Part shown: positions 1-64,000 of the stretch, piece by piece
Layout of the letters: every line of letters starts with the position of its first letter
Numbering within the stretch: the stretch's first letter is position 1
From: Macrostomum lignano
Lineage: Eukaryota
Direction of reading: 5' to 3'
Assembly: GCA_002269645.1 (NCBI GenBank)
Contig: NIVC01000679.1
Location: 62,001-126,000 of the forward strand
Length of the DNA: 64,000 nucleotides
Made by a program: the position numbers and the translations under genes
The notes under the pieces: generated by a model
Databases searched by the model: none
Seen by the model: the letters and a program-made list of their open reading frames with translations, nothing else
Told to the model about the DNA's origin: nothing

Positions 1-159
1 CAGGTAGCCGAACACGCAGTCGGGCCGGTCGCGGAACATCTGGTTGAGCGCGTCCTCCATTTTCAACGGGACACCGTTGGATTGATAATAGACAATGGCC
101 TCCTTCTTCAGCTGGTGCAGCTGGTGGGCGCGCATCGCTTGAACTTTGGCGTCCTCCAT
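1..159 (-). CDS. ENO4: Enolase-4-like protein, 5' coding segment (runs off the window start)
   Basis: The minus strand from ATG at 159 reads MEDAKVQAMRAHQLHQLKKEAIVYYQSNGVPLKMEDALNQMFRDRPDCVFGYL. This matches the recalled ENO4 N-terminal pattern (LQKLKQQAMEYYRENDVPRRLEELLNSTFYLQPADVYGHL). Not in the ORF track because it is truncated. Confidence 0.75.
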   Translation of the reverse strand, partial: MEDAKVQAMRAHQLHQLKKEAIVYYQSNGVPLKMEDALNQMFRDRPDCVFGYL

Positions 160-334
160 CTGGACTGTTCAGCTGCTGGCTTGACTTCGGCGTTCAGAAC
201 TCGGCTCAAGATGATAAAAGCTTCGCTAGATTGAGCCGAAAACGTTCAAATAGAACGGCTTATTTAAAAGCCGCTCAGCCAACTGAACTGAACGTTGTGG
301 CCCAGAGAACAGTAACTTTGAGACAGAGGTTGGG

Positions 335-348
335 GCGCCCTTAGCAAC
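335..348. promoter_or_regulatory. Putative RFX X-box (GCGCCCTTAGCAAC) in a bidirectional promoter
   Basis: Strong TAGCAAC half-site with a degenerate left half, lying between the divergent start codons of two cilia/flagellum-associated genes (159 minus, 680 plus). Confidence 0.5.
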
Positions 349-679
349 GCAGTCTGTCTCTCTCCCCTCGTACATTCTTCTGAGTGTACCTCGCGTCTCT
401 CACTCCATTACTCCGTTTTTTCTCTCTCTTTCTCTCTCTAGCCTTCGCTCCGCCAGTCTCTCCCCAACTGCAACCATGACAACTAAAAGCCAAGTGTACG
501 CGGTGTCAGTACAGCCCCTGCCCAAAAGCTTGAATGCGCAGCGGAGCAGGAGTAGAAAAGCAAGCTAGAGACAGGCGATAATATAATGAGCGCGTAGCTG
601 CTAAAAGTTTCGCATTCCACAGAAGCGAAGCTCTTGCCACATCACAGACTCAACACGCAGCTAAAGAGACTTCGGCAAG

Positions 680-712
680 ATGCAGGACGAGCCAGTGGCC
701 ACAGAGCAGCCT

Positions 713-744
<32 letters not shown>

Positions 745-1117
745 GAAGGAAGGCGAGGAGGTTGCAAACACCTACGTGATTCGGCCCAACTTCGAGAGCA
801 AATTCCGTCCGCTGTTGGCCAAGCCAGTCATTCACGAAGTGCTCGTGGAGCGGCTAACGGACAAGGCCTACGATAAGGAGGCCACGAGTGGACTGTGCAA
901 GGAGCTCACAGACGAAATCAAGGCCCGGCTGAGGGCCAACGGATTCGAGCGGTACAAATTCGTTGTCCAAGTGGCCATTGGCGAGCAGAGGGGCCAGGGA
1001 GTCAAGATGGCCTGCCGGTGTCTGTGGGACAGCGACAGCGACAACTATGTTCAGGACATCTTCATGAACGACAGCCTGTTCTGCGTGGCGGTGGCATTCG
1101 GGGTATTTCACTACTGA
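680..1117 (+). CDS. DYNLT2B: Tctex1 domain-containing protein 2 (dynein-2/IFT dynein light chain), intronless, with N-terminal polyQ
   Basis: The 145-aa ORF carries NTYVIRP, FERYKFVVQVAIGEQRGQGVKMACRCLWDSDSDNY and FMNDSLFCVAVAFGVFHY, the Tctex-1 family signature closest to TCTEX1D2. Confidence 0.93.
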
Positions 1118-1459
1118 GAGCTGACAACTCGTGACAATGCCTCTGCGAGTTTATTCATGTGCTTGTACAAACACCAGACACATTGTATGGCTAGTATAAT
1201 ATAAACATTTGTGATTTACCTATATGATGCCAAAGTTCGAACATCAGAGTTTGTTTATACATTCCTTCCTTGATGCATTAGTACAGACTAAGGTAAACTA
1301 ATTGACATATAATGCGCGCAGCATTTCGAAACATTCCAACCATAAGGTTAAGAACGACGAAACCCAAACCCAAACTCTAAATACGTGCGTAGTTCACATT
1401 ACTAGACACTCGTTCTGATGGTGCCTTTTCTTTGTCCATTGTCAATCCGTTTGTTTGAC

Positions 1460-2035
1460 AGGGGACTGTGGGAGAGTAGGAACAGGGGAGTGTGGGAGAG
1501 TGGGGACAGGGGAGTGTGGGAGAGTGGGGACAGGGGAGTGTGGGAGAGTGGGGACAGGGGAGTGTGGGAGAGTAGGAACAGGGGAGTGTGGGAGAGTAGG
1601 AACAGGGGACTGTGGGAGAGTAGGAACAGGGGAGTGTGGGAGAGTGGGGACAGGGGAGTGTGGGAGAGTGGGGACAGGGGAGTGTGGGAGAGTGGGGACA
1701 GGGGAGTGTGGGAGAGTGGGGACAGGGAGTGTGGGAGTGGGGACAGGGGAGTGTGGGAGAGTGGGGACAGGGGAGTGTGGGAGAGTGGGGACAGGGGAGT
1801 GTGCGAGAGTGGGGACAGGGGAGTGTGGGAGAGTGGGGACAGGGAGTGTGGGAGTGGGGACAGGGGAGTGTGGGAGAGTGGGGACAGGGGAGTGTGGGAG
1901 AGTGGGGACAGGGAGTGTGGGAGAGTGGGGACAGGGGAGTGTGGGAGAGTGGGGACAGGGAGTGTGGGAGAGTGGGGACAGGGGAGTGTGGGAGAGTGGG
2001 GACAGGGGAGTGGGGGAGTGGGGTCAGATGAGTGG
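1460..2035. repeat. G-rich minisatellite, 24-bp unit GGGAGAGTGGGGACAGGGGAGTGT
   Basis: About 23 tandem copies read directly; it explains ORFs 1418..2098, 1455..2054 and 1636..2031. Confidence 0.95.
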
Positions 2036-3388
2036 GGGAGAGTTAAGGCCCTGATTCAAACAGAGATAAAAAACACAAGAAAAAACAAAAGCCAGTGAAG
2101 TTTGCAAAAAACAAAACATTTACAAAACGAATTACAGAATGTGGGAAAAGCAACAAGGGTTTAAAAATGTTTGGTTAAATTTATTTCATATTTCGCAACA
2201 GGTGGAAGATTAGTCTTTGGAACTCGTCAAACAACACACCGGAACTTTGAACTCTACATAATGAAATTGGGGTAGGGAGATTATTCAGGGCGCAGAATAG
2301 AAATTGTAGATCAAAATTGACCCGTTCACAGATTACAGAAAATTTATTGCAAAAATAAGAAGCTGGCCACTTTAAAAGTGCAATTTAAAGTACAGACAAA
2401 TAGTTAAACAAAAAAGAAACAAATTAATCAATCGATATTAAAGATGATTGACAAGCCGTAACAGATTGTAAAATACAAAATCATAATTGAAATAAATAAG
2501 TAATATAGTAATAAAAAAGCCAGACTTATACTTGTAAGTAGAATGATATGAAAGTAGAATTTGATATTATAATAGAGAAACAAAAAACTTTATAAAAATA
2601 GAGCTTGGAGCACAGATACTAGAATAACTAGATAGGCCACTCAGCACATTTGCGTGTAAACTACTTTCAGTTCAGTAGTAAGTTAAACAGAAGCATTTTA
2701 ACGTATTTTTAAAGCTAAGGCTCATTCATTGGCCCCCAGCTTAAACCCTCCAACCGCGCTTTCCACTCTACCCCCGCGCCCCGCCCCAATTTTTATTGCC
2801 TTTCTCGGAATTTCAGCCTAAAGCTGCCATGTACATTTCAGTGGACTGGCCAATGTACATTATTGATGAAACAATTAGCAAAGTTGTTCACGCCTGCGAG
2901 CTTTGGGCTTCTAAACTTATCAAAGTCAATTCAGCTGCCTTTATTTAAAAAAATAGCTCATTTACTCTTCTTTGCTAATAAACTGATAGTAGAAAGCTGG
3001 TTTACTAAGTATATATGCCTGAATGGCCTATCTAGTTATTTTAGCATCTGTGGTTTGGAGTAAATATTAGACAGGAAAACTCCGGCTATACTACTTATAG
3101 CTTGTCTGGTTTTGCATAGCTGAATTTATAAATTGTTTAGAAGATTCTAATCAATGTTTTTTTAAGATTTACGAGCTTTGATCCTGACCAATGTTCTTTT
3201 GAAAACGCGTAAAACCAGCCAATTGTTAATTTTGGAGCCATATTTTTTTACAATAATTCTTCTTAGGTAGGTAATAGTAAAATAAGCAATTACAGTCAAA
3301 TAGCAAAAAATAAAGCATTTTCGCGTCAGGCTACTAGTTAAGCTCTGGATAAGTAGTAATCAAAGCGTCAGATAATGTTCACAACAGA

Positions 3389-3811
3389 CTATTCCCGATG
3401 AAAACGTTATCTAGGCCAAAAAGCGCCCAGTGGTTGCAGAGTCAGGTAAAATAGAAAAGAAGTCACTCTAGATGACTCTAAAACGACCAGATGTCATCAC
3501 AATACTAGTCACCAAAAGAGTCAATTTGTGGGTTTTTACTGTCGACTCCGGGGCCGTTGAGTCGCATCTGAGGCCTGTCAGAGTCGCTGTAGAATCAATG
3601 AGTTGCGCCTAAAGCGCATCTGCGTCACTATGAATCAGAATCGCATTTCACATTTATAACAACTCTATTAGTTTACTTGATTGAGTCAGTAGAAAGTAAA
3701 GAGCCAACACGACTCCGGGATGACATTTTAGTGACTCTTTAAAAATTCTGCAACTTCACCGGAGCTGTTTGCAGTGACTCTTTGTCACGGTAACGTTTTC
3801 AACGGAACTAG
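3389..3811. mobile_element. Degenerate inverted-repeat (MITE-like) remnant
   Basis: CTATTCCCGATGAAAACGTTATC (3389-3411) is an imperfect reverse complement of GGTAACGTTTTCAACGGAACTAG (3789-3811). No TSD found. Confidence 0.35.
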
Positions 3812-3968
3812 TCAAGAGCTGGATAAATAGAAAACAAAAAATCGAGAAAGTCCGCATCGGACTACTACGAGCATTTAGGCAATAGATAAGTAGCAATTAA
3901 AGCGTTAAAAACATTTGCATAACACTACTGCTGCTAGTCCCAAGTCAGTAGTAAAAATCGCGGCTAGT

Positions 3969-5574
3969 TCAGGCCCGCGAGCCCTCCAGCGCGAAGACGG
4001 CCATCCAGATGGCGGCCGAGTGCTTGCACAACAGTCGCTCGTCCCAGCCGTCGAAGACGCCCTCATAGTCGGTGTACAGGTCGCCAATCTCCGACAGCGG
4101 CAGGTCCAGCAGATCCGGCCGGCTCGCCAGCTCCAGCCTCATCAGGCTGTGCAGCTTCTCCAGCAGGAGGCTGCGCCGGTTGCGGAGGTCACGCGGGGGC
4201 AACAGCTCGCGGAGCGGCTCCTCTAGCGGTGCGGCCTCGAGGCCGCGGCAGTCGCGGAACGGCTCGAAGCCGTCGTCGGCGAGCTGCTGGCAGCGCAGGC
4301 GGTCCAGCGACAGCCACAGCAGGCGGACGTGGTCGATGGTGACGCAGCGGTTGAGCGGCTCCGGCAGCCCCTGCGGCATCCGCAGCGATTTCGTCATGAA
4401 GTCGTGCAGCAGCTGCGACGACTCCTTCGGGGCCAGCGAGGTCAGGAAGCTCACGGCTGGTGGCAGCAGCTCCTCCAGCAGTGACGTAATGACGGGCGGG
4501 CTGCTGGGCAGCTCGGAGCTCAGCGCGTGGCTCACCGAGGAGCTGCTGGGAGAGCGGCACTGCGGCACCGCCTGAGGACGGGATTTTGAGGGCGAGAGTG
4601 TGGCTGATTGTAAACTAGCTGTAATTTGGCTGTAAACAGAATCCAAACTAGCTGTAATCTGGCTGTAAACAGAATCCAAACTAGCTGTAATTTGGCTGTA
4701 AACAGAATGAAAACTAGCTGTAATTTGGCTGTAAACAGAATCCAAACTAGCTGTAATTTGGCTGTAAACAGAATCCAAACTAGCTGTAATTTGGCTGTAA
4801 ACATAATGCAAACTAGCTGTAATTTGGCTGTAAACATAATCAAAACTAGCTGTAATTTGGCTGTAAACAGAATCCAAACTAGCTGTAATTTGGCTGTAAA
4901 CATAATGCAAACTAGCTGTAATTTGGCTGTAAACATAATCAAAACTAGCTGTAATTTGGCTGTAAACATAATCAAAACTAGCTGTAATTTGGCTGTCACC
5001 AAAAGCCTCCAGTTTCCCCAAATATATCAAAGCAACATGCCTGGTCGAGCAACAGGAACTGCTCCATCAAGTTGAACTCCTCCTTGTACAGCATCTGCGG
5101 CAGGTGGCCAGTCAGCCTCAGTCTGCCCCGGACCAGAAGCTCGGCGAGCTGCTGCTGCAGGCCGGCAAAGTTGTAGGCCACCTGGCAGCCCCTGCCGGGC
5201 CGCAGGGAGTAGGCGCTGTTGGCCAGCAGGGCGGGCAGCAGGTCCGAGTCCGGGTCGTACGAGATCATCGAGGCCGCGTCAGCCTAGGAAACAGATTGAT
5301 TCATTATAGTGATAAAACTCACAACTAGCCTACTGATAGCAGTGTAGTGATTGGATAGACTATAATATATCCAAGCCAATGTCTGTGTCTGTCTGTCTGT
5401 CTGCATGTCTGTCTGTCTGTCTGTCTGTCTGCATGTCTGTCTGTCTGTCTGTCTGTCTGCATGTCTGTCTGTCTGTCTGTCTGCATGTCTGTCTGTCTGT
5501 CTGCATGTCTGTCTGTCTGTCTGTCTGCATGTCTGTCTGTCTGTCTGCATGTCTGTCTTACTGTCCATCTGTCC

Positions 5575-5657
<83 letters not shown>

Positions 5658-8600
5658 CTTTCGAGCTGGCACCCACCTGGCAGATGTCAATCTCGTCGCA
5701 GTGAACCCCGCTAGCGTCCAGCACGGCGTTCTGAGCCTCCATGAGCAGCTGCACCAGGCCCACGATGCAGCGGCCCCAGACTCCGTTGTGAGGCAGCAGC
5801 GCGGCCAGCCGCATCTCATCGGCCGGGTGGGCGTGCAGGGTGATGGGGAAAATTGCGTCGGGGAACCTGGCGCCCCTGGTGGCCAGGTAGCCGCTGAGGG
5901 CACGCCAGGTCTCGACAAACTCGCGAATGCCGGCCTCCCACCTGGTGATTGAATGGAAATGATACCTGGCTGTGACTGTGGGTTCGATTCCGTATGCAGC
6001 CACTTCATTTGGGGCTTGTTGTCCCATTCAAATTAATGAGGGCCAACCCCAAGGCACAGAGTGTACATGCCGGACGATTAGAAAGTCAAAAAGCCGCTGT
6101 ACAGCCTGTGTGAGCGTGTGCACGAGTGCGTGTCTCCCAGTGGGGGTGCCGGGCCCAAGGGAGTATATTTAAGGCATATAATTAGTGGGGGGTGGGTGTA
6201 GATAAGACAATGAAGGGCGGAGTGCGCGACGAAGGAAAGGGGCGAGAGAGAAGAGCCAATCAGAAGGCAGCGAGGGAGAGAGAGATAAGAATAGCAAGAC
6301 TGGGCTAGACAGAGGAGAGAAAACAGAAACAAGTGCAGGGCAGTGGCGTAGCCAGGAATTTCAATTGGGGGGGGGGGTTGGCCTGGATGGCCATGCCTTA
6401 TAGCCATTGTCACTTTTGGCGCCGCAGGCACTCATTTTGGCGCCGCAGGCACTCACTTTTGGTGCCGTAGGCACTCATTTTGGCGCCGCAGGCACTCATT
6501 TTGCGCTGCAGGCACTCATTTTGGCGCCGCAGGCACTCAATTGCCTCATGGTTTTTGGTACCCGCGCGCCCAACCCCACCCCCAGGCGATTGGGGGGGGG
6601 GGCCCTGGCTACGCCACTGGTGCAGGGGCCCGTACTATAGAATACTCGTCTATCCTTAAGAGTGTCCTAAGTCCTAGCTCCTGCCTCCTAGATGGCTTTT
6701 CTGTGCTATAGAATCAAGAGTAAATTTTAAGAGCTAGGAGGCTCCTTTAAGCACGTAGGACTCCTTGCTGAATTTAGGAGACCTCATTAAGGTTTGTCGC
6801 GTGCTATAGAATAAGAAGCGGGGAGTAGGAGCTAGAAGCTAAGAGTTGCCGTTTACGAGTGAATTTTAGGAGTGCGTGTCCTATAGATATACAGGCAATT
6901 TAAGCAAAGGACAAGCTTTTTCGAAGAATTTCGTACTGTCACAATTTCGGATCAATGAGAATCAACGCCAATTTCATCAAACATATGTTGCATCTTAAAA
7001 CATCACAAATCTTAGATATTGACATGTACATGTACTATTGTCTGTGCCGTGAACGGGTACGTGCCGCACGTATTGCTGAGTACAATAATGACCAATTTTA
7101 TGGTCTCTGATAGCACCCTTCCTACACGATATTTCTTATACGAGTGTTAGTTGTTTATATCAAATGGGAGCAATTAACTACGATAGCAGTTAAACCATTT
7201 TCTATTGACTTGTCTATCAACTTAATTAAATTCGTAGGCTTGTAGCCTAAAATGGTTTTATTGCTTTACGTGCTCGTATCTCACGCCAGCCGCTTTTCAC
7301 AGGGTAATAAAACTTGTTGTTTTTGAATTACGACTAGAATTACTCTTATTTAGGAGTTTAATATAAGCACACAGATTGGCAGACTCCGTAGCCAATCACC
7401 TTACACTCCTTAGAGCTCCTCCTCACTCCTACCCTTGGAACAACTCCTAGCTCCTAACTCTTGATTCTTGAACTCTATAGCACACGAAATTGATTCACTA
7501 CTTGCTAGGAGCACTCCTGACTCCTAACTCCTTACTCCTTAGTCTTACATATATAGCACGGGCTCCAGATTAACTAAGAAATGACTAAGAAAGTCGCAAC
7601 AGCAGACAATGCCTACCTCTCATTCCTGCCAACCACACGCAGGAGTTGCTGCTTAGCTTTATCCATGCTCAAATTCAGCTTCCAAGCGGCCACCAGGTCC
7701 TTCACCAGCTGCAGCAGAGCCGGCAGAGACCGCAGGTGCCTCAGCGCGAACTCCCAGCGAGTGACGGCCTCGATGAGGGCGTGCCGCCTCTGTTCCTCGA
7801 CGCCCAGCTCCCGGAAGGTCTGCACCGCGTGCTCCACGGAGATGACCTGCCTGTAGCGCCACAGCTGGCCCTCGTGCGCCTGCCGCCTGTCGAGCTCCGA
7901 GGTCTCCTGCACCAGGCGGACGATCTCCGATGTCCTGCCGAGGTCGTCCTGCCCGACGATTCGGTTGGACTCCTGCAGCCAGTCGCTCAGGTTGTCCAGC
8001 AGCGGCCGGAGCAGGCGCGTCTCCAAGCGGTTCTCGAACTCGCGACGTCCATCGTTGTTGAGCAGGTTGAAGGCGGTGGCGGGCGCGGGTGCTGACAGGC
8101 CGCGCAGCAGCAGCAGGTGGAGCGCCTGCGCCGCGTCCTCCTGACTGCGACCCGTGGCGCGGCTGAACAACGCCAGGCCGGTGTGGAACTCCTCAGCGAA
8201 TCGGCGCCTGTCGCCTCCAGCGGCGCCGCCCAGCAGCAGCGCCAGCGCCTGTAGTGACCGCAGGAGTGCCGCTGCGCCGGCAGACAGCTGACGGACCGGT
8301 TCTGGCCGGTTCTGGTCGGCGACCGGCACGAACCCGCGCTGGGTTCGGTCCGCGGCTTGGTAGCCCGCGTTGCCCGCCACCAGCTGGTGGTTCTGGCCGC
8401 CGATGGCGCTGCCGCAGTCCGGGCAGCGGGAGAGCTGCATCGCCTGGCCACACTGGGAGGATAGGAGAGTCGGAGAGTTGGATGAGAGGGCTCCGGATAC
8501 TGATAGATAGCTAGAGAAAGTTTGCAGGCAAAGTACTCGTAGAAAGAAAGGGTTTGTCATTTGTCCACGAATTTTGTGACCAGCCCTATCGAATATCATT

Positions 8601-11600
8601 TTATCGCTTTTTCTTTGTGACTGCGGTTGCAGTTCTCTCTGGCTTGGCTATCAACTGCCACTGTTGGGTTATTTCTATCTAGCTAGTAGTTGCTCTATTT
8701 CTCTTCCCTCCTCTTCATATCTCTCTGACCCCACCCGCCTCTGCTCCTCCTTGTCTCTCCGACCCTCACTTTGCGCCTCCACCTTTCTCTCCAGAAGGGG
8801 GTCGCCATCATAAGCTCAAAAAACCACATCGTCAAAAAGCAACCACCAGCACAAGGTTGAAAAGGCACAAGCTCTAACCCCAACCCCAAGGCACTAACCC
8901 TAACCCTAAGGCACCAGTACCCTAACCTAACCCTAAACTCTAACTCTAAAGGCACAAGTTCTAACCCCAACCCTAACATAACCCTAAACCCTACTCTAAG
9001 GCACAAGCACTAGCCCTAACCCTATTCGAGCTTGTGATGGTGGTTGCTAACCTTTTCGACGATGTGACTTTTCGAGCTTATGATGGTGGTTTCTAAATCA
9101 GTTTTGGACGATGTGACTTTTCGAGCTTATGATGGTGGTTTCTAAATCAGTTTTCGACGATGTAATTTTTCGAGCTTATGACATTTCGAGCTTGTGATGG
9201 TGGATGCTTTTCGACGATGTGATTTTTCGAGCTTGTGATGGGCCCCCTCTCCAGTCCCACTTTGCGCCTCCACCGCTCCCTTTCTCGCCAGCCCCCGCTT
9301 TGCACCCCACCCTCTTATCTCTCCGATCCCCACTTTGCGATTCCACCCCCACTCATCTGCCAACAACATACAAAAGACTTACATTGGCAATGTAGTACGG
9401 GTGGCCGTTGGGGCAAGCTGAAATGAGTCAACAGTCAGTGAAACAGTTAAAATCCATAGTCTTGCAGACTAATTGAAGAGTCCCAAGCGAGCTCACCATA
9501 GGCGCGGGTGCCCCCGATTCCCTGAGCCGTGAAAGCTTCGAACAGCTCGTCATGCCGCATGCCAGGCAGCAGCCAGTTGTTGAAGTTGTTCGGCAGTTGA
9601 GTGAGAAAGTTGACAATGTCAGACTGGCAGGTTGCCAACACGAAGGCCAGGTGAATCTGCAGCAGACAAAGCTGATGATTGCCGTCCGTGGCCCCGGCCA
9701 GAGGCTCCAGTCGCCTGTACAGCTCCTGGGCTGCGGGCGTCATCCAGCTGAGCATCAAGTTGATGCAGGCGGTCAGCTGCTGCTCATCGCACCTGCCTTG
9801 CATGTGGCGAAGGCGGTAGGCAGCGACGAGGGCAACCAGAGCCACCACAGGACTCTCGGCTGGTGGGAAATCCGGTCTCTGAAACAGGAAAGTCTTATGC
9901 TGTAAAATGTGTGCTGTGGGGTGGCTGCTTCTCACTCAGTGCCCTGTGTACACTGTGTGCTGTGGGGTGGCTGCTTCTCACTCAGTGCCCTGTGTACACT
10001 GTGTGCTGTGGGGTGGCTGCTTCTCACTCAGTGCCCTGTGTACACTGTGTGCTGTGGGGTGGCTGCTTCTCACTCAGTGCCCTGTGTACACTGTGTGCTG
10101 TGGGGTGGCTGCTTCTCACTCAGTGCCCTGTGTACACTGTGTGCTGTGGGGTGGCTGCTTCTCACTCAGTGCCCTGTGTACACTGTGTGCTGTGGGGTGG
10201 CTGCTTCTCACTCAGTGCCCTGTGTACACGGTGTGCTGTGGGGTGGCTGCTTCTCACTCAGTGCCCTGTGTACACTGTGTGCTGTGGGGTCGCTGCTCCT
10301 CACTCAGTGCCCTGTGTACACTGTGTGCTGTGGGGTCGCTGCTCCTCACTCAGTGCCCTGTGTACACTGTGTGCTGTGGGGTGGCTGCTCCTCACTCAGT
10401 GCCCTGTGTACACTGTGTGCTGTGGGGTGGCTGATCTTCACTCAGTGCCCTGTGTACACTGCGTGCTGTGGGGTCGCTGCTCCTCACTCAGTGCCCTGTG
10501 TACACTGCGTGCTGTGGGGTCGCTGCTCCTCACTCAGTGCCCTGTGTACACTGTGTGCTGTGGGGTGGCTGCTTCTCACTCAGTGCCCTTTGTAGGGTCT
10601 ACGACGTTTGCCTGCGGGACGTTTGCCAGCCGACGTTTGCCAGCCGAAGTTTGCCTGCGAGACGTTTGCCTGCGAGACGTTTGCCAGCCGACGACGTTTG
10701 CCAGTCGACGTTTGCCAGCGGGACGTTTGCCAGCCGAAGTTTGCCTGCGAGACGTTTGCCAGCCGACGTTTGCCTGTCGGAAGTTTGCCAGCTAAAATTT
10801 GCTAGCCAATATATAAAGCCAGTCAGTGAAAAATTTGATACTGAAATATTCGCAGTTTAGCGGTTTGACAAAAACCGTTTTTACCCCAACTTTTTGACGC
10901 TTATTCGCATGTACAAGTTCGAAAGCAAAATCTATATATAAATTATGCAATTTATTAGTCTAACATCTAATATCTAGTTTAACAACGATTTTCTTTGAAT
11001 GTGAAAATAGTTTACTTTTGACAATTGTGTATCGTTTTTCCCAGTTTGAGATGTTTGATTTTTGATGTGCAAAATCTTCACGCAGATTAAAACGGGAATC
11101 TCCAGCGATTTAAGTTATGAAGAAAATTAGCACTAGTAGGATAGCAAGCGCTAGACACTACGTATGCAAAGCTTAGTCAAACCAAGGACTACTTAAGTAG
11201 AAGGACGCAGAACTCGAAATCTTTGAAAAATGTTTTAAGGCCATAGGGAGATAGGAAGTTTTCCTCTTTTCAGCACAACATTTGTTACTGCTTTCATAAG
11301 AGGAAAACCCAAATGTTCTTCTTTTGATATGTTGTGCCAAAATCTTTGTTAAACTAGATATTAGATGTTAGACTGATGAACTGCATAATTTATATATAGA
11401 TTTTGCTTTCGAACTTGTACATGCGAATAAGCGTCAAAAAGTTGGGGTAAAAACGGTTTTTGTCAAACCGCTAAACTGCGAATATTTCAGTATCAAATTT
11501 TTCACTGACTGGCTTTATATATTGGCTAGCAAATTTTAGCTGGCAAACTTCCGACAGGCAAACGTCGGCTGGCAAACGTCCCGCAGGCAAACGTCCGGCA

Positions 11601-14600
11601 GGCAAACCTCGGCTGGCAAACGTCCCGCTGGCAAATGTCGGCTGGCAAACGTCGGCTGGCAAATGTCGGTTGGCAAACGTCGGCTGGCAAACGTCCCGCT
11701 GGCAAACGTCGGCCGGCAAATGTCGGTTGGCAAATGTCGGCTGGCAAATGTCGGCTGGCAAATGTCGGTTGGCAAACTTTGGCTGGCAAGCGTCCCGCAG
11801 GCAAACGTCGGCTGGCAAACGTCCCGCAGGCAAACGTCGCTATCTCCCCCTTTATACACTGTGTGCTGTGGGGTGGCTGCTCCTCACTTTCTCCACCTTA
11901 ACATCCAATTCATAACCAACACTGGCAGCTAATCATCATACCTGCTGGTTGAGCTCTGCAGTGAGGTAGGTCTGATACAGACACCTGCGCACATTTCTAT
12001 ACAGCTCGGAATGGCACAGCAGGATGTCCGGCAATTCCACCTGGCCCTCAATCAGCTGCATCTCCTCGCGGAACACCCTGGCCAAGTATTCATCTGCTCG
12101 GAGTCGCTCAAGCGCTGCGCAGGTGCCGCCGAAGCGGCTGAGGCAGCGCAGGAAGTACACCCGGGACCACTGGTGCTGCAGCAGCGAGCGGGCCAGTCGC
12201 TCTCGACGTCGACCGTCCTGCAGCGGCGGCAAGTCGACGCTTCGCGCTCCGTCAGGCAGGGCGGCGATGCTGGAGGCCAGCAGCGACAGGGCGACTCGCC
12301 AGTCGGCCACCTGGCGGAGGCGTCGCAGATCCAGCGGGTTGGCATCGTGAGGTGTGATGCTTGGAGGTTCCGTGCCGACCACCTGGCTGACAGCTCGGAG
12401 CAGCCGCTGCTCGATGGGGTGTCCAGCAAGTCTGGAAATCGACAGGTCCTGGATGGGGAAGGGAATTTTTTGGATTCAGTGCATTTAATTAGATTGAATG
12501 TTTGCAGTGGCTCGCTGCAATGTACACAGCTTATTACGTGCTTTAGGGGTGGTTGTTGCCTCTCTACCTCTGTCTCGCACCAATGCACATTGTTGAGGGC
12601 ATATTTTTAACCATTTTTAAACATCGTGAACTGATCGTGAACATCGTCTCACCTCCAGACAGTGCACCACAATAAGCGCCAGATGATCAGGTGAGTCGAT
12701 AATACGGTTAGCCGCTCTCAGATGCTCATCTAGCTGACCAAGAACCTGCTCCTCTTTATAAGCCAGCAGCTGCTGTAGTATGAATGAACGGAACACCGGA
12801 CTTCTGCCTTCTTCGCCATCGTCGCCATTGTTGCTTTCCACGTCAAAGCAGGCGACAGCGGCCACGTCGTGCCGGCCGCTCCGGGTGACGAAACCGAGCA
12901 GACGGTCGCACAGGTCGCTGGTTGGAGGCTGGCCGCCCTGGCCACCGCGGCGGAAGCAGAGCTTGGTGACCAGCTCCATGAGGAATGCGTTGCACCGAGC
13001 CTTAAACTGGTCTAGCGCCGCAACTCTGGGGTTAACTATAATCGCTGACGGGTCGAACGGAGCCTGGCAGTGAGTGCAAGTGTTGCCAGCAGATGCGTTT
13101 TGCAAATTGGCGTGACAATTGCGGCAGAGCGGATGGCCGCAGGGCAGCCGCAGCAGCTGGTCGGAAGCGATTTCGCAAGTGGAACAAGCGTTCGCGCTGG
13201 AAATGATGAGAGAGCGAGTATGTATTTGTTACCCTAAAGTTTTCCATCCTATTCTGAAGGTTTATCCAACCAATTAGCCCCTGAGCAAGCAAAGATGAGA
13301 AAGCGACCATCGCTTCATACGTCAGATCGAACTTTAAGTATAAGTACCGAACCGAACCGAATAAGTACCGATGCGGAGTGCTGTGTACCGAATAAGTACC
13401 GATGTGGAGTACTGTACCAAATTACCAAATTGACGTTAGGGTACCCCTAGAGGACAGAAGGGATCCAGATACTACAGGAAGTAATGGAATAAGTATGGAA
13501 TAAAATCAATTTTATCAAATTAACATACATGTCGTTCTATTAGTTGAGTTATGATTTTAACAAATATATAAATCCTCAACTCACCCGAGCAGTTTGACTG
13601 TCAAGTCCTCCTTCATTTTGTTCAAGAAGTCTTCAACCAATCGAAGTCCGGATACGTCGCTGAAGTTGGCACTCGGATTTTTGCCCAGAGACTAAAACAC
13701 CAAAGATTAAAGTAAACTTAGTATTTTAAAGTTCGTATTTTAATGAAAAAAGTACAAAAAAGTTTAATTACAGTCCATAGCTGAATAGGCTTAATAGAAC
13801 TCTCTCCATTCTCTTGACTCGCATCGAACGGTGCGGTGACGTTCTTCAGAAACAGGTAGACACATACAATGCGCTGCCAATGCGAGTCCATGGCAGGCTT
13901 GCCGAAATTGCTCAACAGGCTGTCAATCACCGACTGGGCCCGTTCCACCCTGTTCAGCCAGACGGCTCGCTTCTCGGCCGTGTTCAGGTCGCGCTTGTTC
14001 GTCTCGAAGTACTCGTAAAATGCGTCAAACAGGGCCTGAAATGCAACACGTTTTTGGTGGCCTCATCAGGCGACATGGAGTATGACTTTAAACGTGACTT
14101 TTAAGTATCGGAAAATTCATTGGCCCATTGCCCGAGCATCCAAGAACTGAAGATATTATACCATTTGCCCAGAAAATTTAGAATGAATCAAGACTACCTT
14201 GATTTTGCGACCGTGACTAAAGCGCTCCAGCAAACTACAATACATGCACATGTAACTATAAACCATCTTAAATAAACATCGAACTTGATTGAGTGCTATT
14301 CCAAAGCCAAAAACCGAGGTTGCTAGCCATTTATATAAGTACCCAAGTTGAATATTACTTCATTCAAATATTGAAAAGTTAAGTACCTATTCGAGGAGCT
14401 GGTATCACTTCATTTCATGTGAAGACACATGGCAACTGTTCTGTTGGAAGCGATCAAACTTACCTCGGGTAGTTCTTCGAGCCTGTCAATCCTGTCCACT
14501 TGCAGCGCCAGGCCCGGAACCTTCTTTATCAGCCTGGTCACCAGCGTCATCTGCTGGCTGAACTCTTTGAACAGCCAGAAGCTCTCGAACACCGCGGCGC

Positions 14601-17600
14601 CCAGACAAGTCTCGGCTCTGCCGCTGAGTCCTCGCAGCATCACGGGAACCAGCACCTGCAGCATTTCCTCGGTTACTCCTGCGATGCGAATTCGCACAAG
14701 GTCATGACAGAAGCCGCCAACCAGATCCGGGATGGCCTCTTCATCTTGGAGAACTTGGCCGATCGGGGTGCTGTTCAAGAACAGCTCCATTAAGCGCTCC
14801 GCCTCTCTCTGCTGCTCTTTGTTGCAGATTCGCTCCAGCCGCTCCACCACCGCCCAGGAGAACGGAAATCGGCACGCGAACCGGCGACCGTCGCATGAGG
14901 ACGAAGCGACTTCAATCCTCTGGAAGTCGCCTGTGGTTCCCTTCACCAGGTTCTCCGTGATCTGGTCGAGACCGGATGACGGCTCCACCATGCGCAGCCA
15001 CAGGCCTCGCAGGCCATCGCGTCGGTAGCAGTTGAGGTTCTGGTCTCGGTCGGAGAATGCCAGGAAGCAGGCGATGGCAGGAGCCACTTTTTGTCTCAAA
15101 ACGCGCCACGTGCTCTCGCTATAGATTACATGGAAAAAAGAAACTACAAGTAATTGCATAATACTTTAAAAAATAATTGCTTAACTCTATCTTAACTTAC
15201 ATGAAGGTACCAGCGTTTAGAACATTCAAGTCTCGAGCAGCTTCTCGACTGAGCCACTCGTTAGGACTGTACATAGCAAGTGAGCTCTCGTCTTTCCACG
15301 TAAGTACATTAACAACGAACTTGCACATGCATTCGAAAAATTTTTGGCCCCCTGACTGGTCATCTCTCAACGCGCCACTCAGAATCTCTTGTCTCTCCAT
15401 CAGGCGGCTGTCAGTCTCGTTGGAATCGCGATCGCCGCCATCTCTAAGCATGCTCATTGCCTGATGCAAAGACTGCTCAATTAGAAGACGCAAGTCGATA
15501 GGAATACCCAGATCTCTGTCGAGCAAGAGAGACTGATCAATTTCCATAGCAAATTCGTTGGCATCAGCAGGGAAGGCCTCATAGCTAAGTTTTACAGCAG
15601 CGGAAACTGGCATAGTGTCCAACAAACGAATGTTCACCCTGCCGGACGGCACCAACTCCTCAATGTGCACAGACTGCCAAGTCCCCGAGTCAAATCCAGT
15701 GAATGGATTGGCATGCGATCGGACAAGCTTGATAAACAGCATTACTCGCTTATTCTGATAAACATTTGGACTCTTCTCAGCCAGCTCTTTAAACTGTTCT
15801 TCTATCAGATACTTGGCACACGCGAGAAGGTTTTGATAGTTCAGTCTGAGACCTTCAAACTGCAAAATGAGTGTCGTCATATCATCCATACTAAGGAAGC
15901 GCCTAATGAACTCCATAAATTGCGTTTCACTTTCGAACTTGCTCAGATTTGCGGAAGTTACGCTTCCTGGAATTAGTCTCGAAAGCTCGTCAACTTGCCT
16001 GGTAGCCAGAAGACGATCGAATGTTGTTACCTGAAGAAATGGCTTTGAAAAGCTGTAGTTAGCCAAAAAAGCTTTTATGCTTTGCAGACAGTGCCTGTCG
16101 TAATGTTCATTCAGATAGTCACTTTTCAGATCACGCAGTCGGGTTTGATTCAGTCTCACAAGACTGTCTGGAGGAGCGACAAGCAGAATACTTCTCTTCA
16201 CAGCCTCTTCATCGGATCCGAACTCTAGCGCAAGAGATGAAATCACATCATCGTGGTAGCCGACAAACACATTGCTGGGATTTTCGCCCTTTGCCAGTTG
16301 TCCTTGAAGGTAGAAAGACTTCACCCAACTATTGAGCTTGCTAACAAACTCTTGTTGCTCCGCTACCAGAACTGCAGATGTCGTGAGCTTATGCTTCTCA
16401 AGCCGATTGATCAATGGAATTGGAAATCGCTCTCTCACTGTTGTCTGCTCAGCAACGACAATCATGCGGAAGTTCCGGTTCACCTTGCATTTGAGCCGGT
16501 GGGTGCCAAGTCCAAGATCGACAAAGCGATCGTCACCGCACTGCTCATAGTACTGGTTTAAAACATCGTAAAGACTCTCATACAGAGCGTCCATGTTCAG
16601 CAGGACAACAGTGCTGCCTCGCTCCATGCTGATCTTAATACGATTGATGTCCAGGCAGATTTTCGAGTAGTCCTGGTCCTTTGGAAAGCTGCTGCCAAAG
16701 ATGATGCTCACTTGCTGATCATGCTCTTGGTCCTCTAGCAGTCGAGGCAAAATCTTAAAGCCTGAATAGTTTTCCGTGATAAGCAGCAGGTATCGCTGCT
16801 CCTCACCAGTGGATCGCAGAGCATCTCTGATGGCTGAATAATTTCCCAAGTCGATTTCTCTCCCAACAATTTCTTTAGCAAAGAAGTCCACTGGATCCAA
16901 GTCGCCGAATCCGCTGAAGTTTCTCTTTATGCACTGAGCCACAGTCCTAAGATTCAGGGTAGACTTTGAGGCCAAATGCTTTACCAAACTAAAGTAGTCA
17001 CGAAGGCCAAAAAACTCTCTCTCCTTCTGCGTGTGGTCGTATATTTTCTCGTAAAACTTAGTTACAGGCTCCAGGTGTAATCGAACGCGCTCTTTTCGAA
17101 CCTGATTTTGGCAGATACCCTTTGCCGTATCCAGTAGATCCTCGTGCGTGGGCACGTCTCGCAACAAGTACAGTCCGCGGTTCATTTTGGCCGGGTCCAA
17201 AGCCCAGTTCGAGATACCGATGAAGCCAACTTTGCTATGCTTTCTGTTTTGAGCTGTTTGCAAGGAGTCAGTAAAGTAGCCTTCCTCAAGAAGCGGGTGA
17301 AGTGCCTTCAGAGGCATCTTGGGACTGTCTTCTGCCAAACCGACTTCGTCAAGAATAACCACGGAGACGAACTTATCGAGGTCTTTTTCTTTCTGCAGTT
17401 GAGAGCACTGTTCGAACGTCTTGATGATTCCCTCAGAAGTTGACCATGGGGAACACTGGAACGACAGCATCTGCGTATTTGGAAGCTGGCGAAATATTTC
17501 GCCTTGTGAGTTCGTTCCCAACATGTTGCTCTTCACAATCGACTTTCCGAGCGACTTGGAACTTCCAGGCTTTCCGACGACAAACAATGGGATTCGAAGT

Positions 17601-20600
17601 GTGATGCAAAGCACCATCATGAAGACATTTTCTCTAAGAGCTTCGTTCTTGGCAATTGACTTGGGCAGATGCTCCGAAATGTCATTCAAAAGTCTTTGAT
17701 GACACTGGGTGATGATTTGCATAATGTCATGAGGACTCAGACCTGCATTCAGAACGCGGGACAGCAATTCGAGATAGTCATTTTTGTTCTCTTTTGGCAG
17801 GCGACTCAGATAGCACGAAGCTAAAGCCATAATTTCGATTAGAGTTTCCTCATTGCATTCAGAATCTTCGTCATCCCGAGCGTCCAACTGTGCTAGCAAT
17901 CCATTTGAAAGCCACTGGAACACGACTATGACCTTCTCGACTTCTCTCAGTGAAACATACTTTGTTTCATCATCCGTAGTGCGCATGAAATTTTGTGATG
18001 CTGCAACTAGCTCTACAAGGCGTGCCTTCTGCGCTGGAGAGGTCCGAAGTCTGGACTCAACCATTCTGGTGATGTACTTCCTTTCAGAATCATCAGAGAG
18101 ACTGCCAAAGTCCCACAAAACGCTGATCAAGGAGAGGGGCAGCGGCTTCACACGATAAACCAAATGTCGCATCGGAACATTTCCGAATTTATCCTGAGTG
18201 TCCTCTTTTCTCACTCTGTATCCAAGTCCACTGTTCTCCAGTCTCTTGATTGTCGATTCGGGATGCTTGCGGTAAGGATTGCAAGCGGCAATGCATCTCA
18301 GTCCATAGGCAAAGCTTATCCTCTCACCATTGATTCTGCCGTCAATCATGATTTCCTTAATCAGACCGACAGCACTGGTAGTGTTTACTTCATCAAAGAA
18401 TAGAATTGTGTAACGAGTCACTGCGTGGTTCTGACGTGACAACTCAACAGCGTCCTGGACTGCCTTCACCACATCGGCAGTTGTTACAGCACCGTGGACC
18501 TTCAGAATTCGCATGTTGCAAATGTCGGATTGAGCTGGCAGCATGATTCGAGCCAGAAACTCGACAAGCTTAGTCTTTCCACAGCCCGTTTCGCCCATCA
18601 GAACGACAGGAATCTCGCTCCTGAACCGCATGTAGATAGCCAGCATCTTCTTGACGTTGTCCATAGTCAGCTCATAGGACGGATCGGGGTCCGGGAAATT
18701 AGTGTCAGAGTGACCGAAGACCATTCTCATTCTCTCAATTTTATTCTGCCGACTCAGATCCTCGAACCGCTCTTGAAGACGAACACGTTGTGCGATGAGG
18801 CTCTGGTAAAGCTGCGGACTCATGATGCCTTCCTGTACAACAGCGTTGGTCGCGCTGTCCAAGAGATTACCTTGTTGACTCACTGTGAAGCCGACGAATG
18901 TAAAGGTCGTGCCGTCTTGATTGAACAGCAGATAGGGGTGAGAGGTGTGCTCCCAACGACGGCGGACTTCAAAGTTCTCAATCAGTGGACGATCATTCTC
19001 TGCATTTGGCTGTGCAGCTTCGCTCTCATCAGCGATGTTCAATGAGCGACTTGAAAAATCTTTGGACATGAGCAAAAGACAGGAAAGCACAAATCTTCTG
19101 AAGCCAGGTAGGTCTTGCTCGGCTACTGGCCCACAGAAAGGTGATCGCTCAAAGTCAACAAGCTGTCCGTTGAAAAATCTGGCGAAGTTGTTCAGCTCAA
19201 GCCACGATGGATCATCAATGCCGCAATTTTCTAAAAGCAGACGCACGATTTCAATTGAGGGAATTTGCGCTTCTAGGTCACAGTGAGCAGCATTTCTATT
19301 GCCTAGGGATGCCAGGTACACTGCAGGTCGCTTGCACACAGCGCTTTGGAGACGCGAATCGCTGAGCAGTGGTTGCCAGTCTGATGCCATTTCACCTGCT
19401 TCGAGCTGCCTCAAAGCGTCGCTTGGCGAAACACAAGTGATTGACGGCAGGTATTGAAGTACGAAGAACTCTGTTTTAAATAGAAAATTTCTCGAATGTT
19501 CCAGCAAGTACAGGTCTTCTCTTCTTCTGCGCCAAATTCGTCCACTTGAGTCTGTGATGGCTCCAAAAATTGCAAGCTGAGTGAAAGCATTTTCAAAGCC
19601 TGTCTGTACTTCACGAGCAATATCCAGGTGAAATGTCTGGGGCCGCCTGTCTTCGTCTTCTGCTTTGGCAAAGAAATCATACAGCTTGTCGACATCCAGG
19701 TGCGAATCACTGCAGCTGAATACGTGAGGAACTTTTCTTGATCGGACCTTAGCAATCTCATTACACTGGTGCGATTTCCCCATTCCTGAACGATCGGAAG
19801 TAATCCAAAGAAAGCTGCTTTGAGCTGGACCTGCTTCCCTTCTCATGAACTGTGCAACCCAATTAATAATTTTCTTCTGGCTGGGCTTGGTAGGTAAATC
19901 TTTCTGAAACAGACTGAGAGCGTTGCAGAATGGATATTGCTTTTGGCTTTCAGATGATGAAAGTGCAAAAAGATAGGAGTTTGTTCGGCTGTTGACACGG
20001 TCTAGAAGTGCGCTAAAGTTTTCTTCAGCAACCACTGACAGATCATACGTCAATTTATCTGCATTCATGATCACATAAAGAGAGTTCGGGCTCTTGTCTA
20101 AAATAGCGCGGTGTAAGAACACTGAAATTTCTTCTTCGTTAGTCTCTTCGCTACAAATTAACACCTCCTCAAAATGAGGAAGAGAATCGTATGCCTGCTG
20201 AAATAGGTGCAACGCTACTAGCAACTGGTCGCTCGGTTCAAGAGTCAGCGACATCGGTTTTCCGGGTGGAAAATGATCTCGAAAACTTTTTCGCAGCTTC
20301 CGTTGAGATCTATGACTCGATCTTTGACTTCCAATATGATTTAGAAACAGTGAAACATCTTTGAAGCTAAGGAAGTCTTTATGGGAAGTATCAATATTTT
20401 TTATATAAATCTTCCAAAGTCGACTGAAAGCATCATGCGCCGATAGGTTACCAACTTCTGCAGCAATCAACTCCTGATCTGCAGTTTTCCATTCCTTTCT
20501 GGGCTGCTTGTCAGCCTGTGTGACGGTGTTTCTCTCTACTTTGTAAGCCAAATCTGTGGCCTGCTCTTGCAGCTCTTCGACTGTGGGCAGATCATCCAAA

Positions 20601-23600
20601 TCAGTGTTTCGAAAGAGGATGCGCGCAGTCTGCTTGATGATATCCTCGCTAAATCCTTCGTCGCGAAGATGCTCAGTTATTATCGAATGAGTGTCGTCAC
20701 TTTGCGCTTGCTTGCGAGAGCTTTGAGCTCTTTGAACAACAACATCGTCCACAGTCTTGTTAATATCCTCAACGGAGCAGTTCGGACTTAAATAGCCCAG
20801 AAGGTGCAGCAATACTCGACCAACTTTGTCAGTAGCATCGGCTGTACAGAACAATGGGGCTAATTCGGTCTGGAGAATTCTTATTTGCTTTAAGTTAAAA
20901 AAGTTTAGTGAATGATTCGATGCTCTTGCTTCTTTAACAATGTTCTTCCAATCATCGAGGCAGTCTTGAAAAATATTTGAAAGATTTTTCAGCCCATCCG
21001 TAATATTCTCGTAGGAGTATTTAATCACCTTAGGTGGATTGCAATAGCGAAGCTCTATAACGGCATTGTTCCTTTTGCCCATCCGCAGATTAAACTTCAT
21101 GAATACTTGTTCACACAAGACACAGCAGTGCAATTTAAATTCTTTGTAGACGTCTATTAATCTGAAAATGCTAGAAGTCAAGCTCACAAAGCGCTCCAGA
21201 AGCTCTCGATTTTCATACGACTGCCCAGCGATAAGCATGAGCTTTGATTGGAGGTCTTTAACGTCTTCAAGGCTGAATTGTGACATTTCTGCTGATTCGG
21301 ATTCTAGCTCACTCGTGGAACAAGCTTTTAGAAGAAAAGCCTCGTCATTTTTTTCTAGACAGCCAACTAAAACAAATCCGGTAGCAACTATAGCCTCAAT
21401 TTTCTTTATTGTCGATCTCTCTACAGAGCCTTGGTTTTCTTTCACAGCCTTAATCCAGTCTAAACGAGCACTTGTGTCTCTTAATTCGCTAATCAAGTTG
21501 GGACTTTCTTTCACTTTAACGAGAATTCTACCACATTGCTGCAGAAAACTAGCAAGATTTGATCCCGGCCCTTGGGCAACGCCAAGATTGTAAATTATTT
21601 CATCGAATTCTGTAACAACATGATTGAATGTCTCTATTTTTTTCTGCTCCAAGTCACCTGAATCTCCCAAGTAAATCATTGCAAGGTCGAAGAAAGTCTT
21701 CAAATCTTGTTTCTGCACGTTGCCTCGAACCCATACACAAAACTCGTGGCTCCGATGGATGGCACTCATCATCGGCACAAAGTATTCTTCCTTAGAAAAC
21801 TCATCGAGATAGTCAAACTGGTCAAGATCGGCAGTTTGAATGCTCTGCAATGGAGTATCCATACTTCTTTCACCCATCTGCAGTACCTTTCGCAGCATTG
21901 CCAGCTCATCTGTCATTTGAAATGCTTCTAGAACGTGTATTATTGCTGCCGCCGCATTTGAGTAACTCGAGATCTTTCGGGCGAACAAAAGTTTCCTGAG
22001 GTAGTCGTCCCAAAGTTGCGGACTTTCGTCGCACTGGAAGCATTGGAACTCGGAGACCAAGTAGGCTTGATTTTCTTCGTTAAGCAAATCGCCCAAGAAA
22101 ACTTGGACGTTCCTCAAAGTTGCATCAGGCGCTCTGAGATTTCGTACCTTTTCATCCCAATCAGTAACGGCGTTAGCAAGACAAGGAATCAATTGGTCAA
22201 TCTGAAGTCTCTGATCTCGATTGCTTTTAAACTGTTTCCGAACAGCAGTTTCGAGTGTTTTTGCAAATGTTCGACTTCGTGACAGGCTATCAAAGCGAAC
22301 TAATACTGACTGAATTACTTGATTGAAACCCCGAAGTTTCTCAAAAGCCTTCAACTGCAAAGCGTTTTCCGGAAGCTTAGAATCTACCAAAAATCCTATG
22401 GGTGTTCTTTTCAGCTTGCTTCCCTCTAATAGACTTCGAAAGCTCTCCAGGTCCACTGAAAAAACAGTTTTAGGAGTAAAATGCTTTCTGGTAAACTGAG
22501 AGTAAACAAAAATAATATTACTTACCATGAGAACTGTCCATTGTCTGTTGCATAAAGCTCAACAAGTCATTTAGAGCGTCAAGGGTTCGGTCAAAGTGTT
22601 GCTTCTGTTTCAGTGCATCATCAAGGCGCTGGGTAAGGTTCACTTCATGCTTAAGAGCACTGCATAGAGTCTCCAGAGCGTTTTGGGATTTGACAAGATA
22701 ATCGATGTTTTCAAAAGGTATGAACGCTGTGGAAACTGCGATTTGGCGAAGAAAACCGAGGCTTGTGTTCAAACTTTCCGTTAGAATATCTAATGCCTGT
22801 TTAGAAAATCGATCAGACAATTTCTTGCGATCTAAAATTGAATAAGTACACAATAAGAAACTTAAACATAGTGAGAATAATAAGTTGTTTTAATTCACAA
22901 TTTGAGTTTGTGGAACCAGAGGTTGAAAAAGGACAGCAAAAAATACTTAAAATGATTACGAAGTTTGTATTATAAAAAACCTTGCATTGCGGCTTGGAAT
23001 TAATTTTTGAACTAAATACTCGTACTCTGCTACAATACAACCTACTAGTCATACAAGTAAAAATAACATCAAAACAGCACTACCCGTTGATCCAATTGAT
23101 ATTAGCAGGAACCTAAAATCTCCAAATCTATCTAATTCATTGAATTGAAAGGGAGAAAAAAACGTTGGTACGTACGAAGTTCAGCAATCAGATGGCTTGC
23201 AATAGGCCACTCAAGTACCATCACAAGGCTACGATCAACACTGTGAGGTAACTCCGACTTTTGAAACTTTGTATGCATAGTCACGATCATGCTTGAAATC
23301 ACTTCGCAGACGCGCTTAGAGTAGGAGCTCTTAGGATCCACTAAAGAGCGAAGTTTCTTCCAGGCCATTTGCTGAAAATAGTTGGTTGAAGGTTTTGTCA
23401 TTTGAATTAACTAGATAATTCCCTTATCAAGTATCCAATAGTAGATAATATCTAATAGAAACACATACACCTGACTGGTTGCAAGGGGGACGTGTGGCAG
23501 CCAATGGTACAGGTAGCAGAAGCTACTGCGCGATGCATCCAAGGGCTGTGTACAGCTTGTGCAGTGCTGGCCCTGCTGAGGGTCGCAACTCCCACCCTGC

Positions 23601-26600
23601 ATTTCTACAGTAGCTGAGAGCATATTATATTAAAAATATGCAATATTTGGGAAAGCTTTCCTATTCTCAAGCAGAAGACAACCATCATTAAAATCTTTCA
23701 AGTTTTACTGAAATAACAAAACTAAGGCTGCTAATGAATTTACAAAAAACCGTACACTTACGACGTTCTCCCGAATTTCAGCAAATGGTCCTCTGTGGTA
23801 TCCGCCTTCTAATTTTTCAAGAATAATCTCGAGAATCGTTCCAGTCATTGGTAGCTCGAGTAGTGTTATTACATTCCCTTCGTTAAATATTGACATTAGA
23901 ACATTCTAAAAAGCGAAAAAAGACAAACGCCAATACAAATACAAACGAATACTAAAAATGTCTACACATGTAAAACGATTCTAATACACAGCAGCACAAA
24001 CCTTATCCGCAAACTCTAACAGTTTTCGAAGCATTTCAGTGCAGAATTGACTGAGGTCTATTGCATCGACTGACTCGTACACTCGAAGCGAAACATAGAA
24101 TTGATTAAAACTCTGTCAATTGTCGAATGCGAGAATAAGTAATGATTTAAAAAACAAATGTTTATTTAAATGAGCTTAACATACCTGAATAGTTGCTAAT
24201 AAAGACTGAACAGTCTTCTCTAGTCGATAATGGGTGACCAATCTATCAGCAAGTTCTTTAAAGCGATATGTAGCTTGAGCCTCTTGTTCGTTAGAGAAAA
24301 AGTCAACCAGAGATGCGTCAATCTGCTTGCGTCTCTTAGTCTCCAGAAGGCAGCGGAGAGCGAAATCAACCGACCGAAACTGCAACATTAAAGTCATTTC
24401 ACTCCTGCCATGCGAGTAGAGCGTCTTCTGTTGGACAGCATGCGCCAAGTCGAGTCCAACGAATTGGCAAATGCTTAACGATGCCGGTGCTAGTTCAGAG
24501 ACCGGACTGGCTTCCAAAAGGTTCTAAAAAATTAATAAGACAAGACACCAAAGAATGGAGGTAAAGTATGCCGATTTAATTTTTATATAAAATCAAAAGA
24601 AGAACTAACTTCAGGCTGGGTTTTTTTCATCCAAAATCCAGTTGCCAAATGGCAACTGGAGCTCAAAATCTAGTTGCCAATTGCCATCCTCAGTTGCCAA
24701 CTGGCAACTGACCTATTTCAGCGTCCCACTTTATAAAGTTGTTTTTGCAACAATTTTCACGCATTGACGAAAAAATAATATGCTCGAATCAGCTCAGGTT
24801 TCAGGTTTTCAGCCAAGCCAATCTTAGCAGTAATAAAATGTGACAGACTATTTTATCATTGGCAACTGCCTTGGTTCAAGTTGGTTGCCAGATTGGCCTC
24901 TGATGCCACAAATCCAGTTGCCAATGGCTTTTTTGGGTAGCCGGTGGCTACCGTATGGCCTAAAAAAACCCAGACTTCAGGAGGATGAGCTTCATGTTTT
25001 CAATTTTATAAGACCGAAATTTCACAACGCCGAAATGGTCCTTCACAAGACCGACACTTCATAAAACAAAATTTCAATCGTAGAAAACTTAATACAACAT
25101 GTACGATGTACCATGCAGAATTTTCGGCGTTGTGAAATTCCGGTCTTATCAAGCCCTCTTTGCAATGAAAGATTGAAAAAAACTACATAGAGAAATCACA
25201 TTTAAAAAATCTCAAATGCTGTCATCAATTATAAAAAACTAAATCCTGTTAAGTATATAATGAGTATTTAACGCTACGGCAAGTACAGAGTAACAAGTAA
25301 CGATATGTTAAAAGAAAACTACTAACCATTAGTTGCGCATGAAATCGTTGAAGTCCCGACGGACTCGTGCGCACAAAGTAAACAGCAGTAGCCAGTTTAA
25401 CTTCGCCAGGCATATGTTTAAGCTCAAATAGTTGAGGCAGATTATCTTCTCTGACAACTGTTGCACAGAATCGGCATAATAATGGATCTACAGCTCCGTA
25501 CTTCTCAATGAGCAAATCTAACCACTTGAAGTCGATTCTGAAATACGTAAATACACATTTTTTAAATTTCTTTGTAAAGTGCTACTGAGAGATATACAGA
25601 CTCTCTTTGTAAAAATACGGCTGCTTCTTGGATGGGTTTTGTAGGGTGCATCGAGCTGACATCTTTTACTTTTTAACAATTCACATAAAGAACCATCTCT
25701 CACTGAGAAAATCCTCACTGAAAATAAACTATTGGTAAAATGTTATAACTATAGAATAATAATTGATGAATCGCATGACTAACTTGACTTTTCTTAAGTT
25801 GTCGTCAAACTGGCGCAGTTTGTAACAAGTTCCCCACCAAACCGGTTCACTATTGTCGTGTTTCCAACCGTAGGTCGCAAATACCACATCTTCGGTTAGC
25901 GGGCTCACGTTCCAAGCTAACAAGTGTATGGCGGGCACCAGAAACAACAGCTCAGGATAGAAATCGCTACCGTTAAATACGATAACATCAATTGCATCTC
26001 GAAATTGTTTCAGAACTTCGCTGGAAAATGTAAATGTGACAAATTTTTAAACAATTTAATTAGAGACGTATGGATAAGGAATTGAGAGTATGAGCATGTA
26101 AATTGAATTAGACAATAGTATACCTGCTTAAATTCAGTGGATTCCTTCCGCTAGCAGACACAGGCGGAAGAATCGAAGTCAGTAAAGCCTTTGCACTGGC
26201 CTGCTTCAACTGGAAAGACGCACCGTGCTTAATAAAGGGAAACAGTCGGCGGTTGGCGCCTAAAATGAACAAGCTGATATTTGCGAGCCACTGTTCCCAG
26301 CTTTTGTCTTCGGCAGTAGAGAACCCGTAGGCATCGGGGGTGTCCGCGATTTTTTCAAGAATCAGCTTCAGCATCTGAAAAGGAAAAAACTCATTAGGAT
26401 TTGAAGCTAACTTCTCATGTTTTAATCGTAGTGATGTAACCACGCTATGGTCGCGGGATTGTGGGGGGGGGGAATTTTTCTCCTACTGGGCAGAGCTGTC
26501 GAGACTGGGCCGGTCCCTGATGAGGCCAACTGACTCCCACCCTGCTGCATTCCCTGCTGTCTCTGTCCCGTCTCCCACTTAGCCACACTTGCCTTTCCGG

Positions 26601-29600
26601 AGCCCCCTATGTGCACTTCGCCTGCCTCCCAATTTCTCATGCGCCCCCATCCGATTTATCATGTACGTCTCATGTTTCTCATCTTTTCTCATCATGTTTT
26701 AGCTCGTTTTTCCTGCGCTGTCCCCTCCTCATCCCGTGGCTACTTACAGTATTGTTTGTACTCACCATTGCCTCATCTCGTTTTAGAATCCCAAACGGTG
26801 ACGCGAGGCTTCTGACCCCTCCTTCACCCCGATGACTCATCACCCTACTCTTGCGCAACTTTTCTCATGCTATTGTTCTCTTCTCAAGATTTCTCATGCG
26901 GCACCCACCCCTCTGCTCCTATTGTTCTCGTTTTTTATTTTGTTCTCTTTTCGCACCTAATTATGACATTTTCCCAGATTTTCTCGTTCCATTTTTCTTC
27001 TTTTCGCACCCAATTAGCACCTTTTTCTCAATGTTTACTTTTCTATTGTTCTCGGTTCTCCCCAATTATCCCCGATTTCCATTTTCTTTGTTCTCGGTCT
27101 GGATCCCATTGTTCTCAATGTTTGCTTGCGCAACACTTCTTCGACCCCCGCTGTGCTCATTATCCCCCACCCCTCCTCCGGATTGCGCAATTCTCCCATT
27201 TCTCGTGTTGCTATGCCATTCTCATGCTTCTCATCATGACTCATTCTGACGTCACTCGCCCGGCAGCCAATCAGAGAGAGGGAGTCATGAAAACGACCTT
27301 AGAGCGGCGGCCGTGACGACTATTTAAGGAAGTGATTTTCGGCGTGAGAACCTCCACTTGTCTTCCCTCTCGTTCTATCTTGGAACCTGCCGTCAGACGC
27401 CGATCTGACTCCCCATTCGTCTATAGGACGAACCTCTGCCGGCGCGCGGTCTGATACCGCCTAGATTCCTCAGCTCCCCAAGTGAGCTCATCTGCCGGCC
27501 CGCGGTCTGATACCGCCCAGCATCCTCAGCATCACCTGAGCTACATCAGCGCATCGGCGCTTCAGCGCATCGGCGCTTCAGCGCATCGGCGCTTCAGCGC
27601 ATCGTCGCTTCGCTATCTGCCTGCCCGCAGTCCACAGTCGTCCTCGGTCACTCCATCGCTCTCTCTCTCTCTCGAACTGAGCCAATCGTGTACCGTACTT
27701 TGCTGTATTTTACTCAATAGTGAAGCCGCCTAATTGCCTGATTATTTCGCCTAAGGGCATAATTATTAACCATTAGTATACTAAACTCCTCATTATTCAC
27801 ACCTTCACCATCATTTCACTCATGGCTTGCTAAGCCTTTCTCCCTGGGTGGCAAAGCATAAGGAAGTTTGGGTAAGCTAATGGCCTCTCCTCGTGCAAAG
27901 CCCACCTGTGTGCGTGCAGTAGAGGGAGTTATTGAGTCATGGCACAGAATGGCAGTAGGAAGGTTGCAACACCCTGTTTACGCGTCCCTTCGCCCTGAGA
28001 AATCTAAACTTTAGCTAGTACATGTTCAACTCACACTACTCTTAGTAATTGGAGCCGCAAGTCCACCTCGTTCACAGCCACAAAAGATCCCCTGTCGAGA
28101 AATCCTCCAGATTGATCTTAGAGTTCCCGAATATGCCCCAAAGCAGGGTCCCTGTACTCAGCTACATGCGTCTCCCCTGTTAGACTAAATCCCCTGGTAA
28201 CCAATCCAGGCGGGGCTCTAGCCTCGAAAGGTCTGGTGGTAAGATCCAGGTGCGCCAGGTCACATAGAGTGATGGCAGCCATTCGGTCATACTATGACCG
28301 AGTGATCAATTATTGCACCTTGGCTACAGGTGGGGTCCATGTGGGTTATTGGCCCTCTGGTCACGAAAGCGCTACCAAAGCTATCAATCATGTGGGCGGG
28401 ACAGTCTGGTGCTGGAGGTCCGTCAGGTCATTGCCCGGTCATAGGCAGCCTACGGTCATTGCCCCCTATGGTCATACGCTCTCCTCCCTGCGGAGCGGAC
28501 GGCCATCAAGGGCGGTTATATCAGTAGTAACATTAAAAAAGTAATAAACACCTTTGGCGGCAATTCCTTGATCTTGTAATCATGAGGATCCATTAGCGTT
28601 CTGGTTCGCTCAAGCATGGCCTCAATTTGATTAACTACAGTTTCTGGCGGGACTTTCTTATCACGCAACTCCAACAGCATGCTGCTCGCAACAAAGCGAA
28701 ACTGCGTCTCAGGATTGTGCGCTGAGCGAGTACCCGAACTCACAGGCTGGTCAGGGCCACGAATGAGCCCGTCAAAAACCATGATCTGCTGATCTTGCTG
28801 ATTGCAGTCCATCAGTCGGATTTTTATAAGTTCATCTTGCCAAGTAGGTTCATTTAAGTTGGACTTAACAGAATATTTGTAGGCAACGCCGTTTAAAAGT
28901 AGCTGTTTTGGTAGATCAAAAGAAGCACAAATCTGGCTAATTTTACCGAAACTTTCATTTATGTTCTCGTTCTCTGGTTCAAATGGCTTCACACAATCTT
29001 GCCTAACAACAAAAGGACTGTGCACTGCACTTCCATTGCCAAGTTTGGGATCCTTAAGCACTAGCAATATGCTGTCTCGTTCCGGTTTGAATTTAAACGA
29101 ATCATAGTGGATAAAAAATCTCAGCTTAACTTCAACCAGCGACTGATTAGGAAACTCTTTCATCACGAAACGAGTAGAGTGATCGACACAGTCTATTTCT
29201 GCAGATGAATTCCTGTTCGTTTGAAACTCTCGCACAGCTGATGGTTGTGCTACATTATCGCTAGTTGACTGTTTGGCGGAGTCATCAGTCATTTGAAGCT
29301 CACCCATTTTCGCGTCCAAGTTCTGTACAGCTTTATTCTTAGACTCAGACGAGGAGTTACCAGACTCCGTATTCTGACTTCTAACAGAGCTTTCATTATC
29401 ATCTGTGTCCATTGGTTCACAGTGTTGACCACTTTTTGGTGCTTGACTTTTTAAAGTGTCTTCTGCGGTACTAGCAGAGCCACTTTTCTTTTTTGTTGAA
29501 GCTTGACTTTTACCAGAGTCAGGGATTATTTTAGACTTAACACCTGGTTTAGACTGTTCTTGGTCAGTTGATTCAGTTGTCTTCGGTGACTGCACAGCTT

Positions 29601-31167
29601 GGCTGCTACTCTGACTATTTTCCGATTGGCACGTGTTCGCGTCATCAGTTTGAGCACTAATTTTGTCATGGGGATTACAGTCACCTGCGCCACCGACCGA
29701 GTCAGTTAGACTGCCTCTGATACCTGAGACACTGTCCCTGTCAGTCTCGGTCGTCTGCTTCTTATTTGTGTCTAGATCGCAATCAACAGACTCGCGGGAA
29801 GCGTCGTCAAGCTTCTGACGTTTTGTGTCATCGGCGCTTGTGTTGCTCGTCGAAGCAATCATTGTAGAAGTATCAGACTTCATGCCGTCATTAGAATTGA
29901 CTGGCGTCTCAACAGCTGCGCTTAGTCGCTTTCTCTGGTGATCTGTCAGCGGTGATAAAACTTCTGAGCCCTGGTCGGACACGCTAGAAGGCACTGAGTT
30001 ACCAGCTTCATGTGTAAGTTCACCTGCTCCCTGAGGACGCTGACTGGATGAACTCTCAGTCAGTTGCTGGACTTGGTTCTGGTTTGATGGACTGGCAGAC
30101 ATCTGAGCTGGTTGCTGCTGGACTTGATTCTGGTCAGACGGACTGGCAGACATCTGAGCTGGTTGCTGCTGGACTTGATTCTGGTCAGATGGACTGGCAG
30201 ACATCTGAGCTGGTTGCTGCTGGACTTGATTCTGGTCAGATGGACTGGCAGACATCTGAGCTGGTAGCTGCTGGACTTGGTTCTGGTCAGATGGACTGAC
30301 AGACATCTGAGCTGGTAGCTGCTGGACTTGGCTCTGCTCAGACAGACTGGCAGATGCCTGGGTGTCTAGATGCTGCTGCAGCTGCTGATCAGACGGACTG
30401 GTAGACATCCCAGTGCCTAGTTGGAGCTGCTGGTCAGACGGACTGACGGACATCCCAGCGCCTGGTTGGAGCTGCTGGCTAAAAAGACTGGCAGACATCC
30501 CAGTGTCCAGTTGGTGCTGCTGCTGGTAGACCGATGGACTGGAAGACAAAGGACCAAACAACATGGCAGATGTGTGTGACTGGGCTGGCTGCTCCGAAGT
30601 TGAGGCGACCGGATTATGCCCAGCAGTATCAGGCTGAGATTGCCCATGCTCTGAGCTGCTACCACGAGTCATTGGCCTATCAGATGTAGCACCGAATCCA
30701 GTCTCCTGTTGGAGCAGCTCTAGATGATAAAGTTGCACCTGAGTCAGCGATGTGCAGCTGCTATTTTCAGGCAAAGATGGAGGGACAAGACTGGCTTGCT
30801 CTGGTGGCAGCGGCAATGAAGAAGCTGACTGGCTGTTTGAAGGCAGACTGGCATTGGCAACTTGTTGGCCATTGCAGCAACTGCAGAAGACCTGAAAAGA
30901 ACTTTCAGCGCCGCATTCTGAGCAGAATTTGCTGCCAAGATTTTCTGCAATCTCATTGCAGTCCTTTTTAGAGCAGCGTTTCTGCCAGTTGGCAATCGAA
31001 TGTGGGCAGTGCAACACAGTGCCACTGATGCACTGGGCGCAGAAATATTCAAATGACTCGCGAGCTCGGCATTCTGAGCAGAACTTGCCATGCAGCTTGG
31101 ATGTCACAATGCTGCAGGCTGTGCATCGCTTGCGCAGCTGATTGGGTGGATGATTGCAACTTGACAT
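3969..31167 (-). CDS. RNF213: RNF213/mysterin-like giant AAA+ ATPase / E3 ubiquitin ligase, 22-exon model, about 5,375 aa
   Basis: Phase-consistent exons (minus): 31167-28552, 26374-26124, 26020-25784, 25717-25685, 25537-25327, 24523-24185, 23905-23762, ~23596-23471 (acceptor uncertain), 23410-23176, 22831-22526, 22455-15201, 15118-14464, 14035-13772, 13691-13585, 13196-12653, 12382-11942, 9878-9497, 9417-9383, 8452-7617, 5941-5677, 5283-5041, 4571-3969. Total 16,128 nt. Diagnostic motifs: GETGCGKT/FFDEVNT, GKPGSSKS/ILDEVGLAE, SDRSGMGKS, a C3HC4 RING, RZ finger CPNGHPYYIANCGQAMQLSRCPDCGSAIGGQNH, and C-terminal ISYDPDSDLLPALLANSAY. Confidence 0.92.
4612..4997. repeat. 33-bp minisatellite AAACTAGCTGTAATTTGGCTGTAAACAGAATCC in the last RNF213 intron
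   Basis: About 11-12 tandem copies, matching the 11-aa periodicity of the spurious ORFs. Confidence 0.95.
5385..5656. repeat. (GTCT)n microsatellite with GCAT interruptions
   Basis: Read directly; lies in the RNF213 intron between the exons ending at 5677 and starting at 5283. Confidence 0.97.
6341..6619. mobile_element. hAT-type MITE (279 bp) with 8-bp TSD GTGCAGGG
   Basis: TIRs CAGTGGCGTAGCCAGG / CCTGGCTACGCCACTG. Identical 8-mers at 6333-6340 and 6620-6627. Internal short tandem repeat TTTTGGCGCCGCAGGCACTCA. Confidence 0.88.
6626..7565. mobile_element. PIF/Harbinger-like MITE (940 bp) with 3-bp TSD CAG
   Basis: TIRs GGGCCCGTACTATA / TATAGCACGGGCTC, with CAG at 6623-6625 and 7566-7568. 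Subterminal GTGCTATAGA/TAGGAG motifs are in inverted orientation at the two ends. Confidence 0.7.
8795..9248. mobile_element. Inverted-repeat element with internal degenerate (CCCTAA)n telomere-like tract
   Basis: The left arm GGGGGTCGCCATCATAAGCTCAAAAAACCACATCGTCAAAAAGC mirrors the right arm GCTTTTCGACGATGTGATTTTTCGAGCTTGTGATGGGCCCCC. CTCCAG occurs on both flanks. CCCTAA-like units lie at about 8875-9025. Confidence 0.6.
9383..9417 (-). CDS. RNF213: RNF213-like 35-nt micro-exon encoding the first half of the RZ finger, (A)CPNGHPYYIAN
   Basis: Flanked by CATTTCAG and GTAAGT. Phases fit the exons ending at 9497 and starting at 8452. Too short for the ORF track. Confidence 0.9.
9905..10594. 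repeat. 46-bp minisatellite CTCACTCAGTGCCCTGTGTACACTGTGTGCTGTGGGGTGGCTGCTT
   Basis: About 15 copies; the last unit resumes at about 11856 after an insertion. Confidence 0.95.
10595..11847. mobile_element. Foldback/MULE-like non-autonomous element (1.25 kb) with long inverted arms
   Basis: 10602-~10990 is the reverse complement of ~11345-11839, including internal CGACGTTTGCC repeats. Candidate 9-bp TSD CCCTTTGTA (10586-10594) / CCCTTTATA (11848-11856). Confidence 0.78.
12653..13196 (-). CDS. RNF213: RNF213-like exon 15 with C3HC4 RING
   Basis: Extending ORF 12617..13105 upstream to the acceptor gives CSTC-EIASDQLLRLP-CGH-PL-CRNC-HANLQNASAGNT-CTHC. Confidence 0.9.
15201..22455 (-). CDS. RNF213: RNF213-like exon 11: stalk plus dynein-like AAA+ core (7,255 nt)
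   Basis: Corresponds to ORF 15197..22528. Walker A motifs at 19772-19798 (SDRSGMGKS), 18572-18595 (GETGCGKT) and 17552-17575 (GKPGSSKS). Acceptor TTTTTCAG at 22456 (phase 1) and donor GTAAGT at 15200 (phase 2). Confidence 0.93.
24616..24973. mobile_element. MITE with 8-bp TSD ACTTCAGG (hAT-like)
   Basis: Perfect 12-bp TIR CTGGGTTTTTTT / AAAAAAACCCAG. ACTTCAGG at 24608-24615 and 24974-24981. Internal GTTGCCA/TGGCAAC repeats. Confidence 0.8.
25008..25149. mobile_element. Tiny MITE with 28-bp TIRs
   Basis: ATAAGACCGAAATTTCACAACGCCGAAA versus TTTCGGCGTTGTGAAATTCCGGTCTTAT (27/28 complementary). Confidence 0.65.
26432..28523 (+). mobile_element. Solo-LTR-like insertion (2,092 bp), TG...CA termini, 4-bp TSD GTAG
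   Basis: Starts TGATGTAACCACGC and ends GGGCGGTTATATCA (11/14 inverted). GTAG at 26428-26431 and 28524-28527. Internal TGACGTCA (27247), CCAAT (27267) and TATTTAA (27321) on the plus strand. No recognisable retroelement ORF. Confidence 0.75.
28552..31167 (-). CDS. RNF213: RNF213-like first coding exon: tandem zinc ribbons, Q/S-rich repeats, CBM20-like module
   Basis: ORF 28516..31167 with two KFCSEC knuckles, 17-aa QMSASPSDQNQVQQQPA repeats, and FKFKPERDSILLVL...GVAYKYSV...VFDGLIR. Donor AAG|GTGTTT at 28551. Confidence 0.75.
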
Positions 31168-32941
31168 GCTAATTACTACATGCTGAAGTAGTTATCATGA
31201 ATATAATGACAGGTGGTTTCTATTTTTCTATTCAGTTTTTTTTTCCATTACCAGTCTATCTAATGAGTCACCAACAATAATTAAGCACCATGTAACTAAC
31301 AGCAGTATGAATAATCGCAAAAATACATTTATATTGCCTACAACTAATGAATGGGATTTTACAGTTTGCTGAGGGGTCCATGGCTTTTGTCTATGGTTTT
31401 TGTCTATGATTTTTATCTATGATTTTTATCCATGACACAAATGCATCTATGTAAAACTTTATTAAGGAGCAGTGAAAAAGCAATAAATATTGATTTGAAA
31501 ATTTAGCTAAGTTAAATGTCATGCAAAGTCATACCCATGACAATTTTGGCACCAATATCCTATTTTCCTATATAAAAAATGTAAACTTCAAAATTATGAT
31601 AGAAATATCTTAGGAAAAGCTTTAAAATGCTCACAACTTTTTGCAAGCAAATTGTATTATTGTGAAACTTAATATTTCAATAAAATAAATTAAAAGAAAA
31701 TATAGATAAAAATTTCTATTCATTTAAGCAACCCTATACATAATAACTATATATAATAAACAGTCTAAAAACTTTTATAAAATCCCTTATATTATATGCT
31801 TATATATTTTTAATATAAATAAATTACTTTAAAAAATCTAACAAAAACATAAATTAAGCAAAATAAAAATGTTAATATAATTATATTATTTATCTATTAT
31901 GCCTTTTTATTAGAACTAATTCACTATGATTATCTAGCTTTATAAGATTCATTATAATACCATAATGTAAAAATTCTATTAGACAATAATTTTATTTTTA
32001 AAAAGATTTATACTAATAAAATTAAATTTTTTTAATCGTCAATAAGAACAACTAAAATATAATGCACTTATATTTCACTATCTTTTAACTAATATCATAT
32101 AAATTAGGTATAAAATAACATTTCCTCTTATTTAAAGTTTTCATTTTTTATTTTTTAGAATTAGCCAATTATATAGCATTTTGCCTCCTTCGTTTACTAT
32201 TAAACTTTTTTGTAATATTTTTTAATTCTCCCAATAATAATTTGTTTTTCAAAAAGAATATAATACTATAATAATAAATAAATTGAAAACAAAATTTGCA
32301 AATTTAACTCAATCTATAATATTATTCTAAGACTAACTAAGCTATTTCATATACTCTATGCCAATGATGCCATTCTTCTAATAATGATTTTTTTCATTAT
32401 TATATAATATACTACTCATAAACATAGTCAGCAAGATGGCCTTTTTTATGGAAAATTCTGGCATAAAAAGGGGTTGGACATGTGCCACGCCAGAGCATTT
32501 TGGTGTAACAGTAGGCAAGGAAGAAAAATCTGGCATAGTACAACACAAGACAAAAAAAATATTATTTATTTTTATTAGCACTTTTCTTTTTGTTTTCTGG
32601 TAGGCCTATATTGACAGCTTTTATTTATGTTAACATTGAATTTTCAATGAAACAGATTCAAATACAAGTTTTACCAGTATTTTTCAATTAGAAAATTATT
32701 AATTTTTGAATTTTTTTCAAAAGTTTTAGTACACAGTGTGATCAAACTTTTTTTATAGGAATTGTTCTGGTGCACAATGCAAGCAAACCTCTTTGATAGG
32801 ATTTGTTCTGGCGCATGGCACAATCTAACTTTTTTGATAGAATTTATTCTAGCGCAAGCATGCCATGATCTTGACTATAGTATACTACTACTACTAACAC
32901 AACTAATATTGGATTTGTATTTGTATATTGCATGTTATATA

Positions 32942-33207
32942 CAGGGGCATAGCGAGGGAGGTATTGGTATATTGGCTAATACCCCCAAATTTCCAAAGCA
33001 ACATTTTTTTCCTTTTTTCAGTTGCAATTGTGACCGTTAAAGAAGAGAAAGGTATCCAAATCAAAAGAATAACAATTAACAAACAAATAGAGTAATTATA
33101 TGTATTATGCACTAGAAATACATTAAGGGGATATGTGGATCTCAAGCCCTTGCTTTCTGATAACAGCTAACCGATACCCCCAAAAAAAAATCCTGGCTAC
33201 GCCCCTG
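32942..33207. mobile_element. hAT-type MITE (266 bp) with 8-bp TSD GTTATATA
   Basis: TIRs CAGGGGCATAGCGA / TGGCTACGCCCCTG. GTTATATA at 32934-32941 and 33208-33215. Confidence 0.82.
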
Positions 33208-34457
33208 GTTATATATTTATAAAAGTTGGAATCAATTTTCAGTTTAAAAGTATAACCAGAAACTAGACACAGAAATACATTTAGGCTTAGGCCTTAGGGT
33301 GGCCTAAAAAAGTCTAGATCTTCCCTACCCTACCCTTGCACAAAGAAGACAAAAATCATTTATTATTACTTAAATTTTTAGTTTATAGTCATTTTGTCAC
33401 ATAATGCCGACACAAATACTATACATAAATTAGTAAATCAATAGAATCAAGTAACAAGTTTACTCGTTACAAGTTTACTGTTGACATGCAAATTGTTGGC
33501 TTTTAACATATAATTCACGTCATAATGAACAACATATTTTATATTTAAAATGTAAAAGTTAGGCCTATATTAAATTGAAGAAATACAATACAAAAAAAGG
33601 ACTCAAAACGCGAAAATGACATTTCTGCTAGGAACATTTTAAACAAGGAACTAAACCATTGACAACGGTGGTAATTTGAGAAAACGAAAACTGATGTCTT
33701 GGAATCAAGACTTTTTAAAATATTTTAATATTTCTAGAGTAACAAAAGTTAATCAAAGCAAAAGAAAACTGTGCATTTTTTACCAAAAAGATTTAACGCC
33801 ATTGGCCTAGGCTCGAATCCAAGTGCAGTAGCATTGTCACATTAATTTAAGGCTAAATTGAAATCTTAGCTTTGGTCCGCTCGTACAATCAACTCGGGCC
33901 TTGCTAGAGGCCACTTTTCGCCAAAAATACACTAACGGAGACAGGAAGTTTTTCATTTTTAGCACAAAAATGTTATTGCTTTTCCTCATACCCGCAATGT
34001 TCATCTTTTGATATGTTGTGCCTTCCTATAGCTCTATTGATAATTCATAAAGCTTTTCGTTCAGAAAATTAGGATTCTGTACGTGTTAACTTCTAAATTC
34101 ACTTAATTTGAATACAGTTAAAAAATTTACCTGAAAACAATTGTATATTTTTACGACTTGGATATACTACATAAAAGTATACTGACGATATAGTTCGCTG
34201 TATATTTTTTGTTCATTATTAGTTTTGATAAATAAATTAAATGAACATTTTTTGTTGTGAGACAACGCAGAAGTGTACCTATCGAAACGTTTTTTATAAC
34301 GAGCTAGAATCAATAAATACAACAAAATAGTGAAAACTTCTCGTAATAATAATTACCAACAGCTACGTCAATATGAGTTAAACTAAGGCTATGATCGGGA
34401 AAAAGAAGTTCGAGAAGCTTAAATGTACGAATAATTAGCAATAAAATGAAGCTCGAA

Positions 34458-34461
<4 letters not shown>

Positions 34462-34506
<45 letters not shown>
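34462..34506. repeat. (AT)n microsatellite
   Basis: Read directly. Confidence 0.95.
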
Positions 34507-34508
<2 letters not shown>

Positions 34509-34716
34509 ACTACTGATTTTTCTAGAAGCAAAACATGTTGATTGTTAATCGAATAAAACTGACTGTGGGATAGCTGTATGCCTAGACAACAAGTAAACGG
34601 ATGGTGCATGACAATGGAGCGTTTTGTTTTAAGCCATGGTAAAAAAAAAACTTCAACTTCAGTGAAATCCGTACGTTTGCGTAAGTTATGATGAAAAGCA
34701 TCATACATATATCAAA

Positions 34717-36608
34717 TCAGTCTTCGGCTATGTCTTCCAAGCGAGTCTTCACAGCCAGAAAGTTGTGATAGTAGGGCAGGTTCCTCTCAATGCTGAGCAT
34801 CACATAGTCCGGCAGATCAATAGACGGTTGTCGTTTCCTAGCCAGAGGCTTAACAAACGACGTTGTACCAAGGACGCCTTCGAACCAGCCGGCCCATTCG
34901 TCCTTTGCAGCGATCGAATCCCGAGCGGCGTCCCATTTCAGCATGCTGGGCTCGTAGGGCAGGCCGATACGGCTGCAGTAGGCCTTGAAATAGTCCTCTG
35001 CGGGCGGCGATTCAAGTCAACATTTAGTTGTATACTGTAACTATACTTTTGTCATGCGACCACCGATTAGAGTTAGGATGTTAGATTCTTTTAAAATTTG
35101 AAATTGGTTTTCGGTCATGGTATGTCGCTGTTCGTACGTGAATAAAACAATTCTGAGTTTTTTTGTAACTGCATGTTAACATGCTAAGCCTTCTAAATTC
35201 TACACAGAAGCTTCCACCTTCTACACCGAAGCTTCTACCTTACACAGAAGCCTCCACATTATATACAGAAGCCTCTACATTCTACACAGAAGCTTCCACA
35301 TTCTACACAGAAGCTTCCACATTCTACACAGAAGCTTGCACATTATATACAGAAGCCTCCACATTCTACACAGAAGCTTCCACATTCTACACAGAAGCTT
35401 CCACATTCTACACAGAAGCTTGCACATTATATACAGAAGCCTCCACATTCTACACAGAAGCCTCCACATTCTACACAGAAGCCTCCACATTCTACACAGA
35501 AGCCTCCACATTCTACACAGAAGCTTCCACATTCTACACAGAAGCTTCCACATTCTACACAGAAGCTTGCACATTCTACACAGAAGCTTCCATATTCTAC
35601 ACAGAAGCTTCCACATTATAGAATCCTGCAGAACATAGAAGCATAGATAGGGTTGCAGCCTAGTGGTTAGAGCGTCGGCCGACTCACGACTTGAAGGTCG
35701 AGGGTTCGATTCCCGATCCCACTTGAGCAAGACACTTAACTCTGCATTGCTTCAGTGTTCACCTAGCTGTAAAATGTGTGCCAGCATTAGCTGGGGTGAT
35801 TGAGGGTGTGTGTGGCGACCCCAGTCCTTGGTCTGAACAGCCGTAAGCAGCTTTGAAAAAAAAACTAAAAACACCAGAGGGATTTGGATCTAAAAAAGTA
35901 TCGTTGTATGCGCACAACTTTCTACTGAATTTATCATAGGTAAGTAGCATGCAAAGAAAGCATATCATAGACAGACCCGGCTGCTGAAGCAGATCATCAG
36001 CGTCGATCACTATTGGCGGCTCATCCTCAATAGTCTGAACGAGTTCGTAGAGAGACCAGAGCTCTTTGAAGCCGATTTCATGCTCGTCAAAGCTGTCCCA
36101 GCCTGTAAATTTTAGTTTTTTTATATAGATAAAGCATATCATAGTGGCTGATATTATAGTCTGAGTTGTTAAAAAATTATTTCAGCAAAAACTGCCAACC
36201 TGTGAGCTGCGTATTGATTGACATCTTGTACAGAGATTTCACAGTCTTATGAGGGTCTCGCACCAGGAAGGTGTGCCGATAACCGCTAGGCAGGAGCTCC
36301 TTCGGCTCGTACTTGTTCCCGTACAGGTAGTAGGCCATGTCCTTGACGAACACCTGCTTGTCGGGGCTGGCCGACCCGGCAGATTCCAGCGTGTTCTTCA
36401 CGCTGAGAAAGGTGCACTCTTCCTGCACCGGCTGATCGGCGTAGCGGGAGCTGACCCGCTCCGGTCCAAAGTAGTAGGCCTTGGAGTAGGGCTCCAGGTA
36501 CACCCTAGTGTTCGGGTGGTTCTCCATCGCGCGAAAGAACGCGGTGCTGATGCTGCGCGGCACCGCCCACAGCATGGTCGGTTTACCAACGTTCGACGTT
36601 GATGCCAT
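34717..36608 (-). CDS. Sulfotransferase-like P-loop protein (family of the BCAT-like-2 N-terminal domain), 3 exons
   Basis: Exons 36608-36200, 36102-35977 and 34997-34717 (272 codons, phases consistent). Motifs: MLWAVPRSISTAF, LEPY, FVKDMAYY, HTFLVRDP, PIVIDADDLLQQPEDYFKAYCSRIGLPYEPSMLKW. Confidence 0.85.
35205..35620. repeat. 21-bp minisatellite AGAAGCTTCCACATTCTACAC
   Basis: About 20 copies in intron 2 of the sulfotransferase-like gene. Confidence 0.95.
35650..35850 (+). mobile_element. tRNA-derived SINE with CORE-like central domain
   Basis: A box TAGTGGTTAGA (35661) and B box GGTTCGATTCC (35703). These are followed by TTGAGCAAGACACTTAAC...GCTTCAGT...CTGTAAAATG, resembling the MIR CORE consensus, and an A-rich tail. 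Confidence 0.75.
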
Positions 36609-38369
36609 TTTTTCGTGACGGATTTTTCGACTGAATTTCCTGCTGAACTGTCTGTGAGAGAAAGAGAGAGAGAGAGAAGGAAAGATGAGCTGGTGCCAAG
36701 AAGAAAGCTTTGTGGCCAAGTCGGGGAGGCAGCCGCGCTGACGCCCGAGGAATGGCCGACGCGAGGTCGTCCAACCGCTCATCTAGGCCCAGCGATTCGC
36801 TGCCGCCACCATAACCCGCTGCAGAGTCCGGAGGCCTCCCCCCTCCAGCCCCCCTCCGCCAAAAAACCGCATCTCAAATCACAAGCACTGTCAGCGTCTC
36901 ATGCGGAACACTCAACTGCTCTAGGCAAGCTTAAGAGAGTTTGCTGATCGTGGAAAAGTTGCAGTGCTTTCACAATCGCGTTGATCAAGTTTGGCCCGAA
37001 CAATTGTTACCACCGGTAAGTCCAGGAGCTCAATTTCCTTTTGCTTTATTTGCTCATTACCTTATTGTTCCATGCACACAAACTGACAACTTTCTATGAA
37101 ATCGAACAAGGCCTACTTGTGTTGGAACATAATACCCGATAAAAGCGTAAAAATTCAGTTTGATCAACTTGGAAAAATGTTGCAGAATGAGAACTTGAAA
37201 ATTAAGATTGAAGGTTGGAACTCAACTTAAATCCAGTGTTCTTTAGGAAGTCGGACAAGTCTCGTTTATTTCGGGCAGAGCTTATAAGCATGTTTGACAC
37301 TAGCAATCGATTCCAGATTTATGCTCACGCATGACTCGCGACCCTGGCAATCAATAAGCCTACTCTAGTTTTGTCGCAGGAGTTCGCGGTGTGAATTTCC
37401 CCGAATCCGAGCCAAATAAGATCTCCTGAGCTTGTATGGGGGATGTTTTATTTTGGGAAGCTCCACATCTGTCCTGTCGACCTTCCGAACATATTTTGGT
37501 CTTATTATTTTTCCCTCCCAAGCGAATCTGGTCCCAATAAACATGGTGCTGTGGCTTGTCAACCCGGGCCCAAAGCTCATCATTTCGTCTCCCCTTATAG
37601 GTTGTCAAGTGGGGATTGCTGGCGGTCAGGGGAAGTCTCAAGAGTGTCGTGCATCTCCTTGGTTCCTTCATATCTCTCACAGTCCCCCCCCCCTGTCCAA
37701 GCGTCTCTTGTCTTTCCAGTTTTGATCCCCGAGATTTACAGTTGATGTCGCCGAGACTTTTTGTACCTGGGACAACTCGAGAGGCCAGAGGGAGAGCAGA
37801 GATGAGGCAAAGAAGGCAGACAGCGAGCTCTGGGAGATTGCAGGGGGCCGCAACCTCTCATAAATATTTTATCGATCAACGAGCTTGCATGGCTTGATTT
37901 TTGTGTCCGCGCTTTCACAATTCTCCCCTTTTTTCTGGCTCTCTGCGATCTTTATATACGCTGCAGCCATCGGGTTTGGGAACCTTTTAGTCCATCATCG
38001 GCAAGAAGGTCAGCTGAAGGAGTTGCCTTGAGTCCGGGATGCAAATTAGCTGTACTGATACCTTACGGTTAGGGTTAAATGCTTGCAACTAGCAGTTCGC
38101 TCTAATAAGGACTTTTTGGCATGAGTTACCATTACTAGGTAACGCTCCAGTGTAACTTTCATAATCCCCTTGTCTTCAACTCCGTCTGATCCTAACATTC
38201 CATCACTCCCTATCATAATCGAGCCTCATTCGACCATTTTGGACCTTGTGGACATTTTGGATCAGAAGAGTGAGATTGTAGAGGACAAGACTGGGAGAGA
38301 TGAAAGAGGTGGAGGAATTGAGGTTTGAGAGAGGTAAGTTTGAGTACAGGTTGGGTGAGATTACAGATA

Positions 38370-39060
38370 AGGTGAGATTGGAGATTGGGTGAGATTAGAG
38401 ATTGGATGAGATTAGAGATTGGGTGAGATTAGAGATTGGGTGAGATTAGAGATGTCGGTGAGTTTACAGATAGGGTTAGATTACAGATAGGGTGAGATTA
38501 CAAATGTGGTGAGATTACAGATGGGGGAGATTACAAATGTGGTGAGATTACAGATGGGTGAGATTACAAATGTGGTGAGATTACAGATGGGGTGAAATTA
38601 CAGTATGGGTGAGATTTGAGATGAAATGAGTTTGGATGAGGTGAGATTACAGTATGATTGAGATTACAGATGGCGGTGAGTTTACAGATAGATTGAGATT
38701 ATAGTATGGTTGAGATTACAGTATGGTTGAGATTACAGATAGGGTGAGATTACAGTATGGGTGAGATTTGAGATGAAGTGAGTTTGGATGGGGTGAGATT
38801 ACAGTATGGTTGAGATTACAGATGGCGATGAGATTAGAGATAGGGTGAGATTACAGTTTGGGTGATATTAGAGATAGGGTGAGATTAGAGATAGGGTGAG
38901 ATTAGAGATAGGGTGAGATTAGAGATAGGGTGAGATTAGAGATTGGATGAGATTAGAGATTGGGTGAGATTAGAGATTTGGTAGGATCAGAGATTGGGTG
39001 GGATTAAAATTGGATGAGATTAGAGATTGGGTGGGATTAGAGATTGGGTGGGATTACAGA
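38370..39060. repeat. Diverged ~17-19-bp minisatellite (GAGATTAGAGATTGGGT / GAGATTACAGATGGGT variants)
   Basis: Read directly, upstream of the MCT start. Confidence 0.85.
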
Positions 39061-39373
39061 TAGTGTATTATTGCAGAATAAGGGAGATTTTGAGAGTAAT
39101 ATCTAGAAGAGTAAACAATACCAGGTAATACAATTTAAACTGTCGTAAATCGCTTAAGATAGAGAAAGCGGACTCTAACCATTCCCCAGTGCGGGTATCT
39201 TCATAAAGCCTTGACAACAAGAAGCCGACCGATACACGCAACTAAGAAGACCAAAGTAAGCCTACTTTCCATAGAAATTGGTGTGTCAGCCGGTCTACAA
39301 CTGGATTTGCATTGCAGATATCCCGACCAACTGAAACTGACTGACTGATCGGCTTTCATTCATCAGCAACAGG

Positions 39374-42300
39374 ATGCTCGTGTCTGCTTTTAGTAGAAGA
39401 TTTCGCAAGCTGCCAACCGGCACGCAGGGTTGGCTGATCTGCCTGGCGGTGCTGCTGCTGACTGTCGTTCGCAGCGGCATCACCTACAGCTTTGGGGTGT
39501 TCGTGGTGAAGCTGGAGGCTCAGGACAACCACACAGCAATGGCTGTGCAGAGTAAGGAGTCGATCACTCGTGAACTTAAATCAGTCACTCGTGAACTTAA
39601 ATCAGTCACTCGTGAACTTAAATCAGTCACTCGTGAACTTAAATCAGTCACTCGTGAACTTAAATCAGTCACTCGTGAACTTAAATCAGTCACTCGTGAA
39701 CTTAAATCAGTCACTCGTGAACTTAAATCAGTCACTCGTGAACTTAAATCAGTCACTCATGAACTTAAATCAGTCACTCGTGATATTCAGTCGGTCACTC
39801 GTGAACTTATGAACTCACTCATAAAATTGAGTCAATCACTCATTAAATTGAGTCAGTCACTCATTAAATTGAGTCAGTCACACATTAAATTGAGCCAGTC
39901 ACTCATTAAATTGAGTCATTCACTCATTAAATTGAGTCAGTCACTCATCAAATTGAGTCATTCACTTATTAAATTGAGTCAGTTACTCATTAAATTGAGT
40001 CAGTCACTTATTAAATTGAGTCAGTCACTTATTAAATTGAGTCAGTCACTTATTAAATTGAGTCAGTCACTTATTAAATTGAGTCAGTCACACATTAAAT
40101 TGAGTCATTCACTTATTAAATTGAGTCAGTCACTCATTAAATTGAGTCATTCACTTATTAAATTGAGTCAGTCACTCATTAAATTGAGTCAGTCACTCAT
40201 TAAATTGAGTCAGTCACTCATTAAATTGAGCCAGTCACTCATTAAATTGAGTCAGTCACTCATTAAATTGAGTCAGTCACTCATTAAATTGAGTCAGTCA
40301 CTCATTAAATTGAGTCAGTCACTCATTAAATTAAGTCAGTCACTCATTAAATTGAGTCAGTCACTCATTAAATTAAGTCAGTCACTCATTAAATTGAGTC
40401 AGTCACTCATTAAATTGAGTCAGTCACTCATTAAATTGAGCCAGTCACTCATTAAATTGAGTCAGTCACTCATTAAATTGAGCCAGTCACTCATTAAATT
40501 GAGCCAGTCACTCATTAAATTGAGTCAGTCACTCATTAAATTGAGTCAGTCACTCATTAAATTGAGTCAGTCACTCATTAAATTGAGTCAGTCACTCATT
40601 AAATTGAGTCAGTCACTCATTAAATTGAGTCAGTCACTCATTAAATTGAGCCAGTCACTCATTAAATTGAGTCAGTCACTCATTAAATTAAGTCAGTCAC
40701 TCATTAAATTGAGTCAGTCACTCATTAAATTGAGTCAGTCACTCATTAAATTGAGCCAGTCACTCATTAAATTGAGTCAGTCACTCATTAAATTGAGCCA
40801 GTCACTCATTAAATTGAGTCAGTCACTCATTAAATTGAGTCAGTCACTCATTAAATTGAGCCAGTCACTCATTAAATTGAGTCAGTCACTCATTAAATTG
40901 AGTCAGTCACTCATTAAATTGAGTCAGTCACTCATTAAATTGAGTCAGTCACTCATTAAATTAAGTCAGTCACTCATTAAATTGAGTCAGTCACTCATTA
41001 AATTAAGTCAGTCACTCATTAAATTGAGTCAGTCACTTATTAAATTGAGTCAGTCACTCATTAAATTGAGCCAGTCACTCATTAAATTGAGTCAGTCACA
41101 CATTAAATTGAGCCAGTCACTCATTAAATTGAGTCAGTCACTCATTAAATTGAGTCAGTCACTCGTGAACTCACTCATGAAAAAATCCTGAACCTACAAA
41201 CTCATCAACTCAACACATAAGCTCACTAATGAAGTCACAAGATCCATTATAAATTTAAAAAAGCCGCGATCTCACTCTTATTTCATTCGCCTGCAAGCAA
41301 CACATTGTTCTGTTTGTCCAGCTCAGTCAACTCCCTCCTTAGCCTAAACGAACTCTGACACTGACAGTGACAAATTGGAGTTCGGAGTTTCCCGGACAAA
41401 ATGGGATACCAAAAAAGTGGAAGAATAATGCCAGAGCATATAGACATGCAGCTCGATAGTTTCCAGCTGTAGCAGATCTGTCCCCCTACCTGCAGCCGAT
41501 GCAGGTGAATGCAATGCAGGCTTCGAGCCTCTGCTCGCTTGTCTAAAAGCACTCAGCACTGGCTTTACGTGGGAGGGGGGCAAATGATTGAAAAGGAAAA
41601 CGCTAAGAGGCCACTAGTGAGTAGAGAGATGCTGGGGATGCAGACCAAGCTCCATCCAACTGATGCAGTTTCACTGGGTGATAGAGCTTGGAGCTTCAGT
41701 GATACTATTTAATAAAATGTGTTGCCAAATATATCTTAACAGGCAGTACATAAGGACGACTAAAGTAGCATGTTTTACTTCACGAGTAAGAGTCAGACTC
41801 AAGTAAGAGTCAGACTCAAGTAAGAGTCAGACTCAAGTAAGAGTCAGACTCAAGTAAGAGTCAGACTCAAGTAAGAGTCAGACTCAAGTAAGAGTCAGAC
41901 TCAAGTAAGAGTCAGACTCAAGTAAGAGTCAGACTCAAATAAGAGTCAGACTCAAATAAGAGTCAGACTCAAGTAAGAGTCAGACTCAAATAAGAGTCAG
42001 ACTCAAATAAGAGTCAGACTCAAATAAGAGTCAGACTCAAGTAAGAGTCAGACTCAAGTAAGAGTCAGACTCAAGTAAAAGTCAGACTCAAGTAAAAGTC
42101 AGACTCAAGTAAGAGTCAGACTCAAGTAAAATCAGACTGAAGTAAGAGTCAGACTGAAGTAAGAGTCAGACTCAAGTAAGAGTCAGGCATAATTGCAAGA
42201 GTCAGACTCAAGTAAGAGTCAGACTCAAGTAAGAGTCAGACTCAAGTAAGAGTCAGACTCAAGTAAGAGTCAGACTCAAGTAAGAGTCAGGCATAACTGT

Positions 42301-45300
42301 AAGAGTCAGACTCAAGTAAGAGTCAGGCATAACTGTAAGAGTCAGACTCAAGTAAGAGTCAGGCATATCTGTAAGAGTCAGACTCAAGTAAGAGTCAGAC
42401 TCAAGTAAGAGTCAGACTCAAGTAAGAGTCAGACTCAAGTAAGAGTCAGGCATAATTGCAAGAGTCAGACTCAAGTAAGAGTCAGGCATAACTGTAAGAG
42501 TCAGACTCAAGTAATAGTCAGGCATAATTGAAAGAGTCAGACTCATGTAAGAATCAGACTCAAGTAAGAGTCAGACTCAAGTAAGAGTCAGATACAATCA
42601 AGACTCAGAAACAAACGCATTGCCCTGCAGACTGGATCGGCACCCTGTCCTTCACAATCGGCATGGGGATTTCTCCCATATCCGTTCTGCTCATCCGAAC
42701 CATGGGCCAGAATGGATACCAAATCGCTGCGGTCACAGGTGTGCTGGTCCTGACAACTTCTTGTTTCCTGTCGGCTACCGTTGCTAAAACCAACGAGATG
42801 TGGATGTTCCTGACTCACTCCATCCTGTACGGCATCGGATCGTCATTGACCTACATGAGCTCGAGTTTGGTGATCGGGGAGTACTTTGACAAGCAGCACA
42901 AACATCACGTGTTGGCTACTAGCAGTTTGCTGTGCGGCTATCCTGTGGGTGAGTAGAACTGAATCTAGTGCTGTGTTATTCTTTTTGTAAAGGCTGCTGT
43001 AAGAGTTGAGGTAAAGGGCTGGCGTGTTACTATAGAGTATTGCTTTTTGCAGCTCATTTGAGCTTAAAAAGCATTGACTTGAATCCAATATAAGTTTGCC
43101 GAAGTAGTGCAGCTTTTGTCTATGGTAGCAAGGCTGGTACAGCAGGATTTAATTTGGTCCGTAGCGACTATGAAACCTATAATTATGAGTTACAGCTGTG
43201 TAATGCTACCATAGACAATTGCTACCATAGACAATTGCTACCATAGACAATTGCTACCATAGACAATTGCTACCATAGACAATTGCTACCATAGACAATT
43301 GCTACCATAGACAATTGCTACCATAGACAATTGCTACCATAGACAATTGCTACCATAGACAATTGCTACCATAGACAATTGCTACCATAGACAATTGCTA
43401 CCATAGACAATTGCTACCATAGACAATTGCTACCATAGACAATTGCTACCATAGACAATTGCTACCATAGACAATTGCTACCATAGACAATTGCTACCAT
43501 AGACAATTGCTACCATAGACAATTGCTACCATAGACAATTGCTACCATAGACAATTGCTACCATAGACAATTGCTACCATAGACAATTGCTACCATAGAC
43601 AATTGCTACCATAGACAATTGCTACCATAGACAATTGCTACCATAGACAATTGCTACCATAGACAATTGCTACCATAGAAAATTGCTACCATAGACAATT
43701 GCTACCATAGACAATTGCTACCATAGACAATTGCTACCATAGACAATTGCTACCATAGACAATTGCTACCATAGACAATTGCTACCATAGACAATTGCTA
43801 CCATAGACAATTGCTACCATAGACAATTGCTACCATAGACAATTGCTACCATAGAAAATTGCTACCATAGACAATTGCTACCATAGACAATTGCTACCAT
43901 AGACAATTGCTACCATAGACAATTGCTACCATAGACAATTGCTACCATAGACAATTGCTACCATAGACAATTGCTACCATAGACAATTGCTACCATAGAC
44001 AATTGCTACCATAGACAATTGCTACCATAGACAATTGCTACCATAGACAATTGCTACCATAGACAATTGCTACCATAGACAATTGCTACCATAGACAATT
44101 GCTACCATAGACAATTGCTACCATAGACAATTGCTACCATAGACAATTGCTACCATAGACAATTGCTACCATAGACAATTGCTACCATAGACAATTGCTA
44201 CCATAGACAATTGCTACCATAGACAATTGCTACCATAGACAATTGCTACCATAGACAATTGCTACCATAGACAATTGCACAATGCAAACATTTCTTTGAT
44301 TCAATTCAATGCGTGTAAGCCCAAATGGACTGCAAAAGGCCATATTATAATTTATAATTTAGTAGTTCTATGAAAATCCATGAGTCCATTGGAGCTGCGA
44401 TGAGGCCAGAGCCTGTAATAAGACAAACACAAGGAGCTAAGCTGTTATTTCAGTGGGGAAGCCGGAAAGAAAGTTTACCGAAAAACGGGTTTTTATTCAG
44501 CGGAGGTTAACACGAAACTTGCCATCGTAGCAAACAAACAAAAAGGCCGACGAACACAACCGGTGGGATTATTCCCATATTTGTCTGCAATTTCTGTCAC
44601 ACTGATGTCGCCTGCGATCAATTCCGATTCCCTCCCTGGCCAACTACAAGCACAGCTACGGGTTACTTCCTGACAAACTGCGCTGGGACGCAAAGGGAGA
44701 AGGCGTGCATGCAGTGTTGACTCAACTGAGTTGGCGTGGGAGTCGGCTTGCAGTCTGATGTTCAGCTCATTACTGCTGTTTCTGTACCAAATTCTCAGTT
44801 ATTATTCTCAGTTAGTAAAACTATGAATCATTGCAAACATTGATTCGGTTCGTTGATTTAGACTGAGAATAATGCGACACGGGAACTCAATTTCATTCCG
44901 CTCGAGCGTTTAGACAGTAAGATCGAAGTCCCGCTGTTTCAGTCAGTTGGATTGTGTATGCATAAATTCATGAACCTGTTGCTAGGGGAATAAGCTACTT
45001 AGTATGTTATGCAGATGCCTTAGAGAACAAGAGCTGCCACTGGTGCCTTGTCTTGCATGCTGGGTATTGCGATGGCCATGTGAATAAGTATAACTGCAAT
45101 AAATACTGGTGCTGGCATCCCTGGTGTCAAAGCCCTGGTGATAAAGCCCCTGGTGCTAAAGCTCCTGGTGATAAAGCCCCTGGTGATAAAGCCCCTGGTG
45201 ATAAAGCCCCTGGTGCTAAAGCCCCTGGTGATAAAGCCCCTTGGTGCTAAAGGCCCTGGTGCTAAAGCCCCTGGTGCTAAAGCCCCTGGTGCTAAAGCCC

Positions 45301-48300
45301 CTGGTGCTAAAGCCCCTGGTGCTAAAGCCCCTGGTGCTAAAGCCCCTGGTGATAAAGCCCCTGGTGATAGAGCCCCTGGTGCTAAAGCCCCTGGTGATAA
45401 AGCCCCTGGTGATAAAGCCCCTGGTGCTAAAGCCCCTGGTGATAAAGCTCCTAGAGCTAAAGCCCCCTGGTGCTAAAGCCCCCTGGTGCTAAAGCCCCTG
45501 GTGCTAAAGCCCCTTGGTACTAAAGGCCCTGGTGCTAAAGCCCCTGGTGCTAAAGCCCCTTGGTGCTAAAGCCCCTGGTGCTAAACCCCCTTGGTGCTAA
45601 AGCTCCTAGAGCTAAAGCCCCTGGTGCTAAAGCCCCTGGTGCTAAAGCCCCTGGTGCTAAAGCCACTGGTACTAAAGCCCCTTGGTACTAAAGGCCCTGG
45701 TGCTAAAGCCCCTGGTGCTAAAGCCCCTGGTGATAAAGCCCCTGGTGATAAAGCCCCTGGTGCTAAAGCCCCTGGTGATAAAGCTCCTAGAGCTAAAGCC
45801 CCCTGGTGCTAAAGCCCCCTGGTGCTAAAGCCCCTTGGTACTAAAGGCCCTGGTGCTAAAGCCCCTGGTGCTAAAGCCCCTGGTGATAAAGCCCCTTGGT
45901 GCTAAAGCCCCTGGTGCTAAACCCCCTTGGTGCTAAAGCCCCTGGTGCTAAAGCCCCTGGTGATAAAGCCCCTGGTGCTAAAGCCCCTGGTGATAAAGCT
46001 CCTAGAGCTAAAGCCCCCTGGTGCTAAAGCCCCCTGGTGCTAAAGCCCCTTGGTACTAAAGGCCCTGGTGCTAAAGCCCCTGGTGCTAAAGCCCCTGGTG
46101 ATAAAGCCCCTGGTGATAAAGCCCCTGGTGCTAAAGCCCCTGGTGCTGAAGCCCCTGGTGCTAAAGCCACTGGTACTAAAGCCCCTTGGTACTAAAGGCC
46201 CTGGTGCTAAAGCCCCTGGTGCTAAAGCCCCTGGTGATAAAGCCCCTGGTGATAAAGCCCCTGGTGCTAAAGCCCCTGGTGCTAAAGCCCCTGGTGATAA
46301 AGCCCCTGGTGCTAAAGCCCCTGGTGCTAAAGCCCCTGGTGCTAAACCCCCTTGGTGCTAAAGCTCCTAGAGCTAAAGCCCCTGGTGCTAAAGCCCCTGG
46401 TGCTAGCGCCCATGGTGCAGAAAACGCAGCAAATGATAATTTAATTAATGGCAGACTAATGAAATGGCAAAATTCTCATTCCATCGAGCGCGGTAGGAAA
46501 ATTTCCATCATCCATCTAAGAAGCCCTTAAAGATCGCATTAGAGTTCTGTCTATTAATATGCTTTAACGACGGGAGGCCAAAGAAAACAAGAGCAGGGAA
46601 TGATCAGCACATTACATTGCACTATCTGTTTCTTTAATAGAGGCGTCCCACGCAGACTCATCAAATGGCCTTGAAGCATATTTATGCTTGTTTAATGTCA
46701 TCTTTTGTATCTGAGTGTCGACCACAGTCTGTGCCAGTCTCTCTTGACACCTCCGCGCTGGATTGATGATGTGTCGATGTTGATGTAAATTATTCAGCAG
46801 CTGGGCAGTGGCCCTCCTGACCCGCCTGCTCTATTTGCACCGCCGCTCTCCATTAGCATCTATATGGACTAATTCATTAGCGACCAGCAACGACCTTCGC
46901 TTGTTTTTTTGGCCTGAAAAATCTGGAGCTTGACGATCTTTATGGTATGGGAGGCAGTTTTCATTCTGTTTCGTTGGCAACTCAAAATGGATGGAATTGC
47001 TGGTTCGGAAGTCGAGGAAGTTTTAAGAAAGTTTACCAGGGGAAATGGATTAAGTAACGAGTGAGCAGATTTTATCTTATTTGGCAGTTGACCCACCGCT
47101 GCAGGAAGATAATTACTGTGCCAGCTAAGTGCGTCTCTAAGTGCAGTCAAGTCATCGGAGATTTCCTGGTGACAGCGACTCGGGAAATGCCGCAGGTCAC
47201 GGGAGGCGGGATGCGCCCTAAAACAGATTATGATGGCAGTCTCGATTGTGCTCAATCAATCTGTATGGAGATTTCGCGGAACCGAGCTTGAGGGATTACA
47301 GGAAGGACTCTCTGATCTGAGACATTCGGGCGAGAGAGACATGCTCGGGATCGAAAGAGGATTGGATTGCAGGAGCCATAATTCATGCTAATCAGATATA
47401 GAAAATTAAAATTTACAACCCAGCGTCTGGGTTTTACCGGTTATCAGATTGTACCGATGAATAAAGTCCTACAGTTTCCTCCTAGGTGGTGGATACTGAA
47501 TTATGGTATACCATAATTCCTGGTATAACCCTGGGGTAGATAAACATCACCACATTGAGCAGTGTCTGCTATAGAGAGTCATCACCACATTGAGAAGTGT
47601 CTGGTATAGAGAGTCATCACCACATTGAGCAGTGTTTGGTATAGAGTGTCATCACCACATTGAGCAGTGTCTGGTATAGAGAGTCATCACCACATTGAGA
47701 AGTGTCTGGTATAGAGAGTCATCACCACATTGAGCAGTGTTTGGTATAGAGTGTCATCACCACATTGAGCAGTGTCTGGTATAGAGAGTCATCACCACAT
47801 TGAGCAGTGTCTGGTATAGAGTGTCATCACCACATTGAGCAGTGCCTGCATGTTTTAGGCACCGTTTACTCAGTGAAGGCACTGAGAACCGCTCCGATCC
47901 TTATAACTCGCTAGAGCCTACACCCGAACCGCAGGAAGTCTGCTCTTCAACCCCATCAACGGGTGGCTCGTAGATTTTTACGGCGTCGAAGTGGCCTTTC
48001 GCGTCACCGGCTGTCTAATCTTGATCGTCGGCCTGCCCTGCTGTCTGCCGTTTCTCTCCCGACTGGAGACGGACACCAACGATCCCATAGACTATGGGGA
48101 TTTCAAACGGCGCATGGGCTCCTGTTGCAATCCTAAGCAGTGCATGGTTCGACCAGAGATTGGCATGTGGCTGCTTGGCAACATGATGTCCTTCATCGGG
48201 TTTTACATGCCGTTCGTCAACTTGGTGAGTGTTCGGCTGTTTTTTTGTGACATGATTTGAACGCGACACTAAAGGACGACGATTCGTTTGAATGCCAATA

Positions 48301-51300
48301 CGAGCCTATCTAAAGACAGAATATAACCAAAAAATCTGTTCACTTTTTGAAAATTTCTTGACAAGTTTTTATAGAGCTGATAAGCATTCAATGTAGAATG
48401 CCTACAATCAAACTCTACAATCTGGCGACTTCAATCTTGCCTGTCAAAGTGCCAACAATGTAAACACCATTTTTAGGATTTCGTGCACTGATATTGATTA
48501 TTTATAAACTCCCAGGCCTACTACATGAAGCGCAAGAACATCGCACTCTCGCAGTCGAAGTGGGCGGTCACCATCCTCTCTCTGGCCGAGTGCGTCACCT
48601 ACATTCTCGCATCGGTGGTTGGCGATCATTTCAAAGGCCGATTGATCATTATTAATCTGATTTCGGCAATTGGTCTGTCCACTATATGCTTTCTGTGGCC
48701 ATTTGTTGACAACTCGTTCGATTCAATCTTGCTGTCGTGTGCAAGTGAGTAATTTTTCAGACTTTTTGTGCAGTTTATTTTCGATCCTAGTGAGTGAGTT
48801 CGGCGTAAGTTCTCAATCTTGACGTACAGGATTCGGCGCGTTGGTTTACAAAAATTGGCACCGAATAATAAGACGGCAAAACTTAATTATTGATCAGCAC
48901 AATACATGCATTTCCAAGAAAATACGCACGTAGTTCGCTGCCCTATTAACACCGGAAAATTCCTCCCTTCACTTGTCAAGTGTTCTGCTTAAAATTACTG
49001 TGAAAATTTGAGAAGTATATAGAATTGAACTTCAGTTAGAATGAAATTTTTACATCTTTTCTGATTCCAAATGTCCGCGCTGTACGGCATTAAAGCGTTT
49101 AAACATTTTAGCAAGTTTCAACAAAAACTAAGATGCAAGTTTTGTCTATTAAATTATTTTTAGTTGCAATAAATACCCCATTATATAATTTTTTTAACGA
49201 GAACTCATTAATTTGAGGAGTAAATAAACCTTGCAAAAGTCCACAAAACGCAATGAATAAGTAAATAAACAAATTTGTTTTATTTTTTTAGTTGACAATA
49301 AACGAAAAGTTTCGATACTTTTTTCCTAGAAACGATGAGCTCACTCTATTGTTTAAATATCTTATGCTGAATATCAATGACGCCGCAAGAAGCCAACTCA
49401 ATTTACCGAACTCAACCAATGATGGAACAAATTTAAAACTCGTCACTATGCAATCGCATGCATGAAGTTTGTGAGACTGCTTAAAAATCTAAAGTTCAGC
49501 AGCTTCAGACACTTTGACAATTGACCTTCTTAGTCATCTTATCTTGCGTTTTCGAGGATAAAACCTTGGTACTCAACAAAGTGAAAGCAACCGAAAGCAG
49601 GGCAGGACACAACATCTCTATCAAGATGAGAAAATCGAATTCCAGATTAATGATCGGCACCAACTCGAGCTGTCTGGTGCGGCTTGGTGGCCCCATTTTT
49701 CACTCCGGTGTCCCAAGCCTTCAAATATAATCCCTCCATATTTCCCTTATCGCTTTCACCGCGAACGAATTCTCTGCACAGCTGTTCTAAGCCGAATAAT
49801 TAAGTCTCCAGCCTCCTGTGCAAAGATGGCGGGCGCAGATGAGGCTGAAAATTTGTTCGAGATTTACCCATATTTTTCAGCCTCCTCGCCTCGATCATTT
49901 GCACCCAAAACCGACTGTGGTTGCTCGCGGTTTTGTCCATAAAATATGCGAGACGAAAGCGAAATATAAAAAATGGAGCTTTGGTTTTCATGCATTCTCG
50001 GCCACCCAAATATCCGCATATTTATACCGCTCTCTTATTAGTATTACATCTTCGTTATGGACTGCATATATTCATTTTTTAGGGCAAGTCTTTCTGAATC
50101 ATAATTTAACCGAAGCCGTGCTTAATAGTCGCAAATCGTTGTTAGTGGGCTTTGAGCACCGCCTGCACGGGTGAAATTCAACGCGCACTAAAACTGCTCA
50201 TTCCGCTGACTACGCGCTCATACACACGCGATCACACAAGGGGTACAGAGATCCTAAATATCCATTCGTCAGGGATGTACACCTCTCTGTGCCTGGAGAG
50301 GTTGATCCTCATGCGTTTGAATTGAACGAAAACTTTTCAACATAAATTTAGTCACGAACAGAATCGAACCAGGAACCATAGTGCGAGAGTTAGAGGCGCG
50401 CTACAATATAGATCACAATGCAAGCTCAAGGTCAACAATGATTTGAAATTTTCCATTGCAGTTCTGGGTGGCTTGCTGGGCCTTACAATCGTTTATCAGT
50501 ACGCGGCCTCTGGCGAAGTCACCAAGCTGCCTATCGATGTGGCCTGGTCCGCTACCAACCTCTGGTCTGGCATGGGCGTTCTTGTTGGTCCGCTGTTCTC
50601 TGGTGAGCTGTGCATGCTTTCGCTAGACTACATATGTAATATGCTGCGTATTTTGCTCGCTTGGACTTCTTAGAATTGAGTTGTACTCGTACGGGCAGGG
50701 AGTGAAGTGGATCAGGGAGTGAGGAGGGGCAGGGAGTGAGGAGGGGCTGGAAGTGAGGAGGGGCTGGGAGTGAGGAGGGGCAGAGAGGGAGGAGGGGCAG
50801 GGAGTGAGGAGGGGCAGGGAGTGAGGAGGGGCAGGGAGTGAGGAGGGGCAGGGAGTGAGGAGGGGCAGGGAGTGAGGAGGGGCAGGGAGTGAGGAGGGGC
50901 AGGGAGTGAGGAGGGGCAGGGAGTGAGGAGAAACAGGGAGTTAGGTGGGGCGGGGAGGTGGCGCAGTGAAAGGGGTAAGTCAGACAGAGAACAAACTAGA
51001 GCATTTTCTTCAAGTTAGGAGTCAGCCATCGCATTCGAACACCAAACACTGCATGCAGGCGTGATATTCGACATTCGACACAGCTACGACGATGTGTGGT
51101 TCGTTTGCGGCGGCCTGTACCTAGCTCAGGTGCTGGTGTTCGGCGGCATCCCTGCCATATGGCGGTACAGGATTGGCACCTTTGTCCCAGAAGAGTACAT
51201 AGAGATTGTCGGCGAGACCAAGGACTACATGGGCTACACAGCCGCGGCCGAGACCGCCACCAATGATGCTACCGCGACTGGCTGGGCCAACGGAGAGGGC

Positions 51301-51423
51301 TGGGCGGTTGATAGCAAAACTACCAGTGGTGCCCCCTTTGATGTTCGGCCCGCCGCCAACTCTGGCCTGCACCATCAGCCGCCGCCGCCGCCTGCTGTGA
51401 CGCAACGACATCAAGGCTATTAA
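39374..51423 (+). CDS. SLC16/monocarboxylate-transporter-like MFS protein, 6 exons, 506 aa
   Basis: Exons 39374-39551, 42631-42948, 47935-48224, 48516-48744, 50462-50602 and 51059-51423 (1,521 nt, phases consistent, all GT-AG). Motifs: GWLICLA...GITYSFGVF, WIGTLSF, LYGIGSSLTY, IGEYFDK, GFYMPFVNL, GVLVGPLFSGVIFD. Confidence 0.88.
39565..41165. repeat. Compound 21-bp minisatellite: TCAGTCACTCGTGAACTTAAA (~10 copies) then TCACTCATTAAATTGAGTCAG (~64 copies)
   Basis: Starts about 14 nt after the MCT exon-1 donor; the two units share TCAGTCACTC. Confidence 0.95.
41783..42600. repeat. 17-bp minisatellite AAGTAAGAGTCAGACTC
   Basis: Read directly; ends about 30 nt before the MCT exon-2 acceptor. Confidence 0.95.
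43204..44277. repeat. Highly homogeneous 16-bp minisatellite GCTACCATAGACAATT
   Basis: About 67 copies with only two visible variants (AGAAAATT). Confidence 0.97.
45110..46405. repeat. 15-bp minisatellite AAAGCCCCTGGTGCT
   Basis: Read directly; frequent single-base indels break the reading frame. Confidence 0.95.
47545..47845. repeat. 35-bp minisatellite CATCACCACATTGAGCAGTGTCTGGTATAGAGAGT
   Basis: About 8.5 copies; spacing measured from 47545 to 47580. Confidence 0.93.
50695..50935. repeat. G-rich 17-bp minisatellite AGGGAGTGAGGAGGGGC
   Basis: Read directly, in MCT intron 5. Confidence 0.92.
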
Positions 51424-51828
51424 GCTCTGATGCATGAAAATTATAATCAACATTATGAAAATTATCATTATAGTTCTGAATTTAGTACTACTCTGCTATG
51501 AAAAAAACAAAAAGATGATTTTGATTTGTTAAGATTTTCTGTACAACACTGAAAATAGCTGAGTTATGATAACGCTGCAGTAATTAGTTTTATGCTTTTT
51601 TGCTTCGAATTTTTGTTTAATCTACATTTTTCCCTTACTATTGTTGTTGTCAGTGAAGTTGATCTCTAAGCCTATTAGTCAATCAAGTGGATAATTGCAG
51701 TAAAAATTCAGGACTATGACCAGAATCTTTGGTTTGAGATTCTCAATATCGCTTTTTACAGTCAATTTTCCACTCGGGGCTTTCAAAAGAGGACGCGGAG
51801 ACTTTGTGGCTTCGCATAGTCAAAAGTA

Positions 51829-52134
51829 GTCTATGGCCCAAACCGAAATCGCTACAAGGCGCAATCAGTTTTCCACACCCAGTGAGCAGAGGACTCCATG
51901 GAAAAGGAGCAGAATTTTGTCTATGGCCAAGCTATACTTGAGACCATTCAATGCAGAAGCTTTTCTCAGAGGTTGGTTTTGGCGCAGTGGCCATTTTTAC
52001 AATTGTTTGCATTTTAACAGCACAATACACTGTAGGACTTGCCACGATCTTTTGGTTTTAAACATATGGAAAATTGATTGACTCAGTTGGAAACCTGATT
52101 GCGCCTTCTAGCTATTTTGGTTTGGGCCATAGAC
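51829..52134. mobile_element. MITE with ~55-bp TIRs starting GTCTATGGCCCAAACC, flanked by TA
   Basis: The left arm GTCTATGGCCCAAACCGAAATCGCTACAAGGCGCAATCAG mirrors the right arm CTGATTGCGCCTTCTAGCTATTTTGGTTTGGGCCATAGAC. TA on both sides (Tc1/mariner-like TSD). Confidence 0.72.
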
Positions 52135-52229
52135 TATACTCGTACTTTGACTGCAAAAAGCGATACTTGATTGTACTTTAGCCAGAGAGAAGAGCCTTTA
52201 ACAGCCTGTAGTCTGTAGGAGAGTGCAGC

Positions 52230-52530
52230 TTGGATATTGTCTATGGCCAAGTGCAGCTCTGTGGCAGTGACTTTCACTGGCTTTATTGTCTATGGCCGAG
52301 TGCAGTTCTGTGGCAGTGTGGCTTTGATTGGCTTTATTGTCTATGGCCGAGTGCAGTTCTGTGGCAGTGTGGCTTTGATTGGCTTTATTGTCTATGGCCG
52401 AGTGCAGTTCTGTGACAGAGTGGCTTTGATTGGCTTTATTGTCTATGGCCGAGTGCAGTTCTGTGGCAGTGGCTTTGATTGGCTTTATTGTCAATTTGGC
52501 TTTATTGGCTTTATTGTCTATGGCAGAGTG
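52230..52530. repeat. 51-bp minisatellite containing TTGTCTATGGCC
   Basis: About 5-6 copies; spacing measured from 52281 to 52332. Confidence 0.9.
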
Positions 52531-53207
52531 CAGTTCTGTGTCAGCGGCTGTTGCTGCAGCGAACGGAGATTCTCCACTTGATCGGCCTGATTATCAACTT
52601 GACTGACAAAAATACTAAAATATTACTGTGAGTAGTAAAGCTGTTGGTTTAATTTTACTTTCCCTGATATATTCTTGTTTCCATATCTTCTAATTAGTTT
52701 AAGGAAATCATTTCACATCGCTCAGTACAACTACGCTACTAGAAGTAGCTTATTTAGATATCGGTAGATTTTTAGTCTTCATAGGCTAAACAGTGAATCA
52801 TGAATCCAGTTACAATGCAATAACTGTCGCTTAAATAGATGTTGTAGTTTTTTTCGTTTTGCATAGAAACTTATTTGCTAATCTCTTAATCAGCTTCAAA
52901 GCCTGTACAAGTTATTTATCTAGCAATAGTCTTACATCCACTATTCAATTCCTAAGTAAATTTAATTATAATATTAATTGCCCCAAGCTGCCCTAATATA
53001 AGTAGTAACAGATTTATAAATTGTTACAAATATTTTTGACGCGTTTTTTGAAAGCTTGTGTTTTTTTGGTTAGATCAGCAATCCAGATCTCAGAAGCTAC
53101 TCAGTGAGAATTAGCTAACACAGCTACCGACACAAGCAATATTCTCTAGAGATATTTTACTGAAACAATTTCATGGCAATTATAACCCCGGGAAATTACG
53201 GGAAATT

Positions 53208-53827
53208 ACGGGAAACTACGTTTCCGAGAAAATGTTAAAGAGGCTGGTTTTCGCTGAAAAACACACTACGCAGATAGGAACTTTTCTCACTTTTTTATAT
53301 TCAAATTGCCCAATGCTCATTTTTTATTGCTTTGCCTCTTATAGCTCTATCGATACTCATAAAGCTTTTGTTCGGAAAATTAGAATTCTGTGTTTTATTT
53401 TTTTTTCTACGTACCTCAAAATCAAAAATGCATTGTACAGCTGGACTCAATATAGTTTTATGAATCTATTTCATTATCTCTAATGCACATATTGTTACAA
53501 ATTCAGCTAAGAATCACAAAATAGACTCATAAAACCAATGAGCTGAGCCGTGTCATTTTAATGGTTTTTAGGCACAGGACATGTGCAATTCTATGTAGAA
53601 TAAAAAACTAACATGAATCCTAATTTTCTGAACAAAAAGCTTTATGAATATCAATAGAGCTATAAAAAGGCAAAACATATCAAACAATGAACACTGGGTC
53701 TGCTTCCTATCGAAAGCAATAACAATTTGAATATGAAAATAGTGAGAAAAGTTCCCATCTCCGTAGTGTATTTTTTCGGCGAAAACCAACCTCTCATTAA
53801 CATTTTCTAAGAAATGTAGTTTCTCGT
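53208..53827. mobile_element. Diverged MITE with ~200-bp inverted arms; related partial copies near 33915-34090 and inside the foldback at ~11245-11340
   Basis: ACGGGAAACTACGTTTCCGAGAAAATGTTAA mirrors TTAACATTTTCTAAGAAATGTAGTTTCTCGT. The motif TATAGCTCTATTGAT...CATAAAGCTTTT...GAAAATTAG is shared with 34027-34075. Confidence 0.7.
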
Positions 53828-54639
53828 CCTTCTACTTGAGTAGTCCTGGATAACCCCTGCTCACAGTTTACTAGTTGTATGTTTAAGAGTCAACTGTCTC
53901 ATCTCAAGGCCTCAAGTGTAGTCTGCTTCTACCGCTGTGCACACCACCTAGGCCGTTGAAGCCACCAATCATCCTACTTGAAGTATCATCATTGCGCCTT
54001 GCTGGTCCTCTAGGCTGACTGAGGACACCACTGGGTCTTCCGTTGAGTCCAGCAAAGCGGATTCCAGTTTGGCCTCCTTCGGGTCTCTGGAACCTGCCAG
54101 GCACATGACAGGGTCCGCCAAGTCCACTTCTCAGTGATGCACCTGCAGATGCATCTAAAATTGAAAATCTAGAAGTCTAAGGCAAAATATTTCTAATCAA
54201 GATAATTACCGAATCCAGAGTAGACAATAAGCACGAAAAAAATATTGATGGTGATAATCTTCATAACGAATTTTTTTAACAGTTACCGAGAGACAACGTG
54301 TCCTTAAAATTCTTCGCCTTTCTTCTCCTTTTATAACTCAAAAAAATATGAATTCATTCTGGTTCTAAGCAGTTCTTCATTTAACTTGGAAATTCAAACC
54401 AGTTTCCGATGTCGGTGTTGAATTACAAGCAGATCAGCGAAAGAAAAGGTCACTTGACTACTTTAACTTCAAGTTCACACACTCGCTCTCTTCAAAGGCT
54501 TTTAAGATTCCAATTGGTACTTTTTATTACTAACTTTCACTCTCATCTGAGGACAGAATTCGACCTTTTTTTCATCGCTGTATCCCCTCAGCCCAACGAT
54601 AGATGCAATGTTTGCCTCCTGATCTTGAACTCATTCTGA

Positions 54640-55715
54640 ACCATAGAGTCCTTGACTGCATTACTAACCCTAGAGTTCCTGACTGCATTACTAACCCTAG
54701 AGTCCCTGACTGCATTACTAACCCTAGAGTCCCTGACTGCATTACCAACCCTAGAGTCCCTGACTGCATTACCAACCCTAGAGTCCCTGACTGCATTACC
54801 AACCCTAGAGTCCCTGACTGCATTACCAACCCTAGAGTCCCTGACTGCATTACCAACCCTAGAGTCCCTGACTGCATTATCAACCCTAGAGTCCCTGACT
54901 GCATTACCAACCCTAGAGTCCCTGACTGCATTACCAACCCTAGAGTCCCTGACTGCATTACTAACCCTAGAGTCCCTGACTGCATTACCAACCCTAGAGT
55001 TCCTGACTGCATTACCAATCCTAGAGTCCCTGACTGCATTACTAACCCTAGAGTTCCTGACTGCATTACCAACCCTAGAGTCCCTGACTGCATTACCAAC
55101 CCTAGAGTTCCTGACTGCATTACCAACCCTAGAGTCCCTGACTGCATTACCAACCCTAGAGTCCCTGACTGCATTACCAACCCTAGAGTCCCTGACTGCA
55201 TTACCAACCCTAGAGTCCCTGACTGCATTACCAACCCTAGAGTCCCTGACTGCATTACCAACCCTAGAGTCCCTGACTGCATTATCAACCCTAGAGTCCC
55301 TGACTGCATTACCAACCCTAGAGTCCCTGACTGCATTACCAACCCTAGAGTCCCTGACTGCATTACTAACCCTAGAGTCCCTGACTGCATTACCAACCCT
55401 AGAGTTCCTGACTGCATTACCAATCCTAGAGTCCCTGACTGCATTACTAACCCTAGAGTTCCTGACTGCATTACCAACCCTAGAGTCCCTGACTGCATTA
55501 CCAACCCTAGAGTTCCTGACTGCATTACCAACCCTAGAGTCCCTGACTGCATTACCAACCCTAGAGTTCCTGACTGCATTACCAACCCTAGAGTCCCTGA
55601 CTGCATTACCAACCCTAGAGTCCCTGACTGCATTACTAACCCTAGAGTTCCTGACTGCATTACCAACCCTAGAGTCCCTGACTGCATTACTAACCCTAGA
55701 GTTCCTGACTGCACA
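54640..55715. repeat. 27-bp minisatellite CTGACTGCATTACCAACCCTAGAGTCC with a 405-bp higher-order duplication
   Basis: About 40 copies; diagnostic variants recur 15 units apart. Confidence 0.95.
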
Positions 55716-56865
55716 ACTAAACCCCTAGAGTGAATATAGAGTACCCTTATTTGCATTATTATTTGCTAGGTACCAAGCGCAAAGAATGTTACCATGATTG
55801 CCAATATCAGCTGCAACACCCAAAATTCCAACTCATTCCCATGCAATCGATGTTACAACTCAATTCAGTCAGCTACTGGACGAAACCTAAAGCCTACAGT
55901 TGTGAACGGGGCGGGGGTATTTGGCGGGAAACTGAGAATGGAAACTGAGAATTTATGGCTCTTTATAGCCAAAGAGCTGATAGAATGGCTTTGGATGTGC
56001 CTATGATAGAGTTTGCCAGGGGGGTAACGCTATACCATATAGACAGCTCAGCGTGAGCTGTTGAATTATGTAGCAGTGCTTCTGCACTCAATATTTCTCA
56101 TTGGCTATTCAGCATTGCGAGTTTGCTTGCAAAGCCACTATAGTCAAGTCTCATTCTAAGGCCTGAGAAATGGGAAAGGACAGCCCGCCAGCTCAATATC
56201 TGAAGTAGAGGATAGCCTTTCTTGCGCACTCACTCTGTTAACTGTGGTAAGATAGAAGCCGTTATTAAAATTATTACAACCCTACTGAAAAAAGAGCACT
56301 ACACTCATCCATTTTGTGTTGTGAGAAATATTGAAACCGATATCGCACGACAAAGAAATCAATAATACTTTTAATTTTGTCACCTCCGTTGCGGTGCCTA
56401 CCCCCTCCCCTACCGGCCTCTCTAGTTTGATATGGATGCAACGTCACGCAGAATCCCCACTACTCACTTTGTATCCAATTGTTTCTATGTCATCTGCGCC
56501 GCACTGCCTGCCCTCAGCGACCCACTAGAAAATGTAGCGCCCCCCCACGCATCCACCCAGCCATCCACGCGGGATCTGCATGCCGCCGCGCAGGGAGTTT
56601 CCCTAATACTCCATTGGCTCAAGCTCCCATCCACACCAGCTGCCGTGCTTGTACTCCATCCAAGTAAGCGCGCGTACTCAACAAAGCGCGCGCGTATAGA
56701 TGGATGGCTGGAGAGGCATTGGGAAGGGCAGGGACTGAATTGCAAAGAAATGAGCCCGCATAAAGAAGCTGGAAGATGCAGCCTGACGGGGGTGGCAGGG
56801 CGCGGCTTTAAGCATAAAAGCACTATCGCCTCACCGCTTCCCCGTGTAGACCAGAATCGATCGCC

Positions 56866-57891
56866 ATGGGAGGCCTGGAGCAGCTGGATTTCGCCTGCCA
56901 GTTCGTGCTGATCCCGGCTTGCAGTCTCGTCGGTATCGTCAGCTCGGCGGTGATCGCTCGAATCAGCGTCCATCGAATGATGCTGCCGCACCTCATCAAC
57001 CGGTGCATTCTGGCGCTGGCAATCATTGATCTGCTGTTCCTGACGCTGGCTCTGATTCACTGCATAGTGGCCACGCAGTCGTGGCCGGATGAGTCCAACA
57101 ACTTGCTTGCCGTCGCAACTCGTCGACTGGCAATGCCGTCGCTGGCCCGAGCGTCGCTGCTCTCGGTGTCGGTGATCAGCGCCGAGAGATTGTGCGCGGT
57201 TAGACGGCCCCGGCAACTACCGGCTGGGGCGGTCAGCTCGAGAAGGCGAATCGTCTTTGCAGCTTTGGTCGCTTCGTCGGCTCTACCTGCGGCGGTCTAC
57301 TCGGCTGAGCTGAGCACGGTGTACACCTTGATGGGAGGCTATCAGAACTGCACAGTTCAGGGGTCAGAGTCGGTGAGCCTGGTCTTCGGCGCGGCCGACG
57401 CGGCGATGCGAGGCCTACCGCTAGCGGCCATTCTAGTGCTGAACGCGTGCACCATTCGAGTGTTGCGGCATTCGTTTCGTCAGCGAGAACGCCTACTGGC
57501 TGGCTTGCTGGGCATCCAGCGCGCCCTCCTGCAGCCTGCCGCTTGTCCGCCGGTTGTTCGTCGACACCGACGCACGACCTGCATGCTGTTGTACATGTCC
57601 AGCCTACACCTGGTGCTGCTCACTCCCGCCATCTTTCTCAGCGCTGCCGCTCGACGTTGCGTCGACGATGGCTCGTCGGTGTCCAGAGGTCTGCGATCGC
57701 TGGCGCTGACGCTCGAGGTGTTGGCCAGCTGCATGCAGTTTCCGCTCTACACTCGGCAGAGTGAGAAGTTTCGCATTGTTTTGGCCGAAGTTTGTCATTG
57801 CTGCTGGCCGGGCGCCGAGGCTTTACGTCCGGAAGCGTCAGGCGGCCGACCAGTTGGACGAGTTGCGTCCAGTATTCGACTAAGACGATGA
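56866..57891 (+). CDS. Intronless divergent class A (rhodopsin-like) peptide-receptor-type GPCR
   Basis: 341-aa ORF with seven hydrophobic segments: LAIIDLL (TM2), SAERLCAVRRP (DRY region), LPLAAILVLN (TM5), LLTP (TM6), QFPLY...SEKFR (TM7/helix 8). Confidence 0.82.
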   Translation: MGGLEQLDFACQFVLIPACSLVGIVSSAVIARISVHRMMLPHLINRCILALAIIDLLFLTLALIHCIVATQSWPDESNNLLAVATRRLAMPSLARASLLSVSVISAERLCAVRRPRQLPAGAVSSRRRIVFAALVASSALPAAVYSAELSTVYTLMGGYQNCTVQGSESVSLVFGAADAAMRGLPLAAILVLNACTIRVLRHSFRQRERLLAGLLGIQRALLQPAACPPVVRRHRRTTCMLLYMSSLHLVLLTPAIFLSAAARRCVDDGSSVSRGLRSLALTLEVLASCMQFPLYTRQSEKFRIVLAEVCHCCWPGAEALRPEASGGRPVGRVASSIRLRR

Positions 57892-57951
57892 TGACGCAAT
57901 AGTTTCAGTATCCAATGGAAGTTTGTACTGGGTAATCCAAATGTGGACTTA

Positions 57952-58268
57952 TTCTTCGGAGGGGGGCACTCATTTAGTCTATTTTGCACTGACTGGAGCC
58001 TTGGATGCGGATGCATCAACATCCGATGAAGAAGCCAACGCAAAATTCGAAACAGCCCGCGACGACGAAGGCCCGATGGTGGACTCGTCCACTTGGAGGC
58101 CACAGAATCTGTGTCGGACGTTCTTCTCAGTCCCAGTGAATCCAGGACAAGGTCTTAGAGTACACACGCCACGCACACTTGAGGATCCATCAGGGTGGCC
58201 TCTCGTTGATGCATCTGCATCCATGGCTCCAGTCAGTGCAAAATAGACTAAATAAGTGCCCCGAAGAC
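57952..58268. mobile_element. MITE-like inverted repeat (~65-bp arms) just downstream of the GPCR stop
   Basis: GGCACTCATTTAGTCTATTTTGCACTGACTGGAGCCTTGGATGCGGATGCATCAAC mirrors GTTGATGCATCTGCATCCATGGCTCCAGTCAGTGCAAAATAGACTAAATAAGTGCC. Possible TA flanks. Confidence 0.7.
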
Positions 58269-58800
58269 TAGAAAGTGTAGAGCAGCCATAGAGTGTTGAA
58301 TTGTCTATGGTCAAAACACGCATAAAACGTGGGTTGATTGGTCGACAGGATTTATGTAAACTCTTAAAAACAGTGTACTTTTTATCTGAAGCTCGATCCA
58401 GTTTAAATTTTACATCTATATAGCCAGTTTTAAATTATTAAGTGTCTTCTATTTGGGTCACCCGATCAAGTTTCACCACATTAACCTGTTTGAATGTAGC
58501 ACTAATTATGAAACTTTTTTGTGTGTGAAAAATCTCACTAACGTCTAAATTCCGGCGTTTCAGAGTGGCATTTAATGTAGATAAACAGCAATTAATATAT
58601 ACTACTCATCTTAACATTTTTCATTTCATTTCTCTGTCAGTTTTACTAGAAATAAATTTAAAGCCTTGAAATTCAGGCAAGAAACGCTGGAAACTTGTAC
58701 AGTATTTTCAGTCCCGTCAGTTTGATATATAATAAACGACTTGTGCTCAAGCTACAATGAGGAGCTTGTGAGTAAATGGCTCTTATAGTCTGAGTTTGAG

Positions 58801-59353
58801 CAGGGCGTACCTAAAATTTCTGCAAAATGGGGGGGGCGCCAAGCCTGTTGGAAAACAGGGGGGGGGGGCGCCAAGCCTGTTGGAAAACAGGGGGGCACCA
58901 AGTCTGTTGGAAAACAGGGGGGGCACCAAGCCTGTTGGAAAACAGGGGGGGGCGCCAAGCCTGCTGGCAAGGGCGCTAAGCCTGCTGGCAAGGGAGGCGC
59001 CAAGCCTGCTGGCAAGGGCGCTAAGCCTGCTGGCAAGGGCGCTAAGCCTGCTGGCAAGGGCGCTAAGCCTGCTGGCAAGGGAGGCGCCAAGCCTGCTGGC
59101 AAGGGAGGCGCCAAGCCTGCTGGCAAGGGCGCTAAGCCTGCTGGCAAGGGCGCTAAGCCTGCTGGCAAGGGCGCTAAGCCTGCTGGCAAGGGAGGCGCCA
59201 AGCCTGCTGGCAAGGGAGGCGCCAAGCCTGCTGGCAAGGGCGCTAAGCCTGCTGGCAAGGGCGCCAAGCCTGCTGCCAAGTGGGGGCGCCACCTGCTTGC
59301 TAGTCGATTGGGGGAGGGGGCGCGGCCCCCCTTGACCCCTTGGCTACGGCCTG
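58801..59353. repeat. 21/24-bp minisatellite (AAGCCTGCTGGCAAGGGCGCT) inside a possible degenerate hAT-MITE
   Basis: The array is clear. The ends CAGGGCGTACCT and GGCTACGGCCTG are 9/12 inverted, but no TSD was found. Confidence 0.7.
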
Positions 59354-60159
59354 ACTAGCGGCAGCTATGCTGTGATAGATTCCTTCATCTTAAAATTCAA
59401 TTTTATGCAGCCTCTTATGCTTCATTGCTTAAGGCCAAAAATAAGTCTCTGTCTGCTTCTACTCATATTCATATTTGCACTGGCTTAAGATTATCAACTG
59501 CATTCTTTACTGATTTTTATTGCTCAATAAAGTTGAACATCGATACCAACTCAATCTGCTGAATGCTTCTCTTATAGGATTGAAGAACTCTATAAGAGTC
59601 GTAAAACTTGAGTCCGAAAGCTGCGGAATAGCTGTGGGATGATGGCCCTCCCAAATAATAAATAATTAATGAGCTTAGATGAAATATAAGACAGAAGGAT
59701 AAAGAAGCTGTGTAGGCCTAAAAACATGCTCTGATATGCATTAACCAGTCTAAGAACAGAACCCCGAGTCCTCAATGCTCCTCAGCTCCTCAGCTACTTA
59801 GCTGGGCGACACGGATCGTTTCTCACAGCTCACCCCACATAGCTCCGTCTCAAGAGCTCCGTGGCAGGCTGGCGAGGAGAAGCCACCCTGTTCCCAAATT
59901 GTTCCCAGTTTGCCAATCCCATTTGTTAGAAGGGTCTGTGCTGTACTTCAAATCATGGTTCGTGTAAACAGTTTCATTGGTATGCGAGACTGCCAGGACT
60001 CGCATGGTAGAGTAGCTAGACTTCATTTTTAACTAGCAATTTTAACCTCCAATGTCACAACAATTATACTTGCAATTATTGAGATACTCTACTGATACAA
60101 GTAGTACATATATAATCCATATTTTCTCCACTCCTTCCCTCCTAGCTTCTCTAGTCTAG

Positions 60160-60790
60160 TCTAGTCTAGTCTGCTCTACTCTACTCTACTCTACTCTACT
60201 CTACTCTACTCTACTCTACTCTACTCTACTCTATTCTACTCTGCTCTACTCTGCTCTACTCTAATCTAATCTACTCTACTCTACTCTACTCTACTCTACT
60301 CTACTCTACTCTACTCTACTCTGCTCTACTCTACTCTACTCTACTCTATTCTACTCTACTCTATTCTACTCTGCTCTGCTCTACTCTGCTCTACTCTACT
60401 CAACTCTACTCAACTCTACTCTACTCTACTCTACTCTATTCTACTCTACTCTATTCTACTCTGCTCTGCTCTACTCTGCTCTACTCTACTCTACTCTACT
60501 CTGCTATGCTCTACTCTACTCTGCTCTACTCTACTCTACTCTACTCTACTCTGCTCTGCTCTACTCTACTCTACTCTACTATACTCTACTCTGCTCTACT
60601 CTACTCTACTCTATTCTACTCTACTCTATTCTACTCTACTCTATTCTACTCTACTCTACTCTACTCTAATCTACTCTACTCTACTCTACTCTACACTACT
60701 CTACTCTACTCTAATCTAATCTAATCTACTCTACTCTACTCTACACTACTCTACTCTGTTCTACTGTACTCTACTTTATTCTACTTCTCG
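60160..60790. repeat. (CTACT)n pentanucleotide microsatellite
   Basis: Read directly. Confidence 0.97.
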
Positions 60791-61384
60791 TATCAGAGCG
60801 AAGTTTTTCCCTATATAGCATTGTAAATTATAGTAATTTTAGCCAGATCCCAGTGTAATTATAGACTGCAGGTGACCAGCCACTGCACTTCCACCATCTA
60901 CTTCCGATACAAGACACTGACTTCAAAAATCCCACAAACAGATTGTAGCAAAGTTCAATTCACCCTATTTCTCAGTAATAACTGACCCGAGATTTCTCAA
61001 AATCACAGCCAGGAAATTGCAAGACTCGAATTCAATCCGGAAGCCTCTTTGGCAGCATCAGATCAAATTTATGATTATGATTATATAATAATTGCAGGAA
61101 GGCTGCGGGACACCCCTGGGGCTCAGTCACACGGACTCATACACAGGCTGGCTACTAGCGTGTCTATTGCCTACATGCTACCAAGTGTGGGGGGGGGGGG
61201 TCCTTGGCCCAATCAGAATTGCACCAGCTGTCACTGTGCTGTGGGCAAAGAAGTTCTTACAGTTAATCCACAGTGAGTATTTGCAAAGGATTCACTTCAT
61301 TCCGTCTTTAAGCTTGCAGCAAATGCCATTGCTCATTTCAAAGCAGATAGAGTGCAGTGTTTGAGCAATCTTTGTGAGTATGGG

Positions 61385-61790
61385 GAGACAACAGGGGAAA
61401 CAACAGGGGAACAACAGGGAAGACAACAGGGGAGGCAACAGGGAAGACAACAGAGGAGACAACAGGGAAGACAACAGGGGAGACAACAGTGGAGACAACA
61501 AGGGAAACAACAGGGGAGACAACAGGGGAGACAACAGGGAAGACAACAGGTGAGACAACAGGGGAGGCAACAGGAGAGACAACAGGGGAGGCAACAGGAG
61601 AGACAACATGTGAGACAACAGGGGAGGCAACAGGAGAGACAACAGGGGAAACAACAGGGGAGACAACAGGGAAGATAACAGGGAAGACAACAGGGGAGAC
61701 AACAAGGGAGACAACAAGGGAGACAACAGGGGAGACAACAGGGGAGACAACAGGGGAGACATCAGGGAAGACAACAGGGGAGACAACAGG
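61385..61790. repeat. 12-bp minisatellite ACAACAGGGGAG
   Basis: Read directly; source of the QQGR, ETTG and SPVV spurious ORFs. Confidence 0.93.
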
Positions 61791-62672
61791 TAACCAAAGC
61801 TGTTCGCAGAGTACTGGATCACAAATATCACTTCTGGTAACTAGAATCGAAATGAATGTTTCATAGCTATTTGAAAATGAAAATAAAACGAGCAGTCCAA
61901 CAAAGCCAACAATAAGCGAGTTCAGAGACATCTGAATTGGCCCAATTGCTATTGCTATTGCTAGTTCTATTGCTAGTTCTATTGCTAGAAGAGAATCTTG
62001 ACTACCAGTTTAGCCACATAATCGATTTAAAACACTCATAGCTCACTTTAGTCGTAGGAGCCGGGAGCGACACACCGGAGACTTAAATGTCTCATTGCCT
62101 TTTTTCGGAAACGTTGATAAGCGTTCAAGTTTCATATTTTAAACCTGGTAGATTTCTTAGAAAGTTCAGATTTTCGCGGATAGGCAAATCTCATTAATAA
62201 TTTATCCTCTTGTCCTCCAGTTTTATGCTCGGAATGTAATTATGACCCTGGATACTTGCTTGGTTTTTACAGAGAGTGTGTGACTCTCCCTCTCTCTGTG
62301 TATGTGTGTGTGCGCGACTGAGCTCAGACACACAAGTTCCTCCCCCTCCAATACTTTACTCGACCAGCAGCGGGACAGGCAAATCCCATTGAGCTCCCCC
62401 CCCCCTGACTGGCTGACCCTTTTTTCACCAACAGCCCTCTCTGGCGCTGCTCCGCACCAGCAACCCCTCACTGCAACCGCCAGTCCAAAATTTAATCTGC
62501 CCCTGGGACAACATTATTCCAGCTCTTGACAGTGGACTTCCTCTACTCGGCTAAGCTCGCGAGCCAAACAGTGCAGCTGCTAATAACTCCATTTCTCCAA
62601 TTCTTCTCTCTCTCTGTCTCTCTGCGCTTCGAAGATATGGTATTATTTTTCTCCTGTCGAATAATCAGACTA

Positions 62673-63090
62673 ATGCCTCGATTGTTGATTAGATGGAGCT
62701 GCCTGTTGCTGCTAGTTCAAATCGTGCTCGGCGTCGCCATAGAAACGAAATCCGAGAGGAAGATGAGAAGCGCAGAGACTGTTGTTAGTCGTCGCTCTGT
62801 CAATGAGTTGGGCAGCTGGGACACGGAGCACTCGAATTTCCCGCCGGATCTGGAGATTGACGGCCGAGCCAGACAATTTCCCAATGTGAGCATCTTTAAA
62901 ATACTTCGACACGGATGCTTCGATCACGATGTGACCCGGTTCTGCAGCAACAGGATGACTCGCTACTCCTGCTTGTACTGGATTGACACCCACGCTGGAG
63001 ACAAGAGCAACAGTTTCAAGGGCGGAGCCAAGGTTGAAGAAAATCTCAAGAAACTTGGACTGGGCGCCGATTTCTTCGAGAATATGGACT
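62673..63090 (+). CDS. Probable first coding exon of an unidentified secreted or single-pass protein
   Basis: MPRLLIRWSCLLLLVQIVLGVA looks like a signal peptide (alternative ATG at 62637). It is followed by basic sites RKMR and RRS and a Cys-containing region. Candidate donor GACT|GTAAGA near 63090. GC-rich codon usage. Confidence 0.5.
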
Positions 63091-63174
63091 GTAAGATTTC
63101 CTGTTGGACTTTTATTGCTGGCTATCTGGTCATGTCATGACAAGTGATATCTAATATAAACAATGGTAGATTGC

Positions 63175-63785
63175 CATAGGCCGCTATAGACAATGCTACA
63201 TGCTAAACAACCTAAAATTACCATAGAACATGTTGTTCAACGGACAATTTACCATAGACCATAGACAATGCCACATGTTGTGCAACAGACAATTTACCAT
63301 AGACCATAGACAATGCAACATGTTCGATGTTCTACAACAGACAATTACTATATACCATAATGCCACATGTTGTTCAACAGACGATTACCATAGACCATAG
63401 ACAATACCACATGTTGTTCAACAGACAATTTACCATAGATCATAGATAATGCCAAATGTTCGATGTTCTACAACAGACAATTATCATAGACCATAGACAA
63501 TGCAACATGTTCTACAACAGACAATTATCATAGACCATAGACAATGCAACATGTTCTACAACAGACAATTACTATAGACCATAGACAATGCAACATGTTC
63601 TACAACAGACAATTACCATAGGACCATAGACAATACCACGTTGTTTAACAGAAGAGTACCAAAGACCATAGACAATTCCACATGTTGTTCTACAGAAGAT
63701 TATCATGTAGGCCATAGACAATACCGAATTTTGTGCAACAGAAGACTGCCATAGACTATAGATCATATGCCACTGTTGTGCAACA
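63175..63785. repeat. Diverged ~40-45-bp minisatellite built on CCATAGACAATGCAACATGTT
   Basis: Read directly. Confidence 0.85.
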
Positions 63786-64000
63786 GAACATTGCGATTGA
63801 AAGACGCCAAATATTGCGCAACCGAAGATTACTATACTACTTTAAGTGAATTCTTTGTCGTAAGAATTATAATCCATCTGGAATTCTTAGTCATATACTT
63901 ATGCATTCCATATTTTTGTGCCTTAATGATTCTATAGGCTCATAAATCTTGAAGGAACAGTTCCTGTTCATCAAGCCTACACAGATGGATTGGATTATAG

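Follow-up and report, generated by a model that had tools for sequence, protein, structure and literature searches.

The question raised by this locus is whether the flatworm Macrostomum lignano possesses a functional RNF213 (mysterin) and, if so, what such a protein would do. Mammalian RNF213 is a giant ATP-driven ubiquitin ligase that acts on bacteria in the cell; to our knowledge, flies and C. elegans lack it. The original prediction placed a complete counterpart in the window (the whole 64,000-nucleotide stretch of contig NIVC01000679.1 that was analysed) and saw in it a barely studied equivalent of the mammalian antibacterial pathway.

We rebuilt the exons independently: stop-free frames and GT-AG pairs were combined with tblastn comparisons to relatives and with homologous junctions in a syntenic M. 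lignano contig (L001; the syntenic copy lies on NIVC01004256.1). This rebuild bore out an RNF213-family gene on the minus strand, running without an internal stop from an ATG at position 31167 to a stop codon at 3971-3969 (Table 1). The model comprises 20 coding exons (15,918 nt; 5,305 codons and 5,305 aa) and 19 GT-AG introns. Of the earlier model, the stop-free and phase-consistent frame stood, while its 22 exons and ~5,375 aa gave way to the new figures. The gap of ~70 aa, which affects no domain, probably stems from a handful of junctions that are ambiguous, namely the E2 donor and E19/E20; the E19/E20 intron holds a 33-bp tandem repeat (11.7 copies) with two open frames. Splice sites are weak or ambiguous at three junctions (E1 donor, GTGTTT; E2 donor; E19 donor, GTTGCT). 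The E1/E2 and E7/E8 junctions occupy homologous positions in L001, the intron after the giant exon is canonical (82 nt, GTAAGT...TATAG), and aa 668-3529 are collinear with the independent NCBI model of the paralogue P0036 (indels ≤13 aa). The long introns are full of tandem repeats.

Table 1. Features of the RNF213-family gene, given in window positions; aa numbers refer to the 5,305-aa model.
Feature	Position	Strand	Basis or remark
Whole RNF213-family gene, 20 coding exons, 5,305 aa	3969..31167	-	Exon model; PDB RNF213 matches; collinear with P0036
Exon 1 (aa 1-872): zinc ribbons, disordered Q/S-rich region, CBM20-like domain	28552..31167	-	Donor position same as L001; E1/E2 junction common to UniProt A0A1I8GQR6
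Two CxxC...CxxC zinc-ribbon motifs (aa 15-33, 65-85)	30913..31125	-	Sequence reading; sub-threshold Pfam zinc-ribbon matches
Exon 1 coding tandem repeat, 51-bp, within Q/S-rich disordered region	30065-30522	-	
CBM20-like beta-sandwich (aa ~677-800)	28768..29139	-	AF2 + Foldseek
Deeply divergent block vs syntenic copy (aa ~600-1600, CBM20-like domain + N-arm, introns 1-8 included)	21900..29300	-	
Exon 2	26124..26374	-	Donor ambiguous: 26124 (chosen, fits paralogues) or 26160 (in P0030)
Exon 3	25784..26020	-	Junction common to P0030
Exon 4	25327..25537	-	Junction common to P0030
Exon 5	24185..24523	-	Exon model
Exon 6	23762..23905	-	Kept in L001, 56% aa
Exon 7	23176..23410	-	Donor confirmed by homologous phase-1 junction in L001
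Exon 8	22526..22831	-	Exon model
Exon 9, giant exon, 7,255 nt (aa 1447-3865): remaining N-arm/stalk + six-AAA core	15201..22455	-	
AAA2 P-loop SDRSGMGKS (aa 2333-2341)	19772..19798	-	Aligned to human SERAGVGKS
AAA3 Walker A GETGCGKT (aa 2734-2741) to Walker B ILFFDE (aa 2797-2802)	18389..18595	-	Human alignment
AAA4 Walker A GKPGSSKS (aa 3074-3081) to Walker B VVILDEVG (aa 3145-3152)	17339..17575	-	Human alignment
Exon 10	14464..15118	-	Junction peptide agrees with P0001
Exon 11	13772..14035	-	Exon model
Exon 12	13585..13691	-	Exon model
Exon 13, with C3HC4 RING (aa 4211-4250, window 13186-13067)	12653..13196	-	Pfam; human RING alignment
Exon 14	11942..12448	-	Exon model
Exon 15	9497..9725	-	Exon model
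Exon 16, 35-nt microexon (A-CPNGHPYYIAN), RZ finger first half	9383..9417	-	
Exon 17, begins with RZ finger second half (CGQAMQLSRCPDCGSAIGGQNH)	7617..8452	-	Pfam ZnF_RZ-type
Exon 18 (CTD)	5677..5941	-	Exon model
Exon 19 (CTD)	5037..5283	-	Weak donor GTTGCT, ambiguous junction
Exon 20, CTD end + stop codon	3969..4603	-	42% identical to P0005 C-terminus

The giant exon on its own matched the human and mouse RNF213 chains in the PDB with E=0 and about 1100 bits (phmmer), a similarity that, as a sequence comparison, lies far beyond chance. The 618-aa AAA3-AAA4 segment alone scored 550 bits against PDB RNF213 (phmmer), and Pfam returned AAA and AAA_5 matches. The three nucleotide-binding Walker A motifs that had been claimed are present (SGMGKS, aa 2336-2341, and those of AAA3 and AAA4). 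The latter two are identical to human, and each of the corresponding Walker B motifs differs from human by one conservative exchange (ILFFDEV for ILFFDEA in AAA3; VVILDEVG for VVVLDEVG in AAA4, with I for V before LDEVG as the sole change) and keeps the acidic D-E pair. Possessing both the Walker A lysine and the Walker B glutamate (GETGCGKT/ILFFDE; GKPGSSKS/VVILDEVGLAEDSP), AAA3 and AAA4 are predicted to be catalytically competent. In RNF213, AAA2 has been described as a structural ATP site (PMC11549300); the alignment of SDRSGMGKS with SERAGVGKS shows that the flatworm protein has this P-loop as well.

The C-terminal 1,455 aa matched PDB RNF213 at 6.6e-58 (human chain 3248-4775 of 4841; phmmer). 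Within this part, all eight ligands of the RING (C-x2-C...C-x-H-x2-C-x2-C...C-x2-C) align to those of the human RING, and the Pfam zf-C3HC4_3 match (E 5.8e-6, 26.4 bits) falls just below the 27-bit cut-off. The RZ finger (aa 4635-4667), which an intron divides behind the microexon, scored 42.4 bits against Pfam ZnF_RZ-type PF20173 (cut-off 27) and has 6/6 of the conserved Cys/His residues, whose spacing (C, +4 H, +11 C, +20 C, +23 C, +32 H) equals that of C4505/H4509/C4516/C4525/C4528/H4537, the residues named for human RNF213 (PMC11549300). The four zinc ligands, the nucleophile Cys and the general-base His expected of an RNF213 RZ finger are in place. The alignment reaches chain residue 4775 of 4841 (human residue ~5181 of 5207) and so includes the CTD that had been proposed, which is 42-46% identical to the CTD of M. 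lignano paralogues. As read from the DNA, the gene is full-length and apparently working, with every catalytic motif of the RNF213 family intact.

ZNFX1 belongs to the SF1 RNA helicases and carries NFX1-type zinc fingers, whereas the motor of the flatworm protein is a dynein-like AAA+ ring, accompanied by a RING domain. The two have the RZ finger in common, a Cys/His zinc-binding ubiquitin-transfer module (PF20173; PMC11549300). We rejected a ZNFX1-type RZ-finger helicase: Pfam found AAA-family P-loops and a RING, without helicase or NFX1 domains, and the best structural relatives by sequence were all RNF213.

At the N-terminus, the two predicted zinc ribbons (aa 15-85) were found, with weak Pfam support, and their motifs are kept in the paralogues P0009, P0022, P0033 and P0036. 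Sequence-level searches, phmmer and Pfam among them, gave no support for the proposed CBM20-like region, which was backed by a fold search. An AF2 model of aa 656-872, built on a 5-row alignment and of moderate confidence only (pLDDT 70.6, pTM 0.70), had as its top Foldseek matches in the PDB CGTases, glucoamylases, laforin, the STBD1 CBM20 and mouse RNF213 9i1i (E 7.5e-5 to 1e-3; 2.2e-4 for mouse RNF213), the TM normalised by target being 0.51-0.54 for isolated CBM20s. The model thus suggests, at the fold level only, a CBM20 domain followed by a helical N-arm/stalk as in RNF213. All modules named in the original prediction were found in the vertebrate order.

When set against the human and mouse RNF213/mysterin structures (PDB 8S24, 9G08, 9JWG, 6TAX, 7OIK, 9I1I), the flatworm protein is of similar size (5,305 versus 5,207 aa) and agrees in the module order (CBM20-like, N-arm, six-AAA ring, E3 shell with RING, RZ finger and CTD), the RING ligands, all six RZ residues with identical spacing and the AAA2 P-loop. 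It differs in having two zinc ribbons at the N-terminus and a region of tandem repeats specific to the paralogue, and its N-terminal ~1,570 aa have no phmmer-detectable similarity to vertebrate RNF213, the match there being one of fold. We are highly confident of the identity and intactness of the gene as RNF213, and we consider it likely that the locus represents one intact family member encoding a protein of ~5,300 aa with the full module set.

Such a protein would begin with the zinc ribbons, continue through a disordered stretch of repeats into the CBM20-like beta-sandwich and the helical N-arm, and pass from there into a dynein-like ring of six AAA domains, which has P-loops in AAA2, AAA3 and AAA4 and Walker B motifs in AAA3 and AAA4; the E3 module comes last. 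If it worked as RNF213 does in mammals, the ligase would be licensed by AAA3/AAA4 as they bind and hydrolyse ATP. An E2 would hand ubiquitin to the RZ-finger cysteine that corresponds to human C4516, the counterpart of H4537 serving as general base, and the ubiquitin would then go to substrates, possibly non-protein ones such as the lipid A of cytosolic bacteria. Coats formed by the protein would recruit autophagy.

A count of paralogues, as the original prediction had proposed, yielded at least six divergent RNF213-like proteins in M. lignano. The locus hence belongs to a multi-copy RNF213 family, and the notion of a single flatworm equivalent did not hold. The relatives are PAA81871.1 (P0036), PAA79023.1 (P0033), P0004 (with ANK repeats), the P0005/7/9/14 group, P0022 and the syntenic copy. 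Like the window protein, they start with MSSC(N/G)H and have the zinc ribbons, the repeat region, a CBM20-like domain, the N-arm and an AAA core; they differ from it in the N-arm, with an identity of only 20-46%, and their tandem repeats vary from paralogue to paralogue. Core identity ranges from 52% (P0004) to 99% (L001 copy). Mammals have one RNF213 copy per genome and fish two. None of the retrieved M. lignano proteins bears the RNF213 name, their labels being 'hypothetical', 'AAA+ ATPase domain-containing' or 'BTB domain-containing', and we found no literature linking RNF213 with Macrostomum.

Beyond the flatworm, 'barely studied' was an overstatement. RNF213-like genes are annotated in amphioxus, hemichordate, echinoderm, tunicate, mollusc and cnidarian genomes; proteins called 'E3 ubiquitin-protein ligase rnf213-alpha-like' from these other phyla (Branchiostoma, Ptychodera, Amphiura, Dendronephthya, Pocillopora, Mya arenaria and others) have the RING and the RZ finger, and their identity is 32-35% across 47-97% of the giant exon and 41-48% within the AAA3-AAA4 segment. 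RNF213-like genes form part of an invertebrate/vertebrate phylogeny (PMC11299980) and are reported to be expanded in symbiotic bivalves (PMC9993606), to respond to PAMPs in Manila clam (PMC7430831) and to be induced on immune-cell activation in Nematostella (bioRxiv 10.1101/2025.01.24.634691). Since invertebrate RNF213 genes are already annotated and have been seen in the immune transcriptomics of clams, mussels and cnidarians, the flatworm gene is a further member of a known family, and the find is well supported and fairly ordinary.

What is new is the pattern of divergence. In the giant-exon windows that permitted an estimate, Ka/Ks against the syntenic M. lignano copy was 0.10-0.19; the gene is under purifying selection. 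Across aa ~600-1600 (CBM20-like domain and N-arm), identity to that copy is 35-46%, in contrast to 91-100% in the N-terminus and the AAA/E3 part, and the exon boundaries agree with those of L001 even at introns too diverged to be recognised. In simians, positive selection has acted on the same region of RNF213 (PMC11549300). This pairing of a very divergent "recognition" block with an enzyme core that has hardly changed is unusual, and the fast-diverging CBM20/N-arm block is the best candidate for the target-recognition part.

Vertebrate RNF213 also has non-immune roles, with lipid-droplet and vascular phenotypes, so that homology alone does not fix the physiological function. By analogy, the flatworm protein may take part in cell-autonomous defence against microbes, a proposal that we put forward tentatively, as one falling somewhat short of evenly balanced; an antibacterial, LPS-directed role is suggested by homology only. 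It is rather unlikely, in our view, that a functional RNF213 serves the flatworm mainly in lipid-droplet/lipid metabolism, proteostasis or stress/apoptosis control, with its CBM20-like domain binding an endogenous glycan such as glycogen. Besides the vertebrate phenotypes, such a role would fit the glycogen binding of laforin and STBD1, animal CBM20 proteins that are both among the fold matches, a gene neighbourhood (Tctex-1, a sulfotransferase-like ORF and a 7TM-like ORF) that provides no immune context, and the rise of RNF213 in starved mussel bacteriocytes, which was read as stress or apoptosis regulation (PMC11299980). The PAMP response of RNF213 in clam and Nematostella and the selection on the same region in simians (PMC11549300) argue against it. 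So does the combination of multi-copy expansion with a hyper-divergent putative recognition block, which is commoner at host-pathogen interfaces than in housekeeping enzymes.

The M. lignano genome is highly repetitive and partly duplicated, and the mosaic of a near-identical core and an N-arm of 35-46% identity could reflect paralogous reads merged in one of two assemblies; P0003, a third fragmentary mosaic model whose origin from the window locus is not established, also resembles a patchwork of high- and low-identity segments, like chimeric models. We nevertheless regard such an artefact as improbable. The window N-arm is matched at 100% by an independent UniProt M. lignano entry, identity shifts gradually (from 95 through 74, 40, 70 and 92 to 100%), the patchy pS of the core (0.008-0.12) resembles repeated conversion tracts rather than a single mis-join, and the divergent block retains an open frame and homologous splice sites in both copies.

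Public gene models split the locus into the fragments P0001 and P0030, none of which joins N-arm, AAA and E3 parts. P0001 stops soon after the AAA part by reading into an intron, P0030 covers the N-arm only, and P0005 and P0009 are separate UniProt models, all of which might point to two or more genes, such as an N-arm/AAA gene and an E3 gene. This is very improbable, since the pieces lie on one strand in vertebrate order and are phase-compatible, the public fragments end at read-through introns, and the supposed break points are short canonical GT-AG introns such as that after the giant exon. Moreover, P0003 joins AAA and E3 in one chain (RING region only, ending before the RZ finger), as do the amphioxus, coral and clam proteins P0006, P0015 and P0016 (RING and/or RZ matches). 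The phase-consistent, stop-free 20-exon model, collinear with its relatives, would place all modules on one polypeptide.

That the window copy is a silent or decaying, unexpressed family member, as its many paralogues, repeat-rich long introns and few weak splice donors might suggest, is the least credible reading, given 5,305 codons with 0 stops, catalytic motifs that are all intact, a Ka/Ks of 0.1-0.2 and exon boundaries shared with L001 despite intron divergence.

The original prediction placed an RNF213/mysterin gene at 3969-31167, and this assignment was borne out: all long open reading frames between these positions lie on the minus strand, the human and mouse RNF213 chains in the PDB are each matched by the giant ORF (E=0, ~1100 bits), and Pfam detects AAA and AAA_5 P-loops in this ORF in addition to the RING and RZ domains (see the table). 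We rebuilt the exons independently of the predicted structure from stop-free frames, tblastn searches with relatives and the enumerated GT-AG pairs of compatible phase. The resulting model comprises 20 exons (E1-E20) and 5,305 codons (15,918 nt) with no internal stop; the predicted stop-free frame was thus recovered, while the predicted exon number (22) and length (~5,375 aa) were not.

Junction peptides of relatives were recovered at most exon junctions of the model, as exemplified by ...AGTFI/ESTWRVL..., where a GTAAGT donor precedes an intron of 82 nt. Three junctions (E1/E2, E3/E4, E4/E5) are shared with the UniProt entry A0A1I8GQR6, a fragmentary model of the same locus. The weak E1 donor (GTGTTT) coincides exactly in position with a donor of sequence GTAAGT on the M. 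lignano contig NIVC01004256.1 (L001), which is syntenic and carries another RNF213 copy (the syntenic copy), and the E7 donor (GTACGT, phase 1) also has its homolog there. Residues 668-3529 are collinear, with indels of at most 13 aa, with PAA81871.1 (P0036), which NCBI modeled independently for a paralog of 42% identity. Both a pseudogene and a split into two separate genes are unlikely readings. Ambiguity concerns the donor of E2, which lies at 26124 or 26160, that of E19 (GTTGCT) and the intronic status of a 33-bp repeat; these three points probably account for the gap to the predicted 22 exons and leave the domains unaffected. A coding role of the 33-bp repeat was rejected, as it has no counterpart in the paralog P0005, although it may still be coding.

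Reading of the protein sequence and its alignment to human RNF213 recovered the predicted modules, namely zinc ribbons, three P-loops, RING, RZ finger and CTD; the human alignment extends to about residue 5181/5207. The Walker A motifs of AAA3 and AAA4 are those of the human protein, and their Walker B motifs each deviate by one conservative residue and retain the D-E pair. In the RZ finger, the residue spacing equals that of human C4505, H4509, C4516, C4525, C4528 and H4537, to which zinc binding and the roles of nucleophile and general base have been assigned (PMC11549300); aa 4646 and aa 4639 correspond to C4516 and H4509, respectively. An intron splits this finger, whose first half (CPNGHPYYIAN) is carried by a 35-nt microexon. 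Such a microexon could easily be missed by automated gene prediction, and the public model of the paralog P0014 lacks the segment. A Q/S-rich region that includes a 51-bp coding tandem repeat follows the zinc ribbons.

Features of the RNF213 locus, its identity to the syntenic copy, and its surroundings (window positions unless marked aa)
Feature	Position	Strand	Remarks
5' ORF	first codon ATG at 31167	-	883 codons
Giant ORF	15197-22528	-	2,443 codons
Two CxxC...CxxC zinc ribbons	aa 15-85		N-terminus; Pfam matches sub-threshold; kept in paralogs
Coding repeat, exon 1	30065-30522		51 bp, 17 aa, QMSASPSDQNQVQQQPA-like
AAA2 P-loop			SGMGKS, aligned to human AGVGKS
AAA3			GETGCGKT and ILFFDE, aligned to human
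AAA4			GKPGSSKS and VVILDEVGLAEDSP, aligned to human
C3HC4 RING, frame	12620-13228	-	Pfam
RING	aa 4211-4250		8/8 ligands, aligned to human RING
RZ-type zinc finger, frame	7616-8647	-	Pfam, 42.4 bits (cut-off 27)
RZ microexon	9383-9417		35 nt
RZ finger	aa 4635-4667		CPNGHPYYIAN / CGQAMQLSRCPDCGSAIGGQNH
Identity to syntenic copy	aa 1-400		91-98%
Identity to syntenic copy	aa 401-600		~74%
Identity to syntenic copy	aa 601-1600; ~29300-21900 vs L001 6001-10347		35-46%; CBM20-like domain and N-arm
Identity to syntenic copy	aa 1601-2000		66-75%
Identity to syntenic copy	aa 2001-4207		92-100%
Intron 1	26375-28551		2,177 nt, GC-rich
Intron 14 minisatellites	10602-10792 and 11539-11839		units CGACGTTTGCCAGCG and GCTGGCAAACGTCG
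Array beside these minisatellites	9901-10594		46 bp x 15
Intron 18 repeat	5386-5657		(TGTC)x68
Intron 19 repeat	4612-4996		33 bp x 11.7, open in two frames
Neighboring ORFs (Tctex-1 dynein light chain, Pfam 107 bits; sulfotransferase-like, weak; 7TM rhodopsin-like, weak) and repeat arrays, listed jointly	680-1117; 36177-36782; 56866-57891; 39374-41191; 54572-55756	+; -; +; +; 

The predicted CBM20-like region could be substantiated at the level of the fold, all sequence methods being negative. Pfam (E<=10) and phmmer and profile searches against the PDB gave no CBM20 match, and hhalign against the starch-binding domain of Aspergillus niger glucoamylase returned only an 8-column YKY match with a probability of 0.1. 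A single-sequence AF2 model of aa 656-872 was uninformative (pLDDT 34.5). Exhaustive phmmer searching with aa 608-872 retrieved four divergent Macrostomum relatives (29-37% identical) and the identical fragment A0A1I8GQR6, and AF2 with this 5-row alignment modeled the segment as a beta-sandwich and two subsequent helices (pLDDT 70.6, pTM 0.70). At E<=1e-3, the Foldseek matches of this model were exclusively CBM20 carriers or RNF213: cyclodextrin glucanotransferases, one maltogenic amylase, three glucoamylases (among them the isolated A. niger starch-binding domain), laforin, STBD1 and mouse RNF213 (9i1i, E 2.2e-4). On the basis of these structural matches, we have moderate confidence that a CBM20-like domain is present.

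Many RNF213-like proteins are found in M. lignano. Besides the window copy and the syntenic copy (P0001, P0002), they include P0003, P0004 (with ANK repeats; core identity 52%), the group P0005/7/9/14 (core identity 57-62%), P0022, P0031, P0033 and P0036, and all share a MSSC(N/G)H start and the layout. The tandem repeats of their disordered regions differ between paralogs; at the same place, P0009 carries RPVEETPNTGD... and P0036 MDERSRGPQS.... A second copy within the window was looked for and none was found. None of the retrieved M. lignano proteins bears the name RNF213 in the databases; the public models of Macrostomum RNF213 genes, among them those of the window copy (A0A1I8GQR6) and the syntenic copy (BOX15_Mlig016388g2), are fragments with skipped exons and read-through introns, and are labeled 'BTB domain-containing', 'AAA+ ATPase domain-containing', 'ANK_REP_REGION' or 'hypothetical'. 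Word-indexed protein searches with 469 aa of the N-arm and 1,222 aa of the C-terminal region gave no match, probably owing to a full candidate list, which does not signify absence; tblastn with known relatives matches both regions.

The comparison with the syntenic copy provides good evidence for coding constraint, since Ka/Ks amounts to 0.10-0.19 in every window of the giant exon (E9) for which Ks could be estimated, and since the N-arm exons are still recognizable at the protein level and their splice sites are homologous while the introns no longer align. Together with the intact motifs, this purifying selection indicates an old, conserved enzyme mechanism.

Divergence between the two copies is distributed as a mosaic (see the table). 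Within exon 1, at about aa 608, synonymous divergence rises from 0.01-0.23 to 0.63-0.76; pS is saturated in the block of aa ~600-1600, and downstream of roughly codon 600 in the giant exon synonymous divergence drops from 0.6-0.9 to 0.008-0.12. Blastn of 29283-21890 yielded zero matches, and the intergenic DNA upstream of the gene is 87-93% identical. In P0003, a third N-arm (26-43% identical) is joined to an AAA3-4 segment that is 97% identical. The pattern suggests that the core has undergone gene conversion or that RNF213 paralogs have exchanged N-arm cassettes: it fits a homogenization of both ends by gene conversion, with the CBM20/N-arm block remaining old and divergent, and it also fits an exchange of this block between paralogs. 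A chimeric assembly might create a comparable mosaic, but the transitions in identity are gradual, pS is patchy within the core, and the independent UniProt sequence A0A1I8GQR6 is 100% identical to the N-arm sequence of the window. Uniform divergence is ruled out by the identity and pS profile.

Should the contrast between a divergent CBM20/N-arm block and an almost unchanged core be real, it would mark the target-contacting part of the protein and be suggestive of a repertoire-like diversification. It is conceivable, though we regard it as rather improbable, that M. lignano possesses a diversified RNF213 arsenal, in which a 'recognition cassette' of ~1,000 aa, made up of the CBM20-like domain and the N-arm, stays extremely divergent between copies or is exchanged among them, and gene conversion homogenizes the zinc-ribbon N-terminus together with the AAA/E3 chassis. 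If true, this would amount to the layout of a receptor repertoire on a single enzymatic effector, and would parallel, in an invertebrate and in extreme form, the positive selection on the CBM20/stalk region of primate (simian) RNF213 (PMC11549300).

The best-supported reading of the protein is that it would act as an ATP-gated, RZ-finger transthiolating E3, as in mammalian RNF213, with the CBM20/N-arm as its putative target-facing part. To our knowledge, no enzyme other than RNF213 has been found to ubiquitylate a bacterial lipid. An antimicrobial role is plausible in view of the expanded family, the divergence of the putative recognition block and the regulation of RNF213 in immune contexts of clams, mussels and Nematostella (PMC7430831; PMC11299980; 10.1101/2025.01.24.634691). 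Its main rival is a non-immune, for instance glycogen- or lipid-related, role, in favor of which speaks that the other animal CBM20 proteins are laforin and STBD1.

To call this a barely studied invertebrate equivalent, as originally proposed, is an overstatement: RNF213-like genes are annotated across many invertebrate genomes and are discussed in the literature as immune genes, so the existence of the gene is no surprise to the specialist. The classical invertebrate genetic models are, as far as we know, said to be without RNF213; a search for literature statements that Drosophila and C. elegans lack it yielded no information. No paper on RNF213 in Macrostomum or flatworms turned up in literature searches. 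New is a correctly assembled RNF213 in a phylum for which we found no paper mentioning it, and the mosaic divergence is the sole element that goes past routine annotation. M. lignano is a transparent flatworm in which RNAi and transgenesis are feasible; a correct full-length gene model, uniting pieces that public databases file under unrelated names, offers a practical entry to the study of RNF213 outside vertebrates.

The syntenic copy has a much shorter intron 1 of only ~320 nt (L001 6751-7070), which implies an insertion of ~1.9 kb in the window; the insertion has no match elsewhere in the window, in Pfam or among RNA families. Interspersed repeats that occur both in the long introns and elsewhere in the window are essentially lacking, and searching the window for Rfam families and tRNAs gave no match. 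The very long tandem-repeat arrays generate spurious ORFs of 350-600 codons. In intron 14 (2.2 kb), the units of the two minisatellite arrays are mutual reverse complements, and the arrays form a large inverted repeat. The short introns of the gene are AT-rich (GC 0.20-0.43). Along the coding sequence, GC3 rises strongly from 5' to 3': the first 2,400 codons have values of 0.39-0.54 and the AAA core 0.51-0.53, against 0.70-0.72 near the RING and 0.84-0.91 for the RZ/CTD exons (9725-3969), a gradient that possibly stems from GC-biased gene conversion or a mosaic origin.
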